From the IMG/VR virus record IMGVR_UViG_3300042541_001760, positions 186,001 through 250,000 of that record: DNA of 64,000 nt; one strand, given 5' to 3'. How positions within the stretch are numbered: position 1 is the first letter of the stretch; each line of letters begins with the position of its first letter. Below, one piece after another: positions 1-64,000 of the stretch. The notes beneath the pieces are model-generated. The model was given only the letters and a program-made list of their open reading frames with translations, made no database searches and was not told where the DNA came from. The translations under genes were made by a program, and so were the position numbers.

Positions 1-45
1 CAAGAGGCGGTTAGAAAAACGGTGGAGAAATACTACAAAAAATAA
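1..45 (+). CDS. 3' end of an upstream gene (partial, QEAVRKTVEKYYKK*)
   Basis: Open frame from base 1 to TAA at 43-45, followed by a terminator; too short to assign. Confidence 0.45.
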   Translation, partial: QEAVRKTVEKYYKK

Positions 46-81
46 AACTATTTGTTAGGGGTTGACAGGTATGAAATTAAG

Positions 82-108
82 AGAGGGGAAATTTTTTCCC
101 CTTTTTTT
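82..108 (+). terminator. Intrinsic terminator
   Basis: GGGGAAA-TTT-TTTCCCC stem-loop followed by T7. Confidence 0.75.
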
Positions 109-109
109 G

Positions 110-117
110 TATTTATA
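110..117 (+). promoter_or_regulatory. Putative phage late promoter TATTTATA
   Basis: Motif recurs on the sense strand upstream of many structural-type genes; 14 nt before ATG 132. Confidence 0.6.
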
Positions 118-131
118 AGTAAAATATTACT

Positions 132-1175
132 ATGAATTTAGATAAAATGATTCAGAATTTTAATAATGGTGATGATGAATTCTTGTTGTTATTTGGTACT
201 AAGCATGACGAAATAATACATAGATTCTTATCACTAGTTAAACATAAGGGTAAATTAGACCAAATTTTGTGGAAAGATAATGATAATTTAGAGTATGGGG
301 TTAATAACGTACTACATTTTTTATTTAAAGAACCTGAATATAGAGAGAAGATAATTGATAACGCTATTGATTATTATAGTCGTGATGTGACTAAAGTTGG
401 TGATATAATTTATTTAAATTTTAATGATATTCGTGATTTGTCTGATTTTTTTTGTAATGAAGAATTCAGAAGAGGAGAGATGACTAGTGGTGAAATAGCG
501 AACTCCGTTTTATCTGATGATTTTTGGGAGCCTTATGATGACACGGTTAATGATTTATACGATGATGTCATTGAGGAATTGAGTCCTGAAAATCTTGATA
601 AATTAGGTAATATATTATTAAGACAAATTGGTAATACAAAAATAGAATCTGATGATGACGATTTAATATCAACTATTGCCGATGAACAAGGTCATCCCGA
701 ATATGTTATATTGGAAAAAGATGATATTACCAGAATATTAAAAGACAAATCGGCAACCAAAACGCTTTTTAGAAATGGTTATGTTGAAGGTGATTTAGAA
801 ACCGATTTGTATAATCTTCACGGAAATGCTTATAATGGTGCTTATATTAATGAGTTATATAAAATGGTTTGGAATGCTCTTGGGGACTTATTTGGAAAAG
901 GTGAATATGTTAAAGATGAAAATTCAAGAAGTAAAAACGAATATAGATTTGACATTACAGAATTATTTCCTTTAGTTATTGGTGATTTTATTGAATCTAA
1001 GATGGGTTATAGTGATAATATACAAAATTATTGGAGTTTTAATTCATTAGTAAATGAACTATTTAATTATAGTAGCAAATATGAATGTCTGAAATTAGGT
1101 AGAATACCTGATTACCCTGACCACATTGATGTTAGGAACAACTTAAACTCATCATTTGATGATTACATATACTAA
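132..1175 (+). CDS. Acidic hypothetical protein (347 aa)
   Basis: Long ORF with own putative late promoter; no recognisable family. Confidence 0.8.
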   Translation: MNLDKMIQNFNNGDDEFLLLFGTKHDEIIHRFLSLVKHKGKLDQILWKDNDNLEYGVNNVLHFLFKEPEYREKIIDNAIDYYSRDVTKVGDIIYLNFNDIRDLSDFFCNEEFRRGEMTSGEIANSVLSDDFWEPYDDTVNDLYDDVIEELSPENLDKLGNILLRQIGNTKIESDDDDLISTIADEQGHPEYVILEKDDITRILKDKSATKTLFRNGYVEGDLETDLYNLHGNAYNGAYINELYKMVWNALGDLFGKGEYVKDENSRSKNEYRFDITELFPLVIGDFIESKMGYSDNIQNYWSFNSLVNELFNYSSKYECLKLGRIPDYPDHIDVRNNLNSSFDDYIY

Positions 1176-1447
1176 GGATTAACTTTCCCGCAAATATTAA
1201 TTATTAATGACTCTTCTTCTGATGAAAGTTTATATCTATTATTAATTAAAGACATAACTTTCATATTAAAGTCCTCATCAGATTCTTTTGAAACTACATT
1301 GGATAACTTACTTGTTACGTTTGAGTTTTTTAAACACTCCATAATTACTTTATGATCCATATCATCCATTAATGATTCTAGCATTTCTCTTTTCTCTGAA
1401 CGAGTCATACCGTATAACATTTCGTCAACACTTATATCAATATCCAT
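1172..1447 (-). CDS. Hypothetical protein (91 aa)
   Basis: ORF converging on 132..1175 with 4-nt overlap. Confidence 0.7.
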   Translation of the reverse strand: MDIDISVDEMLYGMTRSEKREMLESLMDDMDHKVIMECLKNSNVTSKLSNVVSKESDEDFNMKVMSLINNRYKLSSEEESLIINICGKVNP

Positions 1448-1545
1448 ATTTTAGTTTTTAGTTAAACATATAAAATTATAGTTTTATTGTCAAATACTAT
1501 TTATCCCTAATTTTATTTTATCTATTAATTATCAAAACAATAGAT

Positions 1546-2346
1546 ATGAAATATATTAATTTAAATTCAAAAAAAGGTTTAGTAAATTTATTCGCCGATT
1601 ACATAGTTAAAGAGTTTAGTCACAATACTATGATACAAGTTTCAGATTGTGGGGCATTCTTCTTAGTCAAAGGTAAAACAGATAAAGAAGAGTATGTTGA
1701 TTTAAACGAAATAAAGAAAACATTCTTAAGTGACAATAAAAACAATTATCAATTTTTAGGTTTAGAGAATATTAATATCATTGATATTATTGAGTATGAT
1801 ACTGAAATCCTACCTAAAGATAGATGGCATTCGTTTTATCCCACTGAGAGACCTATATACACTCAATCTGTTATAGATAGACACGAAGACCTGATTAACA
1901 CAATAAACTCGTTAAATGAGGTTAATGGTAGGTCTGTTATTGAATCTGAGGAGGAGGTTATCGGTTTTGATTATTATGAATACCCATCTATGATTATAAC
2001 ATCAGAATTTCCTTATGGTTATGGTTTGGATACAGGTAGATTGGGTTACTACTATTCTGAATATATTGTCAATCATTTGTTTAACATTACCAACTCATCA
2101 AGTATTGATTTTAGATTCTCAAGTCAGGTTGATGATGATATGGAAGTTAAAATAGACATATCTTTATATGATAGTTTATTACCTAACGAATATATTAAAT
2201 CTATGGTGTTGGATGTATTTAATTTTGATGTGTCCGAACTTAAAAATGAATTACAATCTTATGACTTGTTGGATGACTTAAAGGATCCTTTTGGTAAGAA
2301 GCCTTGGTTGGTTAAGGATATGATTGGGGATATTGTTGTTATTTAA
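1546..2346 (+). CDS. Degenerate S-adenosylmethionine synthetase (MetK)-like protein lacking catalytic motifs
   Basis: Segments FFLVKGKTDKEEYVDLNEI, FPYGYG and VLDVFNFD...PFGKKPWLVKD resemble recalled MetK N-, central and C-terminal motifs; GHPDK and GGGAFSGKD absent. Confidence 0.5.
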   Translation: MKYINLNSKKGLVNLFADYIVKEFSHNTMIQVSDCGAFFLVKGKTDKEEYVDLNEIKKTFLSDNKNNYQFLGLENINIIDIIEYDTEILPKDRWHSFYPTERPIYTQSVIDRHEDLINTINSLNEVNGRSVIESEEEVIGFDYYEYPSMIITSEFPYGYGLDTGRLGYYYSEYIVNHLFNITNSSSIDFRFSSQVDDDMEVKIDISLYDSLLPNEYIKSMVLDVFNFDVSELKNELQSYDLLDDLKDPFGKKPWLVKDMIGDIVVI

Positions 2347-2683
2347 ATTTATGATTCCAACGGTGGATATCGTATTTATAAGTCCATAAAGGTGTTACCT
2401 CCTTTAATTTGTAAACCTCATCCAACCATTTTTTTATAGTTGATTGGATATCTCCGTAGTTAAGATGAAATAATAATTCAATTTTCGACCAAATATCGTC
2501 ATTGTGAATATAAACACGCTCAGTTTTCTTATCGTATTCCATTAAAACCTGATTATTATCATTTACATAATATATTGAGTCAGGATAATCCTTATGTTTC
2601 TTTTGTGTTAAATTACCAAAGTGCTTGTTTAACCACTTGATAACAACCCTCTCTAACTGATGTTCATTTACTTGTATGTTCAT
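2339..2683 (-). CDS. Paralog family protein, copy A (MNIQVN-x-QLERVVIKWLN family)
   Basis: Clear similarity to 2694..3038, 3035..3403 and 6750..7061. Confidence 0.85.
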   Translation of the reverse strand: MNIQVNEHQLERVVIKWLNKHFGNLTQKKHKDYPDSIYYVNDNNQVLMEYDKKTERVYIHNDDIWSKIELLFHLNYGDIQSTIKKWLDEVYKLKEVTPLWTYKYDIHRWNHKFK

Positions 2684-2693
2684 ATTCTATTTT

Positions 2694-3038
2694 TCAATTT
2701 CTAAGTTCTTCCCAATTGAAAATGGATGCGTTACTGTTTCTGATTGGTCTCACACCCTTCAATTTGTAAGTATCTTCCAACCAAACCTCAATAATTGATT
2801 TGATGTCATTGTGTCCAATGTGAAATATATTTTCCAAATGTGACCAAATATCACCATAATGAATATAGACATATTCACTTAGTTTAATGTATTGAAGTAT
2901 AACATTATTACTAGAATCCACATAAAATACCACATTAGGAAAATCCTTATGTTTCTTTGGTGTTAAGTTACCTAAGCGTTTGTTTAACCACTTGATGACA
3001 ACTCTCTCCATTTGATTTCTATTTACCTGTACGTTCAT
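2694..3038 (-). CDS. Paralog family protein, copy B
   Basis: Shares N-terminal MN(V/I)QVN..QxERVVIKWLN and C-terminal WLxxxYKLxxV motifs. Confidence 0.85.
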   Translation of the reverse strand: MNVQVNRNQMERVVIKWLNKRLGNLTPKKHKDFPNVVFYVDSSNNVILQYIKLSEYVYIHYGDIWSHLENIFHIGHNDIKSIIEVWLEDTYKLKGVRPIRNSNASIFNWEELRN

Positions 3039-3403
3039 ATTCTATTTTTTAATTTATAGGTCTCCTCCAACCAAATAAGGCCATCCGGCCAATTGAAATC
3101 ATTATCCATTGGTCTTACTCCCTCCAATTTGTATGTCTCTTTCAACCATACCTTCATAATTGAATGAATTACATGATAGTTAAGGTGAAATAACGATTCA
3201 ACTTTTCCCCAAATATGATTATAATCGATATAAAAATTTTCATACTCCGGATTGTATTCCATCATAACCTTATCATTAGAATTTACGTAAAATACTGAGT
3301 CAGGATAATATTTATGTTTCTTTTGCGTTAAATTACCAAAGTGATTGTTTAACCACTTGATAACAACCCTCTCTAACTGATGTTTATTTACTTGTATGTT
3401 CAT
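3035..3403 (-). CDS. Paralog family protein, copy C
   Basis: Same family; WLxETYKL motif present twice; ATGA-coupled to both neighbours. Confidence 0.85.
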   Translation of the reverse strand: MNIQVNKHQLERVVIKWLNNHFGNLTQKKHKYYPDSVFYVNSNDKVMMEYNPEYENFYIDYNHIWGKVESLFHLNYHVIHSIMKVWLKETYKLEGVRPMDNDFNWPDGLIWLEETYKLKNRI

Positions 3404-3996
3404 TTAATTAATAATATTTTACCATAAATATCTTTATACCCACGATTAAACCCCTTATATACTATATGGTATACGTAAACATCTTCCTGACATATTTGAC
3501 CCTTATAAGTTCCATTCCATTGTTTATTAATATCATCACTTTCAAATATTAATTCACCCCATCTATTAAATATTGTAATATTAAACTTATCAACACCGAA
3601 TCCATAAGCCCCGAAAGTTTCGTTTAGATTGTCATCATTTGGTGTAAATGCGTTTGGGACATAGATGCTTAACTCAGGACACCCCTCAACTTTTACAATC
3701 ACTTCGGTTTGTGAGATACAATTACCATTTGTGTATTGAGCAACTATGGTATACTGACCTGGATCATCCCACCTAACAAATAAAGTATTATCGTTTAATC
3801 CTTGTGCGTTCACACTAGGTTCTACTATCCAACGACTTTGATAACCCGGTAATCCATCAACCCAATATTTTTTATCAATATACAATGTATCACATAAATT
3901 TATTATCTGAGGTTCGTTACGTATCTGTGTGTTTAATGAACCACTTAATAATAAAATAAAGACAATTAATATTGTTTTTAAATATGGGTATGACAT
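3400..3996 (-). CDS. Exported protein with Ig/PKD-like domain and T9SS type-B (gliding motility-associated, CHU_C) C-terminal sorting domain
   Basis: Signal peptide ending LNT|Q; C-terminus IYVPNAFTPNDDNLNETF...IFNRWGELIFES...WNGTYKG...VYVY...GKILLIK. Confidence 0.9.
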   Translation of the reverse strand: MSYPYLKTILIVFILLLSGSLNTQIRNEPQIINLCDTLYIDKKYWVDGLPGYQSRWIVEPSVNAQGLNDNTLFVRWDDPGQYTIVAQYTNGNCISQTEVIVKVEGCPELSIYVPNAFTPNDDNLNETFGAYGFGVDKFNITIFNRWGELIFESDDINKQWNGTYKGQICQEDVYVYHIVYKGFNRGYKDIYGKILLIK

Positions 3997-3997
3997 T

Positions 3998-4564
3998 TTA
4001 ATCTGTGTATATAACCGGTGTTGATGGTGGTGGTGTTATCGTTATTGACCCACTACCACTCATAGGGCATCCATTAGCATCTGTTGATGTGAATGTGATT
4101 GGGTAAACTCCTGTCGCTAATCCTGTTGCGTTAAATACCGATCCGGTAACACCAGTTCCGGCAAATACAGGATTAGTCCCAAGTGGATTGGATGTTAAGT
4201 TTATTGTTCCGTTTCCTTGACATAAGGCATCAACTATAACAACAGGTATTGTTGGTGGTAGTACGGTTATCGTTGCCGAACTAGTTGAACTACATAAACC
4301 AATAGTTTTGGTTATGGTAATTGTGTATGTCCCCGCAACAGACCAAGTGACTTGTATTTGGTCACCACTTGATATTGATGTAAATGGAACTGCTGGTACT
4401 ATACTAAAAGTATATGTCGCCAATGGGTCAATAACTTGGTCACCATAAACTTGAACATCGTTCAAACAATAAGTGTTGTTATTTGCCGAATTCGGTGTTG
4501 GTACTTGTCCGTAACCTAATAGGGTTACCAATAAAAATCCAAGAATAATTATAATCTTTTTCAT
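3998..4564 (-). CDS. Exported two-Ig/PKD-like-domain protein
   Basis: Signal peptide GYG|Q; VTWSVAGTYTIT and GTGVTG..F...G.YPITFT.TDANGC motifs typical of Bacteroidota surface proteins. Confidence 0.8.
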   Translation of the reverse strand: MKKIIIILGFLLVTLLGYGQVPTPNSANNNTYCLNDVQVYGDQVIDPLATYTFSIVPAVPFTSISSGDQIQVTWSVAGTYTITITKTIGLCSSTSSATITVLPPTIPVVIVDALCQGNGTINLTSNPLGTNPVFAGTGVTGSVFNATGLATGVYPITFTSTDANGCPMSGSGSITITPPPSTPVIYTD

Positions 4565-4565
4565 A

Positions 4566-5942
4566 TTAATTTGTGTAAACTGATACTGTTATACCACCCG
4601 GTGGTATGTTTATTGTTTTATTTATTGTTGTTGATGTACAAGGTCCGTTAATGGTTAATGAAACATTATAAGTCCCTGATAATAAATATGCGTGAGTTGG
4701 ATTTTGTTGTATTGAAGTTTGACCATCACCAAAATTCCAAAAATACGTATATAAGTTATTCTGATTAACACAATTGTTAGTTATCGTAGGTGACTGAAAT
4801 GATGCGGTGGTGCAACTTATGGTTGGGTTGGGTAATATGTATTGGGGTTGGACATAAAATGACGCAAAGTTAGGTAATCCGAATCTACCTGCCCTACTCA
4901 CAAGTGGTATGGATAAGTCCGAGTAGTTACACCCGACTCCATAAACATTGGGATTATTTATAACGGATAATGATGTATTATTCCTCGCAACATAAACCTT
5001 ACCATCAGGTCCTAATTGAATTGACCCTATGAAAGCGCCTGCGTTTGATACGACTCTACGGCTAGCCTGTATCTGTGCTTGAGTTCCCGCACATAAATCC
5101 CATTGTAATAACATACCTTGGTTTGTCCCACCATATAATATTCTACCGTCAGGCGAGAATTCACATCCATAGATACCCGTCTCGTTTGATAGGGTAAATC
5201 CCCCTGATGCGAAACCTGTGGATGGGTCAAAATTATGTAACTCAATCTTATTCATTCCATAGTGACACGCCGCCAACCTTCTTCCGTTTGGTGATGCCTT
5301 TAATTGTCCATAAGCGGATTGGGGTACTCCTGATACAACAGACCCGGATATTGACCAAGTAGTAATACTAGGGACACCAACATTATCCACCAACCAAGAG
5401 GTAAATACATTTGTATTCCAATCGTGTGATAAGACCCAAACATCAACATTATTACAATGTCTGACGGCACATAACTTTTCACAGGATGGTGTTTTTAGTT
5501 GGGTATTCTTTGTTGTGACCGCACCTAACCCCACACTTAAACTCATATCAACAATTGAGTAACATATACCATTAACTCCAGCATCGTTATCCGAAGTGAA
5601 GATATAATATATGTTGGGTTGATTTGGTTTCTGAACTATGACGGCTGATTGTGTGGATGAAACATCACCGAATAAACCAGTACCATTTGTCATAACCAAA
5701 TGGTTTTTATTCCAAACGGTAATCCCGTTGGTATAGAATAATAGATTACCCAAATTATCTGATATGGTTGCCACCCCTTCAATAGTGGTTAAGGCTCCAT
5801 TGGTTAAAGCAACAGGAGACCCTGAGTTAAAGGTTATCCCCGCATTTGTCCCAAAATACCAATTAGTACTCGGACCGGGTATTTGTGAATATCCGATAAC
5901 ATAAAGTAATGAAAATAATATTATAAGTTTTAACTTTATCAT
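4566..5942 (-). CDS. Exported beta-propeller plus PKD domain protein
   Basis: Signal peptide GYS|Q; NWYFG...EGVATISD..GNLLFYTNG...NGTGL.G..SSTQSA N-terminus; PKD motif YFWNFGDG...NPTHAY..SGTYNVSLT. Confidence 0.85.
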   Translation of the reverse strand: MIKLKLIILFSLLYVIGYSQIPGPSTNWYFGTNAGITFNSGSPVALTNGALTTIEGVATISDNLGNLLFYTNGITVWNKNHLVMTNGTGLFGDVSSTQSAVIVQKPNQPNIYYIFTSDNDAGVNGICYSIVDMSLSVGLGAVTTKNTQLKTPSCEKLCAVRHCNNVDVWVLSHDWNTNVFTSWLVDNVGVPSITTWSISGSVVSGVPQSAYGQLKASPNGRRLAACHYGMNKIELHNFDPSTGFASGGFTLSNETGIYGCEFSPDGRILYGGTNQGMLLQWDLCAGTQAQIQASRRVVSNAGAFIGSIQLGPDGKVYVARNNTSLSVINNPNVYGVGCNYSDLSIPLVSRAGRFGLPNFASFYVQPQYILPNPTISCTTASFQSPTITNNCVNQNNLYTYFWNFGDGQTSIQQNPTHAYLLSGTYNVSLTINGPCTSTTINKTINIPPGGITVSVYTN

Positions 5943-6607
5943 TCCTTAATACGAATGGTTAGACCAACGTCTAATCCTATCATATAAGTATTAAATGAAT
6001 TGTCAATAACTATTGGTGTTAAATTTGTTCTACCATAAACTGATGTAGTTAGTCCAACACCCTCAATTATATTCATATACAAACCACCTCTAACAAAAAC
6101 CCCTAAATAAGTTTTAACCGTTTTATAATCGTATATTTCAACATCATATGTAAAATCATTACGATTTGTTATTATCCCATCACCAAATATCATATTTAAA
6201 GATGGACCTATTTCAAAATATAAACTTTGACCAATGGATGGGTAGTATGTCAATAAGGGAGATATGGAAACACCATCTATTTGTATTGTCTTATCAATAT
6301 ACTTTAACTCATTAAAATTAACACCATTCGGTATGATTCTAATATCCTGATTTATTCTTGTTTTATTTGTCTCCAATTTAATACCCCAAAATTTATTCTG
6401 ATAATAACCATTCTCAAAATATCTCGCAAACGAAAAACCATATGAACTAGCATAGGTTATTCTTCTTTCATTTCTTAGATCGGTAAATGATGTGTTCGGT
6501 ATGTTTAATGTTGTAATCCCTCGATTAAAATTACCACTAATGGTATAGACTTGGGATAAGAGTGGGGACGACAGTAATACGCATAAAACCAGTAAAAACT
6601 TTTTCAT
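5939..6607 (-). CDS. Outer-membrane beta-barrel protein (PorT-like, about 8 strands)
   Basis: Signal peptide LLS|Q; amphipathic strands, YFEIGPSLNMI motif, terminal strand IGLDVGLTIRI; 222 aa. Confidence 0.65.
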   Translation of the reverse strand: MKKFLLVLCVLLSSPLLSQVYTISGNFNRGITTLNIPNTSFTDLRNERRITYASSYGFSFARYFENGYYQNKFWGIKLETNKTRINQDIRIIPNGVNFNELKYIDKTIQIDGVSISPLLTYYPSIGQSLYFEIGPSLNMIFGDGIITNRNDFTYDVEIYDYKTVKTYLGVFVRGGLYMNIIEGVGLTTSVYGRTNLTPIVIDNSFNTYMIGLDVGLTIRIKE

Positions 6608-6660
6608 AAGATATAGTATATGTTAGTTTAGTTGCCATTCGTAATACGCACTGATTTTAC

Positions 6661-6668
6661 TATAAATA
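6661..6668 (-). promoter_or_regulatory. Putative late promoter TATTTATA driving the 6607-to-2339 operon
   Basis: Exact motif 53 nt upstream of ATG 6607, just downstream of a terminator. Confidence 0.6.
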
Positions 6669-6680
6669 TCTTAAAAACAA

Positions 6681-6705
6681 AAAATCCACTAAAAAAGTGG
6701 ATTTT
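6681..6705 (-). terminator. Intrinsic terminator
   Basis: AAAATCCACT-AAAAA-AGTGGATTTT perfect 10-bp stem with flanking T-run on minus strand. Confidence 0.75.
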
Positions 6706-6749
6706 ATTATTTACTTTATTAAATGTTTTATTACATTAGGTGATTTTTA

Positions 6750-7061
6750 CTAATCATAAGTGGCACCAAAAACTTCTTGAACGTCAATATCGTATGTTTC
6801 GTACATCCATTTTGGGACTATAGTTCTAACATCAACATAAGTTAATTTAAACATATTAACCAAACTCATAAGAATATCATTATTCACATGTAAAATACCA
6901 TTATCAGTATTATAATCCATCATCTGTTTATTATTATGGTTAAAATAAAATACCGTATCGGTAAAATATGAAATCTCTTTTAGTGTTAAGTTACCGTAGT
7001 GTTTATTTAACCACTTGATAACTACTCTTTCCAATTGATGTTTATTTACTTGTATGTCCAT
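6750..7061 (-). CDS. Paralog family protein, copy D
   Basis: MDIQVNKHQLERVVIKWLNKHYGNLT N-terminus. Confidence 0.85.
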   Translation of the reverse strand: MDIQVNKHQLERVVIKWLNKHYGNLTLKEISYFTDTVFYFNHNNKQMMDYNTDNGILHVNNDILMSLVNMFKLTYVDVRTIVPKWMYETYDIDVQEVFGATYD

Positions 7062-7065
7062 AATG

Positions 7066-7073
7066 TATAAATA
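7066..7073 (-). promoter_or_regulatory. Putative late promoter TATTTATA
   Basis: Exact motif 4 nt upstream of ATG 7061. Confidence 0.55.
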
Positions 7074-7076
7074 CCA

Positions 7077-7361
7077 TTAAAGACCAAAATGTTCCTTAAT
7101 GATATTAACACCCTCATCAATCTCGTTATAATCTCTCTCAGGCGCATATAAGTGAGATACAGGTTCATCATCAGGTGATTCTACAATCATAAAAGACGGA
7201 ACAAAATCATTACCTGTTATCTCCTTGAACATCTCGTATTCGTCCTCGTGTTCGTGGATGTCCCTAACAAAATAGTTAATATTTTCCTCGTTCAACCGGT
7301 CTTTCATCATCTGACAAAATGGACACCCATCCATTGTGAACAGAATTAGTAGTTTATCCAT
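7077..7361 (-). CDS. Glutaredoxin/thioredoxin-fold protein
   Basis: FTMDGCPFC active site and downstream VP motif. Confidence 0.85.
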   Translation of the reverse strand: MDKLLILFTMDGCPFCQMMKDRLNEENINYFVRDIHEHEDEYEMFKEITGNDFVPSFMIVESPDDEPVSHLYAPERDYNEIDEGVNIIKEHFGL

Positions 7362-7668
7362 TTATAATTTTACTTGATAAGTCGATTATTTCTTTTATCT
7401 GCATAATTCCAACCTTATTAAAAACTTCTTCACCGCTTTTAAATCCTTTTATAGTGGGAACTCCTCTAACACCTAACTGCATAGTTAATTCTGAATCGGA
7501 ATCCACATTATATTTATACACACTTAAATTTGTAATTTGTGATGAAGCACTCTCCAACATTGGCATCATAACTTTACACGGACCACACCACGGGGCATAG
7601 CAATCCAATATGAAATCTTCCCCCTTTTTAATCTTTTCTCTTACTTGTTCTGCGTTTAATTCAATCAT
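7354..7668 (-). CDS. trxA: Thioredoxin
   Basis: APWCGPCK active site, GVRGVPT motif, 104 aa. Confidence 0.95.
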   Translation of the reverse strand: MIELNAEQVREKIKKGEDFILDCYAPWCGPCKVMMPMLESASSQITNLSVYKYNVDSDSELTMQLGVRGVPTIKGFKSGEEVFNKVGIMQIKEIIDLSSKIING

Positions 7669-8012
7669 TTTATTTTTATTATTTGGTTTATTAAGAATGT
7701 TATTTCTTCAAGTGGTCTTGTTGAATCGTAATATAAATTCACATTGTATCTACTTTCATTTAACTTCCTTGAAAAATAAATATAGTAATTTTCATTAGTT
7801 AGTATAATACATTCTTTTATTTCTATTTTTCTTTCCTGTAGTGATTGCGGTGATAGTATAATATCTTTATATATTACGGATTTGACTAACTTAGTATTTT
7901 TATCAAAAAGTTCAGGTGTTATACTTAACTCATCACGATATGATAATTTAGTTAATAACTCTCCGTAAGTTTTTAAAAATTTTTTCTCTTTTTTAAAGTA
8001 TTTTTCTTCCAT
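7665..8012 (-). CDS. Hypothetical protein (115 aa)
   Basis: ORF coupled to neighbours. Confidence 0.7.
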   Translation of the reverse strand: MEEKYFKKEKKFLKTYGELLTKLSYRDELSITPELFDKNTKLVKSVIYKDIILSPQSLQERKIEIKECIILTNENYYIYFSRKLNESRYNVNLYYDSTRPLEEITFLINQIIKIK

Positions 8013-8014
8013 AA

Positions 8015-9709
8015 TTAGAAAATTATTGCGTTTTGGATTTCCCTATCTTGACTATCCGTTATGTATTTTACTTCGTCATTTAACCATATTAAATTACCTA
8101 CCCTACCCGTATACCAACCAGATTTAGAGTATAGTTCCACACCTTTTAATTTAACAACCAATTCAGGTAGTCCAAATATAAGGGGATTATTTAAAATCAC
8201 TATCCTTGCATCCAATTTACGAATGACTGACATCCAAGTTACATCCAACATCTCATTGAATTTACCCAACGCCTGAATTCTTCTGAACTCAATTCTATTT
8301 TTATTTTTGGTTACACGATACTCAATGGTTGCCCTGTCTTCTGAATTTACACCACTTTTTCTTAATGATATGATTAACGATTCCGCTCTTTGAACATATG
8401 TCCTAACACAATTGGATTGGACTCTTGACTCATCATTGTATTCAGATGTTGATGTCAAAATCACAGGATAATAATTTTCATTATTAAAGATTGGTGGAGT
8501 AACTCTATTTGTAAAATCTTCACTATAGAATCTGAAGAACTCACCCTTTTCATAACTCGCCAGCTTATCTGACCACAATACGTGTTCTCTATTAAAACTT
8601 TTTAAATCGTGAGCCTTCCACTTAATCGTTTCAAACTTGTTTAATCGGTTATAAAATGAAATGTGGTCATTAAACGTAATTAAATGACTTGTCCCATCCA
8701 TAATGAACATAAAACACTTTAATGCGTTTATCTTTTCATTTCTGTTTAAATCAAGTGGTGTTACATTTTCAATAATTTCATATGGTTTATGCCAATATTC
8801 TATAATACCGGTTAACACATCATCATCTTGTTGTCTTAAAAAATCCTCACCAAATTTATTTATTGCATACTTTAAATTATCGGTATTAACGTGAGTTACA
8901 TTATGTAATATCTTCTTTATCTTATCACCACTAAATCCATTAATTGACATATAAGTATCAATTAATTTAAACTTATTTTTCTTTAATTGTCTCTTGTTGG
9001 GTAATGGAAATTGCTTACTGAAAGAAGTCCAATTGTCGGGGTATTTAATACCTCTAACATCTAAATATCTTTTATAAATTAATTCATCAGGCGTATATAT
9101 GGACATAGTACTAACACCAAACTCATTGAAGAATATATCAAATACCTTATCTACTATCTTTCTTCTATCGTCATCGGAGGGATATTTAATTTCTTTATTA
9201 TCAGTTATCTGACTAAATATTAAGTCATTATATAGTTTCGCTATTGGTGTACAATAAAAAGCATTTCTTTTAACGACCTTCTTAGATTTTTTCTTTAGGT
9301 GATACCCTGATATTGTTCCATAGTATATGTCCCCCGTAGATATTTTATAAGTAATAAAATACATCATCGTTTTTTTTCTAAAGAATTTCTCACCTACCAT
9401 CCTTCTATAAGTTTTCCCATAAAATTTTATGGAAACTTTATCATCATTTCTTTCAACAACCAATAAATTATTAACCCTACCAAGTTCGCAAAGTGGATTG
9501 CCGTAATTTTCCAAGAAATCTTCCATCGTATCGGAAACTTTATCATATATAAAATCCCCGTTTTTTGTGCTGAAAGCCGAACGAAGCTCATCCCTCTTCA
9601 CTGGACTTGATGTCTTAAAAAAGTTAGTATGTACCTTATCATAAACTAATCTGAAAAGTTCTGTCCTGTTATCTTCGTGAATTTTAGTTGTTTCTTGTTT
9701 GGTCTCCAT
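8015..9709 (-). CDS. PcfJ-like domain protein
   Basis: C-terminal EYNDESRVQSNCVRTY...RATIEY motif; ATG at 9709 preferred over TTG at 9715. Confidence 0.7.
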   Translation of the reverse strand: METKQETTKIHEDNRTELFRLVYDKVHTNFFKTSSPVKRDELRSAFSTKNGDFIYDKVSDTMEDFLENYGNPLCELGRVNNLLVVERNDDKVSIKFYGKTYRRMVGEKFFRKKTMMYFITYKISTGDIYYGTISGYHLKKKSKKVVKRNAFYCTPIAKLYNDLIFSQITDNKEIKYPSDDDRRKIVDKVFDIFFNEFGVSTMSIYTPDELIYKRYLDVRGIKYPDNWTSFSKQFPLPNKRQLKKNKFKLIDTYMSINGFSGDKIKKILHNVTHVNTDNLKYAINKFGEDFLRQQDDDVLTGIIEYWHKPYEIIENVTPLDLNRNEKINALKCFMFIMDGTSHLITFNDHISFYNRLNKFETIKWKAHDLKSFNREHVLWSDKLASYEKGEFFRFYSEDFTNRVTPPIFNNENYYPVILTSTSEYNDESRVQSNCVRTYVQRAESLIISLRKSGVNSEDRATIEYRVTKNKNRIEFRRIQALGKFNEMLDVTWMSVIRKLDARIVILNNPLIFGLPELVVKLKGVELYSKSGWYTGRVGNLIWLNDEVKYITDSQDREIQNAIIF

Positions 9710-9713
9710 AGTC

Positions 9714-9748
9714 AAAAAAAAAGGAGTAGAAAACTAAATCTACTCCTT
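9714..9748 (-). terminator. Terminator-like hairpin in the leader of the PcfJ-like gene
   Basis: AAGGAGTAGA/TCTACTCCTT 10-bp stem followed by a T-run on the minus strand. Confidence 0.7.
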
Positions 9749-9749
9749 A

Positions 9750-9757
9750 CAAATATA
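9750..9757 (-). promoter_or_regulatory. Bacteroidota-type -7 promoter TATATTTG (TAnnTTTG)
   Basis: Exact match in intergenic region upstream of 9709. Confidence 0.7.
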
Positions 9758-9770
9758 CGAAAAAAATCTA

Positions 9771-10073
9771 TTAATTCAAACCAATTAATCCGTGATTTGT
9801 GGATTGAAAAACTTTATTTATTATAATAACAAGTTTCTCATTAGTTATGTCTCTCTTCTTAAGTTTAACCACAACTTCTATAATCTGATGTTGTGTTAAT
9901 GTTATATCCTCACCTTTATCGTAATTAAGAGTTGCCTGTTCTTTAAGTAAAGTATAGAACTCATCTTTATCAAGTTCACCAATTAAATCCATTAAATCGT
10001 TTGGATTGCTCTCAAAAAATTTAACAAGTTGGTTAATATAAATATCAATATCAACTCTATCCATATCAGTCAT
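9771..10073 (-). CDS. Hypothetical protein (100 aa)
   Basis: ORF only. Confidence 0.7.
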   Translation of the reverse strand: MTDMDRVDIDIYINQLVKFFESNPNDLMDLIGELDKDEFYTLLKEQATLNYDKGEDITLTQHQIIEVVVKLKKRDITNEKLVIIINKVFQSTNHGLIGLN

Positions 10074-10095
10074 AATTACAATCGTTTAATCGTTT

Positions 10096-11466
10096 TTAAT
10101 TATCAAGAAAAAAGTAACCATTACCTTGTGATATTAAATTTTCCCTAACCGATTCAGGTAAGGTTTCCTCTAACTTATCTCCTGAACCATAAATGTTAAG
10201 GAAGGTCAGGTCTTTTAAGTTTTCTATTGAACTTGGTAATGATTTTAATTGTTTGTTATTAGGTAGTATAAGATAACCTAAATTTGTTAGTTTTCCAAGT
10301 TCATCAGGTAATGATTTAACAATATTTTCTAATTGTAAAGTCGTTAAATTTGTAAATTCGCCTATTGATGCTGGAATGTCTATCGCAAGATCTTCTTTAG
10401 ATTTATTAATGAATGATAACATATCTATGTCTCTTGGTAAACTTTCAAACAATTCCTCAAAGCCATATAGAGCCACGAATTTACCCGCTGAACTATCAGG
10501 GTAAGTTATGTTAACTTGGTTCGTAGATTGATTAACCAATCCTTTTGCGAATTCAGGTTTGAAGTATTCTTTAAGGTCGGGTGCTTTATTATTTAAAAAA
10601 TCAACCAACTCAATTCTATGGTCTAATCTATCCATAAACTGATTAGATGGGAAGTGAAATTGGAATCTGTCTTGGGGTAATCCTGTTCTTCCTCCGACAG
10701 GTCCACCCTCATCGTTAGATAATAACACATAAAGAGGTCCGTCTTTAACATATCCCCTAAAATAACTTGAACTTGGTGGTGATGTACACCATCTTGATTC
10801 ACCCTTTTCGTAGTCATAATAACCACCATACCAAGATGCCGCTTCTTGACCTTTTTCACCCCCATCTGAAATCTTAACCACTGTATAGTTGTCTCCAACA
10901 TATTCAACGGTCGCACCAGGATGTGAAAAACCTTTTCTTTCTTTACGAATTTCTTTTTTAACTTCTGACTTAGCTAATTTATTCTTAATCTTCTCAGGTA
11001 GTTCAAAATTATTTAGGAATTTGAAAAGTTTAGTTGGTGTAAATTTATTGATATCTCTCCATACAACAGGAAAATATTGTTTGTATTTTGTGAATTTTTT
11101 AAGGTCATCTGTTAATTTAAACAAATCCTCCATAAATAAATCACGTGCTCTTTCAACACTACCTGAGTCGTCAGTTTCGGGACTCTCATAGTTCTTTAAC
11201 ATCCAATTAACATATTGACCCGGTTGAATCTTTTTTAAATTCTCAGGACTAAAATCCGCATCGTTAAAATCCGCAGGTTTTTTTGTGGTTGGATCGGCAA
11301 ATATGATATCTGCCAATTTATTTATATCCATTAAAGCTTTTGAGCCTTTACCGGGTATTACATCTTTCTTAGGTTTTGTATATTTGTCAATCAATACATC
11401 AAAACGACTTTGTTCCGTTAGAATATTACGTAACAATGTGTTTAATTTTATATTTTTAATTTTCAT
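10096..11466 (-). CDS. Protein with central WCTS domain and C-terminal leucine-rich repeats
   Basis: SRWCTS motif; IPASIGEFTNLTTLQL, LPDELGKLTNLGYLIL, LPSSIENLKDLTFLNI repeats. Confidence 0.85.
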   Translation of the reverse strand: MKIKNIKLNTLLRNILTEQSRFDVLIDKYTKPKKDVIPGKGSKALMDINKLADIIFADPTTKKPADFNDADFSPENLKKIQPGQYVNWMLKNYESPETDDSGSVERARDLFMEDLFKLTDDLKKFTKYKQYFPVVWRDINKFTPTKLFKFLNNFELPEKIKNKLAKSEVKKEIRKERKGFSHPGATVEYVGDNYTVVKISDGGEKGQEAASWYGGYYDYEKGESRWCTSPPSSSYFRGYVKDGPLYVLLSNDEGGPVGGRTGLPQDRFQFHFPSNQFMDRLDHRIELVDFLNNKAPDLKEYFKPEFAKGLVNQSTNQVNITYPDSSAGKFVALYGFEELFESLPRDIDMLSFINKSKEDLAIDIPASIGEFTNLTTLQLENIVKSLPDELGKLTNLGYLILPNNKQLKSLPSSIENLKDLTFLNIYGSGDKLEETLPESVRENLISQGNGYFFLDN

Positions 11467-11496
11467 ATCTATTATATATTTTGCTAAGTTATTAAA

Positions 11497-13311
11497 TTAA
11501 TACCAAATATAAAAACCGGGACCTTCTTCTTTCATCCTTGCTCTTACTTCTTCGGGTATGATTATATCAGGATTAGATCCCTCCAATAGGATGAAATCTA
11601 ACTCTTCTAATTTTGCTAATGATTTGGGTAATGACTTTAGTCTAGGGTTGTTGGGTAATCCTAAAACAGATAACCTACTTAGATTACCAATTGATTCGGG
11701 TAACTCCTCAACAACGCCAGTCAAACTTAAATTCTCAAGATTACTAAATCTATCTATGTCGTTTGGTATATCTATTTTTATTGACCCATCTTTACTCTTA
11801 TTCTTTATTACTAACTCAGTGATGGTGTCAGGTAATGAATCAAAAAGTTCTTTTAATCCATATAGGGCAATGTATTTACCTTCGTTTGATGATGGTAACT
11901 CAATTACTGCTGAGTCCTTGAATACAAAATTGGTTGCGAACTTAGTTTTAAGGGATTCTTTTAGTTTGGCCATCATAGGTAAATTTAGTATGGCTATCTC
12001 ACCTTCACTTAAACTACCAATATTCTTGTTAGATAAAGCCTCAACTTTTTTCTTTAGGTAGTATTTCATTGTGTCAGAATCAGAGTTCCTAACTTGACCT
12101 GCGGTTAATTCGTGACCTAAAGCAATATATTTCTTTCTTAAATTTGGTGTTAGGCTATTGAATTGTTCATCACTTACTTTCCTATTAACAATCTCTAACC
12201 AATACTCAACCTCATTTTCATTAGCGAAAGTATCAAAGAGATTATCACCGACTTTTGAGTTTCTTATTTTATCTATAAGTACTTTTTCGTCAGATGTTAA
12301 TGGTTTTGGTTTGAATACGCCCTCCAATCCTTTTAATTTAGGTATTTTAGTTAATATCTCACTCCAAGGAATATTGTTATGACCTGAATATCTACCTGAG
12401 TTTGTACCATCCGCCAATGACATATCCCCATCAGGGTCAACCAATATAACAACCGCAAAGTTTACATCAGAATAATCCTTATCTTGGTCTATCACATAGT
12501 ATAATGTTCTCTCGTTGTCTAATCTATAGTTATAGAATAAGTTTGATGTTCCCTCACGAGATGTACACCAACTTCTACCATTCTTTAACTTAATACACTG
12601 GTCTCTCGTCTTTGGTTGGAATATTAATAAGTTATTCTCATTGTATACTTCCTCAATATCAGATACATCTGTTTTTGTTTCTGTGTCGTCGGATTTAACT
12701 GACGCATCAATATAATGTTCAAAATCTGTAAAACTTAGTGAGGTTGCCAATGGCATTTGCTCATATAACTGATTAAAGTTATCCAAGTACGCTTGAACAT
12801 AATACATTATTACATCTTCCGTTAGATTTGGATTCTCTTTCTTAAATTTCTCTGACAATATTTTTAGTAGAAACTTGGGGTAAGATTGGTCAATAACTTT
12901 TTGTAAATCCAAGAATTTATACTTGGTGATGTCCTTACCTTTACCGAATGCGTCCTCAATCTCCAAAAACTTTCTAATGGTTTTCTTAAGAGACACATTT
13001 TCAATACCCCCTTCTTTCTTTTTGAACTCCTTAAAAAGATCGGATTCTCTTTTTTGAGTTCTCTTTAAAGCAATAATGTTTTTTAATTCACTATATGAAT
13101 ATCTTGATAAATCTCTTTTCTCAACAGGTAACCCGTTTTTGTATTTTTCAAAATCGTCAATGTATCCACCTATGGTTTTTTCGTCATCCTTAGTATCTTG
13201 TAAAAATTTACCGATTAACTTCGCTTTTATTTTATCGGATACTTCTTTAAGTAACTTTTTAGGTAACGGGCTTTCAACCACAACGGACGATAATAAATTT
13301 ACTAACTTCAT
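11497..13311 (-). CDS. Paralogous WCTS-domain plus leucine-rich-repeat protein
   Basis: RSWCTS motif; LPESIGNLSRLSVLGL, LPKSLAKLEELDFILL repeats; C-terminal region aligns with 10096..11466. Confidence 0.85.
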   Translation of the reverse strand: MKLVNLLSSVVVESPLPKKLLKEVSDKIKAKLIGKFLQDTKDDEKTIGGYIDDFEKYKNGLPVEKRDLSRYSYSELKNIIALKRTQKRESDLFKEFKKKEGGIENVSLKKTIRKFLEIEDAFGKGKDITKYKFLDLQKVIDQSYPKFLLKILSEKFKKENPNLTEDVIMYYVQAYLDNFNQLYEQMPLATSLSFTDFEHYIDASVKSDDTETKTDVSDIEEVYNENNLLIFQPKTRDQCIKLKNGRSWCTSREGTSNLFYNYRLDNERTLYYVIDQDKDYSDVNFAVVILVDPDGDMSLADGTNSGRYSGHNNIPWSEILTKIPKLKGLEGVFKPKPLTSDEKVLIDKIRNSKVGDNLFDTFANENEVEYWLEIVNRKVSDEQFNSLTPNLRKKYIALGHELTAGQVRNSDSDTMKYYLKKKVEALSNKNIGSLSEGEIAILNLPMMAKLKESLKTKFATNFVFKDSAVIELPSSNEGKYIALYGLKELFDSLPDTITELVIKNKSKDGSIKIDIPNDIDRFSNLENLSLTGVVEELPESIGNLSRLSVLGLPNNPRLKSLPKSLAKLEELDFILLEGSNPDIIIPEEVRARMKEEGPGFYIWY

Positions 13312-13329
13312 TTTATATATGTAATTTAT

Positions 13330-13337
13330 TATAAATA
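13330..13337 (-). promoter_or_regulatory. Putative late promoter TATTTATA
   Basis: Exact motif 18 nt upstream of ATG 13311. Confidence 0.6.
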
Positions 13338-13356
13338 CCTATAAAGTCAGAAAAAA

Positions 13357-14202
13357 TTAATAGTTCATAATCAAAAGTTCTTCCCCCATAGATTGTTTAC
13401 CACCTTTTTTTGCTCCTGCCGCTTTTGCGAACTCTTTACTCTCCCATCTATACTTATCTTTTGGAAACCATTCCTCCAATTTATCAAAATAATAGTATGA
13501 CATTGAGAACTTACCTTTCATATTTCTTAGGGTGTCTGCCAGTCTTTCGTGGTCACTTAATCCGAATCCGTGATTGGAATAATAGTCCTCCGTCTTGTAG
13601 TATGGAGCGTCAACATACACATAAAAATTCTCATCGTCATATTTCTCAATGAACTTTTGAAAATCCATATTCTCAACGATATTGATGCTCTTAAATTTCT
13701 TAATCCACTCAGGATGTTTTAATTTATCTCTGAATGTTAGAAACTTAGATTTATACTTACCCTTCAAATCAATGTAGTTACTTTTCTCAGGTTTACTACC
13801 TGAAAATACTTGTGTTAAGATGTAAGCGTATTGAGCGGCAACCTCATAATTAGGTTCATCACCAACCACAAAATTGGGATCGTATAACTTTGTTTGGAAC
13901 TCTTTGAATAGTTTTGGTAACTCAGGTGATGTATTGGGGTCGTCTTTCTGTTGGCAAGGTATGTTCTCAACCTCAACCAACAATAGTTCGGGGTTCTTTA
14001 AACACTTAAAAAAATTAGTGTTAAGTGGATTAAAGTCATTATATATGACGTTGGTAAGATTTGGGAAGTTCACCATATCCATATTAAAGAAACACCAAAA
14101 CATTCCACCGAAGCATTCTGAGTAATTAGTTATGTTTGAAGGGTAGTGTGGGGTAATCCATTTTGAGATTCGGGACTTACCTCCGATGTATGAAACTGGC
14201 AT
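13357..14202 (-). CDS. dam: Dam-family (D12 class) N6-adenine DNA methyltransferase
   Basis: YIGGKS, ECFGG, IYNDFN, ENMDF, YVDAPY (DPPY variant), DHERLA motifs. Confidence 0.85.
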   Translation of the reverse strand: MPVSYIGGKSRISKWITPHYPSNITNYSECFGGMFWCFFNMDMVNFPNLTNVIYNDFNPLNTNFFKCLKNPELLLVEVENIPCQQKDDPNTSPELPKLFKEFQTKLYDPNFVVGDEPNYEVAAQYAYILTQVFSGSKPEKSNYIDLKGKYKSKFLTFRDKLKHPEWIKKFKSINIVENMDFQKFIEKYDDENFYVYVDAPYYKTEDYYSNHGFGLSDHERLADTLRNMKGKFSMSYYYFDKLEEWFPKDKYRWESKEFAKAAGAKKGGKQSMGEELLIMNY

Positions 14203-14251
14203 AATATTTTTTATAGAAGTATAACCAATTTATTAGACTTAATCAACCTTC

Positions 14252-14371
14252 TTAGTCGTTTTTGTTACCCTTACGAGAGTAAACCTTACCCGAAGGTTTA
14301 ACCTTCTGAATCATCTTTCTACGTATGATTTGTGCCGTATGTCTTTCAGATAGTCCGTTAAAAGTCATCAT
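14252..14371 (-). CDS. Small basic peptide (39 aa) missed by the ORF track
   Basis: MMTFNGLSERHTAQIIRRKMIQKVKPSGKVYSRKGNKND*, downstream of a TATCTTTG promoter. Confidence 0.55.
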   Translation of the reverse strand: MMTFNGLSERHTAQIIRRKMIQKVKPSGKVYSRKGNKND

Positions 14372-14405
14372 AGTTTCTAAGTTTTTAGGGTGGTTGATTG
14401 TTTTA

Positions 14406-14413
14406 CAAAGATA
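14406..14413 (-). promoter_or_regulatory. Bacteroidota-type promoter TATCTTTG
   Basis: TAnnTTTG match upstream of the small ORF and dam. Confidence 0.65.
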
Positions 14414-14476
14414 CAATAAATATCATTACCACCAAATCTTATTTAAATAAAATTTACAAATACAGGTAGAACCCCT

Positions 14477-14686
14477 ATGTTTGTTAAAAATAAAAATATT
14501 ATGGAAAATATCGTAGAAACACTATTCGCAAAAGACAACTCAAAACCTGAAGGTGAGTGTAAAACATGTAAAAATAAAGTCAACCCGTTACAAAGTGGTT
14601 TAATTTGGTTCTCAGTTTGGATGTTAATAATGTCATTATATGGTCACGTAGTTTTTTTTAAAAAAATATTTGGTCTTATTTTTTAA
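14477..14686 (+). CDS. Small membrane protein with CxxC motif (start may be 14501)
   Basis: CKTCK followed by one hydrophobic helix. Confidence 0.6.
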   Translation: MFVKNKNIMENIVETLFAKDNSKPEGECKTCKNKVNPLQSGLIWFSVWMLIMSLYGHVVFFKKIFGLIF

Positions 14687-15620
14687 ATCTGACATTCAAT
14701 CTGACATACATATCCCCTAACCCGTTGTTCCTGAACCCCTTTGATTTTAATCTTAGGGGTTTTGTTGTATCAAACTCATCTGGCATCTTAATAGCCAACT
14801 TACCATCAGGGTGTGGTATCTCAAAACTATCCGACTTTAACTCATCAAGATTAAAAAACTTATTGTATATGAGATCGTTATTAACCTTCTCAAAATCTTC
14901 CAATGGTTGGACATTAAATTTTATGAGTAAGTTACCATAACTACCATTTATAAAATCCCCTTTACCTTGAGCCTTAATGAATTGTCCATTATCAATTCCG
15001 TGAGGTATGGCAATATTAATTGAGTCCATCATATCTTTTGTTCCTGAACCAACACAAGAGTGGCAGGTGGTCTTAAATGTAAATCCTCTACCACCACATC
15101 CATTACAAGCGGTTCTAACCATCTGAACAAACATACCGGTACCTACTCTTTGTGTTATTGATCCGGCGCCACCGCACATTCCACATTGTATCCTTTCTCC
15201 ACCACTACCACTACAATCCTGACATTGGTGTTTTCTATTATATACTATATTTTTTTGAGCTGACTTATATGAATCCAATACACTTATATTAACATCAACC
15301 ACTTTATCAGGGGCTTGTCTTTGTTGTTGTTGGGGATTACCTCCACGACCACCACCGAAGAACTGAGCAAACAAATCTTCCATAGATCCACCTCCACCAC
15401 CAAATCCTGCCATTGGGTTGTTTCTTTGGTTATCGTATCGTTTTCGTTTATTATCGTCTCCAATCGTATCATAAGCCTGAGCAACCTCCTTGAATATATT
15501 CTCATCCCCTCCTTTATCGGGGTGATGCTCAACCGCTTTCTTCCTATACGCTTTTTTTATTTCATCTTGGGTTGCGGTTTCGGAAACTCCTAACACTTCA
15601 TAATAATTGGGTTGTGCCAT
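14676..15620 (-). CDS. dnaJ: DnaJ chaperone
   Basis: J-domain with HPD, G/F-rich linker, four CxxCxGxG repeats, DnaJ C-terminal domain. Confidence 0.95.
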   Translation of the reverse strand: MAQPNYYEVLGVSETATQDEIKKAYRKKAVEHHPDKGGDENIFKEVAQAYDTIGDDNKRKRYDNQRNNPMAGFGGGGGSMEDLFAQFFGGGRGGNPQQQQRQAPDKVVDVNISVLDSYKSAQKNIVYNRKHQCQDCSGSGGERIQCGMCGGAGSITQRVGTGMFVQMVRTACNGCGGRGFTFKTTCHSCVGSGTKDMMDSINIAIPHGIDNGQFIKAQGKGDFINGSYGNLLIKFNVQPLEDFEKVNNDLIYNKFFNLDELKSDSFEIPHPDGKLAIKMPDEFDTTKPLRLKSKGFRNNGLGDMYVRLNVRFKK

Positions 15621-15659
15621 AATGATTTACTTAATCTTATAATTGTGGTATTTTATAAT

Positions 15660-16310
15660 ATGGATAATAATTTTTTGGTTGTCTTATTCAAGAATAGAGT
15701 AAAACAAAAAATACTAAACAAATTTAAAACTTATAAGCGAGTTAATCAATACTTCAAAGATTTGGAGAAGGAGAGTAATGCCGTTATATTCGATCGACAT
15801 TACGATAATGGTGTTAAGTGTGACTATCAATTGGGATTACTACAAAAAAGTAATGTGGGTAAATCTATGGTATATATGGTAGATTCCCTGGGTCGTAACA
15901 TCAAGATAGAGTTTGAGGATCCCGATTACGAATTAGTTAAGATGGTAAATTATAATTTTGAGGAGTTGATATTTGATAACCAAAAAAAGAAAAGGATAAC
16001 AATTGATAAATTTATGTTAAAATATTTATCCAAGCCAGGACTTAAGATGATATCAAAATTGAACCACAGGATTATAGTTCAATTGGATGAATTGATATGG
16101 TTATTTACTTTGAAAACTGAGGATGATGGTGATAGGTTCATTAACCAACTATCGGAACATTTCTCTTCGTTGGGTAGGATGGATTGTATTTTGGTTAGGG
16201 ATTGTTCTACCGATCAAAGAAAATACCTTTACTCCTTATTAGAGGAGTCAGGTATTCCTAAGACGATGTTGTATCGTCAGTCAACGACGTTTCCATCCTC
16301 AACCCGTTAA
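15660..16310 (+). CDS. Hypothetical protein (ORF track start 15612; ATG 15660 avoids overlap with dnaJ)
   Basis: Long ORF divergent from dnaJ. Confidence 0.7.
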   Translation: MDNNFLVVLFKNRVKQKILNKFKTYKRVNQYFKDLEKESNAVIFDRHYDNGVKCDYQLGLLQKSNVGKSMVYMVDSLGRNIKIEFEDPDYELVKMVNYNFEELIFDNQKKKRITIDKFMLKYLSKPGLKMISKLNHRIIVQLDELIWLFTLKTEDDGDRFINQLSEHFSSLGRMDCILVRDCSTDQRKYLYSLLEESGIPKTMLYRQSTTFPSSTR

Positions 16311-16518
16311 TAAGGAAGATAAATTCTGTCCCCGACATATCTATCTTAAACTTATCATCTTTAAGATTTGGTTGTTTTAACATTACTTGAGTTCTTCTGA
16401 ATTCCATCTCATCAAGTTCAAATATAATGGTAGACCTACCATTAAATAAATTTTGAGTTGCGTCAGCCATTAAAGCCAATTTTGCTAGAATCCCAATATC
16501 GTCGTTATCTTCTGCCAT
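16258..16518 (-). CDS. Hypothetical protein (86 aa)
   Basis: Member of an overlapping small-gene operon. Confidence 0.65.
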   Translation of the reverse strand: MAEDNDDIGILAKLALMADATQNLFNGRSTIIFELDEMEFRRTQVMLKQPNLKDDKFKIDMSGTEFIFLINGLRMETSLTDDTTSS

Positions 16519-16706
16519 AATGTCAATTTTTTTGGTGTCGTGTTAACGATTTCCTCTTTTCTTACTTTTTTTATTGAATTAATAAATTCTTCCTTAACCT
16601 TTAAGATGCTTAATTCATCTTTTTTGGTTTGGGATTCATACCAAGCAAGAATATCTTTTTCTTCAGTTTGTTGCTGGCTCTGCGTCTGTGAGTTCTTCAT
16701 CTTCAA
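16485..16706 (-). CDS. Hypothetical protein (73 aa)
   Basis: Member of an overlapping small-gene operon. Confidence 0.6.
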   Translation of the reverse strand: MKMKNSQTQSQQQTEEKDILAWYESQTKKDELSILKVKEEFINSIKKVRKEEIVNTTPKKLTLWQKITTILGF

Positions 16707-17085
16707 ATTCTACTTTTTTTGATGTGATGTCAAATTTCAAATTCTTTAAATTGTCAAGGTTCTGCTTATCAAACATTTTTCTTAATTCACTAACCTTATC
16801 ATCAAATAACTTTTCCTTCTCTTCTCTCTCTTTATTATATCTAATAACATTTTGGATGTTTGAAAGGATATTATCTACCGCCTGTTCTTCAAATTCACTC
16901 ACAAAGGAGAAGAATCTATGGTCAGGTAACTGACTCTCATTCTCAACTATTGAGTTTTCAGGAATATACTTCTTTGGTAGTTTCCAAGAATTTGGAAACA
17001 TAACATCAATAGATAGGTGGGTCTTTAGTTTCCTAATTGAGTGTAGATAAGGAAACAATATAGTTACTTCTTGATAGAGAGTCAT
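16663..17085 (-). CDS. Hypothetical coiled-coil protein (140 aa)
   Basis: ORF coupled to neighbours. Confidence 0.7.
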   Translation of the reverse strand: MTLYQEVTILFPYLHSIRKLKTHLSIDVMFPNSWKLPKKYIPENSIVENESQLPDHRFFSFVSEFEEQAVDNILSNIQNVIRYNKEREEKEKLFDDKVSELRKMFDKQNLDNLKNLKFDITSKKVEFEDEELTDAEPATN

Positions 17086-17276
17086 AATAGTGTTTGTATA
17101 ATGTAAGTTAATATATATGACAATGCGAGTCCGTTTGAAATTAGTGCCGTATTACTATGATGCACCTTTTCAGGAATCTCTTGTAACACGGCACTTATAA
17201 TTTTAACAAAATTTCTCGTGATTGTCAAAATTGAGAATATGAATATAAACAAAAATAGGGTATTAATATTAAACAT
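17082..17276 (-). CDS. Small two-TM membrane protein
   Basis: Two hydrophobic segments in 64 aa. Confidence 0.65.
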   Translation of the reverse strand: MFNINTLFLFIFIFSILTITRNFVKIISAVLQEIPEKVHHSNTALISNGLALSYILTYIIQTLL

Positions 17277-17451
17277 TTTCTCTGCTTTTTCTTTCCTCTA
17301 GAATTTCTTTTCTTAGGGTTTGTAAAAGTTCTTTAAGATCTTGAGCGGTATTTCTTACTCTCGTACCAGCACTTTTGTTACCACCGTAAAATTTGTCCGC
17401 ATCATTTGATAGAGATTCGGTCAATTCTTTGATTTTTCCAATTGTTTCCAT
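17269..17451 (-). CDS. Histone H1-like (Hc1-type) nucleoid protein
   Basis: KF..GNKSAGTRVR...DLKELLQTLRK pattern of Bacteroidota Hc1-family proteins. Confidence 0.75.
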   Translation of the reverse strand: METIGKIKELTESLSNDADKFYGGNKSAGTRVRNTAQDLKELLQTLRKEILEERKSRENV

Positions 17452-17530
17452 AATAATTTTTTAATTATAACTTGTTTATTTTTATTAAATCTTAACTTTT
17501 TTATAGTCATAGTAAAGATTTTAATATGTT

Positions 17531-17998
17531 TTATTTTTTAAGATTCTTGTCTAAAGACTTATACAGGTCGGTTAACATATCAATATCCGATTTAGTGAAT
17601 GGTTTTTTTAAGTCAAATAAATCCTCAAAAAAAACACCTATTTGGTCTTTAACCTTCTGTTCCTTTTGGTTGTAATAGACCTCATCAAAAAAGGATTTAA
17701 AATGGTCATAGTGTTCTCCTCTCGAATAGAACTTAACATTTTCCTTATTGAAATTTTCAATTGACTTTTTCCAACACCAATCAAAATGTTTGGTATTATC
17801 CTCTTCCGTTAATTTAATGTTGGATTCGTTGGACTTATCATCCTCACCTAAATATGTGTTAAGTATTAACTTATATAACGAACTTGTAAAGTCAGAATAT
17901 AGGTCTACTTTCTCAGGTATAATGTTGTTTATATTCAACCATACTTGAACGTCATCGGGGTGTACCGGCTTTGATATGTAGTTAAAAAAATTCTCCAT
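17531..17998 (-). CDS. Hypothetical protein (155 aa)
   Basis: ORF only. Confidence 0.75.
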   Translation of the reverse strand: MENFFNYISKPVHPDDVQVWLNINNIIPEKVDLYSDFTSSLYKLILNTYLGEDDKSNESNIKLTEEDNTKHFDWCWKKSIENFNKENVKFYSRGEHYDHFKSFFDEVYYNQKEQKVKDQIGVFFEDLFDLKKPFTKSDIDMLTDLYKSLDKNLKK

Positions 17999-18017
17999 AG
18001 GTATTTCCTATGGAGAA
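17984..18017 (-). terminator. 11-bp hairpin plus T7 overlapping the start codon of 17531..17998
   Basis: TTCTCCATAGG-loop-CCTATGGAGAA then TTTTTTT on the minus strand. Confidence 0.7.
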
Positions 18018-18053
18018 AGTATAAGGTTAGATTTAATAATGTGAATAAATAAA

Positions 18054-19352
18054 TTACTGTGTTTTTCTATTGTAATTCAGTAAGTTACTCATTTTATTTA
18101 TTTCTTCGTTCAACAACTTAGTTTTCTTATCTTGTGTTGACTCTAATTGATTCATAATCTTATTAGCCTTTGTGTTACTTTTATTAGTAGTGTTTGTCTC
18201 TCCTTTAGTAACTTCACCAGCCTCATCAGTAACGACCGGTTGGGGTGATTTATTATAGGCTTGTTTTTTAAGTGCCCCCAATAAATTATCCTTTCTGATT
18301 TTATTTCTGTTTTTATTAACAGGTGTCTCAACCGCATTTGCCCACTTAGGATTATTACCAGTTCTAGATGAACCTTCAATATTGTCTGTTACCCAATCTT
18401 CATTCGGGTGAATTTCATCATACATTAAGTTCTCTTGACCTGCGGATGAAAATGCTTCAACATATTCCTCAACTGCGTCAGATGCTTGGTATGTCTTTTT
18501 TGCCATCTTTTTATCCATTTGTCCGTTAGATTCAGGGAAATGTTCTGCATCCATAGTATAATCTTCTTTAGAACCATTTTTAAGGTAGTCCTTCATCTTT
18601 TGAGTTACAGATTTAATGTAATCATCATTTTCTTTTTTAGATTTACCAATTGCCGTTTCGTATGTTGCCAATCCTTTAGGTTTTGACATTTTTTTAATAT
18701 TGTCTTTCTCCTCTTTAACAATCTTTTCAATCATATCAATCATCTCATCTTCGGTTAATTTGATAGATTCTTTAACTTGATATTCTTTACCATCAACTTC
18801 AAAGTCATCATCTCCTTTACGTTTTGCTTTTGCTAATGCTCCTGTAAACGCATTACCTTCTTCCATTTCTTCGTCAGTTTGATGTTTTTTTGACTTTCTT
18901 AACATTTTAAAATCTTCAGCGTCAATTTTGTTATTTTTATTCTTATCCATTTTTTTCTGTCCACCGAATAATGCTTCAGTCATTTCAGCACCAGCATATC
19001 TTTTGTGACTCTCACAAGCCTGTGCGTCATAATCTTCACCATCTTCATTACAAACTCTTGATAATTTTTCAGAGGGGTCGAAATCCATATCGGTACTTTC
19101 CATCATGCCACCATATCCACATTCGTTACATTGACCTTCATTCATAGTTCCACCACATTGTTCACAAGTTTCTCCTTCTTCCATCTCTTCATCCATTGAT
19201 ATTTCTTGCCATTCATCCTCTGTCGTCATATCATCATCAATTTCATTGACTTTGGATTTGATTTTATTTACTAGTGATTCGGCTCTTTCTTCTAATGACT
19301 CCTTTAATGTTTTTTTAACAATTGAATCAATATAGTTATTTACGTTTTTCAT
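18054..19352 (-). CDS. Acidic putative prohead core/internal head protein
   Basis: Very E/D/K/M-rich; CxxC-CxxC segment; EF-hand-like DKNKNNKIDAED; many hydrophobic-x-E-(G/S/A) sites; own late-type promoter. Confidence 0.5.
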   Translation of the reverse strand: MKNVNNYIDSIVKKTLKESLEERAESLVNKIKSKVNEIDDDMTTEDEWQEISMDEEMEEGETCEQCGGTMNEGQCNECGYGGMMESTDMDFDPSEKLSRVCNEDGEDYDAQACESHKRYAGAEMTEALFGGQKKMDKNKNNKIDAEDFKMLRKSKKHQTDEEMEEGNAFTGALAKAKRKGDDDFEVDGKEYQVKESIKLTEDEMIDMIEKIVKEEKDNIKKMSKPKGLATYETAIGKSKKENDDYIKSVTQKMKDYLKNGSKEDYTMDAEHFPESNGQMDKKMAKKTYQASDAVEEYVEAFSSAGQENLMYDEIHPNEDWVTDNIEGSSRTGNNPKWANAVETPVNKNRNKIRKDNLLGALKKQAYNKSPQPVVTDEAGEVTKGETNTTNKSNTKANKIMNQLESTQDKKTKLLNEEINKMSNLLNYNRKTQ

Positions 19353-19365
19353 AATTTTGTTTTTA

Positions 19366-19373
19366 TATAAATA
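19366..19373 (-). promoter_or_regulatory. Putative late promoter TATTTATA
   Basis: Exact motif 13 nt upstream of ATG 19352. Confidence 0.6.
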
Positions 19374-19376
19374 TCT

Positions 19377-20399
19377 TTATTTAGTTAAAGTGTTACCTTT
19401 TTTATATTCTTTAATGATAATGTTTTTAATTGTATTTTCACTTATACCGTGTTTCTTACTTATATTCTTTATCACCTTCATAAGTAATTTATTTTCAAAT
19501 ATGTTCAGAGATTTAATATCCCCCTGATTACAGTATGGGAATTTTTGACATTTTTTCTTAACCTCAACAAATTTACCTCCAGGTATCTGAGTTTTAGCCG
19601 CTCCTCTCCAATTTTTCTTACTACCTGACTTAGCCCAAGCCGCAGGTGTTTCATATGAACCGGAAGAACCTGATCCCGTCGCTTCTTTTGTTTCAATTTT
19701 CTTAGGTTTATTAACGAATCTGTCGGCACTTGAGAATAATGGACCTTCAAAACCACCCGCGGAACCCGAACCTGTTGCTTCTGTATTCTCTTCTTTATTT
19801 TTTTTGTTTTTTAGTGATTCAAAACTTTTACGTCCTCTACCTTCGTGTTCTTCCATATTAAAATAATCTTCTATGTGTTTATCTTGTAGTTTTTGGATAA
19901 ACTCAGGTCTATCATTACTTTTGTTTGGTGAAAATCTCTTATAACCGTTAATTTTTTGTATTTTTAATACATCTTTATTTTTCTTATATAACCAATAAGG
20001 TAATTTAACATACTTGAAAGGTTCATAACCCTCAACATCACCTATTATTTCTACTTGTGATTTTGGTAATTTTATTTTATGAATTTCTATATTAAATGGT
20101 CTTGCCCCATCCACAAACATCCTACTCTCAAACTCATTCTCAATAATATTAATCACCTCAATTGTATTTGATTGTGAGTCGTCACTTACAATATATGAAC
20201 CTATAAAAGATTTTTCTTCGGGTAGATATAATGATTTATAATAACTTAAATCATATGTAGGTTTTGTAGATTCTTCGTCCTGTTCCGGTAAGTCAGACGG
20301 TATACGTAAAGAAGATACATATGGTGATGCCATATTTTGAGCCACCCCCGTATTACTTTTAAATCCAGCCATAATCTTCGATCCAATTTCGTTCTTCAT
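19377..20399 (-). CDS. Hypothetical (possibly head-associated) protein with duplicated EATGSGS motif
   Basis: EATGSGSAGGFEGP and EATGSGSSGSYETP; in operon behind a late-type promoter. Confidence 0.75.
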   Translation of the reverse strand: MKNEIGSKIMAGFKSNTGVAQNMASPYVSSLRIPSDLPEQDEESTKPTYDLSYYKSLYLPEEKSFIGSYIVSDDSQSNTIEVINIIENEFESRMFVDGARPFNIEIHKIKLPKSQVEIIGDVEGYEPFKYVKLPYWLYKKNKDVLKIQKINGYKRFSPNKSNDRPEFIQKLQDKHIEDYFNMEEHEGRGRKSFESLKNKKNKEENTEATGSGSAGGFEGPLFSSADRFVNKPKKIETKEATGSGSSGSYETPAAWAKSGSKKNWRGAAKTQIPGGKFVEVKKKCQKFPYCNQGDIKSLNIFENKLLMKVIKNISKKHGISENTIKNIIIKEYKKGNTLTK

Positions 20400-20400
20400 A

Positions 20401-20646
20401 TTATGCTCTCCTTATTCTTGGTTCCCAAGTTCCTTTTTGAGTCCATAGGAATTGATAAAATTCACTAAAGCTTCTAACTATTAGTTCTTTTACGTTACCT
20501 TCCAATTTACCTCGTTTAATTTCCTTAGCAATTTCATCCATTAACTTTTCTTCAAATTGTTTAATGGTGGATGATCCCATGAAATCCCTAATCTCTTTAC
20601 GGACCATAGTTTCAATTTCTTTTTTTTCGGTAGAAGTTAATGACAT
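20401..20646 (-). CDS. Hypothetical protein (81 aa)
   Basis: ORF tightly spaced in operon. Confidence 0.7.
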   Translation of the reverse strand: MSLTSTEKKEIETMVRKEIRDFMGSSTIKQFEEKLMDEIAKEIKRGKLEGNVKELIVRSFSEFYQFLWTQKGTWEPRIRRA

Positions 20647-20647
20647 A

Positions 20648-21271
20648 TTATTTCTTTAGTTTAATCTTCCAATAAATACTTCCTTGTAGTGATATTTGTT
20701 TGGAGTTATTTAGTCCAACACCAAGTCCGAATATTTTATCTTTCTTGTCTTTATAAAGTAAAGATGGTCCTGCGTAATTAAGTATATTTACCTTATCAAA
20801 TCCACCTGTAAGACCTAAATATATTTGTCGTTTAGCGGGTTCTTTTAAGAATAAAGTGTCATTAATAATTCTTTCGGTTATTCTTGAAGTGAATTTTCTT
20901 GCGAATATTTTGTTCTCAACGACAGTATCTTCAATTGTAACATAAGAATCTTTACCTAAGTCCAATGTGTCTGTATAAAACCTTTTGGTAAAATAATCCA
21001 TTAATATTAATTGTGTGTCAGCTTCTTGTGGAATATACTTTGGGACTTCAACTTTAACTTTGATGGTTTTACCTTCCTTATATACGATTGTATCTCTTTT
21101 AATATAAATGGTGTCTCTTTTATTATCCACCACTTCGTATTTTTTTCCGTTCACCTTTACGATGTCACCCTTATTAATTTCTTTCTTACCATTATCCCCA
21201 TCACACATTCTCATTAATAGAACAACGATAATCAATCCAATAATTGCCAGTGTTTTAAAATCAAGTTTCAT
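20648..21271 (-). CDS. Membrane/lipoprotein, spanin candidate
   Basis: N-terminal hydrophobic helix ending MRMC; repeated DTI/DTL motifs; beta-strand-rich C-terminus; near amidase. Confidence 0.5.
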   Translation of the reverse strand: MKLDFKTLAIIGLIIVVLLMRMCDGDNGKKEINKGDIVKVNGKKYEVVDNKRDTIYIKRDTIVYKEGKTIKVKVEVPKYIPQEADTQLILMDYFTKRFYTDTLDLGKDSYVTIEDTVVENKIFARKFTSRITERIINDTLFLKEPAKRQIYLGLTGGFDKVNILNYAGPSLLYKDKKDKIFGLGVGLNNSKQISLQGSIYWKIKLKK

Positions 21272-21272
21272 A

Positions 21273-21899
21273 TTAGTCAGTTTTTTTTCTTGACGCGATT
21301 ATTTTACCCCACTTAGATTTAAATTTTTCATAATATTGTCTAAGTTTTTGTATCATTGAGTCAAAGTCCTGGTCAACTTTTACAGTTTCACAATTGATAT
21401 ACACTCCGTTTGTCTCTCCCACTCTAAAAATGAAATCCAAATCAAAATCAATAATCTTACCTGACCACTCAGCACTATCGCTATATAGGTTTAATTGATT
21501 AAAGTCGGTCATTTCGGATACCTCGGATACAAATTCATCCATAGTTTCCTGAAACGCTTTTTTATCATCGGTAGTTAATTCCAAGGCCTTCTTATCGTTT
21601 CCGTGTATCATTAACACACCACCAGATATTCTATATCCTTGTTGTTTTGAATCTTTATTATTATCTTTCTTATCTTCATCAAAATCTATTTCACTCTCCA
21701 CAGATCCGGGAACATTAACTCTTTGAGTTATTTCGTCTCCTGTGTTCTCAATATCACCAGAGTCCTTAAATGTTTGTTCATTAATAATACCGTATTTTTT
21801 TTTGATACCATTAATATCCTCAGATATCTGAGTGTTATTTTTTTGAAGCATCTCTCTTGAGGCTTTCAATAATCTTTGTATTTCTTCGTGGTTACTCAT
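21273..21899 (-). CDS. Hypothetical protein (208 aa)
   Basis: ORF in operon; N-terminal leader ending IINEQ. Confidence 0.75.
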   Translation of the reverse strand: MSNHEEIQRLLKASREMLQKNNTQISEDINGIKKKYGIINEQTFKDSGDIENTGDEITQRVNVPGSVESEIDFDEDKKDNNKDSKQQGYRISGGVLMIHGNDKKALELTTDDKKAFQETMDEFVSEVSEMTDFNQLNLYSDSAEWSGKIIDFDLDFIFRVGETNGVYINCETVKVDQDFDSMIQKLRQYYEKFKSKWGKIIASRKKTD

Positions 21900-22488
21900 A
21901 TCCTATTAGTTCGTTAAATTTGTTAAAGTCAAATGCTGGACTCACATCAGTAAATATCACATCAAAGTTGCTTTTCGTAACAATACCTTCAAATTTTTCA
22001 ATTCCTTCAAATTTTGTGTTATGCCCGACACTTCTTTTATTAATGGAGTGTTCTCCCATTAGTTTAATACATAGTTCTGCGGTCTTATTCATTTGTATAT
22101 CGGTATATGGTTGCCAAAAGAAATAATCTCTCCATTTTTTTTCAAATACCTTATCTTTATAAATATTACCAATCCAATTAATGTGATGGTCCTTTAATGG
22201 TTCTTTTTGTAACCAACCAAGATTCTCCAAACATATGATAATTGAGTTCCTATTAACATTATCTACCTTGAAGAAGTTTGAATGTTCTGTGTCCGACATT
22301 AGTTTTAGTATGGTACCTTCTCGACTAATTACGTAATTTGGTATCTTATCGTAGTTACCATTAGCCCTAAATTTAAGGGATGTTAAATATTCACCGATCT
22401 CACGGGAAGTATGGCACAGGATTATTTGTTTCTTCTTTTTTTGTTTACCCGTAGCCTTGAAATCACCATAACTAATTATTTCAAACAT
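21892..22488 (-). CDS. N-acetylmuramoyl-L-alanine amidase (Amidase_2-like), putative endolysin
   Basis: IILCHT, NYVISREG, NRNSIIICLEN, YTDIQ, GHN and TDVSP motifs. Confidence 0.75.
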   Translation of the reverse strand: MFEIISYGDFKATGKQKKKKQIILCHTSREIGEYLTSLKFRANGNYDKIPNYVISREGTILKLMSDTEHSNFFKVDNVNRNSIIICLENLGWLQKEPLKDHHINWIGNIYKDKVFEKKWRDYFFWQPYTDIQMNKTAELCIKLMGEHSINKRSVGHNTKFEGIEKFEGIVTKSNFDVIFTDVSPAFDFNKFNELIGYE

Positions 22489-23356
22489 CTCGTTTTGAAT
22501 AACTTAATCTTTTTATGTTGGTATCGTTAGATAATTGGTCTTTAAGTTCATCTAAGTTTTGATTCTCAACCACAATCTCTTCGGTATGTTCTTCATGTAT
22601 TTCCTCTACCGTTGGTTCAACAATCTCTTCGGTATGTTCTTCATGTATTTCCTCTACCGTTGGTTCAACAATCTCTTCAACCACCTCATCTTCAACTACA
22701 ATATCCTTCACCTTTTCTTCCTCACCGAATTTTTCTTTTTGAATCACATCAAGATGTTTCTCCAATTTTTCAATAGTTTCTATTGTTATAGCGGGGGTAA
22801 TAGTATTTACTTCCCTCTCAATAATACCCGCCTTACGAGATATTTCATCTATTTGTTCTTCCGTTAGTTCGGTTGCGGTTTCAGTTATGGTTTCTTTATT
22901 TGAATAAACCACTAACATATGAGCAAATGTTAAAGATATGATGGGTAGTAATCCACCACTGAATAAAGCCAAAATTAATTTATGTGTTGGTATATTAGTT
23001 GGGTCAATACCCATAGGTTCAAATAAAGGTCCAGCCATCTCCATCCATTGTTTGAATGTCTCGGATGTTTCCTGTATGTATGAATATGAAAAGAATAGGT
23101 TACCCACGAATTGAATAAAGGTTACCAATATGAAGGGGAAATATATGAACCTACCCATCTTTACTGACACACCGGCAAGGGCTGATAGTGCGGCAATCTC
23201 AACCGCAACAGAAAGATATATAGCCCAAGCAAAAGGGTTTGTAATACCATAGAATGAAGTTACGTGTGATATAGACACAAAGGCAACTAACAATATAGGT
23301 ATTACAAACGCCGTGGCAATTATACTCTTAAGATTTTTTTGAATCCAATTTTTCAT
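22481..23356 (-). CDS. Multi-pass membrane protein with acidic repetitive tail (holin/antiholin candidate)
   Basis: About four TM helices in the N-terminal half; adjacent to amidase. Confidence 0.6.
   Translation of the reverse strand: MKNWIQKNLKSIIATAFVIPILLVAFVSISHVTSFYGITNPFAWAIYLSVAVEIAALSALAGVSVKMGRFIYFPFILVTFIQFVGNLFFSYSYIQETSETFKQWMEMAGPLFEPMGIDPTNIPTHKLILALFSGGLLPIISLTFAHMLVVYSNKETITETATELTEEQIDEISRKAGIIEREVNTITPAITIETIEKLEKHLDVIQKEKFGEEEKVKDIVVEDEVVEEIVEPTVEEIHEEHTEEIVEPTVEEIHEEHTEEIVVENQNLDELKDQLSNDTNIKRLSYSKRDV
22573..22678. repeat. 48-bp perfect tandem repeat (two copies plus 10 nt), in frame (EEIVEPTVEEIHEEHT)
   Basis: 22573-22620 identical to 22621-22668. Confidence 0.95.
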
Positions 23357-23360
23357 TTAA

Positions 23361-23636
23361 TCATTTGTCCATATTTTTATAGTAATTAACCGGAACTTTG
23401 TTTTTGTCCGATAATTCCTCAATCTCTAATGTTTTCCAATTAGGAGTTTCTTTAATAATCTTAACCATCTCGTTTGATTTAATAGAGGTAGAATCCATTT
23501 GATGTACCTTTTTGTTCAAACTTTCAATGTCCTTTTCAATTCTACCTAATTCGGATGCAGTTCCACACGTTCTTAGAAATATAAATAAACATAGAGTTAG
23601 TGTGGCAATGGTGAAGTAATTTTGATATTTTTCCAT
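23361..23636 (-). CDS. Small membrane-anchored coiled-coil protein
   Basis: N-terminal hydrophobic helix ending LRTC, then coiled coil; first gene after a late-type promoter. Confidence 0.7.
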   Translation of the reverse strand: MEKYQNYFTIATLTLCLFIFLRTCGTASELGRIEKDIESLNKKVHQMDSTSIKSNEMVKIIKETPNWKTLEIEELSDKNKVPVNYYKNMDK

Positions 23637-23648
23637 AAGTTTTTATTA

Positions 23649-23656
23649 TATAAATA
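23649..23656 (-). promoter_or_regulatory. Putative late promoter TATTTATA (lysis/head operon)
   Basis: Exact motif 12 nt upstream of ATG 23636. Confidence 0.6.
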
Positions 23657-23665
23657 GATTAGATT

Positions 23666-24466
23666 TTACATATATTCAAAAAGAACCGAACTTTCATTTC
23701 GTAATTTACGAAGAGCCTTCTCTTTAATCTGTCTCACACGTTCTTTAGTAAGATTGAAGTCGTCACCGATGTCCTCCAAAGTTCTTGGTGTCCCCGTTAG
23801 ACCGAAATAATCCTCAATGATGGATCTCTCTCTTTTGTCCAAAATACCTAACACATCCATAAGTTTTTCTTTCAACTTATCTTTGGTATCAAAACCATCG
23901 TCAGGCATTACACAATTCTCATTTACGATTACATCAATAAGTGTATCTCCGTCTTCATTAATCTCGTCGTTAAGATTGACCATTGAAGGTAGTGAGGTGA
24001 ACTTATCGGACAATTGCTTGCCATTGTTCTCAACCTCTTTTTTAGCTCGTTGTAGGTCTTGTACGACATTAACAGGGAGTCGTATGGTTCTTGCGTTCTC
24101 GTTAAGAGATTGGAGAATACATTGACGAACCCACCATACCGCATATGATATAAATCGTAGGTTCTTATTCCAATCAAAATTCTCAATGGCTTTAATCAAT
24201 CCCATATTACCTTCGGCAATTAAATCGGGGAATGGTAATCCTTGATTCTGATATTGTTTTGCCACGGTAATAACAAAACGTAAATTACCTTCAACTAACT
24301 CCTGATGTATCTCATCTTTCTGTCTATCTGTTAGGTTTCCTGTGGCCATCATAGCAGCCAACTCACGTTCTCTATCAGGTGTCATAACCTTAATCTTTCT
24401 TAGATCTTTAAGATAAGATTGAATCTCGTCTTGGTTGATCGGTATTCCTGTGTTTTTCTCTCTCAT
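23666..24466 (-). CDS. rpoD: Sigma-70 family RNA polymerase sigma factor, Bacteroidota primary-sigma type (no region 1.1)
   Basis: NLRFVITVAKQY, DLIAEGNMGLIKA, FISYAVWWVRQ, TIRLP, TLEDIG...LTKERVRQIKEKALRKLR. Confidence 0.93.
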   Translation of the reverse strand: MREKNTGIPINQDEIQSYLKDLRKIKVMTPDRERELAAMMATGNLTDRQKDEIHQELVEGNLRFVITVAKQYQNQGLPFPDLIAEGNMGLIKAIENFDWNKNLRFISYAVWWVRQCILQSLNENARTIRLPVNVVQDLQRAKKEVENNGKQLSDKFTSLPSMVNLNDEINEDGDTLIDVIVNENCVMPDDGFDTKDKLKEKLMDVLGILDKRERSIIEDYFGLTGTPRTLEDIGDDFNLTKERVRQIKEKALRKLRNESSVLFEYM

Positions 24467-24470
24467 ATGA

Positions 24471-24986
24471 TTATTTTGAATATTGGTGTAAGGTTTGTTT
24501 TTCTTTTTTGGTTAATGACTCAATTCCTTTATTACTTATCTTCTCTAATATTTCATCCAAAGATAACACTTTTTCGGGAATAATGGTCTCTTGATAATCA
24601 TCGTTTGTTAAACTTAATACTTCGTTAATGGTATCATAATCTTGTTGTAACTCAGGGTTAACATTATTATAATTATCCAGAAATCCGATTCCGTCATCCT
24701 CTAAGTCAAAAAGATGTTCAAAAATTTGTGTTGGCATCTGACAAGATATCTCACCCTCGTACGGCACCAACATATATATGATACATTCGTTTGATACGAC
24801 AGAGTGGATAAATTGTTTTAATTTAAAGAAATCTTCATTGGATTTGAAGTGGAATATACTACTACTCTCACCATAACTAAATTTTACGTTTTTAGAGTCG
24901 GAGACATCGACAATTTTCTTAGCCATTCTCTCAACACCTGATTCATCGTTTTTAACTTGACCGAATATAGATAATAGATATTTCAT
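24471..24986 (-). CDS. Hypothetical protein with C-terminal DUF6576-like motif
   Basis: LDEILEKISNKGIESLTKKEKQTL terminus. Confidence 0.65.
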   Translation of the reverse strand: MKYLLSIFGQVKNDESGVERMAKKIVDVSDSKNVKFSYGESSSIFHFKSNEDFFKLKQFIHSVVSNECIIYMLVPYEGEISCQMPTQIFEHLFDLEDDGIGFLDNYNNVNPELQQDYDTINEVLSLTNDDYQETIIPEKVLSLDEILEKISNKGIESLTKKEKQTLHQYSK

Positions 24987-25003
24987 AGTTATTTATTATT
25001 TTA

Positions 25004-25011
25004 CAAATGTA
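25004..25011 (-). promoter_or_regulatory. Bacteroidota-type promoter TACATTTG (upstream of the 24986/sigma operon)
   Basis: TAnnTTTG match 17 nt upstream of ATG 24986. Confidence 0.6.
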
Positions 25012-25041
25012 ATGATATTTATCGTGATAAACAAACTTATT

Positions 25042-25683
25042 ATGAATAAAAGAATATCAATTACAAGAGACCAACTGGTTGAACATATTAGAAAATCAAT
25101 TTCTAAAAATTTAATGGAACAGGACTATTCGTCCGATATAAATAGACCAACTCAACCTAGAGAAAAAGGGGTTAAGACAATATTTGGTGATAAGTATTCA
25201 AGATATATTCCAAATGATGTTATTCGTTATATGAGAAAGAACCCGGCTCTTATATTTGAAAGGTTATTTGAACTATATGGTGAGGACGCCTATATGTATT
25301 TAGATAAAGCAAAAGAAAAGATGGGTGATTCACCTGAACCTATGATGGAACAAGATATGGATGATGATTACGATGATGAAGATGAGGAAGAAGAACAGGA
25401 TCCATTGATGGACACATTAAAAGATGTTGTTAACAACAATGGTGAATTCAGTGAAAGTGACATTGATGACATTAATGATTATGGGGGTTCTAAAAGATCG
25501 TTTAGAGGTTCAATTTATTTAGATGGAATGGTACCCGAAACTGACGATAAAGAATTTGATAGAAAAGTGGCAATTAAAATTATGGAGTTCTTCGCATCAG
25601 GACTGAACATTAACAGATATGTCGGTGGTGTTGGTTTCAAACAACGAAGTATGACAAACCCATTTGATAACGAGAATTTTTAA
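25042..25683 (+). CDS. Acidic hypothetical protein with N-terminal leader (ORF track start 25012)
   Basis: TATTTATC at 25016 favours ATG 25042; leader ends NLMEQ. Confidence 0.75.
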   Translation: MNKRISITRDQLVEHIRKSISKNLMEQDYSSDINRPTQPREKGVKTIFGDKYSRYIPNDVIRYMRKNPALIFERLFELYGEDAYMYLDKAKEKMGDSPEPMMEQDMDDDYDDEDEEEEQDPLMDTLKDVVNNNGEFSESDIDDINDYGGSKRSFRGSIYLDGMVPETDDKEFDRKVAIKIMEFFASGLNINRYVGGVGFKQRSMTNPFDNENF

Positions 25684-25690
25684 AATATAA

Positions 25691-25717
25691 GCCCCACCCT
25701 AAGAGTGGGGTTTTTTT
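25691..25717 (+). terminator. Intrinsic terminator
   Basis: GCCCCAC-loop-GTGGGG followed by T7. Confidence 0.8.
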
Positions 25718-25733
25718 ATATCATTATTTTTCG

Positions 25734-25741
25734 TATATTTG
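25734..25741 (+). promoter_or_regulatory. Bacteroidota-type promoter TATATTTG
   Basis: TAnnTTTG match between the terminator and ATG 25778. Confidence 0.65.
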
Positions 25742-25777
25742 TAAAATTAAATTAGTGTTAACCTTTTAAAATATAAA

Positions 25778-26395
25778 ATGAAAAACATATTATTTTTAGA
25801 TGAACAAATTAAAAGAATCTACGAAGTGTCATATACTATTTCGGAATCAAGAGGTAAGAATAGACAGAACATTATTAATGATGTGGTAATAGAATCCTTA
25901 AAATCCGATATATACTATAATGATTGTGTGTTTAAAAAAGAAGTTATAATCCCCGGAACAAAATTACTATGGGGTAAATACTTTCCTGTTGATATATGCG
26001 TATATAAAGATAATACTCTAATTGAGATTATTTTAAATAAGGCGCCTTCATCAAATATAAAGCAAAATAGAATTAATTCACTTAATGGTATTAATTCAGA
26101 CATAACAAGATTATCTAAATTAGAAAATATAAAAATTTCTTTAATTAATTTTTTACCTAAGATATCCCCTTTCTTTAAAAGAGATGAAAGTATTAAATCT
26201 TTTGAGAAAAATGAGCCTTTTTTCTTATCTACTTCTGGCGCCTTTTATAAATTCGATGTTGATGAAATATATGTTACTTTTGAAATTAATAATTTATATA
26301 AATGTAATTCAAAAGTTGATGTTAGAAATTTATTTTTGGTGAATCCTATAAAAAATGTGAATTTAATTCAAAAAAATTATAAAAGTTTAACTTAA
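25778..26395 (+). CDS. Putative type II restriction endonuclease
   Basis: Adjacent to and convergent with an MTase; PVD...E...K.P.SN.KQN..N segment; shares the very AT-rich composition of the MTase. Confidence 0.45.
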   Translation: MKNILFLDEQIKRIYEVSYTISESRGKNRQNIINDVVIESLKSDIYYNDCVFKKEVIIPGTKLLWGKYFPVDICVYKDNTLIEIILNKAPSSNIKQNRINSLNGINSDITRLSKLENIKISLINFLPKISPFFKRDESIKSFEKNEPFFLSTSGAFYKFDVDEIYVTFEINNLYKCNSKVDVRNLFLVNPIKNVNLIQKNYKSLT

Positions 26396-27840
26396 TAAGT
26401 ATAACTCTTTATAGTTGTGGTGGATACACTCAACCAAACATCATCAGATTTACTTTTATCTGATAAAATTTTATTATTTAACTCACAAAAACTATGGAAA
26501 TTACCACTTGAGATTATTTTAACGAACTCTTCTTTCATTCCTTTTTTAATATCGATTAACAATCCAGACATAACTAGACAATTTTCTTTTTCGGGTATTT
26601 CAATATAATGTATGTTTCTTGATCTTAGGAATGTTAATGGTAGTATTATGTAATCACCTTTTTTTTCTTTTAGTAATCCTTGCCTTCTACCGTAAGCATA
26701 CCAAGTATCATAATTTGACGTTTTTCCTTTATCTCTTGATAATAAATCATTTTTTCTACTTAAAAGATAATCATAACAAAATGGATAATCTCGTTTAAGG
26801 TTATTTTCATTTATTATTTCACCATTTACGTAAGGATATATGATGTATTTATACTCGCTAAAATTTCTACTTGTGGTTGCTTTTATATATTTTTTACAAA
26901 TGTTTTTTTCTATTTTAAAACCATTCTTATAACAAAAATCCTCGTCATTATAATCCATTTTAAAAACATCGTCCTTTATTGTTGCCAATCCACCAGAATA
27001 ATAATTAACCATATCACTTAGTTTATTGTTACCGTATTTTATTTCCTCAAATATCCATTTGTTAAGAGATAAATCTTTTTTGTTTTTAATAATATTTAAT
27101 TTATTTGTTTCATATAAAACAACATCAGAAATATTTTCTTCACATATAACTATTGATGTGTAGGTTGATATATTATCCCATACTTTTTCATTCTTAAAAT
27201 CATAAATATATGATACTCGTTCTTTTATTATTTCTCTTATAAAAGACCCTGATTTATTTTTTATAAAAGAATTTGGTATAATAAAACCTACTTTTTTTGA
27301 ATGTATTAATGATTTTTCCAAAAAAGCATAATATAAATCAATATTACCTAATGAAATTGATTTTAACTCTCCTTTTAACGAATTTAAATAATCTTTGTTT
27401 ATATTTTGAATTCGGACATATGGTGGATTTCCAAGTATAACATCATAATCCATTTTCTGTATTAGAAAATCACCTTGTATAATATTATTAAATGATAATT
27501 CACCATCATGTTTAAAATATTCAAAATACCCATTTAATAGTAATTTAAATTCATTAAGAAAATCTTTATTTATATCATAACAGAATAAATTATTATTTAC
27601 AAAATTGGCAATTTCCTTTATAGAATAATCTTTTTGTCTGAAAAACTCTAATAGTGAAAAAACGAAAACTCCTTTACCGACACTTGGCTCACAGATAATT
27701 TCATTTATTTTTGGATTAATTCTATTAATAATAATATCACATATGGTTTTGTCTGTGAAAACAACACCATTTTCTTTAATGGATTTTTTATCTTTCTGAT
27801 TAAAGTAACTTGAATTACTTATTATTTTGTCTAAATTCAT
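26392..27840 (-). CDS. Eco57I/TaqI-like N6-adenine DNA methyltransferase
   Basis: GVVFT, EPSVGKGVF (motif I), GNPPYVR (motif IV), DLYYAFLE, GFIIPNS. Confidence 0.9.
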   Translation of the reverse strand: MNLDKIISNSSYFNQKDKKSIKENGVVFTDKTICDIIINRINPKINEIICEPSVGKGVFVFSLLEFFRQKDYSIKEIANFVNNNLFCYDINKDFLNEFKLLLNGYFEYFKHDGELSFNNIIQGDFLIQKMDYDVILGNPPYVRIQNINKDYLNSLKGELKSISLGNIDLYYAFLEKSLIHSKKVGFIIPNSFIKNKSGSFIREIIKERVSYIYDFKNEKVWDNISTYTSIVICEENISDVVLYETNKLNIIKNKKDLSLNKWIFEEIKYGNNKLSDMVNYYSGGLATIKDDVFKMDYNDEDFCYKNGFKIEKNICKKYIKATTSRNFSEYKYIIYPYVNGEIINENNLKRDYPFCYDYLLSRKNDLLSRDKGKTSNYDTWYAYGRRQGLLKEKKGDYIILPLTFLRSRNIHYIEIPEKENCLVMSGLLIDIKKGMKEEFVKIISSGNFHSFCELNNKILSDKSKSDDVWLSVSTTTIKSYTY

Positions 27841-27854
27841 AGATTATTTATTTT

Positions 27855-27862
27855 TATAAATA
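27855..27862 (-). promoter_or_regulatory. Putative late promoter TATTTATA
   Basis: Exact motif 14 nt upstream of MTase ATG. Confidence 0.5.
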
Positions 27863-27878
27863 TTAGTTTAAACCACTA

Positions 27879-30293
27879 TTATTGAGTAATCCTACTAATA
27901 TTATTTTCTTTTGTGATTCTTATTACGTTGTCCGCCCAATTAGTGATTAGAGGATTGTGAGTTATGACGAATATCTTCTCAAAATAATCCTTAATCTTAA
28001 CGAAGAATTCATATACCATATCTAAGTTGTCATTGGATATTTTACCGAACACCTCATCCATAACATTTATATTAGGTTTTGGTAATGAACATACCTTACT
28101 TAATACCGATCTTAATGCTAGTGAAGCAATCGTCTTTTCATACCCACTACCTGATGACATCAACTTCTCTACCTGAGTATCGTTATCAATCATAATAAAC
28201 TCAACTTCATTCTTATCGTTGATTCTGACTTCAAGTTTGAACTGACAACTATCTTCCAATAATCTTTGTAACTCAGAATTAATAATTGGTATCATTGTTT
28301 TCATAATCAACTTTGATATACCGTTCTTACCATAGACCTCCAAATAAAGTTTATAATACTTTTCTCTTTCTGACTCTTCGGATATCTTTTGAATAAGTGT
28401 CATATTTTCCACAATCTTATTATTAAGAGTTTGAGTTTGATATGTTAGATTCGTTATCTCCCTATCTATCTTATTCTCTTCCATATTAAGTTCGTCCATA
28501 CGGATGTTCGCCTTAATTATCTGACTTTCAATTTTAAGGTTCTGTTCAATCTTGGTTTGAATTTGATTATACCGGTTTAACTTGTCCTTAATCGCATCAA
28601 TTTTAAGATTATTACTTTCAATATTAACCTCGTATTTCTCTTTGATTAACTTGTTTTTCTCGTATTCATTAAACTCTTTCTTAAGTTGAACGAAACCCTT
28701 CTCTTTGCCCGATAAATCAAGCATTAACTCGGTTATTTGACCATAATGCTGGTTATATGAGGCAAGTTCCCCCAATTTTGTCTTGGTAATTTCCGCATTT
28801 AATAACTCAATTCCGCAGTGTTCACACTTGATTCCACCCGATACAGATTTCGCCAACTCATTAAGGTTTGCGATTTTGGTTTCCGTTTCAATCTTCTTAA
28901 CAAGTTGTTCGTTATACTCTTCCTTTACCTTGTCGTGTTTGTCCTCGTGATAAAATGAGGATGGTTCAACAACATTAATCTTGGATAGGTCTTCAATTAA
29001 CTTTTTATTGGTATAGTCAATCTGTGTGATGTCCTCGTTAAGTTTGGTTGGATTAAGGATGGCAATTGCGTTGTCAATGTCATTATGTTTCTGAGAAACT
29101 AATCCATCTCTATAGTCCTGACCCTTCTTAATTCTTCCCTTAACATCCTCCAATTGTTCTTGGTGTTTTATTAGGGTTTCATTGTTTTCGGTAATCTTTG
29201 TCTTGGCCGATTCAATATCCTGTTTCAATTGTTCGGTGTTATAAACATTGGACAACATAGATTTTGAATATTTACTATACAAATCTTTACCTATCTCCTC
29301 TTTTTTCTTTAGAGATTCCAAACCAAGAAACCTTGATAATACCTGACCCCTTGCGGTTGGTTTGGCGTCAATTAAATCCTCCAAATTAGATCCTGTGGTT
29401 AGAATGGTTGTTAAGAAGTCGTCCATCTCACCGATTGATGTTTTGATAAACTTTTCTGTCTCAACTCTTTGTTCCCCCGTGAAATTCTGTAAACTTCCGT
29501 CGGACAACTTTTTAAAGAAGTCCAACGTAGTTTTTACATTCCATTCACCGGCTTTTGACATTTTTCTCTCAATGGTTCTGATAATCAAATAGTTATCACC
29601 ATCAATCATAATATCACCACGAACTGACACCTTGTTCTTATCTGTAAATCTATTAAAGATTTCTTCTGCCTTTTGCGTCTTTGTTGTCGTGTTAAAGAAT
29701 AGGAATAGTAATAAGTCAACGGTAAGGACGGTCTTACCCCCAAAATTAGGTGGATTTGATTCTACAACGGTAATACCATTACATAAGTCAAAATCAATCA
29801 CCTGATCCTCACCATACGATAAGAAATTGGAGAACTCTATCTTTTTAACAAACCACTTCTTAAATGGTGTTACTTCGGACTGGTCTAATACCAATTCATT
29901 CTCAACTTGGGCATCAATTCTCAATACCTCCGGTAGATAATCCTCTGCCGATTTTGAGATTAGAAAGTTCTTCATCAACTCCTGTTGATAATTTTTATCC
30001 AAGATGTTAAACGATATGTCAACCGATTGAGTCGTATCCTCCGATGTCTTAACCTTAGTTATAACATTAACATTATTTGAAGCGTATTTTTTTTGGAAGT
30101 ATTGTTTTACACTTTTGATTTTCTCTTGTGTGAAATTCTCAGGTGCATCTTCCCACACCACTTTGACGTAGGGATTCTCCAATTCGGATATATCCAAATT
30201 ATGTTTCATGTTTTCGTAATTAAAGTTCTTGGGCGGATTGAATAAGTCCAGTGTCTTCCGTGTCACCAGATGGTGTTGTTTTGAGTTCCTCAA
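27879..30293 (-). CDS. sbcC: SbcC/Rad50/gp46-like recombination ATPase (probable start 30209)
   Basis: IEFSNFLSYG, GGKT Walker A, coiled coil with CEHC hook, MSSGSGYE signature, VMDEVF Walker B, VITHN. Confidence 0.9.
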   Translation of the reverse strand: MRNSKQHHLVTRKTLDLFNPPKNFNYENMKHNLDISELENPYVKVVWEDAPENFTQEKIKSVKQYFQKKYASNNVNVITKVKTSEDTTQSVDISFNILDKNYQQELMKNFLISKSAEDYLPEVLRIDAQVENELVLDQSEVTPFKKWFVKKIEFSNFLSYGEDQVIDFDLCNGITVVESNPPNFGGKTVLTVDLLLFLFFNTTTKTQKAEEIFNRFTDKNKVSVRGDIMIDGDNYLIIRTIERKMSKAGEWNVKTTLDFFKKLSDGSLQNFTGEQRVETEKFIKTSIGEMDDFLTTILTTGSNLEDLIDAKPTARGQVLSRFLGLESLKKKEEIGKDLYSKYSKSMLSNVYNTEQLKQDIESAKTKITENNETLIKHQEQLEDVKGRIKKGQDYRDGLVSQKHNDIDNAIAILNPTKLNEDITQIDYTNKKLIEDLSKINVVEPSSFYHEDKHDKVKEEYNEQLVKKIETETKIANLNELAKSVSGGIKCEHCGIELLNAEITKTKLGELASYNQHYGQITELMLDLSGKEKGFVQLKKEFNEYEKNKLIKEKYEVNIESNNLKIDAIKDKLNRYNQIQTKIEQNLKIESQIIKANIRMDELNMEENKIDREITNLTYQTQTLNNKIVENMTLIQKISEESEREKYYKLYLEVYGKNGISKLIMKTMIPIINSELQRLLEDSCQFKLEVRINDKNEVEFIMIDNDTQVEKLMSSGSGYEKTIASLALRSVLSKVCSLPKPNINVMDEVFGKISNDNLDMVYEFFVKIKDYFEKIFVITHNPLITNWADNVIRITKENNISRITQ

Positions 30294-30411
30294 GTTGTTT
30301 TGCCATTAATTGTTCAAATGATTTTTGGAAATGTGCTTTTTCGGCGCCGATTCTCTGAGTTCTTGCCTTTGATTTCGCTTTGTGGTTTTTTCTGTTTTTA
30401 GATGTTGGCAT
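30220..30411 (-). CDS. Small basic hypothetical protein
   Basis: K/R-rich N-terminus; fits between neighbours if sbcC starts at 30209. Confidence 0.55.
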   Translation of the reverse strand: MPTSKNRKNHKAKSKARTQRIGAEKAHFQKSFEQLMAKQLEELKTTPSGDTEDTGLIQSAQEL

Positions 30412-30428
30412 GATATATAAAATTTAAA

Positions 30429-30782
30429 TTAATTTTTTTGTTGTGGTCGGTTTTGTTCAAACCATTCAATCACTGCGTTAATTGCCCAAGCCGAACCTGA
30501 TGCTAACATACCATCAAATATCCAAGACAAATAATGTGTAAATCCTAATATTTCGTGAACTGGTGAATAAACAAATAGACCCAAAAAGAATCCTAACCAT
30601 ACCCCGAAACACATTACACATTGTATCATATTTGAAATGAATGCCGATACCCCTGCGAATGGTAAATATTGACTTTCCCCATACATTTTGAAGAAGTTTC
30701 TAAGTCCACTGAATATTGATCCGTAAACTACTACGTTAGCCGTTCCATACGCTAACATCATCCATAAAAAAAGTGCTGCCAT
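30429..30782 (-). CDS. Membrane protein, DUF1360-like
   Basis: TM helices with CVMCFGVW motif. Confidence 0.65.
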   Translation of the reverse strand: MAALFLWMMLAYGTANVVVYGSIFSGLRNFFKMYGESQYLPFAGVSAFISNMIQCVMCFGVWLGFFLGLFVYSPVHEILGFTHYLSWIFDGMLASGSAWAINAVIEWFEQNRPQQKN

Positions 30783-30784
30783 AA

Positions 30785-31183
30785 TTATAATATTGATTTT
30801 ATATTTGAACCTGAGTGGTAAACTGCTCCTCGTGATAATACCACGTCTTTAAAGTGGTTTGCCATTTCCTCAAGTTGGTTTATTTTTTCGTCTCTTAATG
30901 ATAATTCTTTTTTTAATACCTGTAAAGTACCCTCCAACAATTTAATCTTTGTTTCGTCACAAGGTTTATCAACAACCCTCTCCACAATCTTTTCAACCTC
31001 AATCTCAATTACTTCAGGTTCTTTACCATTAATAAGACCATATTTATCTATCGCATATCCCTTCTTAAAGCAATATTGGATATACTTTTGAACGTCATCT
31101 ATATTGTTTAATTTACAGAATATGTTTACGTTTTTCAGATCACTATCTGAAATTTTAATGATTGACAAGTCGTTCTGTTCCAT
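30785..31183 (-). CDS. Hypothetical coiled-coil protein
   Basis: ORF in operon. Confidence 0.7.
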   Translation of the reverse strand: MEQNDLSIIKISDSDLKNVNIFCKLNNIDDVQKYIQYCFKKGYAIDKYGLINGKEPEVIEIEVEKIVERVVDKPCDETKIKLLEGTLQVLKKELSLRDEKINQLEEMANHFKDVVLSRGAVYHSGSNIKSIL

Positions 31184-31934
31184 CTACTAAATTATCTATT
31201 GAATCTATCTTGAATGATAGAAATGGTTTAGGGTTTTTTAAATCCACAAATTCGTATTTATCTTCCTTCACATTGTAAATTCCGTACCCGTGTTTTTTTA
31301 TGGTCTCACCATAGTTCTGTTGGATTGTTGACCCAACCATATACGCCTTCTTACCTCCAGGGATGTCAAATACTTGTCGTTTGTGAATATCCCCACATAA
31401 AACTAAATCACACCCACCGAACTTATCTGACTCAAACCCTGAATCAAATTTATACCCAATATCGGTTGTTAATCCTTGTACCGGTCCGTGAAATAATCCA
31501 ATATTTAATTTACCATTTTTAGGTATCTCAGGTGGTATGTTATGGTCAATCAATGAATATACACACCAATTGATGTTATCATCCTCATGTGTCCCTCTAT
31601 TCTTATAATAAACAATGTTTTGATTGTCTAATGAATCAATAATGGGAGTTAGAGCGTCTAATCTAGATTGATTAGACTCCAAAAAATCGTGATTACCAAT
31701 GATTACAATTGTTTTGGCAATCTTTGAACATTCTGTTAATACCCAAACCACAAACTCAATAAGTTCGGGTGTCATTTGGTTCTTTGAATGTACGAGGTCT
31801 CCTGTGAAAACAATTCTGTCGGGGGTAACATCTCCCCATTGTTTAAACATATCTTTCAATATTGACTTATACAAATCGTGATCCTTGAATAGTCGTATGT
31901 GTAAATCTGAGAAGTGTATTAATTTATCAATCAT
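31155..31934 (-). CDS. sbcD: SbcD/Mre11/gp47-like metallophosphoesterase nuclease (ORF track start 32030; MIDKL start preferred)
   Basis: SDLH, TGDLVH, IGNHD, FHG, GDIH motifs, GSTIQQNYGE. Confidence 0.9.
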   Translation of the reverse strand: MIDKLIHFSDLHIRLFKDHDLYKSILKDMFKQWGDVTPDRIVFTGDLVHSKNQMTPELIEFVVWVLTECSKIAKTIVIIGNHDFLESNQSRLDALTPIIDSLDNQNIVYYKNRGTHEDDNINWCVYSLIDHNIPPEIPKNGKLNIGLFHGPVQGLTTDIGYKFDSGFESDKFGGCDLVLCGDIHKRQVFDIPGGKKAYMVGSTIQQNYGETIKKHGYGIYNVKEDKYEFVDLKNPKPFLSFKIDSIDNLVDGTERLVNH

Positions 31935-32199
31935 ATCTTTCGTATTTATCTCCCGTATCTTGGTCTCCGTTGTGGAATATGATTTTAGGTCCTTCCGGTT
32001 TATATGGATGTGTGTTCCAATTCTCACCAAGTAATTCTCTTTTATTATCCAAAAAATTATCCCTATCCCGTTTAATAATGTTGGATGTTTCTGAAACCTC
32101 TTTCATCTTTTCCTTTATAGTTTCAAGGTCTTTCTCAACAACCCACTCTCGGTTTGTCATAAATCCATCTAGCCAAACATAAAACTCCTTATGTGTCAT
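31927..32199 (-). CDS. Hypothetical protein (90 aa)
   Basis: ATGA-coupled to 32196..32423. Confidence 0.65.
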   Translation of the reverse strand: MTHKEFYVWLDGFMTNREWVVEKDLETIKEKMKEVSETSNIIKRDRDNFLDNKRELLGENWNTHPYKPEGPKIIFHNGDQDTGDKYERYD

Positions 32200-32423
32200 T
32201 GCTCGTCTTCTGTGAATGGGTTTTGGTCTTTATTTACGTGTCCGCAAGAGTCGCACATATAAACGGGGAATGGTACGTCAGTGTCTTGGGGTGACCCAGT
32301 TAATAATCGTGATACTCGTTTAAGTATAGTTACTTCTCTGAAGAAAATACCATCACATTTTTCACAAGTAATGGTTGGTTGTTCTCTTAAATCAATTTTA
32401 GGTTTTCCGATGTCTAAATCCAT
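32196..32423 (-). CDS. Small zinc-ribbon protein
   Basis: CEKC...CDSCGH. Confidence 0.7.
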   Translation of the reverse strand: MDLDIGKPKIDLREQPTITCEKCDGIFFREVTILKRVSRLLTGSPQDTDVPFPVYMCDSCGHVNKDQNPFTEDEQ

Positions 32424-32435
32424 AATTTTATTATT

Positions 32436-33203
32436 TTATTTTTTAGTTGTTTCTAACATTAATTTCAATTCTGCGGTTAAATCCTTACAAGGAAAAATCT
32501 TGTAGTTATCATTAACCTCATTTATCCACACAAGATAAAGATTACCTATTTTTAGATTGGTGTTCTTCTCTATGATGTGTTTGTAAAGGTGTAGTTGTAA
32601 AGAATAAGTATTTATTTCACAAACGTCAATATGTGATATAGGTGATTTGAAATTCTCCCTATACACACTCTTTAGTTTTATCTCCTTATTTGTCTTATAG
32701 TCATATATTTCCAACATACCAGACTTTTTATTATAGAATAAACAATCCACCATTCCCGCAATTCCGTAGTCCTCATCCGCAACCACAAACTCCATCTTAA
32801 CAGGAATCAGATTAGTTTTGGCATCATTATAGAATCTCTCAAATATTGTTACACACTTCTCAAATTTTTCTTTGATAATGTCCGTCCCAAATTTCTTTAT
32901 AGAAACAGACGGATCGTATGGGAACACTTTATTATACCAAAAGTTCTCTGCGTAATTGTGAACCATTGACCCCTTTACGGTGGATATATCTCTCTTTAAA
33001 TCCCACTCATTGATAACATCCTCAACCATAAGACCTCTCTTATCAGCATAGGTTTGAGCCATATTCTCGGTATCAAACTTATTTTTGAATTTACCGATGA
33101 ATGTGGTGGCACTTGTGAATTCCCGATTACCTGCGTAATATTTGTGGGGTTCGTCATAATACTTTATATGACTAAACTTATTTAACTCTAAAATTGTATC
33201 CAT
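32436..33203 (-). CDS. PD-(D/E)xK exonuclease (RecB/Cas4-like)
   Basis: KGSMVH, AGMVD, IYDYKT, YSLQLHLY motifs. Confidence 0.85.
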   Translation of the reverse strand: MDTILELNKFSHIKYYDEPHKYYAGNREFTSATTFIGKFKNKFDTENMAQTYADKRGLMVEDVINEWDLKRDISTVKGSMVHNYAENFWYNKVFPYDPSVSIKKFGTDIIKEKFEKCVTIFERFYNDAKTNLIPVKMEFVVADEDYGIAGMVDCLFYNKKSGMLEIYDYKTNKEIKLKSVYRENFKSPISHIDVCEINTYSLQLHLYKHIIEKNTNLKIGNLYLVWINEVNDNYKIFPCKDLTAELKLMLETTKK

Positions 33204-33250
33204 TTAATATCTTTGTTTAAAGATAGTTATTTTTTTTCTATAAAACAAAG

Positions 33251-33258
33251 TATTTATA
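33251..33258 (+). promoter_or_regulatory. Putative late promoter TATTTATA
   Basis: Exact motif 15 nt upstream of ATG 33274; second copy at 33267-33274. Confidence 0.6.
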
Positions 33259-33273
33259 ATAAAAAATATTTAT

Positions 33274-33954
33274 ATGAAAAACTTATTTAATGATATCTCT
33301 CAAGATGAGAGAAACAGGATTTTGGAAATGCATAAATCCGCAACTAGAAAAAACTATTTGTCAGAACAAACACCCGCTCCCGCACCTGCTCCTGCAACTG
33401 CTCCTGCGGCGGCACCTGCCGGGGTTCCTAAAGGTCCGGTTGGGGGTGTAACTAAAAAACCTGCGGTAGTGCCAGGTGGTGATAAACCACAGGGTTCTGC
33501 GGGGATTTATAAAGAAATTGATGTCGAGACTTTCAATCCAAAATTTCAAATGTGCTGGAACGAAAACACTGCAAGTGGAAAAAAATACATTTCACTAAAA
33601 CAAAAGGTTGAGAATGGGGATGATGAAGAGGAAAAATTGATGGTGTATAATAATAACAATATTAGACAATCAATGTTTAATACCATTAACCAAGTTTATT
33701 TGAAGTCTCTAACTAAACCTATGAGTAGTGACGAGTTAGGCAGATTATGGAACACCGTAAAAACTTACCCAATTACATACTATTTCACTGACCCGAAAGT
33801 ACGACCAAGAGTGTCAAATACGATTTCATCAACTGTTGAAGAAGCAATAAAAAACGTTTATACGAATGAGAATGAAATGAAAATAGATTATTTGAATACG
33901 TTTAATTGCGCAATGAAGGGTATTCAAGGTGCTCAACCTACACAAGGTACTTAA
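33274..33954 (+). CDS. Hypothetical protein with leader ending YLSEQ and Pro/Ala-rich linker
   Basis: ORF with own promoter and terminator, inverted relative to neighbours. Confidence 0.8.
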   Translation: MKNLFNDISQDERNRILEMHKSATRKNYLSEQTPAPAPAPATAPAAAPAGVPKGPVGGVTKKPAVVPGGDKPQGSAGIYKEIDVETFNPKFQMCWNENTASGKKYISLKQKVENGDDEEEKLMVYNNNNIRQSMFNTINQVYLKSLTKPMSSDELGRLWNTVKTYPITYYFTDPKVRPRVSNTISSTVEEAIKNVYTNENEMKIDYLNTFNCAMKGIQGAQPTQGT

Positions 33955-33975
33955 TTCATATAGATAAAATATAAT

Positions 33976-33999
33976 AAAAAGGGAGTTAACTCCCTTTTT
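33976..33999. terminator. Bidirectional intrinsic terminator
   Basis: Perfect palindrome AAAAAGGGAGTTAACTCCCTTTTT between convergent genes. Confidence 0.85.
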
Positions 34000-34437
34000 T
34001 TATTTAATAGAATATGTTAAAATATCACTATATACTCCTTGAGTGTGTGGTAATTCAGGTGTAAATTCGAGACAAATTAAAATATTTAATTGTTTCCCAA
34101 CATCTTTACATAGAAAAAAAGTATAGTATTCTTCGTTTACTTTTGCGAAAACCTTAAAATGATCCCCATCATTAGAAATCACATTTATCATTTTACACTT
34201 AATAGACCAATCACTTTCATTACTCATATTAATAACTTGATTATTGAAATCAAATTCATATGTTAATTTGTATGGATACAGTAAGGTGTTTTTTATAGAA
34301 TCTTTCTGTACCGCCTCATTGAAGTCCATATTTGTTGGTATTTGGAAAATTGAGTAATTCTCCATAACTATGGTTGTTACTTGCGAATGAAGATTAAAAC
34401 AAAAAAGAAAAAGTACTGAGAGAATGAGAGTTTTCAT
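34000..34437 (-). CDS. Secreted hypothetical protein
   Basis: Signal peptide MKTLILSVLFLFCFNLHS|Q. Confidence 0.7.
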   Translation of the reverse strand: MKTLILSVLFLFCFNLHSQVTTIVMENYSIFQIPTNMDFNEAVQKDSIKNTLLYPYKLTYEFDFNNQVINMSNESDWSIKCKMINVISNDGDHFKVFAKVNEEYYTFFLCKDVGKQLNILICLEFTPELPHTQGVYSDILTYSIK

Positions 34438-34459
34438 AGTTATGTTGTTTTTGGTTTTA

Positions 34460-34467
34460 CAAATATA
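34460..34467 (-). promoter_or_regulatory. Bacteroidota-type promoter TATATTTG
   Basis: TAnnTTTG match 22 nt upstream of ATG 34437. Confidence 0.65.
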
Positions 34468-34473
34468 GACATA

Positions 34474-35373
34474 TTATTTGATTTCCACAAAAAAATCTTC
34501 TATTTTCCCCTGTAAATCCGCAATGTCTTTATCTTCAGGTAGTTTTAATATCTTAACCTTACCGAACAACCTACCCCCATTTAACTCGTGAAACAATCTT
34601 TTAGCATTGTCAAAGGCATCACCATCCAAAGCAATGATAACATTATTTAATGCTTTCTCATATATGGTCTCAAACAATAGTTTTGACATATGTTTACCGA
34701 GCATTGGTATTGAGTTGTCCAAGAAGATACCATCAAATACCCCTTCACAAAGATAAACATCCTTAAACCAATCTATTAGGTTCTCATTAAAGATTATCTT
34801 GTCTTTCTCTGCCGTTGGGTTCTTATATTTAGCCTTGGTTGTTTTGTTCCAAGATCTGGCAATGAAGTAGTTTAACTTATTGTTTTCATCATAGGAGGGT
34901 ATGATTATCCTACCTGAGAATTCACCATCATCACAGAAACCAATCTGATATTTCTCAATCATTTGGTCGGTTATGTTTCGCTCTTTTAGGTATTTCATCG
35001 CCTGTCTATATATTGGATAAACGGGGTTGGAATCCTTAAACTTGGTATATCCTTGGGGTAATACTAGTTTTGGTTTCTTGGGTGTTATTTTCTCATCTTC
35101 CTTGGGTTTTAACATTCTATATAACTTAACCTGTTTCTTGGTTCCGTTATTTTCAATTAACTTACCTAAAGGTCCGTGAGTTCCTTCGGTATCTCCACAA
35201 GACCAACAATGGTAAACGTCTTTGAAGATGTTAATCTCCAAATTACCCTTATGTCTTCCTTCGTCACAGTTGGGACAATTGAATGAGTATTGACCCTTAC
35301 TTTCGTAGTGTTGTTTTTCTTTACCTAGGAAACTCCTTACAATATCTAATATGATTTCTTGCTCGTCTAACAT
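34474..35373 (-). CDS. dnaG: DNA primase (zinc finger plus TOPRIM); ORF track start 35391, MLDEQ start preferred
   Basis: CPNC...HCWSC, RIIIP, KYKNP, LCEGVFD, LDGDA. Confidence 0.9.
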   Translation of the reverse strand: MLDEQEIILDIVRSFLGKEKQHYESKGQYSFNCPNCDEGRHKGNLEINIFKDVYHCWSCGDTEGTHGPLGKLIENNGTKKQVKLYRMLKPKEDEKITPKKPKLVLPQGYTKFKDSNPVYPIYRQAMKYLKERNITDQMIEKYQIGFCDDGEFSGRIIIPSYDENNKLNYFIARSWNKTTKAKYKNPTAEKDKIIFNENLIDWFKDVYLCEGVFDGIFLDNSIPMLGKHMSKLLFETIYEKALNNVIIALDGDAFDNAKRLFHELNGGRLFGKVKILKLPEDKDIADLQGKIEDFFVEIK

Positions 35374-35378
35374 TACCA

Positions 35379-35386
35379 CAAAGATA
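35379..35386 (-). promoter_or_regulatory. Bacteroidota-type promoter TATCTTTG
   Basis: 5 nt upstream of primase ATG 35373. Confidence 0.6.
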
Positions 35387-35461
35387 AACAAAATTTATAA
35401 ATCAATCAATATTCACAAGTTTTCTAATAACACTATATTTATTGACATAGAACACAATTAG

Positions 35462-35701
35462 ATGCCAAAATACGTAGAAATAACCTCAGTAACAGGATCC
35501 TCACCATATAACATATATATTTGTGACGTGGCTCAAGTGTCTTGTACTTGGATATCAACAATTACATCAGGTAACTTACCTTATTCGTTTGAGTTACCTT
35601 CCATTTTTTCAAGTTATTCCGATTTTGCCGTTAAGGTGGTTGACTCATCCAATTGTAATATGATAAAATTTAGTGGGACAAGTTATCCTGAATGTCCTTA
35701 A
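35462..35701 (+). CDS. Small Cys-containing structural-type protein, paralogous to the N-terminal domain of 42019..42759
   Basis: I.S.TG..PY.IYICD....C..I.TIT shared motif; TATTTATT at 35436. Confidence 0.75.
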   Translation: MPKYVEITSVTGSSPYNIYICDVAQVSCTWISTITSGNLPYSFELPSIFSSYSDFAVKVVDSSNCNMIKFSGTSYPECP

Positions 35702-35712
35702 TTAGTTAAAAT

Positions 35713-37185
35713 ATGAGTAATTGTAATAATTGTCTACCTACCTCAATAACTTGGTCACCTGCTAACAACGGAACATTAAATTGTACGGGAACATCCGCTA
35801 GTACGGTATATACCTGCTATTCCAACGAAACTATATTTTTTACTGATTGGGACTTTTCTTCCGCCAATGTATTATATCAAGATTCCATAGATGGCGGTGT
35901 TATTCCTGTTACAGGTGTGACTATTAATTATCCATACGGTATCGCAAATACTAATAGTAAATTTTGGGTTCAGGATTCTGGAAATACGAGTATTAACGAA
36001 TACTCAATTTCATATTCTCCGTTATTGCCAGGTAATTCTGTTATTTTGACAGGCCCAATCAATAAGCCAATTACGGGAACTAATCAATTAAATTCGTTGG
36101 TCGCAATTAGCGAAGATGTTTTAGTTGGTGGCGGTCAAAGTACTTTTGATGGAAATAAAATAATTAAATACCCTGTTAGTGGTTCGTCAATTGAATCGGT
36201 AGGTTTGTTTGAATTACCTTATACTAGCGGGTCAATTAATGACATAAAATATGACGTTAAAAAACAAACACTGGTAATTACATATTACAACGATGATTTA
36301 GGAAAATACTACGTATCCGAATACACCACAGGTGGAACTATGGTTAATGAGATTGAAATCATCCCTTACGTAAACAACAAACAAATAGTTTCATTAGCAA
36401 CATATAATGGTGTTAATTATATGTTAAGTGGAGGTTCCTCAACTTGGACTTGGTATAGTTACGATAACTTAACAAATTTGAATTTAGTTAACACAGGTAT
36501 ATCTACCTTATATTCCCAACCAAGTTCATCACAAGCCTTAGGTGTTTTCAGATCACCATTCACATCAACAGGGTCGAGTTATTGCCTTTCCACAATGTAT
36601 TCATCAACATCACAATATGATGGTAACTATTATTCAGGTGGAACATATGATGGGTATTTATTTTACGTAGGTGACGGATCTACACCTGGGTTAATATACT
36701 ATAACACAGGGTCAACATCTTGGTGTTTATCCACAAGTTTAGGTGGTACTTGTATTTTGTTTGGGGGTAATAGTTGTCAAAGTCCCACACCTAACTTTTC
36801 AAGTGGTTTTTTCTCAAACGCGATGTGTCCAACGCCAACTCCATCACCAACAAATAATTGTACCGTTTTAAATATTGATGCATTTTTTGATTGTGACATT
36901 ATACCACCAACACCATCAATAACACCAACGATGACAGTTACCCCAACGTCAGGATACACTTATCCAACGCCAACACCGACGATGACCCCATCTCCAACTG
37001 CGTCAAGTCAATCATGTTCTAATGTTAACTTCTGTTTCAATATACAGAATTTTGGACCAACACCGACACCCACAATGACAATGACGCCAAGTAGTGGTTC
37101 TGGTAGAAATACGGTCGCAGGTGGAACTAGATCGTTTATCACAATTAATGACAATTTAGTTTGTCCTCCGCCACAAATAGTTTAA
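35713..37185 (+). CDS. Ser/Thr/Gly-rich putative tail fibre/adhesin-like protein with Pro-Thr repeats
   Basis: Composition and PTPT linkers resemble 40140..41753. Confidence 0.65.
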   Translation: MSNCNNCLPTSITWSPANNGTLNCTGTSASTVYTCYSNETIFFTDWDFSSANVLYQDSIDGGVIPVTGVTINYPYGIANTNSKFWVQDSGNTSINEYSISYSPLLPGNSVILTGPINKPITGTNQLNSLVAISEDVLVGGGQSTFDGNKIIKYPVSGSSIESVGLFELPYTSGSINDIKYDVKKQTLVITYYNDDLGKYYVSEYTTGGTMVNEIEIIPYVNNKQIVSLATYNGVNYMLSGGSSTWTWYSYDNLTNLNLVNTGISTLYSQPSSSQALGVFRSPFTSTGSSYCLSTMYSSTSQYDGNYYSGGTYDGYLFYVGDGSTPGLIYYNTGSTSWCLSTSLGGTCILFGGNSCQSPTPNFSSGFFSNAMCPTPTPSPTNNCTVLNIDAFFDCDIIPPTPSITPTMTVTPTSGYTYPTPTPTMTPSPTASSQSCSNVNFCFNIQNFGPTPTPTMTMTPSSGSGRNTVAGGTRSFITINDNLVCPPPQIV

Positions 37186-37187
37186 TA

Positions 37188-37793
37188 TTATTTCCAAATA
37201 CTTTCTTGGTGCATATGTCCTAAAACACAAGCATAAGCATCTGTCATATCAAAATTCTCTTTTTTAAGAGTTTGATTCTTAGTATATTGCCATTCAATTT
37301 GGGGTTCTCTCTTGGCAACCAAGTCCCAAACTATCATTTTCTTGTCAATATCTTTAGGTAATCCACCAAACAATACAAACTTATTTTTATCGTTCTCTTT
37401 AACCAATTCAGGGAAAGCAAACTTTCTTGAGTTGTATGTTGATATGTATTCAGGAACTATACCTAAAGTGTCGTATATCTCCTTAGAGATGAGTGTATTA
37501 TACCTAAGTAGTGTTTGTACTGTATAAACATTATTAGAGTTAAGTAGGGGTTCTTCTATGATTACTTTTGTAATACCTAAATTCTTATACTCGGTTAACT
37601 TTTGTTTGAATACCTCAGCCTTTAAAAATAACTCCTTAATTTTATTATCTTCTTTTGGTTTGGGGACTGGTGAGATGTGAGTTAGTTCTAATAATTCTTG
37701 ACTCATTATATCAAATAGAGCCCAACCGATAGTTTTAGTTGACACGTCTAAACCCAATACTTTTGGGTTATTCTTAATTTGTTGCTTTGCCAT
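37188..37793 (-). CDS. ruvC: RuvC-like Holliday junction resolvase
   Basis: VLGLDVSTKTIGWA, VIIEEP, DMTDAY acidic residues. Confidence 0.75.
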   Translation of the reverse strand: MAKQQIKNNPKVLGLDVSTKTIGWALFDIMSQELLELTHISPVPKPKEDNKIKELFLKAEVFKQKLTEYKNLGITKVIIEEPLLNSNNVYTVQTLLRYNTLISKEIYDTLGIVPEYISTYNSRKFAFPELVKENDKNKFVLFGGLPKDIDKKMIVWDLVAKREPQIEWQYTKNQTLKKENFDMTDAYACVLGHMHQESIWK

Positions 37794-37834
37794 ATTACAT
37801 ATGGTAATATATTAGTTAAATTTGTAAATAATAC

Positions 37835-40111
37835 TTATATATCAAGCTTAACCAAGAATTGTTGTATACTCTGTCTTTCTATGGGTGATTGTAACTTAGC
37901 AATAGCCATTAGGTCTCTAACATTGTCATATAAAGCCACTTCACTTATATATGATGGTACTCCTGCCGTCCAAGTCGGATTTGATGGGTAATTAAACTCG
38001 TTTTGATTTAGATTACACAACCATCTCATTTCATATATGGTCGCCTGTATTTCTGTTTCAATATTACCGTAGAAGTAATACTCATCTCCGAAGTTAAGGG
38101 TTTGTCCTGTTTGTCCAACTGTGGGTAATGTCACGTAATTATTTAAGTTATATGTAAGTGCCAAATCGTAATCGGACTTTGTGATATACAATGTGGTTCC
38201 TGTAATACCGCTAGTCGTGATTTTACCTCCAACTATGGTTGCCGATAATTGATTTGTTACATCTATTTTTTTCCATCCTGTCGGGCTTGGTTTTCCTTCT
38301 CCACTTACTTTCTGACATAGTATTTCAAAAGAATCATAAGTAAAATTACCAAGACACCCAAACTCATTTCCGAATGTAATTGCGATATCTTGACTAGTGC
38401 TATTACAAGTTTGATTAGGACCCAATATTGATGAATAATAATTACAATGTAATGAATTAGTATAGAAAAGGCTATTTGAGAATCTATATGTCACATACAT
38501 ATAATCAGTATTTCCCGTTAATACACCTTCTCCGTTTGGAGTTGATAGCACTAATCTCGGTGCCGGTAATGTCCAATTTCTGTTGGACTTATATGACATT
38601 GCCGCGATTATTTCCTCATCGTCAATAACTATCGTATTTAAATCGGGAAACACTTTACCTATTCTACTTGGGTATCCGTCAATTACGTTCGCATTTGTAT
38701 CCCAAAGATGATAATATCTATGACCCGGATTGTTCATATCCGTATTTTTATTTGAGGTTAGATAATGTTCTTGGAACAGTCCTAATGTTTCAAATTCTAC
38801 GTTTGGTGGGTCAACATAAAATGTTTGTCCTTGGCAACAGTCTGCTGATTTATGCCATTGTAACCAAGGTATTGTGAATCTGAAATTTCTTGCCATACCA
38901 ACCGTATTGGTTTCATTCAAAGGGTCATATGGTTGTAACGCAAATTTTTCACCATAAACAAAGTCAATGGTGTTATTAGTATAATGAACAATCGCTATTG
39001 CCTTTTGGTCTTTACCCGGTACAATGATTTTATCACCAAGAGAATTATAATAGTTAACAGAATCACTATCTGTTTGACCATTACTATTACTATATCCAAA
39101 GTATTCTTTACTACCCAAATAATTTACAGATCCAAAATTAGTATAATCCTTATAAGCAGAACCATTTAAACCTGCCGGTGATTCTGACCAAGGAATATTC
39201 ATATTCCATATATTAACATTAAATAAATCAACATCACATACAGATTCAAAATTAAAAACATCTTGATTCCAATGTGGTTCTGGCGTAGCACTGTCGTAGA
39301 AGTTAGTCATACCTGATGGGTACACCAAAACTCTCGCCTCACCTGTTACCGATGGGGTTGCATAGTTAGGAACATTTCTATCCACAGTGATTATATTACC
39401 ATTAACCCCAATAATTCTATATGTTAAAATTGGCGTACAACTTTGAAATGACATAAAACAAGATCTATCGCTTGGGGGTACTGGAGGGCATGGATTATAC
39501 GGTGAATAAACGGTTGTACATGGTGATGAAACCGAAGTATAAGTACAATTACAATTAGTTAATCCTAACCCATCATAATATATTGTAACAAAATCCCCTG
39601 CGGAAAATGAATATGTTGTTGCGGTATTACAAATACTCGGAACCGGAATTAAGGTCATAGTATTTTGACTAGGGCCTAAATTATTCATATCCACATAGTA
39701 ATTACCTGTCTTAACATATTCACTACCTGTTTTAGCACTCCAATTTGTAGGTAATGTGGTTGTGTCAGCACTAAAAAATCCTCTCATTGGGGCTACATTA
39801 TATACATTTGAAACTATAGAATCCATAAATGGTATTCCGTAAGTTGCTCCTGATAACGTATCAACATAATAAGGGTACTTAACATTTTGAAAATTGGCTT
39901 GGGGTACAGGCGCTCCATTTTGTGAATTAAAAGCGGGTTCTAACACAACACTATTTGTTTGATTAAAACCACTTATCGCGTTGTATGAAACCTCACTATC
40001 TCCAACTTGGAAATAAGTTATGTTAAAATTACCTTGTGATATTTTTTGTCTACCAATATCAGTAATTCTTGTATTAACTAAACCTGATGTATTTTTTAAT
40101 ATATAAGCCAT
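37835..40111 (-). CDS. Baseplate/tail-collar-type structural protein
   Basis: N-terminal TRITDIGRQKI..G...ITYFQVGDSE; C-terminal ISEVALYD...LMAIAKL..PI pattern of tail-collar/fibre-attachment proteins. Confidence 0.65.
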   Translation of the reverse strand: MAYILKNTSGLVNTRITDIGRQKISQGNFNITYFQVGDSEVSYNAISGFNQTNSVVLEPAFNSQNGAPVPQANFQNVKYPYYVDTLSGATYGIPFMDSIVSNVYNVAPMRGFFSADTTTLPTNWSAKTGSEYVKTGNYYVDMNNLGPSQNTMTLIPVPSICNTATTYSFSAGDFVTIYYDGLGLTNCNCTYTSVSSPCTTVYSPYNPCPPVPPSDRSCFMSFQSCTPILTYRIIGVNGNIITVDRNVPNYATPSVTGEARVLVYPSGMTNFYDSATPEPHWNQDVFNFESVCDVDLFNVNIWNMNIPWSESPAGLNGSAYKDYTNFGSVNYLGSKEYFGYSNSNGQTDSDSVNYYNSLGDKIIVPGKDQKAIAIVHYTNNTIDFVYGEKFALQPYDPLNETNTVGMARNFRFTIPWLQWHKSADCCQGQTFYVDPPNVEFETLGLFQEHYLTSNKNTDMNNPGHRYYHLWDTNANVIDGYPSRIGKVFPDLNTIVIDDEEIIAAMSYKSNRNWTLPAPRLVLSTPNGEGVLTGNTDYMYVTYRFSNSLFYTNSLHCNYYSSILGPNQTCNSTSQDIAITFGNEFGCLGNFTYDSFEILCQKVSGEGKPSPTGWKKIDVTNQLSATIVGGKITTSGITGTTLYITKSDYDLALTYNLNNYVTLPTVGQTGQTLNFGDEYYFYGNIETEIQATIYEMRWLCNLNQNEFNYPSNPTWTAGVPSYISEVALYDNVRDLMAIAKLQSPIERQSIQQFLVKLDI

Positions 40112-40115
40112 TTTC

Positions 40116-40123
40116 TATAAATA
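40116..40123 (-). promoter_or_regulatory. Putative late promoter TATTTATA
   Basis: Exact motif 4 nt upstream of ATG 40111. Confidence 0.6.
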
Positions 40124-40139
40124 CTTTATTAGTTGTTTT

Positions 40140-41753
40140 TTATGGGTTGTTAATAGACATAACATTAGTTTCTGGCGCCCCTGTGACATTACAACAAGTA
40201 CATCCATTAATTGATGAGGTACTTAGTATAAACACTTTATCGGTTGATTTAACGTAACAAGACAAGGGACTTAATTTAAGTATTGAAGTTATAACCGTTC
40301 CTGATATCACATCCACCCCTGATATTGTAATATTGTTATACGTTAAAGTGGTTGCAGTTGAATATTCCTTAGTGTTTGGTGGGCATATGCCGGTTGTTGA
40401 TCCAGATTGTGTTGAAGATGCGGTTGTTGGTGTTATACCTATAGGGACTCCATTTTTATGTACTTGAACAGTATTAGTTATACTTCCAAACGCCGGATTG
40501 GTCGCCACCATAAAATTATTATATTCGGATAAATCAAAAGTTATTATTGTACCGGATGGTAAGTTTGATATAATGTTATTATTTATGTCTCTAACAACAA
40601 CTTTAAATGTTAATTTTTTCTGTCCCACCCCTGTTGATACTATTGTATTATCTATTGTTAAATTATACGAATTTGTTGCCGGTCCGGCCGGAACGATTGC
40701 GTTCTGTTGTCTTACTGTTGACGATCCATCTTGTACCCAAATACTATAAGTACCCGCCGGTAAGTTATTAAACATTGGTGATTGTTGTGTTGTAATACCT
40801 CCATCTTTTGAATATATTACGGGTGGTTGACCGTTAAGGGGATTTATAATTAAAGATCCCGTAGAGTCGTTAACACAATTAGGGGCACTAATAGTTGGTG
40901 GATTTAAACTCATCACAGGCGCATTACAAGCCCCCGCATATGTGGTGGCATTACCCGCTGGTCCGAATAAAGTCCAACCACCAATTGGTGGAATACTCGC
41001 GTTCGTGTTTATTATCAATGTTGAGTCAATATCAACAAACCAATAAGCTTGTGATAATCCACCCCATCTCATATCGAGAGTACCAGAAATCCAAGTGGGT
41101 TTACCATTTACAATACTCCCCGTTGGTGTGAATGTATATAATGTTGTAATATTACCTGTAGTATATTGTAAACATAAATTAGGGTACACAACAGGAATTG
41201 GTGTCGGTGTTGGTGTAGGAGTTGGTGATGGTGTTTGACTAGGAACAATTAAAGAACAGGTTGTTGTTGCCGTATAATCAGACCCTCCGTTTGGCCAATT
41301 GTAGTCGGTTACTGTTACAGTATACACCCCATTAGAAGTGGCATTAGTTAAAGTAGGACCTAAAGTTCCTGTACTCCAAAGAATTTTATAAGGTGGTGTA
41401 CCACCCGATACTAACATAGTAATACTATTATTTAATAGATTTGGACTACAACTAATAGTCATTGGCGTTATTGTAACAATATCACACTGATTAACTCCTG
41501 TAACTCTATTACAGACATACAATGCGGTACATTCACCACAATTACCATAAGAACCCTCTAAAGTGACTCCTGGCGATAAAAAAGAATATGTGGGTGAATC
41601 AGGATACAATGAACCAGAACTAATAACAGTACAACAACCACTGAAATAATTGGGTATAATTACATACTTTATATCACCAATCGTTAATGTTGGAGAATTG
41701 GTTAGTGTAAACGTAAAACTGGAATCGCAACAGGATTTGAAATAATGGGTCAT
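40140..41753 (-). CDS. Putative tail fibre protein with Cys-rich N-module, two SprB-like repeats and PT linker
   Basis: VSGGTPPYKILWS...GVYTVTVTD; PNC...TGSL...NGQPP...FNNLPAGTYSIWVQD. Confidence 0.7.
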   Translation of the reverse strand: MTHYFKSCCDSSFTFTLTNSPTLTIGDIKYVIIPNYFSGCCTVISSGSLYPDSPTYSFLSPGVTLEGSYGNCGECTALYVCNRVTGVNQCDIVTITPMTISCSPNLLNNSITMLVSGGTPPYKILWSTGTLGPTLTNATSNGVYTVTVTDYNWPNGGSDYTATTTCSLIVPSQTPSPTPTPTPTPIPVVYPNLCLQYTTGNITTLYTFTPTGSIVNGKPTWISGTLDMRWGGLSQAYWFVDIDSTLIINTNASIPPIGGWTLFGPAGNATTYAGACNAPVMSLNPPTISAPNCVNDSTGSLIINPLNGQPPVIYSKDGGITTQQSPMFNNLPAGTYSIWVQDGSSTVRQQNAIVPAGPATNSYNLTIDNTIVSTGVGQKKLTFKVVVRDINNNIISNLPSGTIITFDLSEYNNFMVATNPAFGSITNTVQVHKNGVPIGITPTTASSTQSGSTTGICPPNTKEYSTATTLTYNNITISGVDVISGTVITSILKLSPLSCYVKSTDKVFILSTSSINGCTCCNVTGAPETNVMSINNP

Positions 41754-41799
41754 TTAATAATAATTCTTACAAACTAAATAATAATTGGTTATTTTTAGT

Positions 41800-41807
41800 T
41801 ATAAATA
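41800..41807 (-). promoter_or_regulatory. Putative late promoter TATTTATA
   Basis: Exact motif upstream of ATG 41753. Confidence 0.55.
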
Positions 41808-41845
41808 TCTTAATTAATGTTTTGTGGTATTAATATACCTTAGAG

Positions 41846-41853
41846 TATTTATA
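41846..41853 (+). promoter_or_regulatory. Putative late promoter TATTTATA
   Basis: Exact motif 4 nt upstream of ATG 41858. Confidence 0.55.
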
Positions 41854-41857
41854 TTAT

Positions 41858-42040
41858 ATGAAATTATTAAGAACAATAGAAAAGATGGTTACCGAATCTG
41901 AAAGAGCGTATGAAGAAGCATGTGAGAGAGGTGCTAAACCACAGGTGTTAGATAAATTAGAAAAAAACTACTTGGACTCACTTAAATTGATGTCTTTATA
42001 CGAGAGTGTTGAGAAAAATCAACAAGGGAAGACATCCTGA
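41858..42040 (+). CDS. Small protein (60 aa), leader MKLLRTIEKMVTES
   Basis: Own promoter motif; fills the gap between minus-strand genes. Confidence 0.6.
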   Translation: MKLLRTIEKMVTESERAYEEACERGAKPQVLDKLEKNYLDSLKLMSLYESVEKNQQGKTS

Positions 42041-42759
42041 CAATCATTACAATCCGTCATTGGTGGGAAAGGGAAAATATTGGATGTTTCTCTGTTTGTA
42101 ATATTATTCCAATCAATACTAGTATATGTTTCGTTGGGGGTTAAGTAATTAGCCACTACTGTGGTACATCCTGTGTATCCCGTGCCGCTACCCAAAGACG
42201 AGTTTGGTATATTAACATACCATCTTGTGTTAGGTTCAAATGTACTTTGGAATGTCTCATCTAAAGTGAATGTGTAGTCATAACAACAGGCACTAAAATA
42301 TGTTGGTGCTATCGCATCGTAACATTCCTGACAAGTCGTAAAAACCGGTTCAATATGAGTTAAAATCGATGCGGTGTTATTGGTGAATTGATATCCAGAA
42401 TATACCCAACACTGACCATATTCATTTAATGAAACAATATCTCCGAAATTAAGGTTTGGATTATCTTCCGTATAAACACAATTAGATAAATCACCACAAT
42501 TACAGAAAGTAAAATATACATTTGGTAGATACGTACAAGTAACTAATTGAAATTTTTCACAGGGGGCTATTGTCTCAATAATTTTAAGACCGACGGATGG
42601 TGCTCCACTAAATAATAGAGGTAGTGGTATTACATTAATTGGGGGTACATTATTGGTTATTGTATCAATATATTGACATCGGTTACCATAAACATCGCAA
42701 ATATATATTTCGTATGGTGGTGTAAGTCCCGTTATTGACGATATAATAATACTCTTCAT
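42019..42759 (-). CDS. Cys-rich modular structural protein
   Basis: Three modules with paralogs in 35462..35701 and 40140..41753. Confidence 0.7.
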   Translation of the reverse strand: MKSIIISSITGLTPPYEIYICDVYGNRCQYIDTITNNVPPINVIPLPLLFSGAPSVGLKIIETIAPCEKFQLVTCTYLPNVYFTFCNCGDLSNCVYTEDNPNLNFGDIVSLNEYGQCWVYSGYQFTNNTASILTHIEPVFTTCQECYDAIAPTYFSACCYDYTFTLDETFQSTFEPNTRWYVNIPNSSLGSGTGYTGCTTVVANYLTPNETYTSIDWNNITNRETSNIFPFPPMTDCNDCQDVFPC

Positions 42760-42766
42760 AACTTAT

Positions 42767-45061
42767 TTAACAAGATACACAATTTATATTATATAATATG
42801 GATACTTGTACCGTAATGTTTTGGTTTGATAAAGCGTCCGTGGTTTCTTCACAACTTGTGTTAACCGTAATTGTATTATTGTTGGTGTCAACTATAACTT
42901 CACCAATCCCTGTTACGTCACTTAGTAGTGTATCAACAGTATTATACCAACTACTATTTGCTGGAACGTCGTTTAAAGTTGTGGCGGTATAAAATGATTG
43001 AGAGTAAGAGTTTCCAGCCACTGTGGCAACCGCAGAGAATGTTGCCGAACTTAATAAACAATCCGTACAACCATTAGTTAAATCCAAATACCCTTCAAGT
43101 AACATTTTACCTAAAGTTCTTTCTGTAATACCACCACTTGATATCGTACTTTCACAAATATTGTACTCGCTCAAGTTTGATAATATAAATGATCCTGTTA
43201 CTATTACCGATTTAGTTATCGTACATCCGTCGGTGTCTTGTACTGTTAAAGTATATGTCCCTGCGGATAAATTATCAATTGCCGTACCTGTTTGACCATT
43301 GACATTTGATGACCATGTTAGGGTAAATGGGGGTATTCCTTGGAATATGTTAGCGAATATCTCTCCATTGTATCCGTTAGTGGAGCTTGTTGGTATTAAT
43401 ATAAAATTTATTTGCTCGCTCTCATCTATGTAGAAATTACTAGTTGATATACACCCATTACTATCCGTTACCGTCGCCTGATAATAACCTGACGATAAAT
43501 CATTAAAAGTATATGAACTCAATGGTATTTGACCTGATGGTGGAATAGGAAGTCCATTACCTCCTTGAATTGAATATATAAATGGTGATGTTCCGCCTGT
43601 CGTTTTAAATATCTTTACTATTCCATTATTACCCCCGCAAGTAGTTCCAGATGCTTGTGTCGTAACATTATATGATAAAGTTGACTGAACAACAACAGTA
43701 CCGCTATAAGTACAAATACCATCAGTTATTGTTAGTGTGTATGTATCAGGAAATAGATTATTGAACGAAGTATTTAAACTTTGTTGTGGTCGATTATCCG
43801 AATCCCCATTACTTTTTTTAAGTGAATAATCATAACTAGAATTTGGATTACCATTCAATGTTATTGAAATACTACCATTACTATTACCACAAACACTACT
43901 AATGACGTTAGTTGTTGCGACCGCAAAACTATTTGGTTGAGCTAAACTTACTTGTGTGTTAACACTACAAAGGGACGAATCGGTTACGGTTATATCATAA
44001 ATACCCCCATATAAATTAGGAAAGGTATATGTTTGTTGGTAAGATATATCAATATAATTTATTGATGGTATGTAATACCTATATGGTGGAGTACCATTTA
44101 TTACCGTTATCTGTATTGCCCCGTTGGGGGCAAAACAAGTCGGCGGTGTTGGAGTTATAGGCCCTAATGACACCGGAGCCACATCGGTAATAAGCGCATT
44201 TTTGGTTGATGTACAACCTTGTGCATCTGTTATAGTAACACTATAATCGCCAGCGGTTAATCCTGTTATTGAAACTCCAGTTAACGATACATTATTTTCT
44301 AATAATCCTGGTGTTGATGATGACCATAAATAAGTATATGGAGCAACTCCGGTTAATCCCGTAATAAATATTCTACCAACACCAGTACTAACATTACCAC
44401 AATTTGAGCTATTAACTGAATATAACCCATAATTTAATAGTGTGGAATTCTGTATTATAGAATTTTCACTTCTACCTGTACACCCTCCTCCGTCATCGGC
44501 AATTACATAATACATACCGTACGGTAAATTATCGAAAACGAATGTATCGGAGTTGGTGGATCCTGTTCTTATTAAATCAGGTTGATACGGTTCATTTGGT
44601 GGTGTATTAATAGGAGGTACTCTATTGTTATTATTTTCTAAATATAATTTATATGTGGCCAAACCGTTAGTATTAGCAACCGTTGCGGTTAAAGACCCAT
44701 TTACTAAACCACAAGTAGTTGGGGTTACGTTAGTAATCGACACACAACTAGATGCCGAAGAAACATATATGTTAAGTGTTGTTCTATTGTTTTGTGTTAA
44801 CTCGGTAGGTCCTCCACAAGAGTCATTTATTTCTAGTACATATAAACCTGCCGGTAGATTACTATATGTTCTCGGTCCATTTAAAATACCTGTTTCAACC
44901 GAAGGTCCTCCACCCTCATTTGGGGACCAAGGATTTGGTAGATACCAAGTAATACTCATCGGTTCTGATGTCGTAGATAGATTGAGGGTAAATGACCCCG
45001 ATGCATTATTTTGACAGTCACCAACTACACTAAAATCACTAAAATTAAAATCGCAAGCCAT
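42767..45061 (-). CDS. Structural protein with about seven SprB-like repeats
   Basis: Repeats C...NG.I.I....GTPPY.Y.W.......L..G.Y.VTVTD..GC. Confidence 0.8.
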   Translation of the reverse strand: MACDFNFSDFSVVGDCQNNASGSFTLNLSTTSEPMSITWYLPNPWSPNEGGGPSVETGILNGPRTYSNLPAGLYVLEINDSCGGPTELTQNNRTTLNIYVSSASSCVSITNVTPTTCGLVNGSLTATVANTNGLATYKLYLENNNNRVPPINTPPNEPYQPDLIRTGSTNSDTFVFDNLPYGMYYVIADDGGGCTGRSENSIIQNSTLLNYGLYSVNSSNCGNVSTGVGRIFITGLTGVAPYTYLWSSSTPGLLENNVSLTGVSITGLTAGDYSVTITDAQGCTSTKNALITDVAPVSLGPITPTPPTCFAPNGAIQITVINGTPPYRYYIPSINYIDISYQQTYTFPNLYGGIYDITVTDSSLCSVNTQVSLAQPNSFAVATTNVISSVCGNSNGSISITLNGNPNSSYDYSLKKSNGDSDNRPQQSLNTSFNNLFPDTYTLTITDGICTYSGTVVVQSTLSYNVTTQASGTTCGGNNGIVKIFKTTGGTSPFIYSIQGGNGLPIPPSGQIPLSSYTFNDLSSGYYQATVTDSNGCISTSNFYIDESEQINFILIPTSSTNGYNGEIFANIFQGIPPFTLTWSSNVNGQTGTAIDNLSAGTYTLTVQDTDGCTITKSVIVTGSFILSNLSEYNICESTISSGGITERTLGKMLLEGYLDLTNGCTDCLLSSATFSAVATVAGNSYSQSFYTATTLNDVPANSSWYNTVDTLLSDVTGIGEVIVDTNNNTITVNTSCEETTDALSNQNITVQVSILYNINCVSC

Positions 45062-45062
45062 T

Positions 45063-48044
45063 TTATGAACAAGATATATTGAAATTTATTCCCACATTTA
45101 TTTTAAAATCTGAGTTAAGGTTATTACCATCACAAGTAAGCGTATAAATAGTCACCTCATTATTTACTATATAATAATCTAACCCATAATCTATAAGTAA
45201 ATCCAATTGTGATTCAAGTGCCGTTAGCCACTGACTAGACGATGGATAACTAACGCCAGGACCTAAAGTTAAACCAAAACCATTATTAAAGAATGGATAA
45301 CTTATTATCTCAGACCCACCTAATGATATCTTAACATACCACTTGGATGTTAATGTATTAAGATTACAATTATTTCCACTAGTGTAATTTAACACCAATT
45401 GACTTAAAAGCGAACCAAAAGTAGTTATATTAGGGTTACTAGTCCAAGGATAAACATCACAAGTTGTTGATGCTTGCGGACAATCAATGGTAAATATTGG
45501 ACCAATAAGAGTACAAGGGTTACAAGGTACAGGTACAATTTGACAACCTCTTTGTCTTCTCCATACAAATTTTTGACGATGAAACGCTGAGTTCTCGTAT
45601 CTAACACCCGTATTCCAAATAGTAGTCGCTGGTACCATTTGTTCAACTAATCTTATCCAATAGTCCCCCAACCCACCTATGTAATCAATCATTTTTTGAT
45701 ATGTATAATCGGTGTTCGGAGCGTTGTTACCTTCACCGGATTTCAAATACTTCCAATAGATATATTCTAGTGTTGGGTATCCACCCGTCTTACCGTTTGT
45801 TACATATTGTCTATCCCTAACATTAATCATATTTTGCCAAAAGGTCTGAGCAAATTCAAAGAATGTTTTTTGTGATGGATTTGGGTCAATTAATGTACTA
45901 TCCAATATCGTTGGATTAAGGTATGTCGGACAATAACAATTACCGCTAATAGTTAGTCCTGATGCGGGTATTGGGTAATCATAATTACTTGATGTATACC
46001 ACACATCATAAACTAAGGCTTGTCCGGGATTTAAGAAAAGATCAACATTCTTTACATTGAGTATTAGTTTTTCATCATCAACAAAATAGAATGAGTTATT
46101 TCCGTCGGAATTTCTTCTTAACCCCGTCTCTAAAGTTGACCAACTTTTCTTGTTATCTATTGTTTTAGTTAAAGTAAATCCTAAGTCTGTATAAGGGAAA
46201 TCTCTAAATCTATCCAAATAAACTTGACCATATGTGAATGGTGCTAATTTGGTTTGATAATTAGGGTTCTGACCCGTGAAAGTCGTATTAACAGAATCAA
46301 ACACCTCATTAGATCTATGTGAAGGTGTACTTTCAAACCATCCAGCACCTATTTGAAAATAAAAATTATCTGTGTCTTCGGGAGCTCTTGGGTATCCATT
46401 AATGTCTATTGGGAACTCTTCTAAGGTTATATCAGCATCTTCTACTATTGTCTCTGTAGTAAACCCCGTAAATACTCGTCCTTGGACTTTAAATGTGTTA
46501 CCAGGTTCTAATACGGGTAGTTCTTTTGAGTATGTTCCTCCTGATATCTGAGCAAATTCTTGATTGAACTGCGTCATATTAATCTTTTGGTCGGCAACAT
46601 AAATATACTCATTAAAATCAACCAATGCGTCAGGGGCTCCAACTAATCTTAGTAACCCCTCTATTGATTTTCTAGTCCCTTTTGATTTAAAAAGGTATGC
46701 AGAGTTTAGAATCAAATTTCTATAAAATTGATAATTTAACTCGTCGGGAGTGTATCCCCTACCAACACCAGGAAACTCACTAAATTCTTCACCACCAAAA
46801 ACAGAATTTAAGAAATCTTCGTTAGTTATTGGTGATATGTTTTTTGACCATCCCAAAGTTTGGGATAAGTTCTTTAATAGTTGTGATGGTATGTCATTAC
46901 CCACATTATAATTAACTGAATTCATAAAAGCCAGAGCGTCTATGAATTTCTTTACTTGATCAAAACTTCTACCATATAACTCTAAAACTTTACTTATTTT
47001 TTGGTCATATGTATCAAAATCTTTAAACGCACCTGTGGTTAAAAATCTATTAATTAAATTTGTTTTAAATGAGTCAAAATTTTCAGCAATAACACTTACA
47101 CTTACCACATAATCTTTAAATACCGGAGTTCGTATATCTAAATTCCAAACACCGTCCAATGGCCAAGTTACTGATTGGGTGGTAACATAATACTTACCAT
47201 TATTATCTTCTTCCACAACCTGAAAATCGGCAGTATAAATTGGTGTTACCAATCTATTGAGTAAAAATCTCTCAATCTCATCAAAATCCTGCCCGAAAAC
47301 CATTTCAGTTGTTTGGTAATTAGGTCTTATGATAAAATTATCGTAAGTTGTGGTTACCCCCGTAAAAGGATTACCTCTAACAAACATTTTTAATGTCCCT
47401 GAAGATAAGTTATCCGTAGGGGTCATAGAGATTAATGGGTGACTACTTCCATTAATATATAAACTATATTTTGTAAAGGTGGTTGTCATATCCCTAAGTG
47501 GGGACAATTCAATCTCACTAACACTTATATTTCTTGGTGCGTTTATCGTAAAATCAATATCAAAAGGATTCCTTATCCTCGCAAGGTCGATTTCCAAATA
47601 ACTCACGTCATTAATAACATTGTAAGATATATTTGTTGCAGTTGCCCCTGTCGTATAATTTGGTGATTTAAATGTAACCTCTAAAGCGGCAGGGAAAAAA
47701 TTAATTATTTTTGTAATTGATACAGATAACCTTTTAGTTAATGAACCGTATTGTGAAAAATTGGAAACCTGACTTAAATCAAAATTTGGATATACTTTAA
47801 AGTTTTTCTCAATAATTGATCTTGATTCTTCTACAGATCTAACACCAAGACTATCTAATGTAATAGGGTCAGAAAAAGAACCTATAACAAAATCCCTATT
47901 AGATTTTTCCGTAATTCCTACTGTAAACTCAAAATTACCTTGTGTCAATCCACCTCCCGCAACTAATTGGAAACCAACTAAATTGTCAGAAAAAGTATTA
48001 TCTGCGGTCGCTTTTTGCGGTGGACAAGTATATTTTTTAGCCAT
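45063..48044 (-). CDS. Baseplate wedge subunit (gp7/P2 gpI-like domain)
   Basis: LLKNLSQTLGW...YLFKSKGTRKSIEGLLRLVG; position in baseplate cluster. Confidence 0.6.
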   Translation of the reverse strand: MAKKYTCPPQKATADNTFSDNLVGFQLVAGGGLTQGNFEFTVGITEKSNRDFVIGSFSDPITLDSLGVRSVEESRSIIEKNFKVYPNFDLSQVSNFSQYGSLTKRLSVSITKIINFFPAALEVTFKSPNYTTGATATNISYNVINDVSYLEIDLARIRNPFDIDFTINAPRNISVSEIELSPLRDMTTTFTKYSLYINGSSHPLISMTPTDNLSSGTLKMFVRGNPFTGVTTTYDNFIIRPNYQTTEMVFGQDFDEIERFLLNRLVTPIYTADFQVVEEDNNGKYYVTTQSVTWPLDGVWNLDIRTPVFKDYVVSVSVIAENFDSFKTNLINRFLTTGAFKDFDTYDQKISKVLELYGRSFDQVKKFIDALAFMNSVNYNVGNDIPSQLLKNLSQTLGWSKNISPITNEDFLNSVFGGEEFSEFPGVGRGYTPDELNYQFYRNLILNSAYLFKSKGTRKSIEGLLRLVGAPDALVDFNEYIYVADQKINMTQFNQEFAQISGGTYSKELPVLEPGNTFKVQGRVFTGFTTETIVEDADITLEEFPIDINGYPRAPEDTDNFYFQIGAGWFESTPSHRSNEVFDSVNTTFTGQNPNYQTKLAPFTYGQVYLDRFRDFPYTDLGFTLTKTIDNKKSWSTLETGLRRNSDGNNSFYFVDDEKLILNVKNVDLFLNPGQALVYDVWYTSSNYDYPIPASGLTISGNCYCPTYLNPTILDSTLIDPNPSQKTFFEFAQTFWQNMINVRDRQYVTNGKTGGYPTLEYIYWKYLKSGEGNNAPNTDYTYQKMIDYIGGLGDYWIRLVEQMVPATTIWNTGVRYENSAFHRQKFVWRRQRGCQIVPVPCNPCTLIGPIFTIDCPQASTTCDVYPWTSNPNITTFGSLLSQLVLNYTSGNNCNLNTLTSKWYVKISLGGSEIISYPFFNNGFGLTLGPGVSYPSSSQWLTALESQLDLLIDYGLDYYIVNNEVTIYTLTCDGNNLNSDFKINVGINFNISCS

Positions 48045-48952
48045 TATTGAGTGATATTTACAAAGTTTTTACTGTAATCAATATTAGTTCCCCTATCCTG
48101 TCTAACTTCATATAATAACTCATTAAATTCATCTCTAACCTCATAAAGATTGTATTGTTTGTAAATATTGTTATTACTGTCGTATATAGTGTAAATACCA
48201 TCGTCCATAGATTTGGTTTGATTACCGTATAGAGCAATTGCCAGGGTTGATATGTCATGTTCCACAATCTCAACCTCAATACTAATAGGATTGAAGTATG
48301 TGTTACTTATAACCACATTTTGATTGGGTTGTCCAATGAATGGGGTTGCGTTAGGCTTGTTTGTTGGTGATGATGATGGTGAAACTGTACAAAATAGTAA
48401 ATTTGTCGCTCCATCAACATATCTATATCTAATTGATTTCTGTGATGAGTTTGTCTGATTTTCTGTAACAGGCTCACAATAAAATGAAGATGTTATGATT
48501 CTAAAAAAGTTGGGTATTTTACTTCCGTCAGGGTTTAAATATTCTATTCTGAATCCAACCAATCCTTGAGCCACGAATTTATTTCTGTATTGAGATGGTA
48601 CTTGTTCTAAATTAAAAATTAACCCCTTAACATTTGGTATTGCCGATAACACACCGCAATCATTAATTGTTGTTCTGATTTGTGCCGGTCTAAGATATAG
48701 GTTATAGATACCTAAAGCATTAAATTGATCTGCGGGTAGTTTTAGGTTATATAAACCCCCTAATATCTCAACATCTGCATTACCTCCCGTTTCTCCGTTA
48801 TTAAAATATGGTTTTAAAACATCCTGAGCATTTAATGTTGTAAGTGTGAAATTATCAGTATTATCCCTACTTGGGGTATAATTTAGTATTATCTCAACAT
48901 CTTCGGGGGAAACATCCGCCGGCCTTATAGTTCCATATGATCCAGTTGCCAT
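48044..48952 (-). CDS. Putative structural protein (302 aa)
   Basis: Late-type promoter, structural cluster. Confidence 0.7.
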   Translation of the reverse strand: MATGSYGTIRPADVSPEDVEIILNYTPSRDNTDNFTLTTLNAQDVLKPYFNNGETGGNADVEILGGLYNLKLPADQFNALGIYNLYLRPAQIRTTINDCGVLSAIPNVKGLIFNLEQVPSQYRNKFVAQGLVGFRIEYLNPDGSKIPNFFRIITSSFYCEPVTENQTNSSQKSIRYRYVDGATNLLFCTVSPSSSPTNKPNATPFIGQPNQNVVISNTYFNPISIEVEIVEHDISTLAIALYGNQTKSMDDGIYTIYDSNNNIYKQYNLYEVRDEFNELLYEVRQDRGTNIDYSKNFVNITQ

Positions 48953-48988
48953 CTTTTTTAATTAAATTATTATTTTTTTAACCATATT

Positions 48989-48996
48989 TATAAATA
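48989..48996 (-). promoter_or_regulatory. Putative late promoter TATTTATA
   Basis: Within palindrome TATTTATAAATA upstream of ATG 48952. Confidence 0.55.
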
Positions 48997-49003
48997 CTTA
49001 ATG

Positions 49004-50194
49004 TTAGGTTTTATTGACATTAAAAAATTTATAACCATACGATACTAACCCCCCTATTGTTGATACCTCACCCAATCTGTGTATACTTTCAAGTGCTGAA
49101 TTTTTACCTCTCTCTATATATACATTGGAAAACACCTGTACCTGATCGATTACATTTAATAATGCCTCATCTTTAGTTAATCCTGACGAAACCAACCAAT
49201 TTTGTGTTAATCCTGACGACTTCACAACATATATTGTTGATCCATCATCATAGTCATAATAATCAACACCATTAATAGTGTAAGCATCCGACATATTATC
49301 GGGGGTTCTACCTTTGTAGATACCAACAGTGTTACTTGTTCCTGTTATTTGTTGATTAAGTTTAAACGACTTACCGTCTTTTGTTGCGTCACCTTTATAT
49401 TGTGATAAGTCACCCAATGTTGATTTTGTATAACCCGTAATATAAAAAGGAACTGTTGTATAGTTTGAACTAATATGAGCCAATAAATTGGTGTTTGAGT
49501 CCCCCGAAAAAATGTAGTCATACATTATTGGGGTTCCTGACCAATCACCTCCTTGTGGTACAAAATAAGCAGTTCCATTGGGGTTGAATATTGGTACATT
49601 TGTGAATGGTACTTGGACTTGTTTTTCGATTACCGTCACCCCGAATTGAGTATATCCCGATAGTGTTATAGTATATTGAGCACTTCCCGATGGATATGTA
49701 TGTGATGTGTAATTTGGTGCTACCGAAGTTAAAGTTTGTACTGGTGTATTATCACCCCAATTTATCTTAAAAGTAGAACTTTTTAGAAATTTCTTATACT
49801 TAACATCTGATGTATTGTACACATAGTAAGTCGATGAGTTAATCCCCGTGACCGCCGAGAATAAAAAGTTAGTAATAACATCTTTTTGTAAAATAGCCCC
49901 ATCAAAAACAGAATAATAACCAATGTCCGTAATATTTTGAGTAAATAAAATTGGTATTGTTAATCCCGTCATTAAGGAAGTTCCACTTGTACCACCAGTG
50001 ACCACCGCAGACATTTGTAATTGTACTCTTGTGGATGCGGTTGTAAAATAGAAGTTTTCCGTATAACTCGTAAAGTCGCAACAGGTCAAGTCCAAACTAA
50101 GGGTAACTCCCGTAGATGCGGTATATACCATTGTAACAATATCGCTAGTTATTACTTCAGGTGAAATCTTAATATAGTATCTTTGATCCTCCAT
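49004..50194 (-). CDS. Putative structural protein with PKD-like segment
   Basis: INWGDNTP...HTYPSG..QYTITL; coupled operon. Confidence 0.7.
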   Translation of the reverse strand: MEDQRYYIKISPEVITSDIVTMVYTASTGVTLSLDLTCCDFTSYTENFYFTTASTRVQLQMSAVVTGGTSGTSLMTGLTIPILFTQNITDIGYYSVFDGAILQKDVITNFLFSAVTGINSSTYYVYNTSDVKYKKFLKSSTFKINWGDNTPVQTLTSVAPNYTSHTYPSGSAQYTITLSGYTQFGVTVIEKQVQVPFTNVPIFNPNGTAYFVPQGGDWSGTPIMYDYIFSGDSNTNLLAHISSNYTTVPFYITGYTKSTLGDLSQYKGDATKDGKSFKLNQQITGTSNTVGIYKGRTPDNMSDAYTINGVDYYDYDDGSTIYVVKSSGLTQNWLVSSGLTKDEALLNVIDQVQVFSNVYIERGKNSALESIHRLGEVSTIGGLVSYGYKFFNVNKT

Positions 50195-51039
50195 TAACTT
50201 GGGTTAACATACTCATACCAATTTATGGGTTTGGATTCATAACCAACCCTAATATCTGACCCGTTCGCATAATCGAATATTTGATATGTGTAATCAGAAT
50301 AATCTAATTTTACCTTATAGTAAAAATACTTTTCTCCGTTAAACCCATACTTATCGCCCGATAATTCATTTGATCCTTGATTTCTATTTATCATTTTTAC
50401 GAAATTACCGGTACTCCCATTAAAAAATTTAGCCGACATATAAAATGTGTCAATATTTAAAAACTCTCTACTTTTTAACCAATAAAAAAAGTAACCTTCT
50501 TTTTGTTGTCCAACAAAATCTAATTTAAATCTAGGTACACTAATATTAACATCGGGTAGGTATGTTGATATTGATTTTAATTCATCTAACGATTCGTTCG
50601 CAAATAGAATTACAGTAAAGTAATTTTTTTGAGTTTTACCATCTTTAGTATCGTAAAAATCTAATTTAAAAAATGACTTTTGGAATGGTTTTGTGGTATA
50701 ATATATGTCTTTATCGGAGAATCCTTCACTATTATAATTTGCCTCCCAATAAGTTGGAATTGCGGTATTCATAAAATTTAAATCAGCACTATAAAAATAA
50801 AAATTGTAATTAACTGACGTTTCGTTATTATTAGGGTATTTTTTATTCTGAAATCTTGCCAACTCAAAATCTTTTGGTTTACCAATTACTTTTTCAATTA
50901 TATCCTCTTGTATTTTATCAATACTATCATCCCTACCATAGAAATCCCATTTGATTTCCACGGGAATATCAATATACTTATCAGTACTTGTTTTAACTAT
51001 CTTAAACTTATTCACACTCATCTGTAGTAGGTAAAGCAA
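50194..51039 (-). CDS. Putative structural protein (281 aa)
   Basis: Coupled in baseplate operon. Confidence 0.7.
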   Translation of the reverse strand: MLYLLQMSVNKFKIVKTSTDKYIDIPVEIKWDFYGRDDSIDKIQEDIIEKVIGKPKDFELARFQNKKYPNNNETSVNYNFYFYSADLNFMNTAIPTYWEANYNSEGFSDKDIYYTTKPFQKSFFKLDFYDTKDGKTQKNYFTVILFANESLDELKSISTYLPDVNISVPRFKLDFVGQQKEGYFFYWLKSREFLNIDTFYMSAKFFNGSTGNFVKMINRNQGSNELSGDKYGFNGEKYFYYKVKLDYSDYTYQIFDYANGSDIRVGYESKPINWYEYVNPS

Positions 51040-52789
51040 CCGTATTTATTGTTGATAAAGGTGTTGACGCACCTTCAGGGATTACTCTAAATATCGTATT
51101 AGTAAAAGGATAATGAACCCCATTTAAAAACGGATAATCAACTCCAATACCATCGGTATCTATAAACCCATATGTATATATATCTCTCCAAATGAAAGTT
51201 CCATTGGTTTTTGAAAAAACAGCATAATCAGGTATTTCACTTACCGTTGCAGGGTCTCCATCCTCAATATATGATGAAAAATCCCTTATTTTAATTGGGT
51301 TATGTGGTTTATAGTAGTACCCTAGCGGATTTGCCGGTGGTGCTTGTTGCGTTATGTTTATATTAAAATGAGTAGGATTATATATTATTTTATGATAATA
51401 CTCGGAAATAACTCTCTCGGTATATTCATAATCATTCCACTCACAAAAATCACCATCAAGAGTATCTCCATTTATTAATGGTTTGTTATAGTAAAAAGTT
51501 TTACCATTGACCGCATATGATATTGTTGGTATGGACGTATATGCGTTTGGTGTTAGGTTTTGTGGGGCATTGTCCCACCAATCAGATGGTTGTCCATTTT
51601 TTAATGGTATATTAAAATCAAAACCTTGCTTCAACGCAATATTTGAATTTACAGATGGATAGGTGGGACTTGATGTCCATCCAAATCTACCAATCCACTG
51701 AAAAGTAAAGAATAGTTGGGTTATAGGTCGGTTTTGATTGTCAACTAAATCATCTATTGATATGTCTTTTGAGAAAGATAATGTATATGATTGACTACCT
51801 TCTTTTACCGAAATCCTTGATACCTTATTCGGAGTTAATCCTGATGGTTCATATTGCTTAATTACCTTGAATGGGTTTAATTCAAATCCTGCGTTTACCA
51901 ACATCGCATCCTGCGGATTTGTTATTATTTTATGTCTTCTAATATAATATTCAGACATTGTATCTTGGTAGTTATTCTCGTCAATAACTCTTTTAAATGT
52001 CCCTGTAGTTCCCGCATCAAAAGTGTTTCCAGTATATCCTAAATTTGAAATACTAAACACATATTCATCTGACCCATAATCACCATCACCTAATTCATAA
52101 ACTTGAAATAAACTTTGTCCATTATAATTAATAGATAGGTAAGCGAACTCACCGACACTTAATCCATGTCTACAAACAGATCTAAATGTTATTAAACTTT
52201 GTCCGTTTGATGTAGAACCAGTTATGATAAATGGTATTCCGTCAAACGCCGTCCAATTTAAAGTCGTATTGGTCATTGGTTCAACCGCCTTTAGAGTTTT
52301 ATTTACATTATCATAAGGATAACTAATAAAAAAATTCCAATTATAAGATGACGCACTTGTACCAATGAAATTAATATGATTATTCGGTCCGGTAGTATAA
52401 CCCACAACATTATTATCAGTCCTCATTAAATCAAATTCATTATACAATGGATAACCTGACCAATAAACCGAATTACTATTACTACAAAACTGTCTAGACG
52501 ATGTTAAGGCATTAACATAATATAGATTTTCAGTAAATGGTTTATAATCAGTTTGACCATAATAAGTATTTTTAAACAAATATGTTATTTTGGTAACTGG
52601 TCTAAATGTAGTTGATGATTGTCTTTCATTTTCAAACACCTGAGCTAAATCAATAGTATTACTTCTATCAAATTCAACAGATTCCTTGGAGGTCTGTGAT
52701 AAACCAACATCAACCATATTATCAACAATTGGTGATGATTTGTACCTTAAAGTACTAAGGACTATTTTTGTATTATTCTCGTTTCCCAT
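51008..52789 (-). CDS. Putative structural protein (593 aa)
   Basis: Coupled in baseplate operon. Confidence 0.7.
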   Translation of the reverse strand: MGNENNTKIVLSTLRYKSSPIVDNMVDVGLSQTSKESVEFDRSNTIDLAQVFENERQSSTTFRPVTKITYLFKNTYYGQTDYKPFTENLYYVNALTSSRQFCSNSNSVYWSGYPLYNEFDLMRTDNNVVGYTTGPNNHINFIGTSASSYNWNFFISYPYDNVNKTLKAVEPMTNTTLNWTAFDGIPFIITGSTSNGQSLITFRSVCRHGLSVGEFAYLSINYNGQSLFQVYELGDGDYGSDEYVFSISNLGYTGNTFDAGTTGTFKRVIDENNYQDTMSEYYIRRHKIITNPQDAMLVNAGFELNPFKVIKQYEPSGLTPNKVSRISVKEGSQSYTLSFSKDISIDDLVDNQNRPITQLFFTFQWIGRFGWTSSPTYPSVNSNIALKQGFDFNIPLKNGQPSDWWDNAPQNLTPNAYTSIPTISYAVNGKTFYYNKPLINGDTLDGDFCEWNDYEYTERVISEYYHKIIYNPTHFNINITQQAPPANPLGYYYKPHNPIKIRDFSSYIEDGDPATVSEIPDYAVFSKTNGTFIWRDIYTYGFIDTDGIGVDYPFLNGVHYPFTNTIFRVIPEGASTPLSTINTVALPTTDECE

Positions 52790-55700
52790 TAGTCAGCAAA
52801 TGCGTCTGTGTCAATCCATTTAGCGGTAAATCTATCGAAAGCCGATGCCCCTTTAGCTAATCCAAAATAAAAATAGAATGGAGCGCCTAAGTTGTATTTA
52901 CCGGATATCCCAGGTTCCGGTTTATAATCACTTTCACCTGTTGCTGGATTAATGACTAAAGGCCCATCAACATTATAAATCCAACCTTTATTGTATTTTA
53001 TTTCAGTTACGCTAGGACTTGGTTGGAATGTTCTCGATCCATTTACACCTCCGTACAGTCTATCTATTTTTTGATATCCGTATTTGAATGCGTTAGCACC
53101 CGCACCACCAAAAACCCAGTCATTTGTTTGTTTTCCGAAAATATTATCATTACCACTATTATTAAAAATTTGCCATAAATAAAATGGGACTGTTTGTGTT
53201 GTAACCGGGATATAAGTAAAATTACAATCATTATTTATTCCAATAAGACCATCTGGATTATATAAAGTTCTATTTGGTGATATATAATCTCTAAGTTGAC
53301 TATCGCCAGTATAAAAAATACCAAAAGTAATATCCTTATAACTACCAACCCCACCCGGAAAATATAAAGGTGAGTTAAATCCTGAATTAATAGCTGGCTC
53401 AGGATAATTTGCAGGTTCAAAAGCGGAGATACCTAATTGTGAATTGGTTGCAATCATTTGAGAAAAATCCGCATCAACGAATCTTTTAGGACGTGAAAAA
53501 TAATTCATAATACTAGCACCCGCAGGTGTCCCAAATAACGCTCCAAAACTTGTACTAGCAAATCTTGACAATATGAATATATTCAATATTTCTGAAGTAT
53601 CTCCGAATGTTGTACTATTTAACTTATTCATAATATACCCATCCCAATTTCCGCTTTGAGATAAAAATTTTTGTAGTTCGTCTCTTGGACCTAAGTCCAT
53701 CATCGTCGTTGGGAACATTAAATTTCTACTATTTCCTAAAAGATTTGATCCGTCATAAAACCCTTTTTTACCTACGAAATCATCTGTAGCTTCATCATAT
53801 GGTGAACTCCTATAATAAAAATTAGAAGTGTCAGGGTCTAAGTATATTGTATCTTTACAATATTTATTATATGGTATATTTGGTGGATTTCCATTTGGTC
53901 CGGTAAAATATCTTGTTGTTTTAAATGGGAACATATACAATGACCCATTAACCCAATTATTAAAAAACGTATGTGAAAATACTTCCCTACAAGCTCCAAA
54001 ATTAATATTCATTCGTGATAACCACTCAGTAACTAATTGTAAGTCTTTAGTTAAATGTGCCCCTAAATAATTTGCATGTACTAAATTATAACAAGACCCA
54101 CCAATAAAAAATTGGGCATATCCTCCTGATGTATAAAATTGACAAGATGCTGCCGGTAAAATATCTAGTGTATCATTAACATTTTGATAACAACCTATTG
54201 GGACTAAATGTTCACAAGCAAAAGAATCTAATACTTTATCAACCGATCCAAAACTTTCTGGTTCAGTTGATCCGGTAATTCTAATATCAGGGTCATCACC
54301 GGGAAACGCTTGAGTCCCTGACGCTGGGTTTACACCGGCAACAACACCTTCATCAGATAGTTGATATACGGTAAATTGCCCGTTAGCCATCATATTCATA
54401 CCTTGCGGTATAATCGTATTAACTGTATTAAAAGATTGAAATAGGTCGGATGTCGGCATTCTGTCAGTCCTCATTACAATTCTATTACTATCTGACATTA
54501 TAGTATTAACAGTAGGGAGGTATTTTGGAGAAAAGTATACTGACCCTAACGCCGTTCTAGTTCCATTATTTAAAGTATTTATTTCAGATCTCATACCAAC
54601 CATAGATCCACCTTCAACACTCTCCCCAATAGCATATCTTTTACCCACAAATTGCATAATTTCAACATTAGCGGGAGGTGCAGGAGGTACGGTAGGTGCA
54701 ACATAATTTACAGGAAATCCGCAGTAACCACTATCTGATGGACCATCAATCTGAGAACCTGGTAGTCTAGCATACATATTCTTACCACCAACTCTTAACC
54801 CCCCTCCTGTTGTTCCATTAGTTCCACCAATAAAAGTATATTCCGCTATTGATGAATACATTGCGGGTGGTGTTCCCCCTGGTGCGTAACCAACTACATT
54901 ACTATTTTCATCCAATGATGAGTAATTAGAGCTTCGATATGTTGGGAATGGTGTCCATTGATCCGGTTGGAAGTGATAAGAAGGGAAGAATAGTCTACCA
55001 TTAGAATATCCGGTATCTACCGAGGTATTATTAATAATATTTGTATGATTTACGCATCTATGAGCATTATTATAGGCAATTACATCGGATCCAATTTGAA
55101 GCGATTGACCAAAATCTAAACCATCATTAGGTTGTAATGGGATGTTCATTTTGAAATCACCAATAACCGAAACATCAAAATGGGTAGTTCTACCAAATAA
55201 ACGACCTAAACCATATTTTATGGGTATCCTACTTGAATGGGGGTCAACACCTCTAACCATTATAGTTATTAGGGCATTTGGTTTATCTGAATATAATGAC
55301 CAAAGGTTAATCCAAGACCAAAGTCCAGGACTGTTGGTATTTGCTCTTATATCGGGTCCGTTAGTCCCAATAGATTGATTAATTGGCGTCCAATTATTAA
55401 ATATCCTCGCGAAGAAACTTTCTTGTTCTCTTTTATCTTGAAGCCATCCCGACGAGACAAGTATATTACTGTATTCATCAAATGTCATTGCGGTAATAAC
55501 TTGAAAGTATTCAATACCTGTTGGGTATTTTAGATATCTATCCGTATCTGAATTAGTTTGAGTTATATTGTAATTAGTAACCTTTCTACCTCCCGTAATG
55601 GGGTCTGTGTAACTAACAGTTGTTGTACCACTAACGTTTATAGGATTACCCGTTACTGAATATGTACCATACGCATTTGCTTGAGTTGTGGCGCTCATAT

Positions 55701-58700
55701 TAACATCAACGCCGTCATAAGGATTATTAAATGTTAAAATAGTACCAGATTCAATTTTTTCCTCCAACATTAACATCATTATATTATCGTAATGAGTTCC
55801 ACCATTGAATCCCTCATTAAATCTGACTCTTATTTGATTTGTACCTCCACCTAAACAATAATCACTACCATTAACGGTATCTATAACTCTAACACTATTA
55901 TTAGAATTTCCAACATATAAATAATCATTAGTCGTATTATACACCGCAAAACTAGGGGTTGATCCAACGGATATCGTATTAATCACAGAATTAATTGAGG
56001 TATCAATAACACTAACTGTATTGGATAAGGTATTTCCAACATATAAACGATTTTCCCCTGAAACATACGTACCAAAGGAAGGATTTGTTCCTGGTCCTAT
56101 GGATATTATTGTTATCAACGAATTATTATTTATGGTATCAAAAACACTAACATCACCGGAACCACTATTTCCAACATATAGATAACCATTATCAGGATTA
56201 TATGTCCCAAAAGTAGGGTTTGTCCCTGGACCTATAGTTATTAAGTCAATTACCGTAACACCAGATATTACACTAATAGTACCATCCCCTCTATTTCCAA
56301 CATATAAACAATTATTATTGGGGGTATATGTTCCGAAAGAAGGATTATTACCAACTGATATTGTTGGTATTGTACTAGACGTACCTGATATTACACTAAC
56401 AGTACCATCTCCTTTATTTCCAACATAAACGCAATTATTACTAGGGTTGTATGTTCCGAAAATAGGTTGGTCTCCAACATTTTTAATTCCAGCAATTCCA
56501 TTATTTACGGTATTTATAATAGTAACAGTATCACTCGCATTATTTCCAACATATAGATATTGATTAACAGGATTATATGTTCCGAAAGAAGGATTATTAC
56601 CAAAAAGAATTATCGAACCACTCGCAACATTGTTTGTGGTATTTATTGGTTTAACTTGACCATTAGCACCACCAAATCCAACATATAAAGTATTATTGAC
56701 ATACGTTCCAAAAGTAGGATTTGAACCGACTGATATCGTACTAACCCCCCCATTATTCGCGGTATCAATAGCACTAACATTACTAGATCCATTATTTCCA
56801 ACATATAAACGACCATTTGGCGCATATGTTCCAAAGATAGGATTTGTTCCAACGGTGATTGATCTTGTATCCGTTCTCTTATTTAAATCACCTGTAGTAT
56901 TAATCTCAGCATTACCTTCACCAAAAAACTTACCCTTAAAGTTCATCATATTAACGCTTTCCGGTATAGTTAATCCTTGAACCCAAATAAAACGACCATC
57001 ACTAAAATTATCTCTTTGTGGTGTTCTAAAAGCGGCTGAATATTGTAAATTATTAGATATCCAACCCGCAGCAAATCTTTGTATTGGCCCAATAACCTCA
57101 TCATAATCAGTATTAACGTCATAAGATCCTGGATCAATTATATTTGCCAATATACTACTATTAGTAAATAGTGGTGGTCTATATGTGGATCCTGGATTAT
57201 TAAACCCTTCGTTTGTTGGAGTACATGAACAGAGTTGGCATTCGGGAAAAACAAATAACGGGATTGCTAATTGACTAAATCTATTTTCTATGTCAATTAA
57301 AACCTGCCAATTTTCAAAGGGTCGTAAAGTAAACGATAAAAGGCTACCACTATATCCGATTCCGAAGTTCCTTATTTTTGAAACTAGAAAGCATATAACG
57401 TGAAATATTGTTACTACCAATTTTAATATGATAGAAATAAAGGACGATACAATTACAAATAGTAAAAACAATAAATCAAATCTATATTGAGCATCATTGG
57501 TTGGAAATTTATTACTTGTACTTTCACAAGTTTCATCGGTAATGTTTTTAATTCCTAAGTATTGTCTTTGTCTATTACCTTTCGTGAATCTTGTTACAAG
57601 TTGAGATATCGTATAAACTTTATTATATGACATCTCGTAGAATTTATCTTCACAATTTATAGCCTCCTGTATAATATCATCACCAAATGATGACCCTGAA
57701 TACCCATAATCATCCCAATCTAAACTAAATGCATATGATTTCTTAGCCGCAATATATCCACCTGAAGTGGATGCGAAATTTATCAGAGGATCATCATCGG
57801 GATTATTTGAATCCCACCCATTTTCTTTTACGTTTGGTATTAAGAAGTTTGCTCGTTTAATTGGTTCACCCAAACTTGGTGACTGATTCCATTTTACTTT
57901 AAATCTATATTTAGATTTGGTTGGTATTCCTTTTCTCTCATCATTTGAGAATATTTGCTCACCAAATTCATTTGTTATTATAAAATCCAAATTCATTGGT
58001 ACATCTAATAGCCAAGCACCATCAGAATCGATAACTTTACCGTTGTTTTCAAACTCGTACTCCTCTAAAATAGGTCTACCGTTTATATCTTGTTTAATCG
58101 TTTGTCTAATCGCCAATATCTGACCCGGTCCTGAAATTAAATTACATTGGTATCCAGATTTTTTAATTGGTTTACAATTTTTTCTTAACGCCGATTCATC
58201 AGTATCGGATATGATTGAACCCATAAAAATCGCGGTAGGTTTAATGGTGATACTAGCCTCGGCAGTTAAATCAAAATCGGTTCTTGTAATTGATGGTTGA
58301 CAAATTTCAGGTTCACCCCACAATGGTAAAACCTCAACTGTCTTATTTAAGAAGATAATCTGTGGTAATGTTGTTAAATTCTCTGATGTTTGGAATTTAG
58401 TTCCGTTAACTTGACTCTCGGTGGCTACACCTATTCTTATTAAATCCTGTGGTGATTGTGAAAACGGACCCATATCTGATAAATCCAAATTCATTAAGAT
58501 TGTGTAACTACCAACAGGAACTCCAAATATCATAAAGTCACCACTGTCATTGGTTGTTACAGTAAATTTATAATACTTGTCATATAACTCAATTGCGGTA
58601 GGATTTGTTAATACATCTTCTAAGTCAGGAAATGACCCTGTGGCTGCGTGTCCAGGAAATGATGGTTTGTAAGGTAATAAATTATATTTATAACCATCCT

Positions 58701-58992
58701 CATTAATATCACTTATTGTTTTATAAGGATATATTTCACTGATGGTTGGATTTAACTCGTCATCGGCGGTTATTGGTATGAATAACGATAATTTAGCGTT
58801 AGGTACACCATATCCATCATTGACGGAAACCCTACCAGCAATAACACCATAATCGGAACATTGTCTTACATATATCTCGCTTTGTGATAATTTTAAGGAT
58901 AATATTTCCAAAAAATCAAAATCTTGATCTAAATTTACGGTTACTGATTTATCAACGCCAACCTGCGTTCTTACCCTATATGACTTCGACAT
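52789..58992 (-). CDS. Very large (2067 aa) tail/baseplate protein with an inserted YVTN-type beta-propeller
   Basis: Baseplate operon position; eight tandem ~42-aa repeats (I.VG.NP.FGTY....LYVGN....VSVID). Confidence 0.75.
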   Translation of the reverse strand: MSKSYRVRTQVGVDKSVTVNLDQDFDFLEILSLKLSQSEIYVRQCSDYGVIAGRVSVNDGYGVPNAKLSLFIPITADDELNPTISEIYPYKTISDINEDGYKYNLLPYKPSFPGHAATGSFPDLEDVLTNPTAIELYDKYYKFTVTTNDSGDFMIFGVPVGSYTILMNLDLSDMGPFSQSPQDLIRIGVATESQVNGTKFQTSENLTTLPQIIFLNKTVEVLPLWGEPEICQPSITRTDFDLTAEASITIKPTAIFMGSIISDTDESALRKNCKPIKKSGYQCNLISGPGQILAIRQTIKQDINGRPILEEYEFENNGKVIDSDGAWLLDVPMNLDFIITNEFGEQIFSNDERKGIPTKSKYRFKVKWNQSPSLGEPIKRANFLIPNVKENGWDSNNPDDDPLINFASTSGGYIAAKKSYAFSLDWDDYGYSGSSFGDDIIQEAINCEDKFYEMSYNKVYTISQLVTRFTKGNRQRQYLGIKNITDETCESTSNKFPTNDAQYRFDLLFLLFVIVSSFISIILKLVVTIFHVICFLVSKIRNFGIGYSGSLLSFTLRPFENWQVLIDIENRFSQLAIPLFVFPECQLCSCTPTNEGFNNPGSTYRPPLFTNSSILANIIDPGSYDVNTDYDEVIGPIQRFAAGWISNNLQYSAAFRTPQRDNFSDGRFIWVQGLTIPESVNMMNFKGKFFGEGNAEINTTGDLNKRTDTRSITVGTNPIFGTYAPNGRLYVGNNGSSNVSAIDTANNGGVSTISVGSNPTFGTYVNNTLYVGFGGANGQVKPINTTNNVASGSIILFGNNPSFGTYNPVNQYLYVGNNASDTVTIINTVNNGIAGIKNVGDQPIFGTYNPSNNCVYVGNKGDGTVSVISGTSSTIPTISVGNNPSFGTYTPNNNCLYVGNRGDGTISVISGVTVIDLITIGPGTNPTFGTYNPDNGYLYVGNSGSGDVSVFDTINNNSLITIISIGPGTNPSFGTYVSGENRLYVGNTLSNTVSVIDTSINSVINTISVGSTPSFAVYNTTNDYLYVGNSNNSVRVIDTVNGSDYCLGGGTNQIRVRFNEGFNGGTHYDNIMMLMLEEKIESGTILTFNNPYDGVDVNMSATTQANAYGTYSVTGNPINVSGTTTVSYTDPITGGRKVTNYNITQTNSDTDRYLKYPTGIEYFQVITAMTFDEYSNILVSSGWLQDKREQESFFARIFNNWTPINQSIGTNGPDIRANTNSPGLWSWINLWSLYSDKPNALITIMVRGVDPHSSRIPIKYGLGRLFGRTTHFDVSVIGDFKMNIPLQPNDGLDFGQSLQIGSDVIAYNNAHRCVNHTNIINNTSVDTGYSNGRLFFPSYHFQPDQWTPFPTYRSSNYSSLDENSNVVGYAPGGTPPAMYSSIAEYTFIGGTNGTTGGGLRVGGKNMYARLPGSQIDGPSDSGYCGFPVNYVAPTVPPAPPANVEIMQFVGKRYAIGESVEGGSMVGMRSEINTLNNGTRTALGSVYFSPKYLPTVNTIMSDSNRIVMRTDRMPTSDLFQSFNTVNTIIPQGMNMMANGQFTVYQLSDEGVVAGVNPASGTQAFPGDDPDIRITGSTEPESFGSVDKVLDSFACEHLVPIGCYQNVNDTLDILPAASCQFYTSGGYAQFFIGGSCYNLVHANYLGAHLTKDLQLVTEWLSRMNINFGACREVFSHTFFNNWVNGSLYMFPFKTTRYFTGPNGNPPNIPYNKYCKDTIYLDPDTSNFYYRSSPYDEATDDFVGKKGFYDGSNLLGNSRNLMFPTTMMDLGPRDELQKFLSQSGNWDGYIMNKLNSTTFGDTSEILNIFILSRFASTSFGALFGTPAGASIMNYFSRPKRFVDADFSQMIATNSQLGISAFEPANYPEPAINSGFNSPLYFPGGVGSYKDITFGIFYTGDSQLRDYISPNRTLYNPDGLIGINNDCNFTYIPVTTQTVPFYLWQIFNNSGNDNIFGKQTNDWVFGGAGANAFKYGYQKIDRLYGGVNGSRTFQPSPSVTEIKYNKGWIYNVDGPLVINPATGESDYKPEPGISGKYNLGAPFYFYFGLAKGASAFDRFTAKWIDTDAFAD
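55868..56870 (-). repeat. Eight YVTN/YncE-like beta-propeller blade repeats
   Basis: Visible at protein and DNA level (recurrent ttccaacata on the plus strand). Confidence 0.85.
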
Positions 58993-59063
58993 TTAATACT
59001 TTTTGAATAAATAGTTTATATTCTACTTTCAAAAAATAATTGATTTAATAAAAAAATAAATTA

Positions 59064-60902
59064 TCAACTGAAATTAACCGTTTTTAGGTTTTTAACCCTA
59101 ACTCTAATATCTCTGCCGGGATATCTAACTTGATATATCTGTGTCGGTTCAGCAAATATCGTATCATCAATAAGTTCTATTTGTCTTGTTGTTGAATCCA
59201 AATATCTTTGTGAGGTTTGTGATGATGAGTATTGACCCCCAACTTCATTTATAACATCTATTGCCGCCACACTAATAACACCGTTTAAAGTTTGTACTTG
59301 TCTTCTTATTTCAGATATATAGACATTCTCACCCATCTCTCTAACTGATGGTGAGAAGTATTTAGTTACAATATCAACCATTTGTGAAATAACCACACCT
59401 TGGTTTTGACTTGAATCCAATACAACCGATATGTCCATACTAAGGTCAACAACTTGAGCACTTTCTACGGATATATAGTCATTAATCATTCGGTAGTTTG
59501 AAAGGTAGTTAGCAATGTTTGTTTTAAGTGTGTTTGAAATAACATTACTTAATCCTCCACTTGAATCGTATGATAATATCTGAATTTTAATTTTATTCTC
59601 TTGTTCGGTTACCGCTACTTTGGCGGGTGCTCCGAATTGTGAAGGCATTTTTCTAATTAAAGATTCGTAGTCATTAATTGTTACCGCTCTGTTTTGTGCC
59701 GCAAAATTGTATGTTACATAGTTTCTTACTTCCTCAATAGTTGGTACATTTGCCCCACCTATTGCGGCGGTTGTATTATTACATGTTAATGTATTAACTA
59801 CCGTTGTATTTTGTGTTTGTGATGGACCGTTAACGAAGAATGAGACCGTACCTAATTGATTAAGGACATTGACACCTAAATTGGTTGATATACCACCACC
59901 AACTCTGTATTGGATGAATAATGTGGTGTTAGCCTTCAATGTACTACCCAAAGCAAAGTTGTTTGAGTATTTTTGTAGATTCATGGGGTTACCATTGGCG
60001 GCAAAATCTCTTAATTGTTCGTCCGCCGATTGACTACCCCCACCGAATATCATTTTAAAGAAACTCTCAGGAGTAAATTCTGTTATAAATCTTGTAGGCG
60101 CCGGAACATATTTACCCACCTTTACACCAGGTTGGTCTGATACTTTAGTTGGATCCTCAACAAAAACTTTGTCCTGTATTAAAGCATCAACTTCGTACCA
60201 TCTATTATCTAATCCCAAGAATTCATTATCTGTTGGTATATTCGCATATTGTGTTCCGTCTTTTAATAATACACTTGTTACACCTAAAACATTTTTTTCA
60301 GGTAAGAATAACTCAAAAAATGGTCTTACATCGTTTGATGATATAACTCTTTTGAACACTTTAGTAATACCGTTAACTACGGTTTCTCTTTTTGTAATCG
60401 TATAATTAATAATCTTATTATTGGCATCAAAGTTTGGAACTTTGGTTCTGTTTGGAAACCCTTCGTTATTATATGGTGATGAAAAATCTATGTCATATAC
60501 GGTCTCAAATGTTTGACCCGCACCATTTATCTGTGACCCCCTTCTTAGGATACCACAATACCTAATATCCTCTTTATCTCCGAAAGCCGGAACAGTTATT
60601 GAGAAATCAACTAACGCAACTGATGGTCTTTGTCCGGGTATTTTAAGTCCATAAGTTCTGGCAATGTTGTATATTGATGACCTCTGTTGAGCGTATTGTA
60701 ATACCGTTTCTTGAATACTTCTATCAATATTAAATTGTAGGTTGTCTGATACCGCAGCATTTAAATCAAGTAACACCGAGAATGTTGAAGCGTCATTTAC
60801 GTTAGATAACAAATCAGGATAGTATGTTTTAACAAAATTAATTAATTCCGTTCTTATCCCCTGAAAATCTCTCGTAGTATAGGATATTTTTTTATTTGCC
60901 AT
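59064..60902 (-). CDS. Baseplate wedge protein (T4 gp6 / baseplate J-like)
   Basis: ISYTTRDF.GIR.ELI, ARTYG.K..G.RPS, QNRAVTINDY, MPSQFG.PAKV; adjacent to gp25. Confidence 0.85.
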   Translation of the reverse strand: MANKKISYTTRDFQGIRTELINFVKTYYPDLLSNVNDASTFSVLLDLNAAVSDNLQFNIDRSIQETVLQYAQQRSSIYNIARTYGLKIPGQRPSVALVDFSITVPAFGDKEDIRYCGILRRGSQINGAGQTFETVYDIDFSSPYNNEGFPNRTKVPNFDANNKIINYTITKRETVVNGITKVFKRVISSNDVRPFFELFLPEKNVLGVTSVLLKDGTQYANIPTDNEFLGLDNRWYEVDALIQDKVFVEDPTKVSDQPGVKVGKYVPAPTRFITEFTPESFFKMIFGGGSQSADEQLRDFAANGNPMNLQKYSNNFALGSTLKANTTLFIQYRVGGGISTNLGVNVLNQLGTVSFFVNGPSQTQNTTVVNTLTCNNTTAAIGGANVPTIEEVRNYVTYNFAAQNRAVTINDYESLIRKMPSQFGAPAKVAVTEQENKIKIQILSYDSSGGLSNVISNTLKTNIANYLSNYRMINDYISVESAQVVDLSMDISVVLDSSQNQGVVISQMVDIVTKYFSPSVREMGENVYISEIRRQVQTLNGVISVAAIDVINEVGGQYSSSQTSQRYLDSTTRQIELIDDTIFAEPTQIYQVRYPGRDIRVRVKNLKTVNFS

Positions 60903-60908
60903 AATCTA

Positions 60909-61367
60909 TTAAATATTAATTATTATAAAATCACTTGACTCAAATACATTAGATGTGATTTTATAATCTATTCTAACTTTAGCGGTATGTTCTTTTGTTC
61001 CGATACCGGGAACTCTAAAAACCCTCTCATCACCACTTATTACGGTAACATTTGGGTCGTCTTCTTCTGTTGATGCGTCATAAACGGCGATTTTCGTTAT
61101 TACCAAATTAGGTACGTATTTTGAAACTGAATCTCTTATTTCTGATTCTATCTCGGAGAATGTTGGTCCGTCTAATGGTTCAAATATATATTCAAGTAGT
61201 CTAGTTCCGAAGTCAGGTAAAAAATATCTTGTCCCCTTTCTCGTTAATAACAGATGTATAAGGTCAGTTCTAATCTCCTCCTCAATGGTTGATGATAAAT
61301 CTAAAAATCTACCATCAAATGAATCCCTGAATGGGAAATTTATTCCATATGTAACGCCGTTTGCCAT
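60909..61367 (-). CDS. Baseplate wedge protein gp25-like (GPW/gp25 family)
   Basis: LI.LLLTRKGTR.F.PDFGTRL..YIFEP...I..EI..SV.KY.P. Confidence 0.9.
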   Translation of the reverse strand: MANGVTYGINFPFRDSFDGRFLDLSSTIEEEIRTDLIHLLLTRKGTRYFLPDFGTRLLEYIFEPLDGPTFSEIESEIRDSVSKYVPNLVITKIAVYDASTEEDDPNVTVISGDERVFRVPGIGTKEHTAKVRIDYKITSNVFESSDFIIINI

Positions 61368-61370
61368 ACA

Positions 61371-61378
61371 TATAAATA
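61371..61378 (-). promoter_or_regulatory. Putative late promoter TATTTATA
   Basis: Exact motif 3 nt upstream of ATG 61367; second copy at 61407-61414. Confidence 0.6.
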
Positions 61379-61416
61379 TAGTGCCTCTAATTTTTCTTTA
61401 AATAGGTATAAAATAA

Positions 61417-61443
61417 AAAATCACGACGAATTGTCGTGATTTT
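61417..61443 (-). terminator. Intrinsic terminator after nrdA
   Basis: AAAATCACGAC-GAATT-GTCGTGATTTT 11-bp stem with T-run. Confidence 0.8.
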
Positions 61444-61451
61444 AAATGTGA

Positions 61452-63866
61452 TTAGGATGAACACCCAAAACAATCAACTAAACTACTGTCAGGTTTTGGT
61501 GGTAAATTCATTTTAGAGTAATCAATCTCAGGTAGTGGTTGATTAGTTTGACTAATATCCACCGCTAAGTGTTTCGCTCCCGTTGATATCGCCTTTGTTC
61601 TAACATAATAACAAAGTGTCTTTAATCCTTTATCCCACCCGTGAAAGTGTGATGTAGTAATTTTAGATACCGTTGGATTAGCCAAGTAGATATTCATTGA
61701 TTGTGATTGGTCAATGAATGGTGCTCTATCGGCCGACATATCAATTAATTCTCTTTGTGATATCTCCCAAATTGTTTTGTATTTCTTAAGTAGATACTCA
61801 ACTCGTTTAACCTTTTTAGAGTGATTCTTATCTTCAGGATCCAAATACTTATTAAAGTTAATGTTTTGAATTGACCCCTCGTTCATAATGATTTCGTGTT
61901 TAACCGATTCGTTCCAAATACCCATCTTCTCAAAGTCATTGATAAGATACTTGTTAACAATCATAATCTCACCACCGACAACTCTACGATTAAATAATGC
62001 CGAGTGAGCCGGTTCTGTCATTTCAAATGACCCTGTGATTTTTGCCGATGACGCTACAGGCATTTGTGCGGTATTTAAACTATTACAAACTCCATATGTT
62101 TTAACATCCTCTTTTAGTGAATCCCAATCCCATAATCCTGATACATCTTCGTTAGTTAATCCCCACATATCAAATTGGAAAATTCCTTTTGACATTGGTG
62201 ACCCGTCAAAGTATTTGTATGGTTGATATTCACCAGTCTTACAAAGATTATTACTTTCATAAACCGCTCCGTAATAGATTGTTTCAAATATCTCTTTGTT
62301 TAACTTCTTAGCCTCATCAGATGTGAACACATAATCCATTAGGAAAAATACATCAGCAAGTCCTTGTGTTCCGATGGCAATGGCTCTTTGTTCCATACCA
62401 CCTTTTAAACCCTTTTCAGTTGAGTAGTGATTGATATCAATAACTTTATTAAGTGCTCTGACAACCTTTCTTGTTTCGTGAAACAATAAATTAAAGTTAA
62501 ATTTACCATCAATAATGAAGTTCTTTAGAATCATTGAAGATAGGGTACAGATTGCGGTCGTATCTTCGTCCGTGTATTGATAAATCTCGTTACATAGATT
62601 GGATTGTTTAATAACCCCGATATTCTGATGGTTCGTCTTTCTGTTAGCACTATCTTTTGAACATAGATAGGGAACTCCGGTCTCAATCTGAGATTCAATA
62701 ATCTTATACCAAATACTCTGAGCGGTAACTTTCTTACCTAATCCCATTTCAACCGCCTTGTTATAGTTCTCTTCATATTCTTCACCATAACATTCTTGTA
62801 GTGGTTTAATACCTGCTCTTTTAATGTCGTTAGGACAAAATAAATACCAATCGGAACTCTCTCTAACTGCTCTCATAAAGTTATCAGGAATCCAAAGTGC
62901 GGTGAATAAATCTCTCGCTCTTAATTCTTCTTGACCTGTGTTTTTCTTAATATCCAATAGGTCAAAGATGTCTTTATGCCAAGGTTCAATGTAGATTGCG
63001 GCACTTCCAGGTCGTCTTCCTTGTTGGTTAAAGAATCTCAATGACTCATTAACGATTTTAAGGTACTTAAGTAATCCACCCGCGAATCCACCTGATGATG
63101 AAATTCTACTTTCTTTAGACCGGATATTACTCATAGATAAACCAATACCTGCAGCGTCTGATGAGTATGTTGAGATGTCAGTTAATGTATTCAACAATCC
63201 ACTTCTTGAATCACTATTGTTATAGTGTAACACACAAGATGCTAGTTGGGGAACAATAGTTCCCGAATTAATCATAATCGGTGTTGCCGGTGATATTAGT
63301 TGTGTGGATAAAGAAAAATAGTAATTAACCGCTTCTTCAAATGATTTTGTAACCCATAGAGCAACCCTCATATACATATGTTGTGGTCTCTCTAATACAA
63401 TACCTTCAGAGTTCTTCAAAAGATACATTTCTTGTAGTGATCTCCAACCAAAATAGTCAAAGTTATAATCATTGTCGTGACGAATAACCTCATCAATGTT
63501 TTCCGCTCCATAACTCTCAATGATTTCCATAAGTTTATCACTTACGATACCATCTACGTGTAGGGTATGCATTGTGTTACAGAAACTTGGGTCAGTTTCT
63601 TTATGGTGTAAAGAGATAGCAATACTTGCCGCAAATCTACTATAGTCATAGTGACTACCAGTATATGAGGCGGATATCTCATAAATCAATTTATCCAATT
63701 CTTTAGTGGTAATCCTACCCTCCGTCGGAACAGAGGTTATGACCTTAATAAAGATTTCGTCAGAATTGACATTTAAAGATTTAGATGCTTTCTTAATCCT
63801 GTTATATATTTTTGAGGGGTTAAATGATGTTTCTTCCCCGTCTTTCTTAATAATTGTTAGTGACAT
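61452..63866 (-). CDS. nrdA: Ribonucleotide reductase class Ia alpha subunit with ATP cone
   Basis: ATP cone, SPATP, QLASC, SNLCNE, CTLSS, MPVASS, TLCYY, C-terminal CxxC. Confidence 0.97.
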   Translation of the reverse strand: MSLTIIKKDGEETSFNPSKIYNRIKKASKSLNVNSDEIFIKVITSVPTEGRITTKELDKLIYEISASYTGSHYDYSRFAASIAISLHHKETDPSFCNTMHTLHVDGIVSDKLMEIIESYGAENIDEVIRHDNDYNFDYFGWRSLQEMYLLKNSEGIVLERPQHMYMRVALWVTKSFEEAVNYYFSLSTQLISPATPIMINSGTIVPQLASCVLHYNNSDSRSGLLNTLTDISTYSSDAAGIGLSMSNIRSKESRISSSGGFAGGLLKYLKIVNESLRFFNQQGRRPGSAAIYIEPWHKDIFDLLDIKKNTGQEELRARDLFTALWIPDNFMRAVRESSDWYLFCPNDIKRAGIKPLQECYGEEYEENYNKAVEMGLGKKVTAQSIWYKIIESQIETGVPYLCSKDSANRKTNHQNIGVIKQSNLCNEIYQYTDEDTTAICTLSSMILKNFIIDGKFNFNLLFHETRKVVRALNKVIDINHYSTEKGLKGGMEQRAIAIGTQGLADVFFLMDYVFTSDEAKKLNKEIFETIYYGAVYESNNLCKTGEYQPYKYFDGSPMSKGIFQFDMWGLTNEDVSGLWDWDSLKEDVKTYGVCNSLNTAQMPVASSAKITGSFEMTEPAHSALFNRRVVGGEIMIVNKYLINDFEKMGIWNESVKHEIIMNEGSIQNINFNKYLDPEDKNHSKKVKRVEYLLKKYKTIWEISQRELIDMSADRAPFIDQSQSMNIYLANPTVSKITTSHFHGWDKGLKTLCYYVRTKAISTGAKHLAVDISQTNQPLPEIDYSKMNLPPKPDSSLVDCFGCSS

Positions 63867-63877
63867 AGTTTTATTTT

Positions 63878-64000
63878 TTAAAAATCCTCATCAAATGAAA
63901 TAGCCTCGTTTAATTTTGCCTTTTGATACTCAATAGTTCTACTTTCAAAGAAGTTACCTTTTGTTTCCACGGCAATTTGTTCCATAAACTTGAATGGTTG
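63878..64000 (-). CDS. nrdB: Ribonucleotide reductase beta subunit, 3' end (partial)
   Basis: Manual translation QPFKFMEQIAVETKGNFFESRTIEYQKAKLNEAISFDEDF*. Confidence 0.9.
   Translation of the reverse strand, partial: QPFKFMEQIAVETKGNFFESRTIEYQKAKLNEAISFDEDF

What the first reader, a model, noticed from the sequence alone, without database searches (positions are those of the whole stretch)
110..61414. Two promoter classes plus a phage-encoded Bacteroidota-type primary sigma factor
Seen: TAnnTTTG sites (9750, 14406, 25004, 25734, 34460, 35379) precede mainly replication, regulatory and other non-structural genes. Exact sense-strand TATTTATA (110, 6661, 7066, 13330, 19366, 23649, 27855, 33251, 40116, 41800, 41846, 48989, 61371, 61407) precedes mostly structural, lysis and accessory operons on both strands. 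Variants occur at 1498, 18044, 25016, 35436 and 59006. Established: TAnnTTTG is the Bacteroidota housekeeping -7 element. Inference: TATTTATA is the late promoter, possibly read by the sigma at 23666..24466, which itself lies behind a host-type promoter. Caveat: AT-rich 8-mers also occur by chance.
Basis: partly seen in the sequence, partly recalled or inferred. Interest (0 to 1): 0.6.

Follow-up and report, generated by a model that had tools for sequence, protein, structure and literature searches.

The report
Two promoter classes, two phage sigmas

Summary
TATTTATA is the most over-represented, strand-specific upstream 8-mer of this phage. Genome-wide, 58 of 107 copies lie in the 7.4% intergenic DNA, and co-directional gaps hold 33 sense against 2 antisense copies. 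TTTG-N19-21-TAnnTTTG, the Bacteroidota housekeeping layout, is a second real class. The gene at 23666..24466 is an RpoD-family sigma with the short Bacteroidota-like architecture, and it lies behind a host-type promoter in all 32 related loci.

The link between TATTTATA and that sigma is not supported. The genome holds a second sigma outside the window (G000 40578-41321, 247 aa). Its family hits Sigma70_r2 and the T4 late-sigma PHROG, and its best structural match is T4 gp55. TATTTATA matches the T4 late promoter TATAAATA at 6 of 8 positions and has no -33 element. Two cultured phages, Flavobacterium phage immuto and Microcystis phage Mel-JY01, carry this second sigma but no RpoD-like sigma, and TATTTATA is again a leading sense-upstream motif in both (top 8-mer in immuto, second in Mel-JY01).

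Many sites sit 3-4 nt before the ATG, which implies leaderless mRNAs. No RNA data exist, so timing and start sites remain inferred. I rate this a new variant of a known kind.

The parts
110..117 (+). Late-type site TATTTATA, 14 nt before the ATG of gene 132-1175
6661..6668 (-). Late-type site TATTTATA, 53 nt before gene 5939-6607, the head of a minus-strand operon running down to 2339
7066..7073 (-). Late-type site TATTTATA, 4 nt before the ATG of 6750-7061 (leaderless geometry)
13330..13337 (-). Late-type site, 18 nt before the LRR protein gene 11497-13311
19366..19373 (-). Late-type site, 13 nt before gene 18054-19352
23649..23656 (-). Late-type site directly after the RpoD-like sigma gene, 12 nt before 23361-23636. 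It heads the operon running down to 19377 and is conserved in the closest relatives.
27855..27862 (-). Late-type site, 14 nt before gene 26392-27840
33251..33258 (+). Late-type site, 15 nt before gene 33274-33954
40116..40123 (-). Late-type site, 4 nt before the ATG of the 758-aa gene 37835-40111 (leaderless geometry)
41800..41807 (-). Late-type site, 46 nt before the SprB-repeat protein gene 40140-41753
41846..41853 (+). Late-type site, 4 nt before the ATG of the small ORF 41858-42040, divergent from the site at 41800
48989..48996 (-). Late-type site, 36 nt before 48044-48952. It heads the operon with the 993-aa and 764-aa (SprB repeat) proteins. It overlaps a plus-strand copy at 48985, together forming a palindrome.
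61371..61378 (-). Late-type site, 3 nt before the ATG of 60909-61367. It heads the operon with the baseplate wedge gene 59064-60902.
59006..59013 (-). Variant TATTTATT, 13 nt before the 2067-aa gene 52789-58992. Further one-mismatch variants lie at 1498-1505 (+), 18044-18051 (-), 24990-24997 (+), 35436-35443 (+) and 61397-61404 (-).
   Evidence: TATTTAT[AT] counts 51 sense against 7 antisense in co-directional gaps
9750..9757 (-). Host-type -7 element TATATTTG with TTTG about 21 nt upstream, 34 nt before gene 8015-9715
14406..14413 (-). Host-type -7 element TATCTTTG with TTTG 19 nt upstream, on the strand of the DNA methyltransferase gene 13357-14202
25004..25011 (-). Host-type -7 element TACATTTG with TTTG 20 nt upstream, 17 nt before 24471-24986. 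This is the promoter of the two-gene operon that ends with the RpoD-like sigma.
25734..25741 (+). Host-type -7 element TATATTTG, 36 nt before gene 25778-26395
34460..34467 (-). Host-type -7 element TATATTTG, 22 nt before gene 34000-34437
35379..35386 (-). Host-type -7 element TATCTTTG, 5 nt before an in-frame ATG at 35373 of the DnaG-type primase gene. The primase therefore probably starts there, not at the TTG at 35391.
23666..24466 (-). RpoD-family sigma factor, 266 aa, with regions 1.2, 2, 3 and 4 and no region 1.1
24471..24986 (-). 171-aa acidic protein with a DUF6576 C-terminal motif, co-transcribed upstream of the sigma gene in all related loci

Best explanation
The window comes from a roughly 261-kb lake-water jumbo phage whose host is a member of the Bacteroidota. 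It has no detectable RNA polymerase of its own, so it must use the host core enzyme.

Class 1 promoters (TTTG, 19-21 nt, TAnnTTTG) have the host housekeeping layout. They drive early or middle genes, including the operon that ends with the RpoD-like sigma at 23666..24466. They are read by host sigma-A and probably also by that phage sigma, because its recognition helices match those of Bacteroidota sigma-A.

Class 2 (a purine followed by TATTTATA, with no -33 element) is the late-type promoter. It is most likely read by a second phage sigma: a 247-aa two-domain protein whose N-terminal domain is related to T4 gp55. That gene lies outside the window at G000 40578-41321.

If the TA of either motif sits at -12/-11, transcription would start 11 nt after the A. 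For the many sites that lie 4 nt before the ATG, that nucleotide is the A of the start codon, which would give leaderless mRNAs.

Shown: the motifs, their strand and position bias, their conservation, both sigma genes, and the co-occurrence of TATTTATA with the second sigma. Inferred: timing, transcription start sites, and which sigma binds which motif.
For: Conservation: TATTTATA is the top sense-upstream 8-mer in G002, a relative whose RpoD-like sigma is only 49% identical (42 sense, 9 antisense, 64 in the genome).

Second sigma:
- Orthologues in G001 and G002 give weak Sigma70_r2 hits.
- The own-genome copy is 70% identical to the G001 one.
- It hits phrog_234, 'late sigma transcription factor', at E about 1e-3.
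- The family comprises 1538 clusters.
- Of 50 diverse members, 19 hit Sigma70_r2 (best 5e-7) and 8 hit phrog_234 (best 1.8e-5).
- hhalign against T4 gp55 gives 52.6% probability, E = 1.4e-4, over 103 columns.
- The best structural match of 48,161 chains is T4 gp55 in 7d7d_F (Z 10.2, rmsd 2.6 A, 96 residues).

Motif form: TATTTATA equals the T4 late box TATAAATA at 6 of 8 positions in the same orientation. It lacks the G peak of a -33 TTTG that the TAnnTTTG class shows.

Co-occurrence without the RpoD-like sigma:
- Flavobacterium phage immuto has a family member at E = 3.6e-38 and no RpoD-like sigma by Pfam, profile or tblastn. TATTTATA counts 23 sense and 8 antisense, with 45 in the genome.
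- Microcystis phage Mel-JY01 has a family member at E = 7e-31 and no Sigma70_r2 hit. TATTTATA counts 15 sense and 1 antisense.

Only two strand-biased upstream motif classes were found for three candidate sigmas.

The RpoD-like sigma shares FISYAVWW..QSILQ and LT(K/R)ERVRQIKEKA with Bacteroidota sigma-A.

No T7-type or beta-prime-type RNA polymerase was found.

Leaderless geometry: 15 sites at 3-4 nt against 3.6 expected.

Gene content matches the classes.
Against: - There are no RNA data. Only lake-water DNA runs hold this sequence, so no start site or timing has been measured.
- The own copy of the second sigma is below threshold on its own for Pfam and PHROGs, and its link to gp55 is remote.
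- The T4 co-factors gp33 and the gp45 clamp were not found.
- The C-terminal domain matches sigma region 4 only weakly (Z about 5-6).
- The RpoD-like sigma does carry clade-specific changes in regions 1.2 and 2.3, which line the -7 and discriminator pockets. An altered specificity therefore cannot be excluded.
- No AT-rich phage that lacks the second sigma was examined as a negative control. The only control was 80 cellular Bacteroidota loci at 44% GC (1 sense, 4 antisense).
Confidence: 0.68

Rival explanations
1. The RpoD-like sigma at 23666..24466 is made early from a host-type promoter and then redirects host core polymerase to TATTTATA late promoters.
For: The sigma gene lies behind a conserved host-type promoter. 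TATTTATA shares the TA and two T positions with TAnnTTTG and the same spacing to start codons. The phage sigma clade has invariant substitutions in region 1.2 and in region 2.3 (FDW.KN.RF against FDETRGFKF), where -7 and discriminator bases are read.
Against: TATTTATA is equally dominant in immuto and Mel-JY01, which have no RpoD-like sigma. Helices 2.4 and 4.2 are host-like, yet the sites have no -33 element. The model would leave the conserved gp55-related sigma with no visible promoter class.
Confidence: 0.14
2. TATTTATA is read by host sigma-A itself, alone or with a phage activator, as a degenerate -7 element. No phage sigma is involved.
For: The register relative to start codons is the same as for TAnnTTTG. 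Both begin with TA.
Against: The same motif is conserved in phages of Bacteroidota and of a cyanobacterium, whose housekeeping promoters differ. It is not enriched upstream of genes in 80 cellular Bacteroidota loci (1 sense, 4 antisense). It lacks the -33 element.
Confidence: 0.08
3. TATTTATA is not a promoter. It is an RNA-level or other signal, such as a processing site, a translation enhancer or a recombination hotspot between gene cassettes.
For: It often fills very short gaps between co-directional genes and sits very close to start codons. No transcript data exist.
Against: Its distance to the ATG varies from 3 to 53 nt, with peaks at 3-4 and 13-14, which does not suit a ribosome signal. 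It resembles the T4 late box. It also heads divergent gene pairs, one copy per strand (12 plus and 11 minus in divergent gaps).
Confidence: 0.06

Closest known systems
Phage T4 late transcription (gp55 sigma, TATAAATA box at -10, no -35)
   Same: Both use a single 8-bp A/T box with no -35 element, placed close to many late genes. Six of the 8 bases are identical in the same orientation. The sigma gene lies in a block free of the late motif.
   Different: The two central bases are TT, not AA. The sigma has about 100 extra C-terminal residues that fold as a separate helical domain. No gp33 or gp45-type clamp was found. Many sites abut the ATG, which suggests leaderless mRNAs.
Bacteroidota housekeeping promoter (-33 TTTG / -7 TAnnTTTG) and its short primary sigma lacking region 1.1
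   Same: Class 1 sites have both elements at 19-21 nt spacing. The phage sigma is short, starts at region 1.2, shares the 2.3-2.4 and 4.2 helices, and scores best against Bacteroidota/FCB sigma-A (177-193 bits against 169 for the best solved sigma).
   Different: Identity is only 40-43%. The protein is below every NCBIfam RpoD cut-off. It forms its own long branch rather than nesting in Bacteroidota. Regions 1.2 and 2.3 are changed.
Group 2 (T4-like) jumbo phages as described by Iyer et al. 2021 (PMC7824862)
   Same: That paper reports that these phages lack their own RNA polymerase and carry two kinds of sigma, a minimal one and one close to cellular RpoD. Bacteroidetes phages are among them.
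   Different: The paper also reports a gp33 orthologue in the group, which was not found here. It names no promoter motifs. The second sigma here is not minimal; it has two domains.
Bacillus phage SPO1 sigma cascade (gp28, then gp33/gp34)
   Same: Host sigma reads the early genes, which include genes for phage sigmas that then take over the host core enzyme.
   Different: The sigmas and the promoter sequences are unrelated. This comparison rests on my own knowledge and was not tested here.

Membership tests
Bacteroidota -33/-7 housekeeping promoter | -7 element TAnnTTTG on the sense strand upstream of genes | tested here: met
   37 sense against 10 antisense in co-directional gaps. 54 intergenic copies against 29.2 in shuffles.
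Bacteroidota -33/-7 housekeeping promoter | -33 element TTTG about 19-21 nt upstream of the -7 element | tested here: met
   The composite pattern occurs 8 times against 0.8 expected, with 12 sense and 1 antisense. There is a G peak at -21/-20 in G000 and G002.
Bacteroidota -33/-7 housekeeping promoter | Transcripts start a few nt downstream and depend on sigma-A | not testable with these tools
   No RNA runs hold this sequence.
Bacteroidota-type primary sigma (short, no region 1.1) | About 280-290 aa, starting at region 1.2, with regions 2 and 4 | tested here: met
   The phage sigma is 266 aa with Pfam r1_2, r2 and r4 hits. Cellular relatives are 284-295 aa.
Bacteroidota-type primary sigma (short, no region 1.1) | Recognition helices 2.4 and 4.2 as in Bacteroidota sigma-A | tested here: met
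   QSILQ is identical. LTKERVRQIKEKA differs from LTRERVRQIKEKA by one conservative change.
Bacteroidota-type primary sigma (short, no region 1.1) | Branches within Bacteroidota sigma-A | tested here: not met
   The phage clade sits on its own long stem (1.87), separate from the FCB and outgroup clusters.
Bacteroidota-type primary sigma (short, no region 1.1) | Passes curated RpoD family thresholds | tested here: not met
   The best NCBIfam hits are RpoD and RpoS at 180-190 bits, against cut-offs of 354-572.
T4-type late transcription | gp55-family sigma (region-2-like domain) | tested here: inconclusive
   Top structural hit is gp55 at Z 10.2. hhalign gives 52.6% probability. 8 of 50 family members hit phrog_234. 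The own protein alone reaches only E about 1e-3.
T4-type late transcription | Promoter TATAAATA at -10 without a -35 element | tested here: not met
   The box is TATTTATA (6 of 8 identical). Sense TATAAATA is rare: 2 of 35 in co-directional gaps. The absence of a -35/-33 element is met.
T4-type late transcription | Co-activator gp33 and sliding clamp gp45 | tested here: not met
   phrog_254, phrog_223, PF09116 and PF02916 give no match in G000, G001 or G002. The records are 88-93% complete and divergent homologues could be missed.
Sigma-70 family (for the 247-aa protein) | Region 2 fold and sequence | tested here: met
   19 of 50 family members hit PF04542. The top 30 structural matches are almost all sigma domain 2.
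Sigma-70 family (for the 247-aa protein) | Region 4 helix-turn-helix | tested here: inconclusive
   A model of the domain alone has pLDDT 82. Sigma-E, sigma-H, sigma-28 and SigA region 4 are among the top hits but only at Z 4.9-5.6, which is within noise.

The most novel reading that the evidence does not exclude
A very large, unnamed family of phage sigma factors directs late transcription from a conserved TATTTATA box in phages of at least two host phyla, Bacteroidota and Cyanobacteria. The family combines a gp55-like region 2 with its own C-terminal domain and spans about 1500 clusters at 50% identity. It would act without a gp33/clamp system and would often produce leaderless mRNAs. In the jumbo members, a separate phage-owned RpoD-like sigma would replace host sigma-A at host-type promoters.
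Probability: 0.5. Interest if true: 0.65.

Novelty: new variant of a known kind. Interest (0 to 1): 0.55.

Why it matters
Almost nothing is known about how phages of Bacteroidota time their gene expression. This analysis gives a concrete, testable scheme: one conserved 8-bp box, a candidate sigma for it, and two cultured phage-host pairs in which the scheme can be tested (immuto with Flavobacterium sp. LMO8, and Mel-JY01 with Microcystis). The box could serve as an annotation mark for late operons in thousands of lake and marine phage contigs. It could also serve as a compact, orthogonal sigma-promoter pair for Bacteroidota genetics. The analysis also corrects a natural mis-assignment, since the conspicuous RpoD-like sigma is probably not the late factor.

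Tried and rejected
- **Nearest relatives.** Megablast of 20 kb of the window against cultured phages found nothing. An early idea that this was a crAss-like phage, prompted by the 2067-aa protein, was dropped: that protein has no PHROG hit and only beta-propeller traces.
- **Cellular relatives of the sigma.** A single-sequence scan of bacterial genomes found nothing because the peptide patterns were clade-specific. The alignment-based scan worked, but its patterns favour proteins with the FISYAVW signature.
- **Relatives of a virus record.** 'Relatives' cannot be drawn for a virus record.
- **Second sigma against cultured phages and solved structures.** tblastn of the own protein gave only one weak hit. 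A sequence search against solved structures gave none. Foldseek gave only weak sigma matches because the two domains are oriented differently.
- **Third promoter class.** TTGACA-type sigma-70 boxes are not enriched or strand-biased (9 sense, 12 antisense). No other strand-biased motif appeared.
- **Transcript evidence.** All 24 runs that hold the sequence are lake-water DNA runs kept as contigs. Read laying was therefore not used, because contigs cannot show RNA starts.
- **Distant members of the second sigma family in IMG/VR.** One query found no relatives. One alignment was too diverse to search with. The top 80 loci for alignment A2 were all close relatives.
- **T4 as a method control.** The two fetched T4 pieces are early regions and hold almost no late boxes.
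- **Other.** One call failed on a wrong handle type. No other genetic code was needed.
Full report
**What the window is.** The window is bases 186001-250000 of a single 261,052-bp IMG/VR virus record, 89% complete by CheckV, with 32% GC. It has no close cultured relative. Most of its proteins have no PHROG or Pfam family. The recognisable ones are a baseplate wedge protein, the ribonucleotide reductase large subunit, an SbcC-like nuclease, DNA methyltransferases and a DnaG-type primase. Two large proteins carry SprB repeats, a Bacteroidota adhesin repeat. The DNA occurs in lake-water metagenomes from 23 studies. A Bacteroidota host is inferred from the SprB repeats, the promoter type and the sigma relatives described below.

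**The TATTTATA observation.** The site given as 61407 is a one-mismatch variant, TATTTAAA at 61397-61404. I laid out the whole genome and made a simple ORF map of 367 genes with 7.4% intergenic DNA.
- TATTTATA occurs 107 times, 58 of them intergenic. That is about 15 times the coding density, where similar A/T 8-mers show 2-6 times.
- It is the commonest 8-mer in sense-oriented upstream regions, present in 50 of 224.
- Intergenic DNA holds 54 copies against 13.3 +/- 3.5 in dinucleotide shuffles of that DNA.
- Gaps between co-directional genes hold 33 sense and 2 antisense copies (p = 4e-8).
- In divergent gaps there are 12 on one strand and 11 on the other, one for each gene.
- Within the window, 15 of 29 copies lie in the 3.8% intergenic DNA.
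- The base before the motif is a purine in 47 of 52 sites. TATTTATT is the main variant.

**The TAnnTTTG observation.** All six listed sites exist. The bare pattern is common in coding DNA, but it is enriched and strand-biased in gaps: 54 copies against 29.2 +/- 5.2, with 37 sense and 10 antisense. With TTTG 18-22 nt upstream it occurs 8 times against 0.8 expected. Position counts show a G peak at -21/-20 upstream of the motif in this genome and in the relative G002. G002 has a dense array of such promoters. This is the Bacteroidota -33/-7 layout, which I take from established knowledge.

**Gene content behind each class.**
- TATTTATA heads the baseplate operon, the operons with the SprB-repeat proteins and the 758-aa and 2067-aa proteins. 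Elsewhere in the genome it heads three endolysin-domain proteins and a weak head-protease match.
- TAnnTTTG heads the primase, a methyltransferase, the sigma operon, an HNH endonuclease, a peptidase and a phosphoesterase.
Most proteins are unannotated, however, and no expression data exist.

**Position relative to start codons.** The distance from the end of TATTTATA to the ATG peaks at 3-4 nt (15 sites against 3.6 expected) and at 13-14 nt (11 against 2.5). TAnnTTTG also has a group at 4-5 nt. If the TA of either motif is at -12/-11, as in sigma-70-type -10 elements, transcription would start 11 nt after the A. For a 4-nt spacing that nucleotide is the A of the ATG. I therefore infer frequent leaderless mRNAs. 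This is an inference, not a measurement.

**The sigma in the window.**
- The protein from 23666..24466 has Pfam regions 1.2, 2 and 4. It matches RpoD and RpoS models best but falls below all curated cut-offs.
- Thousands of near relatives (74-97% identity) occur on metagenome contigs of up to about 330 kb, so this is a large phage clade.
- The closest cellular proteins are sigma-A of Bacteroidota and other FCB-group bacteria. They are 40-43% identical over nearly the full length and are themselves only 284-295 aa.
- phmmer scores are 177-193 bits against these, 169 bits for the best solved sigma (a Firmicutes SigA) and 140 bits for E. coli RpoD.
- Regions 2.3-2.4 (FISYAVWW..QSILQ) and 4.2 (LTKERVRQIKEKA, against LTRERVRQIKEKA) are shared with Bacteroidota sigma-A. 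Region 1.2 and part of region 2.3 differ in a clade-invariant way.
- In a maximum-likelihood tree the phage sigmas form their own long branch and are not nested in Bacteroidota.
- The gene follows a 171-aa gene with a DUF6576 motif. In all 32 related loci a composite host-type promoter lies in front of that pair, and no TATTTAT[AT] lies nearby, with one exception.

**A second sigma outside the window.** A Sigma70_r2 scan of relatives gave a second weak hit in G001 and G002.
- The orthologue in this genome lies at G000 40578-41321 and is 247 aa.
- It hits the PHROG 'late sigma transcription factor', the T4 gp55 family, at E about 1e-3.
- A profile search of 1.84 billion representatives found 1538 clusters, mostly 230-270 aa and covering both halves of the protein.
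- Of 50 diverse members, 19 hit Sigma70_r2 (best 5e-7) and 8 hit the gp55 PHROG (best 1.8e-5). No other family was hit by more than one member.
- hhalign of that alignment against T4 gp55 gives 52.6% probability, E = 1.4e-4, over 103 columns.
- An AlphaFold model (pLDDT 72) has two helical domains.
- In a search of 48,161 chains, the best match of the N-terminal domain is gp55 in the T4 gp45-dependent activation complex (7d7d_F: Z 10.2, rmsd 2.6 A, 96 residues). Many sigma domain-2 structures follow.
- The C-terminal domain modelled alone (pLDDT 82) matches several sigma region-4 structures, but only at Z 4.9-5.6, so this is inconclusive.
- gp33 and gp45-type clamp profiles find nothing in three genomes of the clade.
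- No T7-type or beta-prime-type RNA polymerase was found.
- Iyer et al. 2021 (PMC7824862) already noted that T4-like 'group 2' jumbo phages carry both a minimal sigma and an RpoD-like sigma.

**Which sigma reads TATTTATA.** Several lines point to the second sigma.
1. The box equals the T4 late box TATAAATA at 6 of 8 positions in the same orientation. Like the T4 box, it has no -35/-33 partner.
2. The RpoD-like sigma keeps host-like 2.4 and 4.2 helices. That fits the TTTG/TAnnTTTG class better.
3. Only two strand-biased upstream motif classes are visible in G000 and G002. If the RpoD-like sigma read TATTTATA, the conserved second sigma would have no targets.
4. The box is conserved. In G002 (310 kb, RpoD-like sigma 49% identical) it is again the top sense-upstream 8-mer, with 42 sense, 9 antisense and 64 in the genome.
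5. Most tellingly, two cultured phages carry the second sigma family but no RpoD-like sigma.
   - Flavobacterium phage vB_FspM_immuto_2-6A (160,410 bp): profile E = 3.6e-38 for the family member. There is no Sigma70_r2 hit at E <= 1, no hit to an RpoD profile, and a best tblastn E of 0.085.
   - Microcystis phage Mel-JY01 (190,001 bp): profile E = 7e-31 for the family member and no Sigma70_r2 hit.
   - In immuto, TATTTATA is the top sense-upstream 8-mer (23 sense, 8 antisense, 45 in the genome). It precedes the large genes at 90-155 kb and the gene right after the sigma gene.
   - In Mel-JY01 it counts 15 sense and 1 antisense.
6. In 31 of 52 loci of the present clade a TATTTATA also sits directly after the second sigma gene. 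In 49 of 52 there is none within 4.5 kb upstream.
7. In 80 cellular Bacteroidota loci TATTTATA shows no upstream bias (1 sense, 4 antisense), while TAnnTTTG does (30 against 18).

**What remains open.** There is no transcript evidence at all. The gp55 relationship is remote, and the own protein alone is sub-threshold. No AT-rich phage that lacks the second sigma was tested as a negative control. The RpoD-like sigma has changes in regions 1.2 and 2.3 that could alter reading of the downstream half of the -10-like element. The role I give the RpoD-like sigma, reading host-type promoters in place of or beside host sigma-A, is inferred only from its conserved recognition helices.

**Verdict.** There are two promoter classes and an RpoD-like, Bacteroidota-like phage sigma behind a host-type promoter. 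The late-type box, however, most likely belongs to a different, gp55-related sigma encoded outside the window. A literature search found no paper that reports TATTTATA as a phage promoter. This is a new variant of the T4-type early/late scheme, and cultured systems are available to test it.

Noticed in passing
G000:C1:40578-41321 (+), outside the window; locus L117:1477-2220: A 247-aa divergent sigma related to T4 gp55. Its family has about 1500 clusters at 50% identity, and public sources call its members 'hypothetical protein'. A 120-aa acidic protein follows it, behind a TATTTATA box.
   Followed up: yes
window 24471-24986 (-): A 171-aa acidic protein with a DUF6576 C-terminal motif always sits directly upstream of the RpoD-like sigma, in the same operon, in all 32 related loci. 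It could be a partner or regulator of that sigma.
   Followed up: partly
window 7066, 40116, 41846, 61371; genome-wide list: Fifteen TATTTATA boxes end 3-4 nt before an ATG. Several TAnnTTTG boxes end 4-5 nt before one, including the primase gene at 35379. This suggests widespread leaderless mRNAs in this phage.
   Followed up: partly
window 6750-7061 (-) and G000 156415-156732, 156751-157059, 176930-177271: A family of small paralogous genes (about 100 aa, starting ATGGAC) shares nearly the same junction: stop codon, GG, TATTTATA, four bases, ATG.
   Followed up: no
window 34474-35391 (-): The longest ORF of the DnaG-type primase starts at a TTG at 35391, but the host-type box at 35379-35386 lies inside it. 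The real start is probably the ATG at 35373.
   Followed up: partly
window 10096-11466 and 11497-13311 (-): Two adjacent proteins have leucine-rich-repeat matches at their C-terminal ends. This is unusual for a phage. One of them lies behind a TATTTATA box.
   Followed up: no
window 52789-58992 (-): A 2067-aa protein in the baseplate/fibre block has only weak beta-propeller matches and no PHROG family.
   Followed up: no
window 40140-41753 and 42767-45061 (-): SprB repeats, known from Bacteroidota gliding-motility adhesins, occur in two large late proteins that are likely fibres. This hints at the host phylum.
   Followed up: no
window 48985-48996: Two overlapping TATTTATA copies on opposite strands form the palindrome TATTTATAAATA. 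Only the minus-strand copy faces a gene.
   Followed up: no
G000:C1 about 54573-54640 (-), upstream of gene 54120-54572: A perfect E. coli-type TTGACA, 17 nt, TATAAT promoter sequence sits in a gap. TTGACA as such is not enriched or strand-biased in this genome.
   Followed up: partly
G000:C1:1-4600: The left end of the record has GT-rich short repeats (GGTGT/TTGGTG units) and ORF-free gaps of 400-1400 bp, unlike the rest of the genome.
   Followed up: no
G002 (loci L121-L123), about 41-98 kb: Many host-type promoters in this relative carry a palindrome, GGAATATTC(C/G), between the -33 TTTGG and the -7 box. It looks like an operator for a repressor.
   Followed up: no
Flavobacterium phage immuto, NC_055915.1 60-76 kb (loci L235-L236): Sixteen near-identical early-type promoters have the form AGTTGC, 19 nt, TATATTTAG, then GTATCAATAATTAAAAC. 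They lie 21-30 nt before small genes, just upstream of the sigma gene. The -7 element differs from TAnnTTTG by one extra A.
   Followed up: partly
related loci L006-L014 and L033, just after the RpoD-like sigma gene: In these relatives the TATTTATT after the sigma gene lies in the loop of a terminator-like hairpin (CCTTC...GAAGG followed by a T run). In L017 and L024-L028 a host-type promoter takes that place. Promoters turn over between close relatives.
   Followed up: no

What the first reader, a model, noticed from the sequence alone, without database searches (positions are those of the whole stretch)
1546..2346. Degenerate, internally shortened MetK (SAM synthetase)-like protein
Seen: three collinear segments resemble E. 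coli-type MetK as I recall it. These are FFLVKGKTDKEEYVDLNEI (vs VLVAGEITTSAYVDIPKI), SEFPYGYG (vs QGLMFGYA) and VLDVFNFD...PFGKKPWLVKD (vs VREFFDLR...HFGREHFPWEKTD). The protein is only 266 aa, and the catalytic GHPDK and GGGAFSGKD motifs are absent. Inference: it may be a pseudoenzyme that binds SAM or poisons host MetK oligomers, lowering SAM for SAM-dependent defences (type I R-M, BREX), or it may have been repurposed otherwise. The window also has two SAM-dependent MTases.
Basis: inference. Interest (0 to 1): 0.7.

Follow-up and report, generated by a model that had tools for sequence, protein, structure and literature searches.

The report
Shrunken inactive SAM-synthetase copy in phage
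A giant lake-water phage of Bacteroidota carries a conserved, probably transcribed copy of the enzyme that makes the methyl donor SAM; it is one third shorter and has lost the catalytic residues, so it almost certainly cannot make SAM, and what it does is unknown.

Summary
ORF 1546-2346 (+), 266 aa, has no Pfam, PHROG or NCBIfam hit. A profile of its homologues hits only methionine adenosyltransferase (MAT/MetK) in the PDB (E 6e-4). A confident AlphaFold model (pLDDT 95) matches only MATs: Z 15.6, 259 of 266 residues aligned, next fold Z 5.6.

It is a miniaturised MetK. All three domains are represented, but about 118 residues are missing, including the gating loop and the P-loop. In every alignment tried, the catalytic His/Asp/Lys and the SAM/ATP-contacting residues are replaced or deleted.

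It is not decaying:
- dN/dS is 0.145.
- All 80 IMG/VR loci examined (of 385 with a relative) carry intact ORFs.
- It keeps a fixed position next to glutaredoxin and thioredoxin.
- Contigs from two lake metatranscriptomes cover it.
- No copy was found in cellular genomes.

So it is a new, phage-restricted family of MetK-derived pseudoenzymes in a clade of freshwater Bacteroidota jumbo phages.

The function is unresolved. I infer a non-catalytic binding role at the remodelled former active-site face. Canonical SAM binding is disfavoured, because the contact residues are gone. The test for binding to host MetK gave no answer.

The parts
1546..2346 (+). Gene for the 266-aa miniaturised, catalytically dead MetK-fold protein (stop codon 2344-2346). 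It is single copy in the 261-kb phage record.
   Evidence: ORF. MetK fold. Single copy. dN/dS 0.145. RNA-library contigs over 1639-2205.
1567..1614 (+). Residues 8-23: remnant of the GHPDK motif plus the first helix. The GHPDK counterpart is G11-L-V-N14-L (hhalign) or S8-K-K-G11 (HMMER). His, Asp and Lys are lost in either register. N14 is 95% conserved in the family.
   Evidence: Helix 9-22 in the model.
1627..1680 (+). Residues 28-45: beta-hairpin of the central domain. G43 (100% conserved) aligns with G54 of GGEITT. Met-binding Glu55 is Lys44, a variable position.
1819..1845 (+). Residues 92-100 (DRWHSFYPT): the true counterpart of MetK GDQGLMFGYA. Asp118 is lost, and the preceding gating loop is about 15 residues shorter.
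1864..2001 (+). Residues 107-152: reduced N-terminal-type domain. It has a short helix 107-115 and strands 120-126, 129-134 and 143-145. This is the least conserved part of the family and the part most prone to insertions and deletions. The 241-243-aa short forms lack about 30 residues here.
2002..2040 (+). Residues 153-165, SEFPYGYGLDTGR: the most conserved block of the family (S153 98%, P156 99%, G158 99%, R165 88%). It probably corresponds to the MetK substrate loop GGPMGDxGLTGR (same P-x-G...G-R spacing). The following strand and the P-loop GGGAFSGKD are then deleted. This assignment is of low confidence.
2041..2343 (+). Residues 166-266: C-terminal MetK domain. Helix 165-182 aligns with RSAAYAARYVAKNIV, LDVFNFD with REFFDLR (D223 99% conserved), and KPWLVKD with FPWEKTD.
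   Evidence: 6 of 83 members hit PF02773.
1448..1545 (.). 98-bp AT-rich intergenic region, shared with the divergent 91-aa gene (1172-1447, -). It presumably holds the promoter. No promoter motif stands above chance.
7077..7668 (-). Glutaredoxin (7077-7361) and thioredoxin (7354-7668). In the clade these are the conserved convergent neighbours of the MetK-like gene. Here a 4.7-kb insertion separates them from it.
   Evidence: Grx lies downstream on the opposite strand in 67 of 77 IMG/VR loci.
13357..14202 (-). Dam-like (D12 class) N6-adenine DNA methyltransferase. It uses SAM and is syntenic in relatives.
26392..27840 (-). Eco57I / N6_Mtase-type DNA methyltransferase. It uses SAM.

Best explanation
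The gene encodes a miniaturised, catalytically dead descendant of bacterial-type S-adenosylmethionine synthetase (MetK/MAT).

Shown:
- It has the MAT fold over its whole length, with all three domains represented.
- About 118 residues are missing. The alignments place the losses mainly at the gating loop, the second helix of the N-terminal domain, and the last strand of the central domain plus the P-loop.
- The catalytic and substrate-contact residues are gone in every alignment tried.
- The gene is under purifying selection, is intact in all 80 IMG/VR loci examined, and is covered by contigs from RNA libraries.
- It sits at a fixed position in a clade of freshwater jumbo phages whose cargo genes point to Bacteroidota hosts.

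Inferred:
- Like every MAT, it probably pairs through the flat face formed by its three beta-sheets.
- Its best conserved residues are N14, D18, G43, D80, Y84, S153, F155, P156, G158, Y159, S160, R165, S219 and D223. By homology, several of them (the helix after the GHPDK position, the strand leading to Gln98, and probably the substrate loop) fall in segments that line the former active-site cleft on that face.
- It therefore most likely acts by binding, not catalysis. The partner would be a protein (itself, or host MetK) or a small ligand, in a remodelled cleft.
- The phage needs SAM for at least four DNA methyltransferases, so I expect the protein to serve or tune methyl-donor supply rather than to destroy it.

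My odds:
- MetK-derived and unable to make SAM: about 0.9.
- Works by binding at the ex-active-site/dimer face: about 0.55.
- Its role concerns SAM or MetK at all: about 0.35.
For: Fold:
- pLDDT 95; Foldseek E 2.7e-9, MATs only; Z 15.6 with 259 residues aligned; next fold Z 5.6.
- The first, weaker model gave the same answer.

Sequence homology:
-.

Loss of catalytic residues:
-, read against the EcMAT residue list in PMC3853416.
- No Pfam or NCBIfam MetK hit for this protein.

Selection and conservation:
- dN/dS 0.145.
- More than 360 homologues of 229-277 aa; 190 clusters at 50% identity.
- 385 IMG/VR contigs encode a relative; all 80 examined have intact ORFs.
- Conservation peaks at residues 151-160 and 221-230.

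Synteny:
-.

Expression:
- Contigs from two independent lake metatranscriptomes cover 1639-2205 and 1861-2184 at 98-99% identity.

SAM dependence of the phage:
-; it has no MetK of its own.

Host phylum:
-.
Against: - There is no direct evidence for any binding partner or ligand. The only complex prediction was uninformative.
- The oligomeric state is untested.
- Only one residue (G43) is invariant. Many of the other conserved positions are hydrophobic and may be structural only.
- Residue-level alignment with MetK has low confidence in the N-terminal helix (two registers) and in the SEFP block.
- Placing the conserved residues at the former cleft rests on homology, not on coordinates I could inspect.
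- RNA-library contigs carry no strand information, and DNA carry-over cannot be excluded.
- The neighbours are convergent, not co-transcribed, so the synteny says nothing about function.
Confidence: 0.55

Rival explanations
1. Poison subunit. The protein pairs with host MetK monomers through the MAT dimer face. Each MAT active site is built from both subunits, so the mixed dimer is dead. SAM falls, and SAM-dependent defences (type I/III R-M, BREX) fail.
For: It keeps the MAT fold, with all three sheets that form the dimer face. MAT active sites lie at the monomer interface (PMC3853416). There is a precedent for phage inhibition of MetK: T3 SAMase forms heteropolymers with MetK, and this helps evade BREX (PMC8406200 and bioRxiv 10.1101/2023.02.27.530186; titles and abstracts seen).
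Against: The phage encodes at least four SAM-dependent DNA methyltransferases, two of them syntenic with this gene, so starving SAM would hurt the phage itself. The protein is only 9-13% identical to MATs, although the MAT interface is highly conserved. It is a syntenic core gene, not a patchy anti-defence island gene. The complex test gave no answer.
Confidence: 0.15
2. New enzyme on an old scaffold. The remodelled cleft, with its conserved Ser/Asp/Tyr/Arg residues, catalyses a different reaction on a nucleoside, amino-acid or SAM-related substrate.
For: Conserved polar residues fall in segments homologous to the former active-site region: S153, Y159, S160, R165, D80, Y84, N14, D18, D223. The protein lies in a region rich in nucleotide and redox genes: Grx, Trx, and NUDIX in relatives.
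Against: Only G43 is invariant. No metal- or phosphate-binding motif remains, and the P-loop is deleted. No similarity to any other enzyme fold was found.
Confidence: 0.12
3. Ligand sponge. The protein sequesters a small SAM-derived or nucleotide immune signal or metabolite in the remodelled cleft.
For: It descends from a SAM/ATP-binding fold. The conserved loop lies at the former substrate site. The protein is acidic and soluble-looking (pI 4.4). From memory, not checked here: Bacteroides type III CRISPR systems signal with SAM-AMP, and phage sponges for immune signals are a known strategy.
Against: All canonical adenosine and methionine contacts are lost. Known sponges are usually small and patchily distributed, whereas this is a 266-aa core gene. 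No binding data exist.
Confidence: 0.07
4. It is still a (minimal) SAM synthetase that uses migrated residues.
For: A different 260-aa phage mini-MetK does exist and keeps all the motifs, so shortening alone does not preclude activity.
Against: Here His14, Asp16, Lys17, Asp118, Asp238, Lys245 and the whole P-loop with Lys265/Lys269/Asp271 are replaced or deleted. There is no TIGR01034 or Pfam hit.
Confidence: 0.02
5. Chance or compositional resemblance: an AT-rich ORF that merely looks like the MetK of an AT-rich organism.
For: The single sequence has no significant hit. The best sequence hit is to the AT-rich Ureaplasma. hhalign E-values are weak (0.01-0.14).
Against: The structure match is specific and full-length, with a large gap to the next fold. 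The sequence matches are collinear in several segments. Pfam PF02773 hits several members independently.
Confidence: 0.02

Closest known systems
Bacterial/eukaryotic S-adenosylmethionine synthetase (MetK/MAT; e.g. E. coli 1XRA/8BB1_A, C. jejuni 4LE5, U. urealyticum 6RJS)
   Same: Same fold and topology over the whole chain (Z 15.6, 259 of 266 residues aligned). Collinear sequence remnants: GxxxxxAD helix, G of GGEITT, FGY strand, helix RSAAYAARY, FFDLR, FPWExxD.
   Different: It is 118 residues shorter than E. coli MetK. The gating loop, an N-domain helix, a central-domain strand and the P-loop are missing. The catalytic and substrate-contact residues are replaced. It is only 9-13% identical to MATs, falls below all Pfam and NCBIfam thresholds, and was found only in phages.
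Full-length phage/prophage MetK (Streptococcus 'Javan' prophages, Staphylococcus phage UPMK_1, Helicobacter prophages)
   Same: A phage-borne member of the MAT superfamily.
   Different: Those are 45-63% identical to E. coli MetK, cover 95-98% of it and are annotated as SAM synthetases. They are presumably active auxiliary metabolic genes. The present family is dead and miniaturised.
260-aa mini-MetK of Anaeroplasmataceae phage NatCom_34063 (Heliusvirales; XTK84654.1)
   Same: A phage protein of about 260 aa derived from MetK by internal shortening.
   Different: It keeps HPDK, GDxG, the GG..D.G.T.RK loop and the GGG..GKD P-loop, and it hits TIGR01034 at E 5e-14. It shows no detectable similarity to the present family. 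This is an independent event, and that protein is probably still an enzyme.
T3 SAM lyase (SAMase)
   Same: A phage protein that interferes with host SAM supply, partly by binding MetK. It is the functional model behind the poison-subunit hypothesis.
   Different: The fold is unrelated: in 8BB1 the model matches the MetK chain, not the lyase. T3 carries no DNA methyltransferases (from memory), whereas this phage carries at least four.
Trypanosomatid AdoMetDC prozyme (a dead paralogue that regulates a SAM-pathway enzyme)
   Same: A catalytically dead paralogue of a SAM-pathway enzyme that has been kept for a regulatory, heterodimer-forming role (PMC6221367, abstract seen).
   Different: It belongs to a different enzyme family and is eukaryotic. 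It activates its partner. A MAT heterodimer with a dead partner would be expected to lose both composite active sites.

Membership tests
MetK/MAT (EC 2.5.1.6; Pfam PF00438/PF02772/PF02773; TIGR01034) | Scores above the curated Pfam/NCBIfam thresholds | tested here: not met
   No MetK family hit at E <= 1 for the window protein. Only 6 of 83 relatives reach PF02773, and weakly (best E 4e-5).
MetK/MAT (EC 2.5.1.6; Pfam PF00438/PF02772/PF02773; TIGR01034) | Three-domain MAT fold | tested here: met
   Model pLDDT 95. Z 15.6/15.4/11.2 to bacterial and archaeal MATs with 232-259 residues aligned; next fold Z 5.6. The N-terminal-type domain is reduced to one helix and three short strands.
MetK/MAT (EC 2.5.1.6; Pfam PF00438/PF02772/PF02773; TIGR01034) | GHPDK motif (catalytic His14, Mg-binding Asp16, Lys17) | tested here: not met
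   The counterpart is G-L-V-N-L or S-K-K-G.
MetK/MAT (EC 2.5.1.6; Pfam PF00438/PF02772/PF02773; TIGR01034) | P-loop GGGAFSGKD with Lys265, Lys269 and Asp271 | tested here: not met
   In the full-length alignment, MetK 241-268 falls in a gap and Asp271 aligns with Gly164.
MetK/MAT (EC 2.5.1.6; Pfam PF00438/PF02772/PF02773; TIGR01034) | Substrate contacts Glu55, Gln98, Asp118, Asp163, Arg229, Phe230, Asp238 (list from PMC3853416) | tested here: not met
   Their counterparts are Lys44 (variable), Asp85 (variable), a gap, no conserved acid, Ile150, Ile151 and Tyr159. Per-residue confidence is low, but no alternative register restores them.
MetK/MAT (EC 2.5.1.6; Pfam PF00438/PF02772/PF02773; TIGR01034) | Obligate dimer with composite active sites | tested here: inconclusive
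   Only a heteromer job with F. johnsoniae MetK could be run. It gave 'no answer' because the partner was unfolded, pLDDT 31-35. No homodimer job was available.
MetK/MAT (EC 2.5.1.6; Pfam PF00438/PF02772/PF02773; TIGR01034) | SAM synthesis activity | not testable with these tools
   Needs a biochemical assay.
T3-type SAM lyase / MetK-binding anti-restriction protein | SAM lyase fold | tested here: not met
   Fold searches return MAT chains only. In the T3 complex 8BB1, chain A (MetK) is the match.
Phage anti-defence sponge proteins | High-affinity binding of an immune signalling molecule | not testable with these tools
   No fold or sequence similarity to any known sponge appeared in the searches. 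Binding cannot be computed here.

The most novel reading that the evidence does not exclude
The dead mini-MetK is a counter-defence or host-takeover factor that exploits its ancestry. Either it inserts into host MetK oligomers to re-programme methyl-donor supply, or its remodelled cleft captures a SAM-derived immune signal such as the SAM-AMP of Bacteroidota type III CRISPR systems. Either would be the first case of a phage turning a housekeeping SAM synthetase into a non-catalytic weapon.
Probability: 0.12. Interest if true: 0.85.

Novelty: new variant of a known kind. Interest (0 to 1): 0.5.

Why it matters
MetK is one of the most conserved enzymes of life, and I found no description of a catalytically dead derivative of it. 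This one defines an unannotated family:
- Every named homologue is a 'hypothetical protein', and no Pfam or PHROG family covers it.
- At least 385 IMG/VR contigs encode a relative, and the family falls into about 190 clusters at 50% identity.
- It is restricted to an uncultured clade of jumbo phages. The window's phage recurs in lake-water metagenomes from 2017 to 2025.

It gives a clean example of how phages miniaturise and repurpose a core metabolic enzyme. Because SAM sits at the centre of restriction-modification, BREX and some CRISPR signalling, it is also a concrete candidate for a new way of manipulating methyl-donor biology. At the least, the family can now be annotated ('MetK-like pseudoenzyme') instead of being left blank.

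Tried and rejected
1. Single-sequence searches (Pfam, PHROGs, PDB phmmer, NCBIfam, tblastn against 50,697 phage records, ESM Atlas by features) gave nothing useful. Only family profiles and structure revealed the homology.

2. hhalign against one MetK sequence or a 6-sequence MetK profile was weak: E 0.14, 0.0095 and 0.087, covering the C-terminal segment only. A greedy alignment gave a collinear full-length map, but with low per-residue confidence. A sub-alignment of residues 100-182 could not place the SEFP block.

3. Complex prediction:
I did not resend those rows.
   - A different job, the window protein plus the Swiss-Prot reference METK_FLAJ1, ran and returned 'no answer' (score 0.00; partner pLDDT 31-35).
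   - This is evidence neither for nor against binding.

4. A scan of 185,579 species genomes for the family found no relative. The scan is pattern-based, so absence is not proven.

5. The upstream 347-aa gene is not a constant partner. It is present in only 5 of 80 loci and is unrelated to the 459-aa gene that occupies that side in other relatives.

6. The sigma-70 promoter and terminator scan was not above chance.

7. I rejected the idea that one whole domain is lost, which the first, shallow model suggested (pLDDT < 50 for residues 126-152). The deeper model shows a small but ordered N-type domain.

8. The genome search 'relatives' is not available for virus records, and the ENA contig locus L002 is not held.

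Full report
CONTEXT

The window is bases 186001-250000 of a 261-kb IMG/VR virus record that CheckV estimates at 89% complete. It is AT-rich, about 28-36% GC. It encodes a baseplate J-like protein, the large subunit of class I ribonucleotide reductase, DnaJ, thioredoxin, glutaredoxin, two LRR proteins and two DNA methyltransferases. The baseplate protein is only 24-27% identical to those of a 484-kb uncultured phage, Flavobacterium 'immuto' phages and a Microcystis phage.

A cargo cassette carrying a T9SS CHU_C sorting domain has 33-53% identical relatives almost exclusively in Bacteroidota genomes such as Lacinutrix, Lutibacter and Flavobacterium. The likely host is therefore a freshwater member of Bacteroidota (inference). 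Near-identical sequence occurs in at least 22 lake and freshwater metagenome runs from 2017-2025.

THE OBSERVATION

ORF 1546-2346 (+) encodes 266 aa. The single sequence hits nothing in Pfam, PHROGs, NCBIfam or the PDB. It does have a large family:
- More than 360 homologues of 229-277 aa, all unnamed or 'hypothetical protein'.
- 190 clusters at 50% identity in an exhaustive search, none the length of a normal MetK.
- 385 IMG/VR contigs encoding a relative.
- No relative in a scan of one genome per prokaryotic species.

A profile of 36 members hits only methionine adenosyltransferase in the PDB (U. urealyticum 6RJS/6RK5, E 6e-4), in two collinear stretches. An 83-member profile again hits only MATs. 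Six members individually reach Pfam S-AdoMet_synt_C.

FOLD

A first AlphaFold model from 36 sequences (pLDDT 76) already matched only MATs in the PDB, AFDB-SwissProt, AFDB clusters and the ESM Atlas. With 83 sequences the model reaches pLDDT 95 and pTM 0.91.
- Foldseek then gives E 2.7e-9 and TM about 0.6 by query, and the listed hits are all MATs.
- An aligner that does not depend on Foldseek gives Z 15.6 and 15.4 to bacterial MATs and 11.2 to an archaeal MAT.
- 259 of the 266 residues are aligned across the whole enzyme.
- The best unrelated fold reaches Z 5.6, and only over one 84-residue alpha/beta unit.

Homology to bacterial-type MetK is therefore established as far as computation can.

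ANATOMY

I combined the HMMER alignments, hhalign and the secondary structure of the model. Numbers are for mature E. coli MetK, and the residue roles come from PMC3853416.
- Strand 3-4 and helix 9-22 correspond to the N-terminal strand and the helix after GHPDK. The motif itself reads G-L-V-N-L or S-K-K-G, depending on the register.
- Hairpin 28-45 is the GGEITT hairpin. G43 is the only invariant residue of the family, and Glu55 is replaced by Lys44.
- Strand 77-83 leads to the position of Gln98, which is a variable Asp85. The gating loop is about 15 residues shorter.
- DRWHSFY (92-98) is the GDQGLMFGY strand, without Asp118.
- Residues 107-152 form a reduced N-type domain: a short helix and three short strands, with no second helix. 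This part is the least conserved and the most variable in length. The short forms of 241-243 aa lack about 30 residues here.
- SEFPYGYGLDTGR (153-165) is the best conserved block. It most plausibly corresponds to the substrate loop GGPMGDxGLTGR, with Asp238 replaced by Tyr159. The next 28 residues of MetK, including the P-loop GGGAFSGKD, are then absent, so the block runs straight into the helix that aligns with RSAAYAARYVAKNIV.
- The C-terminal domain follows, with LDVFNFD aligned to REFFDLR and KPWLVKD to FPWEKTD.

The registers of the first helix and of the SEFP block are uncertain. In none of the alignments tried are the catalytic or substrate-contact residues kept.

Segment 2 (SEFPYGYG against QGLMFGYA) is wrong.

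IS IT ALIVE?

Yes.
- Against an 83%-identical homologue, dN/dS is 0.145 (dS 0.58).
- All 80 IMG/VR loci examined have intact ORFs of 243-295 aa.
- The gene is single copy in the phage.
- Assembled contigs from two independent lake metatranscriptome libraries cover the gene body at 98-99% identity: 1639-2205 in one and 1861-2184 in the other. It is the only stretch of the first 6 kb covered in both. This suggests transcription in nature. The caveats are that strand is unknown and DNA carry-over is possible.

CONTEXT IN RELATIVES

Even members only 27-31% identical sit in the same place. The gene lies on one strand, converging on a glutaredoxin-thioredoxin pair on the other strand. Further on come a protein of about 560 aa, an LRR protein, a Dam-like methyltransferase and DnaJ.

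A glutaredoxin lies within 3 kb downstream on the opposite strand in 67 of 77 loci, and immediately adjacent in 32. In this window a 4.7-kb insertion separates them. It holds four small paralogous genes and the CHU_C cassette.

The gene is thus a vertically inherited core gene of one jumbo-phage clade, with contigs of up to about 320-500 kb. It is not a sporadic accessory gene.

MECHANISM

Shown: the protein cannot be a SAM synthetase of the known kind. Every residue known to hold adenosine, methionine, the triphosphate or the metals is missing.

Inferred: the three beta-sheets that form the flat dimer face of MATs are all present. The family's conserved positions are N14/D18 in the first helix, D80/Y84 in the strand leading to Gln98, the SEFPxGYS..GR loop, and S219/D223. 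By homology, several of these fall in segments that line the inter-subunit active-site cleft. I therefore think the protein is a dimer-forming binding module with a remodelled cleft.

What it binds is open. Two readings are disfavoured:
- Lowering SAM. The phage carries two PF01555 methyltransferases just upstream of the window, plus the Dam-like and Eco57I-like enzymes inside it, and has no MetK of its own. Starving SAM would hurt the phage itself.
- Canonical SAM binding. The contact residues are gone.

A heteromer with host MetK remains possible and would be expected to kill both composite active sites.

COMPARISON AND NOVELTY

- Full-length MetK genes, presumably active, are common in Streptococcus and other prophages.
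- A Heliusvirales phage has an independently shortened 260-aa MetK that keeps all the motifs.
- T3 SAM lyase binds and inhibits MetK but has another fold.
- Dead paralogues that regulate a SAM-pathway enzyme are known from trypanosome AdoMetDC prozyme.

Three literature searches found no description of a catalytically dead MetK derivative, in phages or elsewhere. I rate this as a new variant of a known kind: a known fold, but a new, phage-restricted pseudoenzyme family of unknown function.

VERDICT

- The pseudoenzyme reading is supported.
- The specific SAM-binding and SAM-lowering readings are not.
- Interest is moderate (0.5). The homology is solid and the family is large and unannotated, but the function is still a matter of inference.

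Noticed in passing
window 2339-7061 (-): Four paralogous small genes (2339-2683, 2694-3038, 3035-3403, 6750-7061; 103-122 aa, all starting MNIQVN/MDIQVN..ERVVIKWLNK) flank a four-gene cassette at 3400-6607. The cassette has a CHU_C T9SS sorting domain and higher GC (38% against about 30%). Its 458-aa member has relatives almost only in Bacteroidota genomes. This looks like host-derived secreted or surface cargo inserted between the MetK-like gene and glutaredoxin. It is present in only 2 of 80 related loci, and in L036.
   Followed up: partly
L004:3995-4777 (Anaeroplasmataceae phage NatCom_34063, PV036447.1): A 260-aa 'hypothetical protein' is an independently shortened MetK that keeps the HPDK, GDxG, GG..D.G.T.RK and GGG..GKD motifs (26% identical to E. 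coli MetK; TIGR01034 E 5e-14). It may be a natural minimal SAM synthetase.
   Followed up: partly
G000:C1:180788-181513 and 155768-156127; window 13357-14202 and 26392-27840: The phage encodes at least four DNA methyltransferases (two PF01555, one Dam-like, one Eco57I-like). It has no MetK of its own and no radical SAM enzyme.
   Followed up: yes
window 10096-13311 (-): Two tandem genes (456 and 604 aa) have C-terminal leucine-rich repeats. One LRR gene is syntenic in relatives. Their function is unknown.
   Followed up: no
window 14676-15620 (-): A full-length DnaJ (J domain, zinc-finger domain and C-terminal domain) is encoded by the phage and is syntenic across the clade.
   Followed up: no
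window 40140-45061 (-) and 52789-58992 (-): Two large proteins have SprB repeats, which are typical of Bacteroidota gliding adhesins. A 2067-aa ORF without any Pfam check lies next to the baseplate genes and may be a tail fibre or host-recognition protein.
   Followed up: no
window 1000-4000: 22 lake-water and freshwater DNA runs from 2017-2025 hold 56-96% of the sampled 31-letter words of this stretch (near-identical sequence). The phage lineage is widespread and persistent in lakes.
   Followed up: partly
window 883-1078: One DNA contig of run X1 skips 194 bases inside the upstream 347-aa gene (joint 883 to 1078). This may be a deletion variant in the population.
   Followed up: no

What the first reader, a model, noticed from the sequence alone, without database searches (positions are those of the whole stretch)
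2339..7061. Four paralogous small genes with conserved 5' ends bracket the T9SS cassette
Seen: copies A, B and C are in tandem and copy D lies upstream. The first 103 nt of A and C differ at only 5 positions, while their 3' parts diverge much more. Copy C has a duplicated WLxETYKL segment and is ATGA-coupled to the CTD gene. Inference: the conserved 5' blocks could act as recombination handles for cassette shuffling or gene conversion, and the T9SS cassette may have been captured between copies. The variable C-terminal parts suggest diversifying effectors.
Basis: partly seen in the sequence, partly recalled or inferred. Interest (0 to 1): 0.6.

Follow-up and report, generated by a model that had tools for sequence, protein, structure and literature searches.

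The report
Phage gene family with swappable 5' module
The four small genes belong to a 16-copy family of unknown function in a 261-kb lake phage, whose first ~70-100 bases and whose remainder have separate recombination histories, while their position on both sides of the secretion-gene cassette looks incidental.

Summary
Four intact minus-strand paralogs lie at 2339-2683 (A), 2694-3038 (B), 3035-3403 (C) and 6750-7061 (D). A and C differ at 5 of their first 103 nt. C carries two WLxETYKL boxes and overlaps the T9SS CTD gene by ATGA.

They are 4 of 16 copies, in four tandem arrays, in a 261-kb IMG/VR phage record from lake water. The family is phage-only and unannotated (over 1,000 clusters at 50% identity), with a confident α/β fold that matches no solved structure.

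Within this genome the 5' conservation is mainly at the protein level (pN 0.16 against 0.36; pS 0.49 against 0.51). The 5' block nevertheless has its own history. In a related phage (G001) all six copies share a different N-terminal block, while their bodies pair with individual copies here (AU test p = 4e-12). Body dS between the two phages is 0.3-0.65, against about 0.9 to over 2 for flanking genes.

Close relatives gain and lose whole copies. One crossover maps inside the 5' block (D) and one inside the 3' box (copy A indel).

Copies upstream/downstream of the cassette number 1/3, 2/2 and 3/0 in three relatives. More distant relatives have neither copies nor cassette at this site. Capture of the cassette between copies is therefore not supported. 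Protein function remains unknown.

The parts
2339..2683 (-). Copy A (114 aa). It is a mosaic. Its first 103 nt are 95% identical to C. Its middle (alignment nt 142-195) is identical at 33 consecutive polymorphic sites to a copy about 68 kb away (genome 257167-257484). Window 2345-2695, which holds this whole unit, is absent from relatives L017, L018 and L019 and from one lake contig.
2694..3038 (-). Copy B (114 aa). Its ortholog in L017 gives dN/dS 0.51. Its tail (2694-2715) is a degenerate, frame-shifted second box.
3035..3403 (-). Copy C (122 aa). It is ATGA-coupled to the CTD gene upstream and to B downstream. Box 1 lies at 3125-3148 and an in-frame box 2 at 3050-3073.
6750..7061 (-). Copy D (103 aa). 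It is chimeric relative to L017. Its upstream flank and first ~45 nt match L017's 126-aa copy, and the rest matches L017's 102-aa copy. Its body is only 69-86% identical to L017, while the flanks are 97-100% identical.
6959..7061 (-). 5' block of D. The equivalent blocks are 2581-2683 (A), 2936-3038 (B) and 3301-3403 (C). The block encodes N-terminal helix residues 3-22 and includes the nearly invariant island GTTATCAAGTGGTT, with rare codons fixed across the copies.
2684..2715 (-). B-to-A junction (degenerate box 2 plus the spacer AAAAATAGAAT). It is nearly identical to the C-to-B junction at 3039-3073. The crossover that distinguishes the A-plus and A-minus forms lies in this box.
5939..6607 (-). 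222-aa protein with a signal peptide. A language-model search places it with Bacteroidota outer-membrane beta-barrel proteins (score 0.97-0.98). It is the first gene of the cassette.
4566..5942 (-). 458-aa secreted protein with a PKD domain. It has more than 3,300 homologs of similar length, including ones on bacterial (Bacteroidota) contigs.
3998..4564 (-). 188-aa protein with a signal peptide and a weak PKD/Ig-like match.
3400..3996 (-). 198-aa protein with a T9SS type B C-terminal sorting domain (Pfam CHU_C 2.8e-15; TIGR04131 2.1e-14).
6681..6705 (-). Terminator-like hairpin (10-bp stem followed by a T run) between D and the cassette. It suggests that D is transcribed separately from cassette+C+B+A.

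Best explanation
A, B, C and D are members of a 16-copy, phage-specific family of small (about 100-125 aa) cytoplasmic α/β proteins. The copies sit in tandem arrays in the variable regions of a 261-kb freshwater phage whose host is probably a Bacteroidota bacterium.

The family turns over by unequal homologous recombination between repeat units. Crossovers fall in its two conserved DNA islands: the 5' block, and the TGGTTGGARGAGACTTAYAAATT box that recurs at the 3' end or junction of units.

The first ~70-100 nt (with the short upstream junction) and the rest of the gene have different histories. The 5' module encodes the N-terminal helix, is specific to each phage lineage, and is homogenised among the copies of one genome by gene conversion or module replacement. 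The bodies move between arrays and between phage lineages.

Within this genome the 5' conservation is maintained mostly by purifying selection on the helix. The A-C near-identity is one short, fairly recent conversion tract.

The T9SS cassette is a separate occupant of the same variable site, and its bracketing by copies is incidental.

Shown: family size, mosaic histories, copy gain and loss, and crossover positions. Inferred: the conversion mechanism. The protein function is a guess (about 35%): an intracellular host-interaction or anti-defence binder with a shared N-terminal docking helix.
For: There are 16 intact copies in four arrays.

Within the genome, pN is 0.16 in the 5' block against 0.36 in the rest, with pS 0.49 against 0.51. 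Rare codons are nevertheless fixed in the block: AAG at codon 16 in 16/16 copies (genome-wide use 0.23), and ATC at codon 15 in 13/16 (genome-wide use 0.11).

In the 5'-block tree the six G001 copies form a clade with 100/99 support. In the body tree they are interspersed with G000 copies, and forcing them into one clade is rejected (ΔlnL 79.5, p-AU 4e-12).

Between G000 and G001, body pS is 0.25-0.43 and 5'-block pS is 0.78-0.95, against 0.51-0.86 for eight flanking genes.

The three G001 copies next to the cassette differ at only 2-11 positions from -15 to +75, although their bodies are 62-91% identical.

For the D chimera, informative sites match L017's 126-aa copy 10:3 up to about nt 45 and its 102-aa copy 15:0 afterwards.

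The copy A indel junction lies in box 2, and the A-less form recurs in an independent lake metagenome.

A shares 33 consecutive polymorphic sites with a distant copy (global P = 0.003).

The AF2 model has pLDDT 87.6, with helix 3-22 at pLDDT above 90.
Against: Only two informative relatives (L017 and G001) cover the locus, and both are partial contigs.

The best cross-genome body pairs were picked from 96 comparisons.

The A-C tract alone does not survive Bonferroni correction (0.14).

High pS in the 5' block among G000 copies shows that homogenisation is not ongoing at a high rate in this genome.

Selection for a shared N-terminal helix could add to the pattern. It cannot easily produce the same roughly 12 substitutions in parallel in six copies.

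The function is untested. No family, fold or complex search gave a lead.
Confidence: 0.72

Rival explanations
1. The 5' block is a lineage-specific functional tag rather than a recombination by-product. It could be a docking, oligomerisation or capsid-targeting helix, as in T4 internal proteins, or a shared translation-initiation or regulatory sequence. Under this view, selection to match one phage-specific partner keeps all copies of a genome alike, and the bodies are interchangeable cargo.
For: The block type is uniform within a genome and differs between lineages.

The first 18 nt and the ATCAAGTGGTTA island keep rare codons.

The motif TATTTATAnATTATG abuts the start codon of four copies and of three unrelated genes.

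Against: AF2 places helix 3-22 inside the fold at pLDDT above 90, not as a detachable peptide.

Glu11, which could resemble a cleavage site, is missing in the G001 type.

There is no conserved RNA structure: -4.9 kcal/mol and no compensatory pairs.

Synonymous divergence in the block among G000 copies is as high as elsewhere.

The complex prediction for A+C gave no verdict.

Even under this view, recombination is still needed to spread the block among copies.
Confidence: 0.3
2. One reading: D and C act as direct repeats flanking the T9SS cassette. Recombination between their 5' blocks captured the cassette, and can excise it or move it between arrays.
For: D and C are direct repeats about 77% identical over their first 102 nt.

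The site is a hot spot. More distant relatives have glutaredoxin next to the 266-aa gene with nothing, or one unrelated ORF, in between.

Recombination between flanking repeats is known to excise gene mini-circles in T4-type phages (PMC2839356).
Against: G001 has the cassette with three copies upstream and none downstream.

A lake contig joins glutaredoxin directly to the 458-aa gene, with no copy upstream.

No cassette-free form with a single hybrid D/C copy was found. The joints 2555->6979 and 3148->6979 are out of register, have 29-49-nt sides, and are best read as other family copies.

A homologous three-gene module sits in a bacterial chromosome without family copies.

Cassette GC3 is phage-like.
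Confidence: 0.1
3. There is no recombination signal at all. The 5' similarity is purely purifying selection on a conserved helix, and the A-C near-identity is chance or recent duplication.
For: Within the genome, pS is equal in the 5' block and in the rest (0.49 against 0.51), with pN more than halved.

The same-codon fraction at identical residues is 0.71 against 0.67.

The A-C excess is 0.14 after Bonferroni correction.
Against: Tree incongruence with AU p = 4e-12.

Body dS is below the genome background while 5' dS is at or above it.

The crossover in D is mapped.

Copy number varies among relatives that are about 95% identical.

The GENECONV-like tract has global P = 0.003.
Confidence: 0.05

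Closest known systems
PeSL (promoter-early stem-loop) cassettes of T4-type phages (Arbiol et al. 2010, PMC2839356; Comeau et al. 2014, PMC4122927)
   Same: Short conserved repeats are scattered through hyperplastic regions. Recombination between neighbouring repeats explains insertions, deletions and replacements of small ORFan genes between closely related phages.
   Different: Here the repeat is coding (the first ~70-100 nt of a paralog family plus a 3' box), not an intergenic promoter-terminator. Promoter-like sites are not enriched and there is only one terminator-like hairpin. Mini-circles were not tested.
T4 internal proteins sharing a capsid-targeting sequence (PMC3012670)
   Same: Small, diverse, fast-evolving phage proteins that share only a conserved N-terminal segment and are encoded in variable loci.
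   Different: The T4 sequence is a roughly 10-residue cleaved peptide. Here the conserved part is a 20-residue helix predicted to be part of the fold. Packaging and cleavage are untested, and there is no sequence similarity.
Partial (segmental) concerted evolution of tandem multigene families by interlocus gene conversion (for example PMC2720389, PMC3966223)
   Same: A stretch that is more similar between paralogs of one genome than between orthologs, with mosaic divergence along the gene and unequal crossover changing copy number.
   Different: It occurs in a virus. The homogenised stretch is a discrete N-terminal module, and the remainder appears to be exchanged between viral lineages.
T9SS type B CTD cargo genes of Bacteroidota (CHU_C / TIGR04131)
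   Same: The 198-aa gene carries the sorting domain above both curated cut-offs. The neighbouring genes encode secreted PKD/Ig-like proteins and an outer-membrane barrel-like protein.
   Different: It is encoded by a phage. The barrel-like protein is not a recognisable PorP/SprF family member (no NCBIfam or Pfam hit).

Membership tests
Multigene family under segmental concerted evolution | A region is more similar among paralogs of one genome than between orthologs, and trees from that region and from the rest of the gene disagree | tested here: met
   5'-block tree: the G001 copies form a clade (100/99). Body tree: monophyly of G001 copies is rejected at p-AU 4e-12. Mean 5' identity is 0.74-0.78 within a genome against 0.57 between genomes.
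Multigene family under segmental concerted evolution | Copy number changes by unequal crossover, leaving chimeric units | tested here: met
   D is a chimera of two L017 copies. The A unit is present or absent with its junction in box 2.
PeSL-type regulatory cassette | Strong sigma-70-like early promoter plus stem-loop terminator in the intergenic space beside each variable ORF | tested here: not met
   55 promoter-like sites against 46.7 +/- 7.2 expected. The only convincing terminator-like hairpin in the region lies between D and the cassette; the copies overlap or are 10 nt apart.
PeSL-type regulatory cassette | Indels between close relatives have their end points in the repeated motif | tested here: met
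   Crossovers map in the 5' block (D) and in box 2 (A). This matches how PeSLs work, not what they are made of.
T4-like internal protein with capsid-targeting sequence | Short N-terminal targeting peptide ending in a prohead-protease site (L/I-x-E, from general knowledge of T4 gp21) | tested here: not met
   The motif Q-L-E at residues 9-11 has Leu at P2, not P3. Glu11 is present in 11 of 16 copies and absent from the G001 type. The helix is part of the predicted fold.
T4-like internal protein with capsid-targeting sequence | The protein is packaged in the virion and ejected | not testable with these tools
   Needs virion proteomics.
T9SS type B cargo (198-aa gene) | N-terminal signal peptide plus a C-terminal CHU_C / TIGR04131 domain above the curated cut-off | tested here: met
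   Pfam 56.6 bits against a cut-off of 27, and NCBIfam 53.4 bits against 35. The N-terminus is hydrophobic.
Any described protein family or fold (paralog family) | Significant match in Pfam, PHROGs, NCBIfam, PADLOC, PDB sequences or PDB folds | tested here: not met
   There was no hit above threshold. Foldseek against PDB gave best E = 0.16. VIA-align gave best Z = 4.5. Only uncharacterised uncultured-phage proteins match in BFVD and the ESM Atlas.

The most novel reading that the evidence does not exclude
The family is a phage 'address tag plus cargo' system. The N-terminal helix would be a lineage-specific tag that docks every copy to one phage-specific partner, for example a capsid or ejection component or a shared host-takeover hub. 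The bodies would be interchangeable effector modules that co-infecting lake phages trade by recombination at the tag boundary and at the 3' box. This would be a viral counterpart of polymorphic effector systems with a conserved delivery domain.
Probability: 0.18. Interest if true: 0.8.

Novelty: new variant of a known kind. Interest (0 to 1): 0.5.

Why it matters
Large phages carry many arrays of small orphan genes whose evolution and roles are poorly understood. This locus gives a clean, statistically supported case in which one gene family is split into a lineage-specific 5' module and an exchangeable body, with crossover points mapped. The result extends the 'conserved motif as recombination handle' idea, known from intergenic PeSLs of T4-type phages, to a coding module in an uncultured freshwater phage. 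It also yields a testable prediction: the N-terminal helix has a common, phage-specific partner. Finally, it warns that repeats flanking a cargo cassette need not have delivered it.

Tried and rejected
Searches that found nothing:
- Pfam, PHROGs, NCBIfam and PADLOC scans of the copies gave nothing above threshold.
- A precomputed PF27906 tag on one homolog (P0088) could not be reproduced with the local Pfam copy.
- Foldseek against PDB, VIA-align wide and PDB sequence profiles gave no meaningful match.
- tblastn against 50,697 deposited phage genomes gave no match.
- Pfam scans of ten longer, multi-repeat relatives gave no informative domain.

Tests without a usable answer:
- The complex prediction for A+C gave no verdict, so it is evidence neither for nor against binding.
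- The consensus RNA fold of the -20..+90 regions of all 16 copies was -4.9 kcal/mol with no compensatory pairs, so an RNA element is not supported.

Rejected arguments:
- Raised cassette GC (0.38-0.43) as a sign of recent foreign origin. GC3 is 0.22-0.31, which is phage-like.
- The lake-contig joints 2555->6979, 3148->6979, 2346->3111 and 7063->2745 as cassette deletions. They come from single short contigs with 29-53-nt sides, are out of register, and are most simply other family copies or the L017-type arrangement.

Not possible:
- A whole-record search of the 147,875-bp L017 contig, because the record is not held.
- Single-protein locus scans with the 222-aa and 566-aa proteins found no relatives; the 266-aa protein found only one near-identical contig (L038), adding no distant relative.
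Full report
**Observation.** The window is bases 186001-250000 of a 261,052-bp IMG/VR virus record (linear; CheckV estimate 89% complete). The minus strand carries four intact paralogous ORFs:
- D, 6750-7061 (103 aa)
- C, 3035-3403 (122 aa)
- B, 2694-3038 (114 aa)
- A, 2339-2683 (114 aa)

A and C differ at 5 of their first 102-103 nt (95.1% identity) and are 70% identical over the rest. C contains two WLxETYKL boxes, at 3125-3148 and 3050-3073. Its start codon overlaps the stop codon of the 198-aa gene as ATGA. The description is therefore correct.

**Cassette between D and C.** Four tightly packed genes lie between D and C.
- A 222-aa protein with a signal peptide. A language-model search groups it with Bacteroidota outer-membrane beta-barrel proteins.
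- A 458-aa protein with a PKD domain.
- A 188-aa Ig/PKD-like protein.
- A 198-aa protein with a T9SS type B sorting domain: CHU_C 2.8e-15 and TIGR04131 2.1e-14.

A terminator-like hairpin at 6681-6705 separates D from the cassette. The cassette genes and C, B and A overlap one another or are separated by at most 10 nt.

**Family size and nature.** A profile of the four copies finds 16 copies in the genome, all intact and all on the minus strand, in four arrays:
- six at genome 156415-158486
- two at 176930-177624
- the four in this finding
- four at 256765-258146

The arrays lie among accessory and replication genes: a DNA methylase, SmpB, a NUDIX protein and a gp32-like protein. The family is large. 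The word-based search gave 363 hits. An exhaustive profile search gave 1,070 cluster representatives at E <= 1e-3. All hits are unnamed. Atlas and BFVD neighbours are uncultured tailed-phage proteins, and no deposited phage genome has a match.

AlphaFold2 on the 16-copy alignment gives a confident model (mean pLDDT 87.6). It has a helix at residues 3-22, four strands, two helices, a strand, and a lower-confidence C-terminal helix formed by the second box. No solved structure matches above noise, and no Pfam, PHROG, NCBIfam or PADLOC family matches. The proteins have no signal peptide.

**Why the 5' ends are conserved within this genome.** The N-terminal 26 residues are conserved in all 16 copies. 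Over all 120 pairs, the median proportion of synonymous differences is the same in codons 1-34 as in the rest (0.49 against 0.51). Non-synonymous differences are less than half as frequent (0.16 against 0.36). The bulk of the conservation is therefore protein-level constraint on the N-terminal helix.

Some nucleotide-level signal remains. Rare codons are fixed in the block: AAG at codon 16 in 16 of 16 copies (genome-wide use 0.23), ATC at codon 15 in 13 of 16 (0.11), and C-ending His/Tyr at codon 21 in 14 of 14.

The A-C pair is the outlier. Its 5' pS is 0.12, against 0.51 in the rest of the two genes. The rate-corrected P is 1.1e-3, or 0.14 after correction for 120 pairs. A and C are sisters in the 5' tree at 96/94. 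A is a mosaic in another respect too: its middle shares 33 consecutive polymorphic sites with the copy at genome 257167-257484 (global permutation P = 0.003).

**The 5' block has its own history.** A related phage contig, G001 (IMG/VR UViG 3300032092_000054, 48.5 kb), has the same gene order around the locus. All six of its family copies carry a different N-terminal block, MDIIVDRPQLVRTALLYLNMNF-like instead of MDIQVNKxQLERVVIKWLNKHY-like. Their bodies nevertheless pair with individual copies of this genome at 78-85% nt identity for four of the six (71-72% for the other two). For example, L028:6862-7209 pairs with genome 157434-157775, even though the two sit in non-syntenic arrays.

- A maximum-likelihood tree of codons 1-34 puts the six G001 copies in one clade (100/99).
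- The tree of the bodies intersperses them with G000 copies.
- Forcing G001 monophyly on the bodies costs 79.5 log-likelihood units (p-AU 4e-12).

Between the two phages, synonymous divergence of eight flanking genes is high (pS 0.51-0.86; dS 0.86 to saturation). The best body pairs have pS 0.25-0.43 (dS 0.30-0.65), and the 5' blocks have pS 0.78-0.95. The bodies have therefore been exchanged between lineages more recently than the genomes split. The 5' blocks are as old as the split or older, and are uniform within each genome.

In G001 the homogenisation is visible at the DNA level. From -15 to +75, the three copies beside the cassette differ at 2-11 positions, while their bodies are 62-91% identical.

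Across 118 diverse representatives, the N-terminal 26 positions are only moderately more conserved than the rest (1.97 against 2.55 bits). Within this genome the gap is much larger (0.59 against 1.65 bits).

**Copy turnover and crossover points.** Three near-identical relatives were compared: L017 (a 147,875-bp JGI contig), L018 and L019, all about 95% identical and colinear with the window. They keep the cassette, C and B but lack A. L017, the only one of the three whose contig reaches D's position, also keeps D.

The missing stretch is one exact unit, window 2345-2695. Its junction lies in the degenerate second box at the gene's 3' end. The same 351-nt skip appears in a contig of an independent lake-water metagenome.

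L017 has an extra 126-aa copy upstream of D. Informative sites show that the window's D matches that copy in its upstream flank and first ~45 nt (10:3). It then matches L017's 102-aa copy (0:15 in the next 55 columns). This places a crossover in the GTTATCAAGTGG island of the 5' block.

D's body is 69-86% identical to L017's, while the flanks are 97-100% identical. D's dS is 0.40, against 0.05-0.15 for most nearby genes.

The box recurs in several forms, so it behaves as DNA-level repeat material:
- in frame in C
- after the stop codon of the copy at genome 257167-257484
- out of frame in one G001 copy
- as a 36-nt exact repeat in L017's 126-aa copy

**The cassette and the 'bracketing'.** The number of copies upstream/downstream of the cassette is 1/3 here, 2/2 in L017 and 3/0 in G001. 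One lake contig, 87-92% identical, joins the glutaredoxin gene to the 458-aa gene through 20 unrelated bases, with neither D nor the 222-aa gene.

In more distant relatives (contigs of 282 kb and 154 kb), the glutaredoxin gene abuts the homolog of the 266-aa gene, or is separated from it by one unrelated 178-aa ORF. Neither copies nor cassette are present at the site. One of these phages carries a family copy elsewhere, near its NUDIX gene. The site is therefore a variable region that holds both occupants in this clade.

A homologous 462/190/167-aa module (53% identity for the large protein) lies in a 4.2-Mb bacterial contig next to RadC and ArdC-N genes, with no family copies nearby.

The cassette's raised GC reflects its amino-acid composition, since GC3 is 0.22-0.31. 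Nothing shows that the copies captured or moved the cassette.

**Selection on the variable parts.** Against L017, B and D have dN/dS of 0.51 and 0.54, and C has two non-synonymous and no synonymous changes. Neighbouring genes range from 0.03 to 0.24, apart from the replaced thioredoxin allele. Body pairs between G000 and G001 give 0.33-0.78. The family evolves faster than its neighbours, but diversifying selection is not demonstrated.

**Mechanism and comparison with known systems.** The best-supported picture is a tandem multigene family that evolves by unequal crossover and segmental conversion, using its own conserved coding islands as recombination sites. This works like the PeSL cassettes of T4-type phages, where recombination between short conserved motifs explains indels and replacements of ORFans and produces mini-circles (PMC2839356; PMC4122927). 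It is not a PeSL, however: there is no promoter-terminator unit.

The shared N-terminal segment on diverse small proteins recalls T4 internal proteins with their capsid-targeting sequence (PMC3012670). The helix here is predicted to be part of the fold, and no conserved cleavage motif exists. An RNA element in the 5' region is not supported. A test of A-C binding gave no verdict.

**Ecology.** The stretch is found in lake-water and freshwater metagenomes from 24 studies, 2016-2025. Only contigs were available, so read-level junction frequencies could not be measured.

**Verdict.** Of the interpretation:
- the gene-conversion / recombination-handle part is supported, in a modified form
- the cassette-capture part is not supported
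- the effector part remains open

This is a new variant of a known kind of phage genome plasticity, in an orphan family of unknown function.

Noticed in passing
L017:4606-5271, with the thioredoxin gene at L017:5276-5599 (window 7354-7668): L017 carries a GIY-YIG endonuclease gene between the 115-aa gene and thioredoxin that this window lacks. The adjacent thioredoxin allele is highly diverged (dS ~1, dN 0.55), while surrounding genes are about 95% identical. This looks like allele replacement linked to a homing endonuclease.
   Followed up: partly
genome 176298-176732 (L036:8298-8732): The phage encodes a full-length SmpB (Pfam 8e-47), the tmRNA partner protein, next to the two-copy array. 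A NUDIX gene lies on the other side of the array.
   Followed up: no
genome 102674, 137413, 141362, and upstream of four family copies (including window 7062-7076): The motif TATTTATAnATTATG directly abuts the start codon of seven genes, four of them family copies. It may be a phage promoter or initiation signal that gives very short leaders.
   Followed up: partly
window 4566-5942 and 3998-4564, with orthologs in L028: The 458-aa and 188-aa cassette proteins end in similar C-termini (…VSVYTN and …VIYTD), and this is conserved in the G001 orthologs. Each of the three secreted proteins has its own signal peptide, but only the last has a T9SS sorting domain.
   Followed up: no
L039:4825-8470 (4.2-Mb bacterial contig): The bacterial homolog of the three-gene secreted module sits beside RadC and ArdC-N-like genes and other small unannotated ORFs. 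This suggests that there, too, it lies in a mobile element or prophage.
   Followed up: no
window 10096-11466 and 11497-13311: Two adjacent large paralogous proteins with C-terminal leucine-rich repeats share a conserved central RSWCTS-containing region. They are conserved in all relatives examined.
   Followed up: no
genome 257077-257166 (outside the window): The 90-nt spacer after the copy at 257167-257484 holds a second copy of that gene's own variant of the box (21 of 21 nt identical, including its unusual TCT codon). This indicates a recent short duplication or an intra-unit conversion.
   Followed up: partly
window 26001-28000 and 52789-58992: There is a GC trough (0.23) around a 482-aa ORF, and a 2,067-aa ORF further on. 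Neither was examined.
   Followed up: no
L021, L022, L024, L025, L026 (IMG/VR contigs): Arrays equivalent to the four-copy array at genome 256765-258146 show different copy sets in other lake phage contigs (three or four copies, with one replaced or added). Turnover is therefore not confined to the array in this finding.
   Followed up: partly
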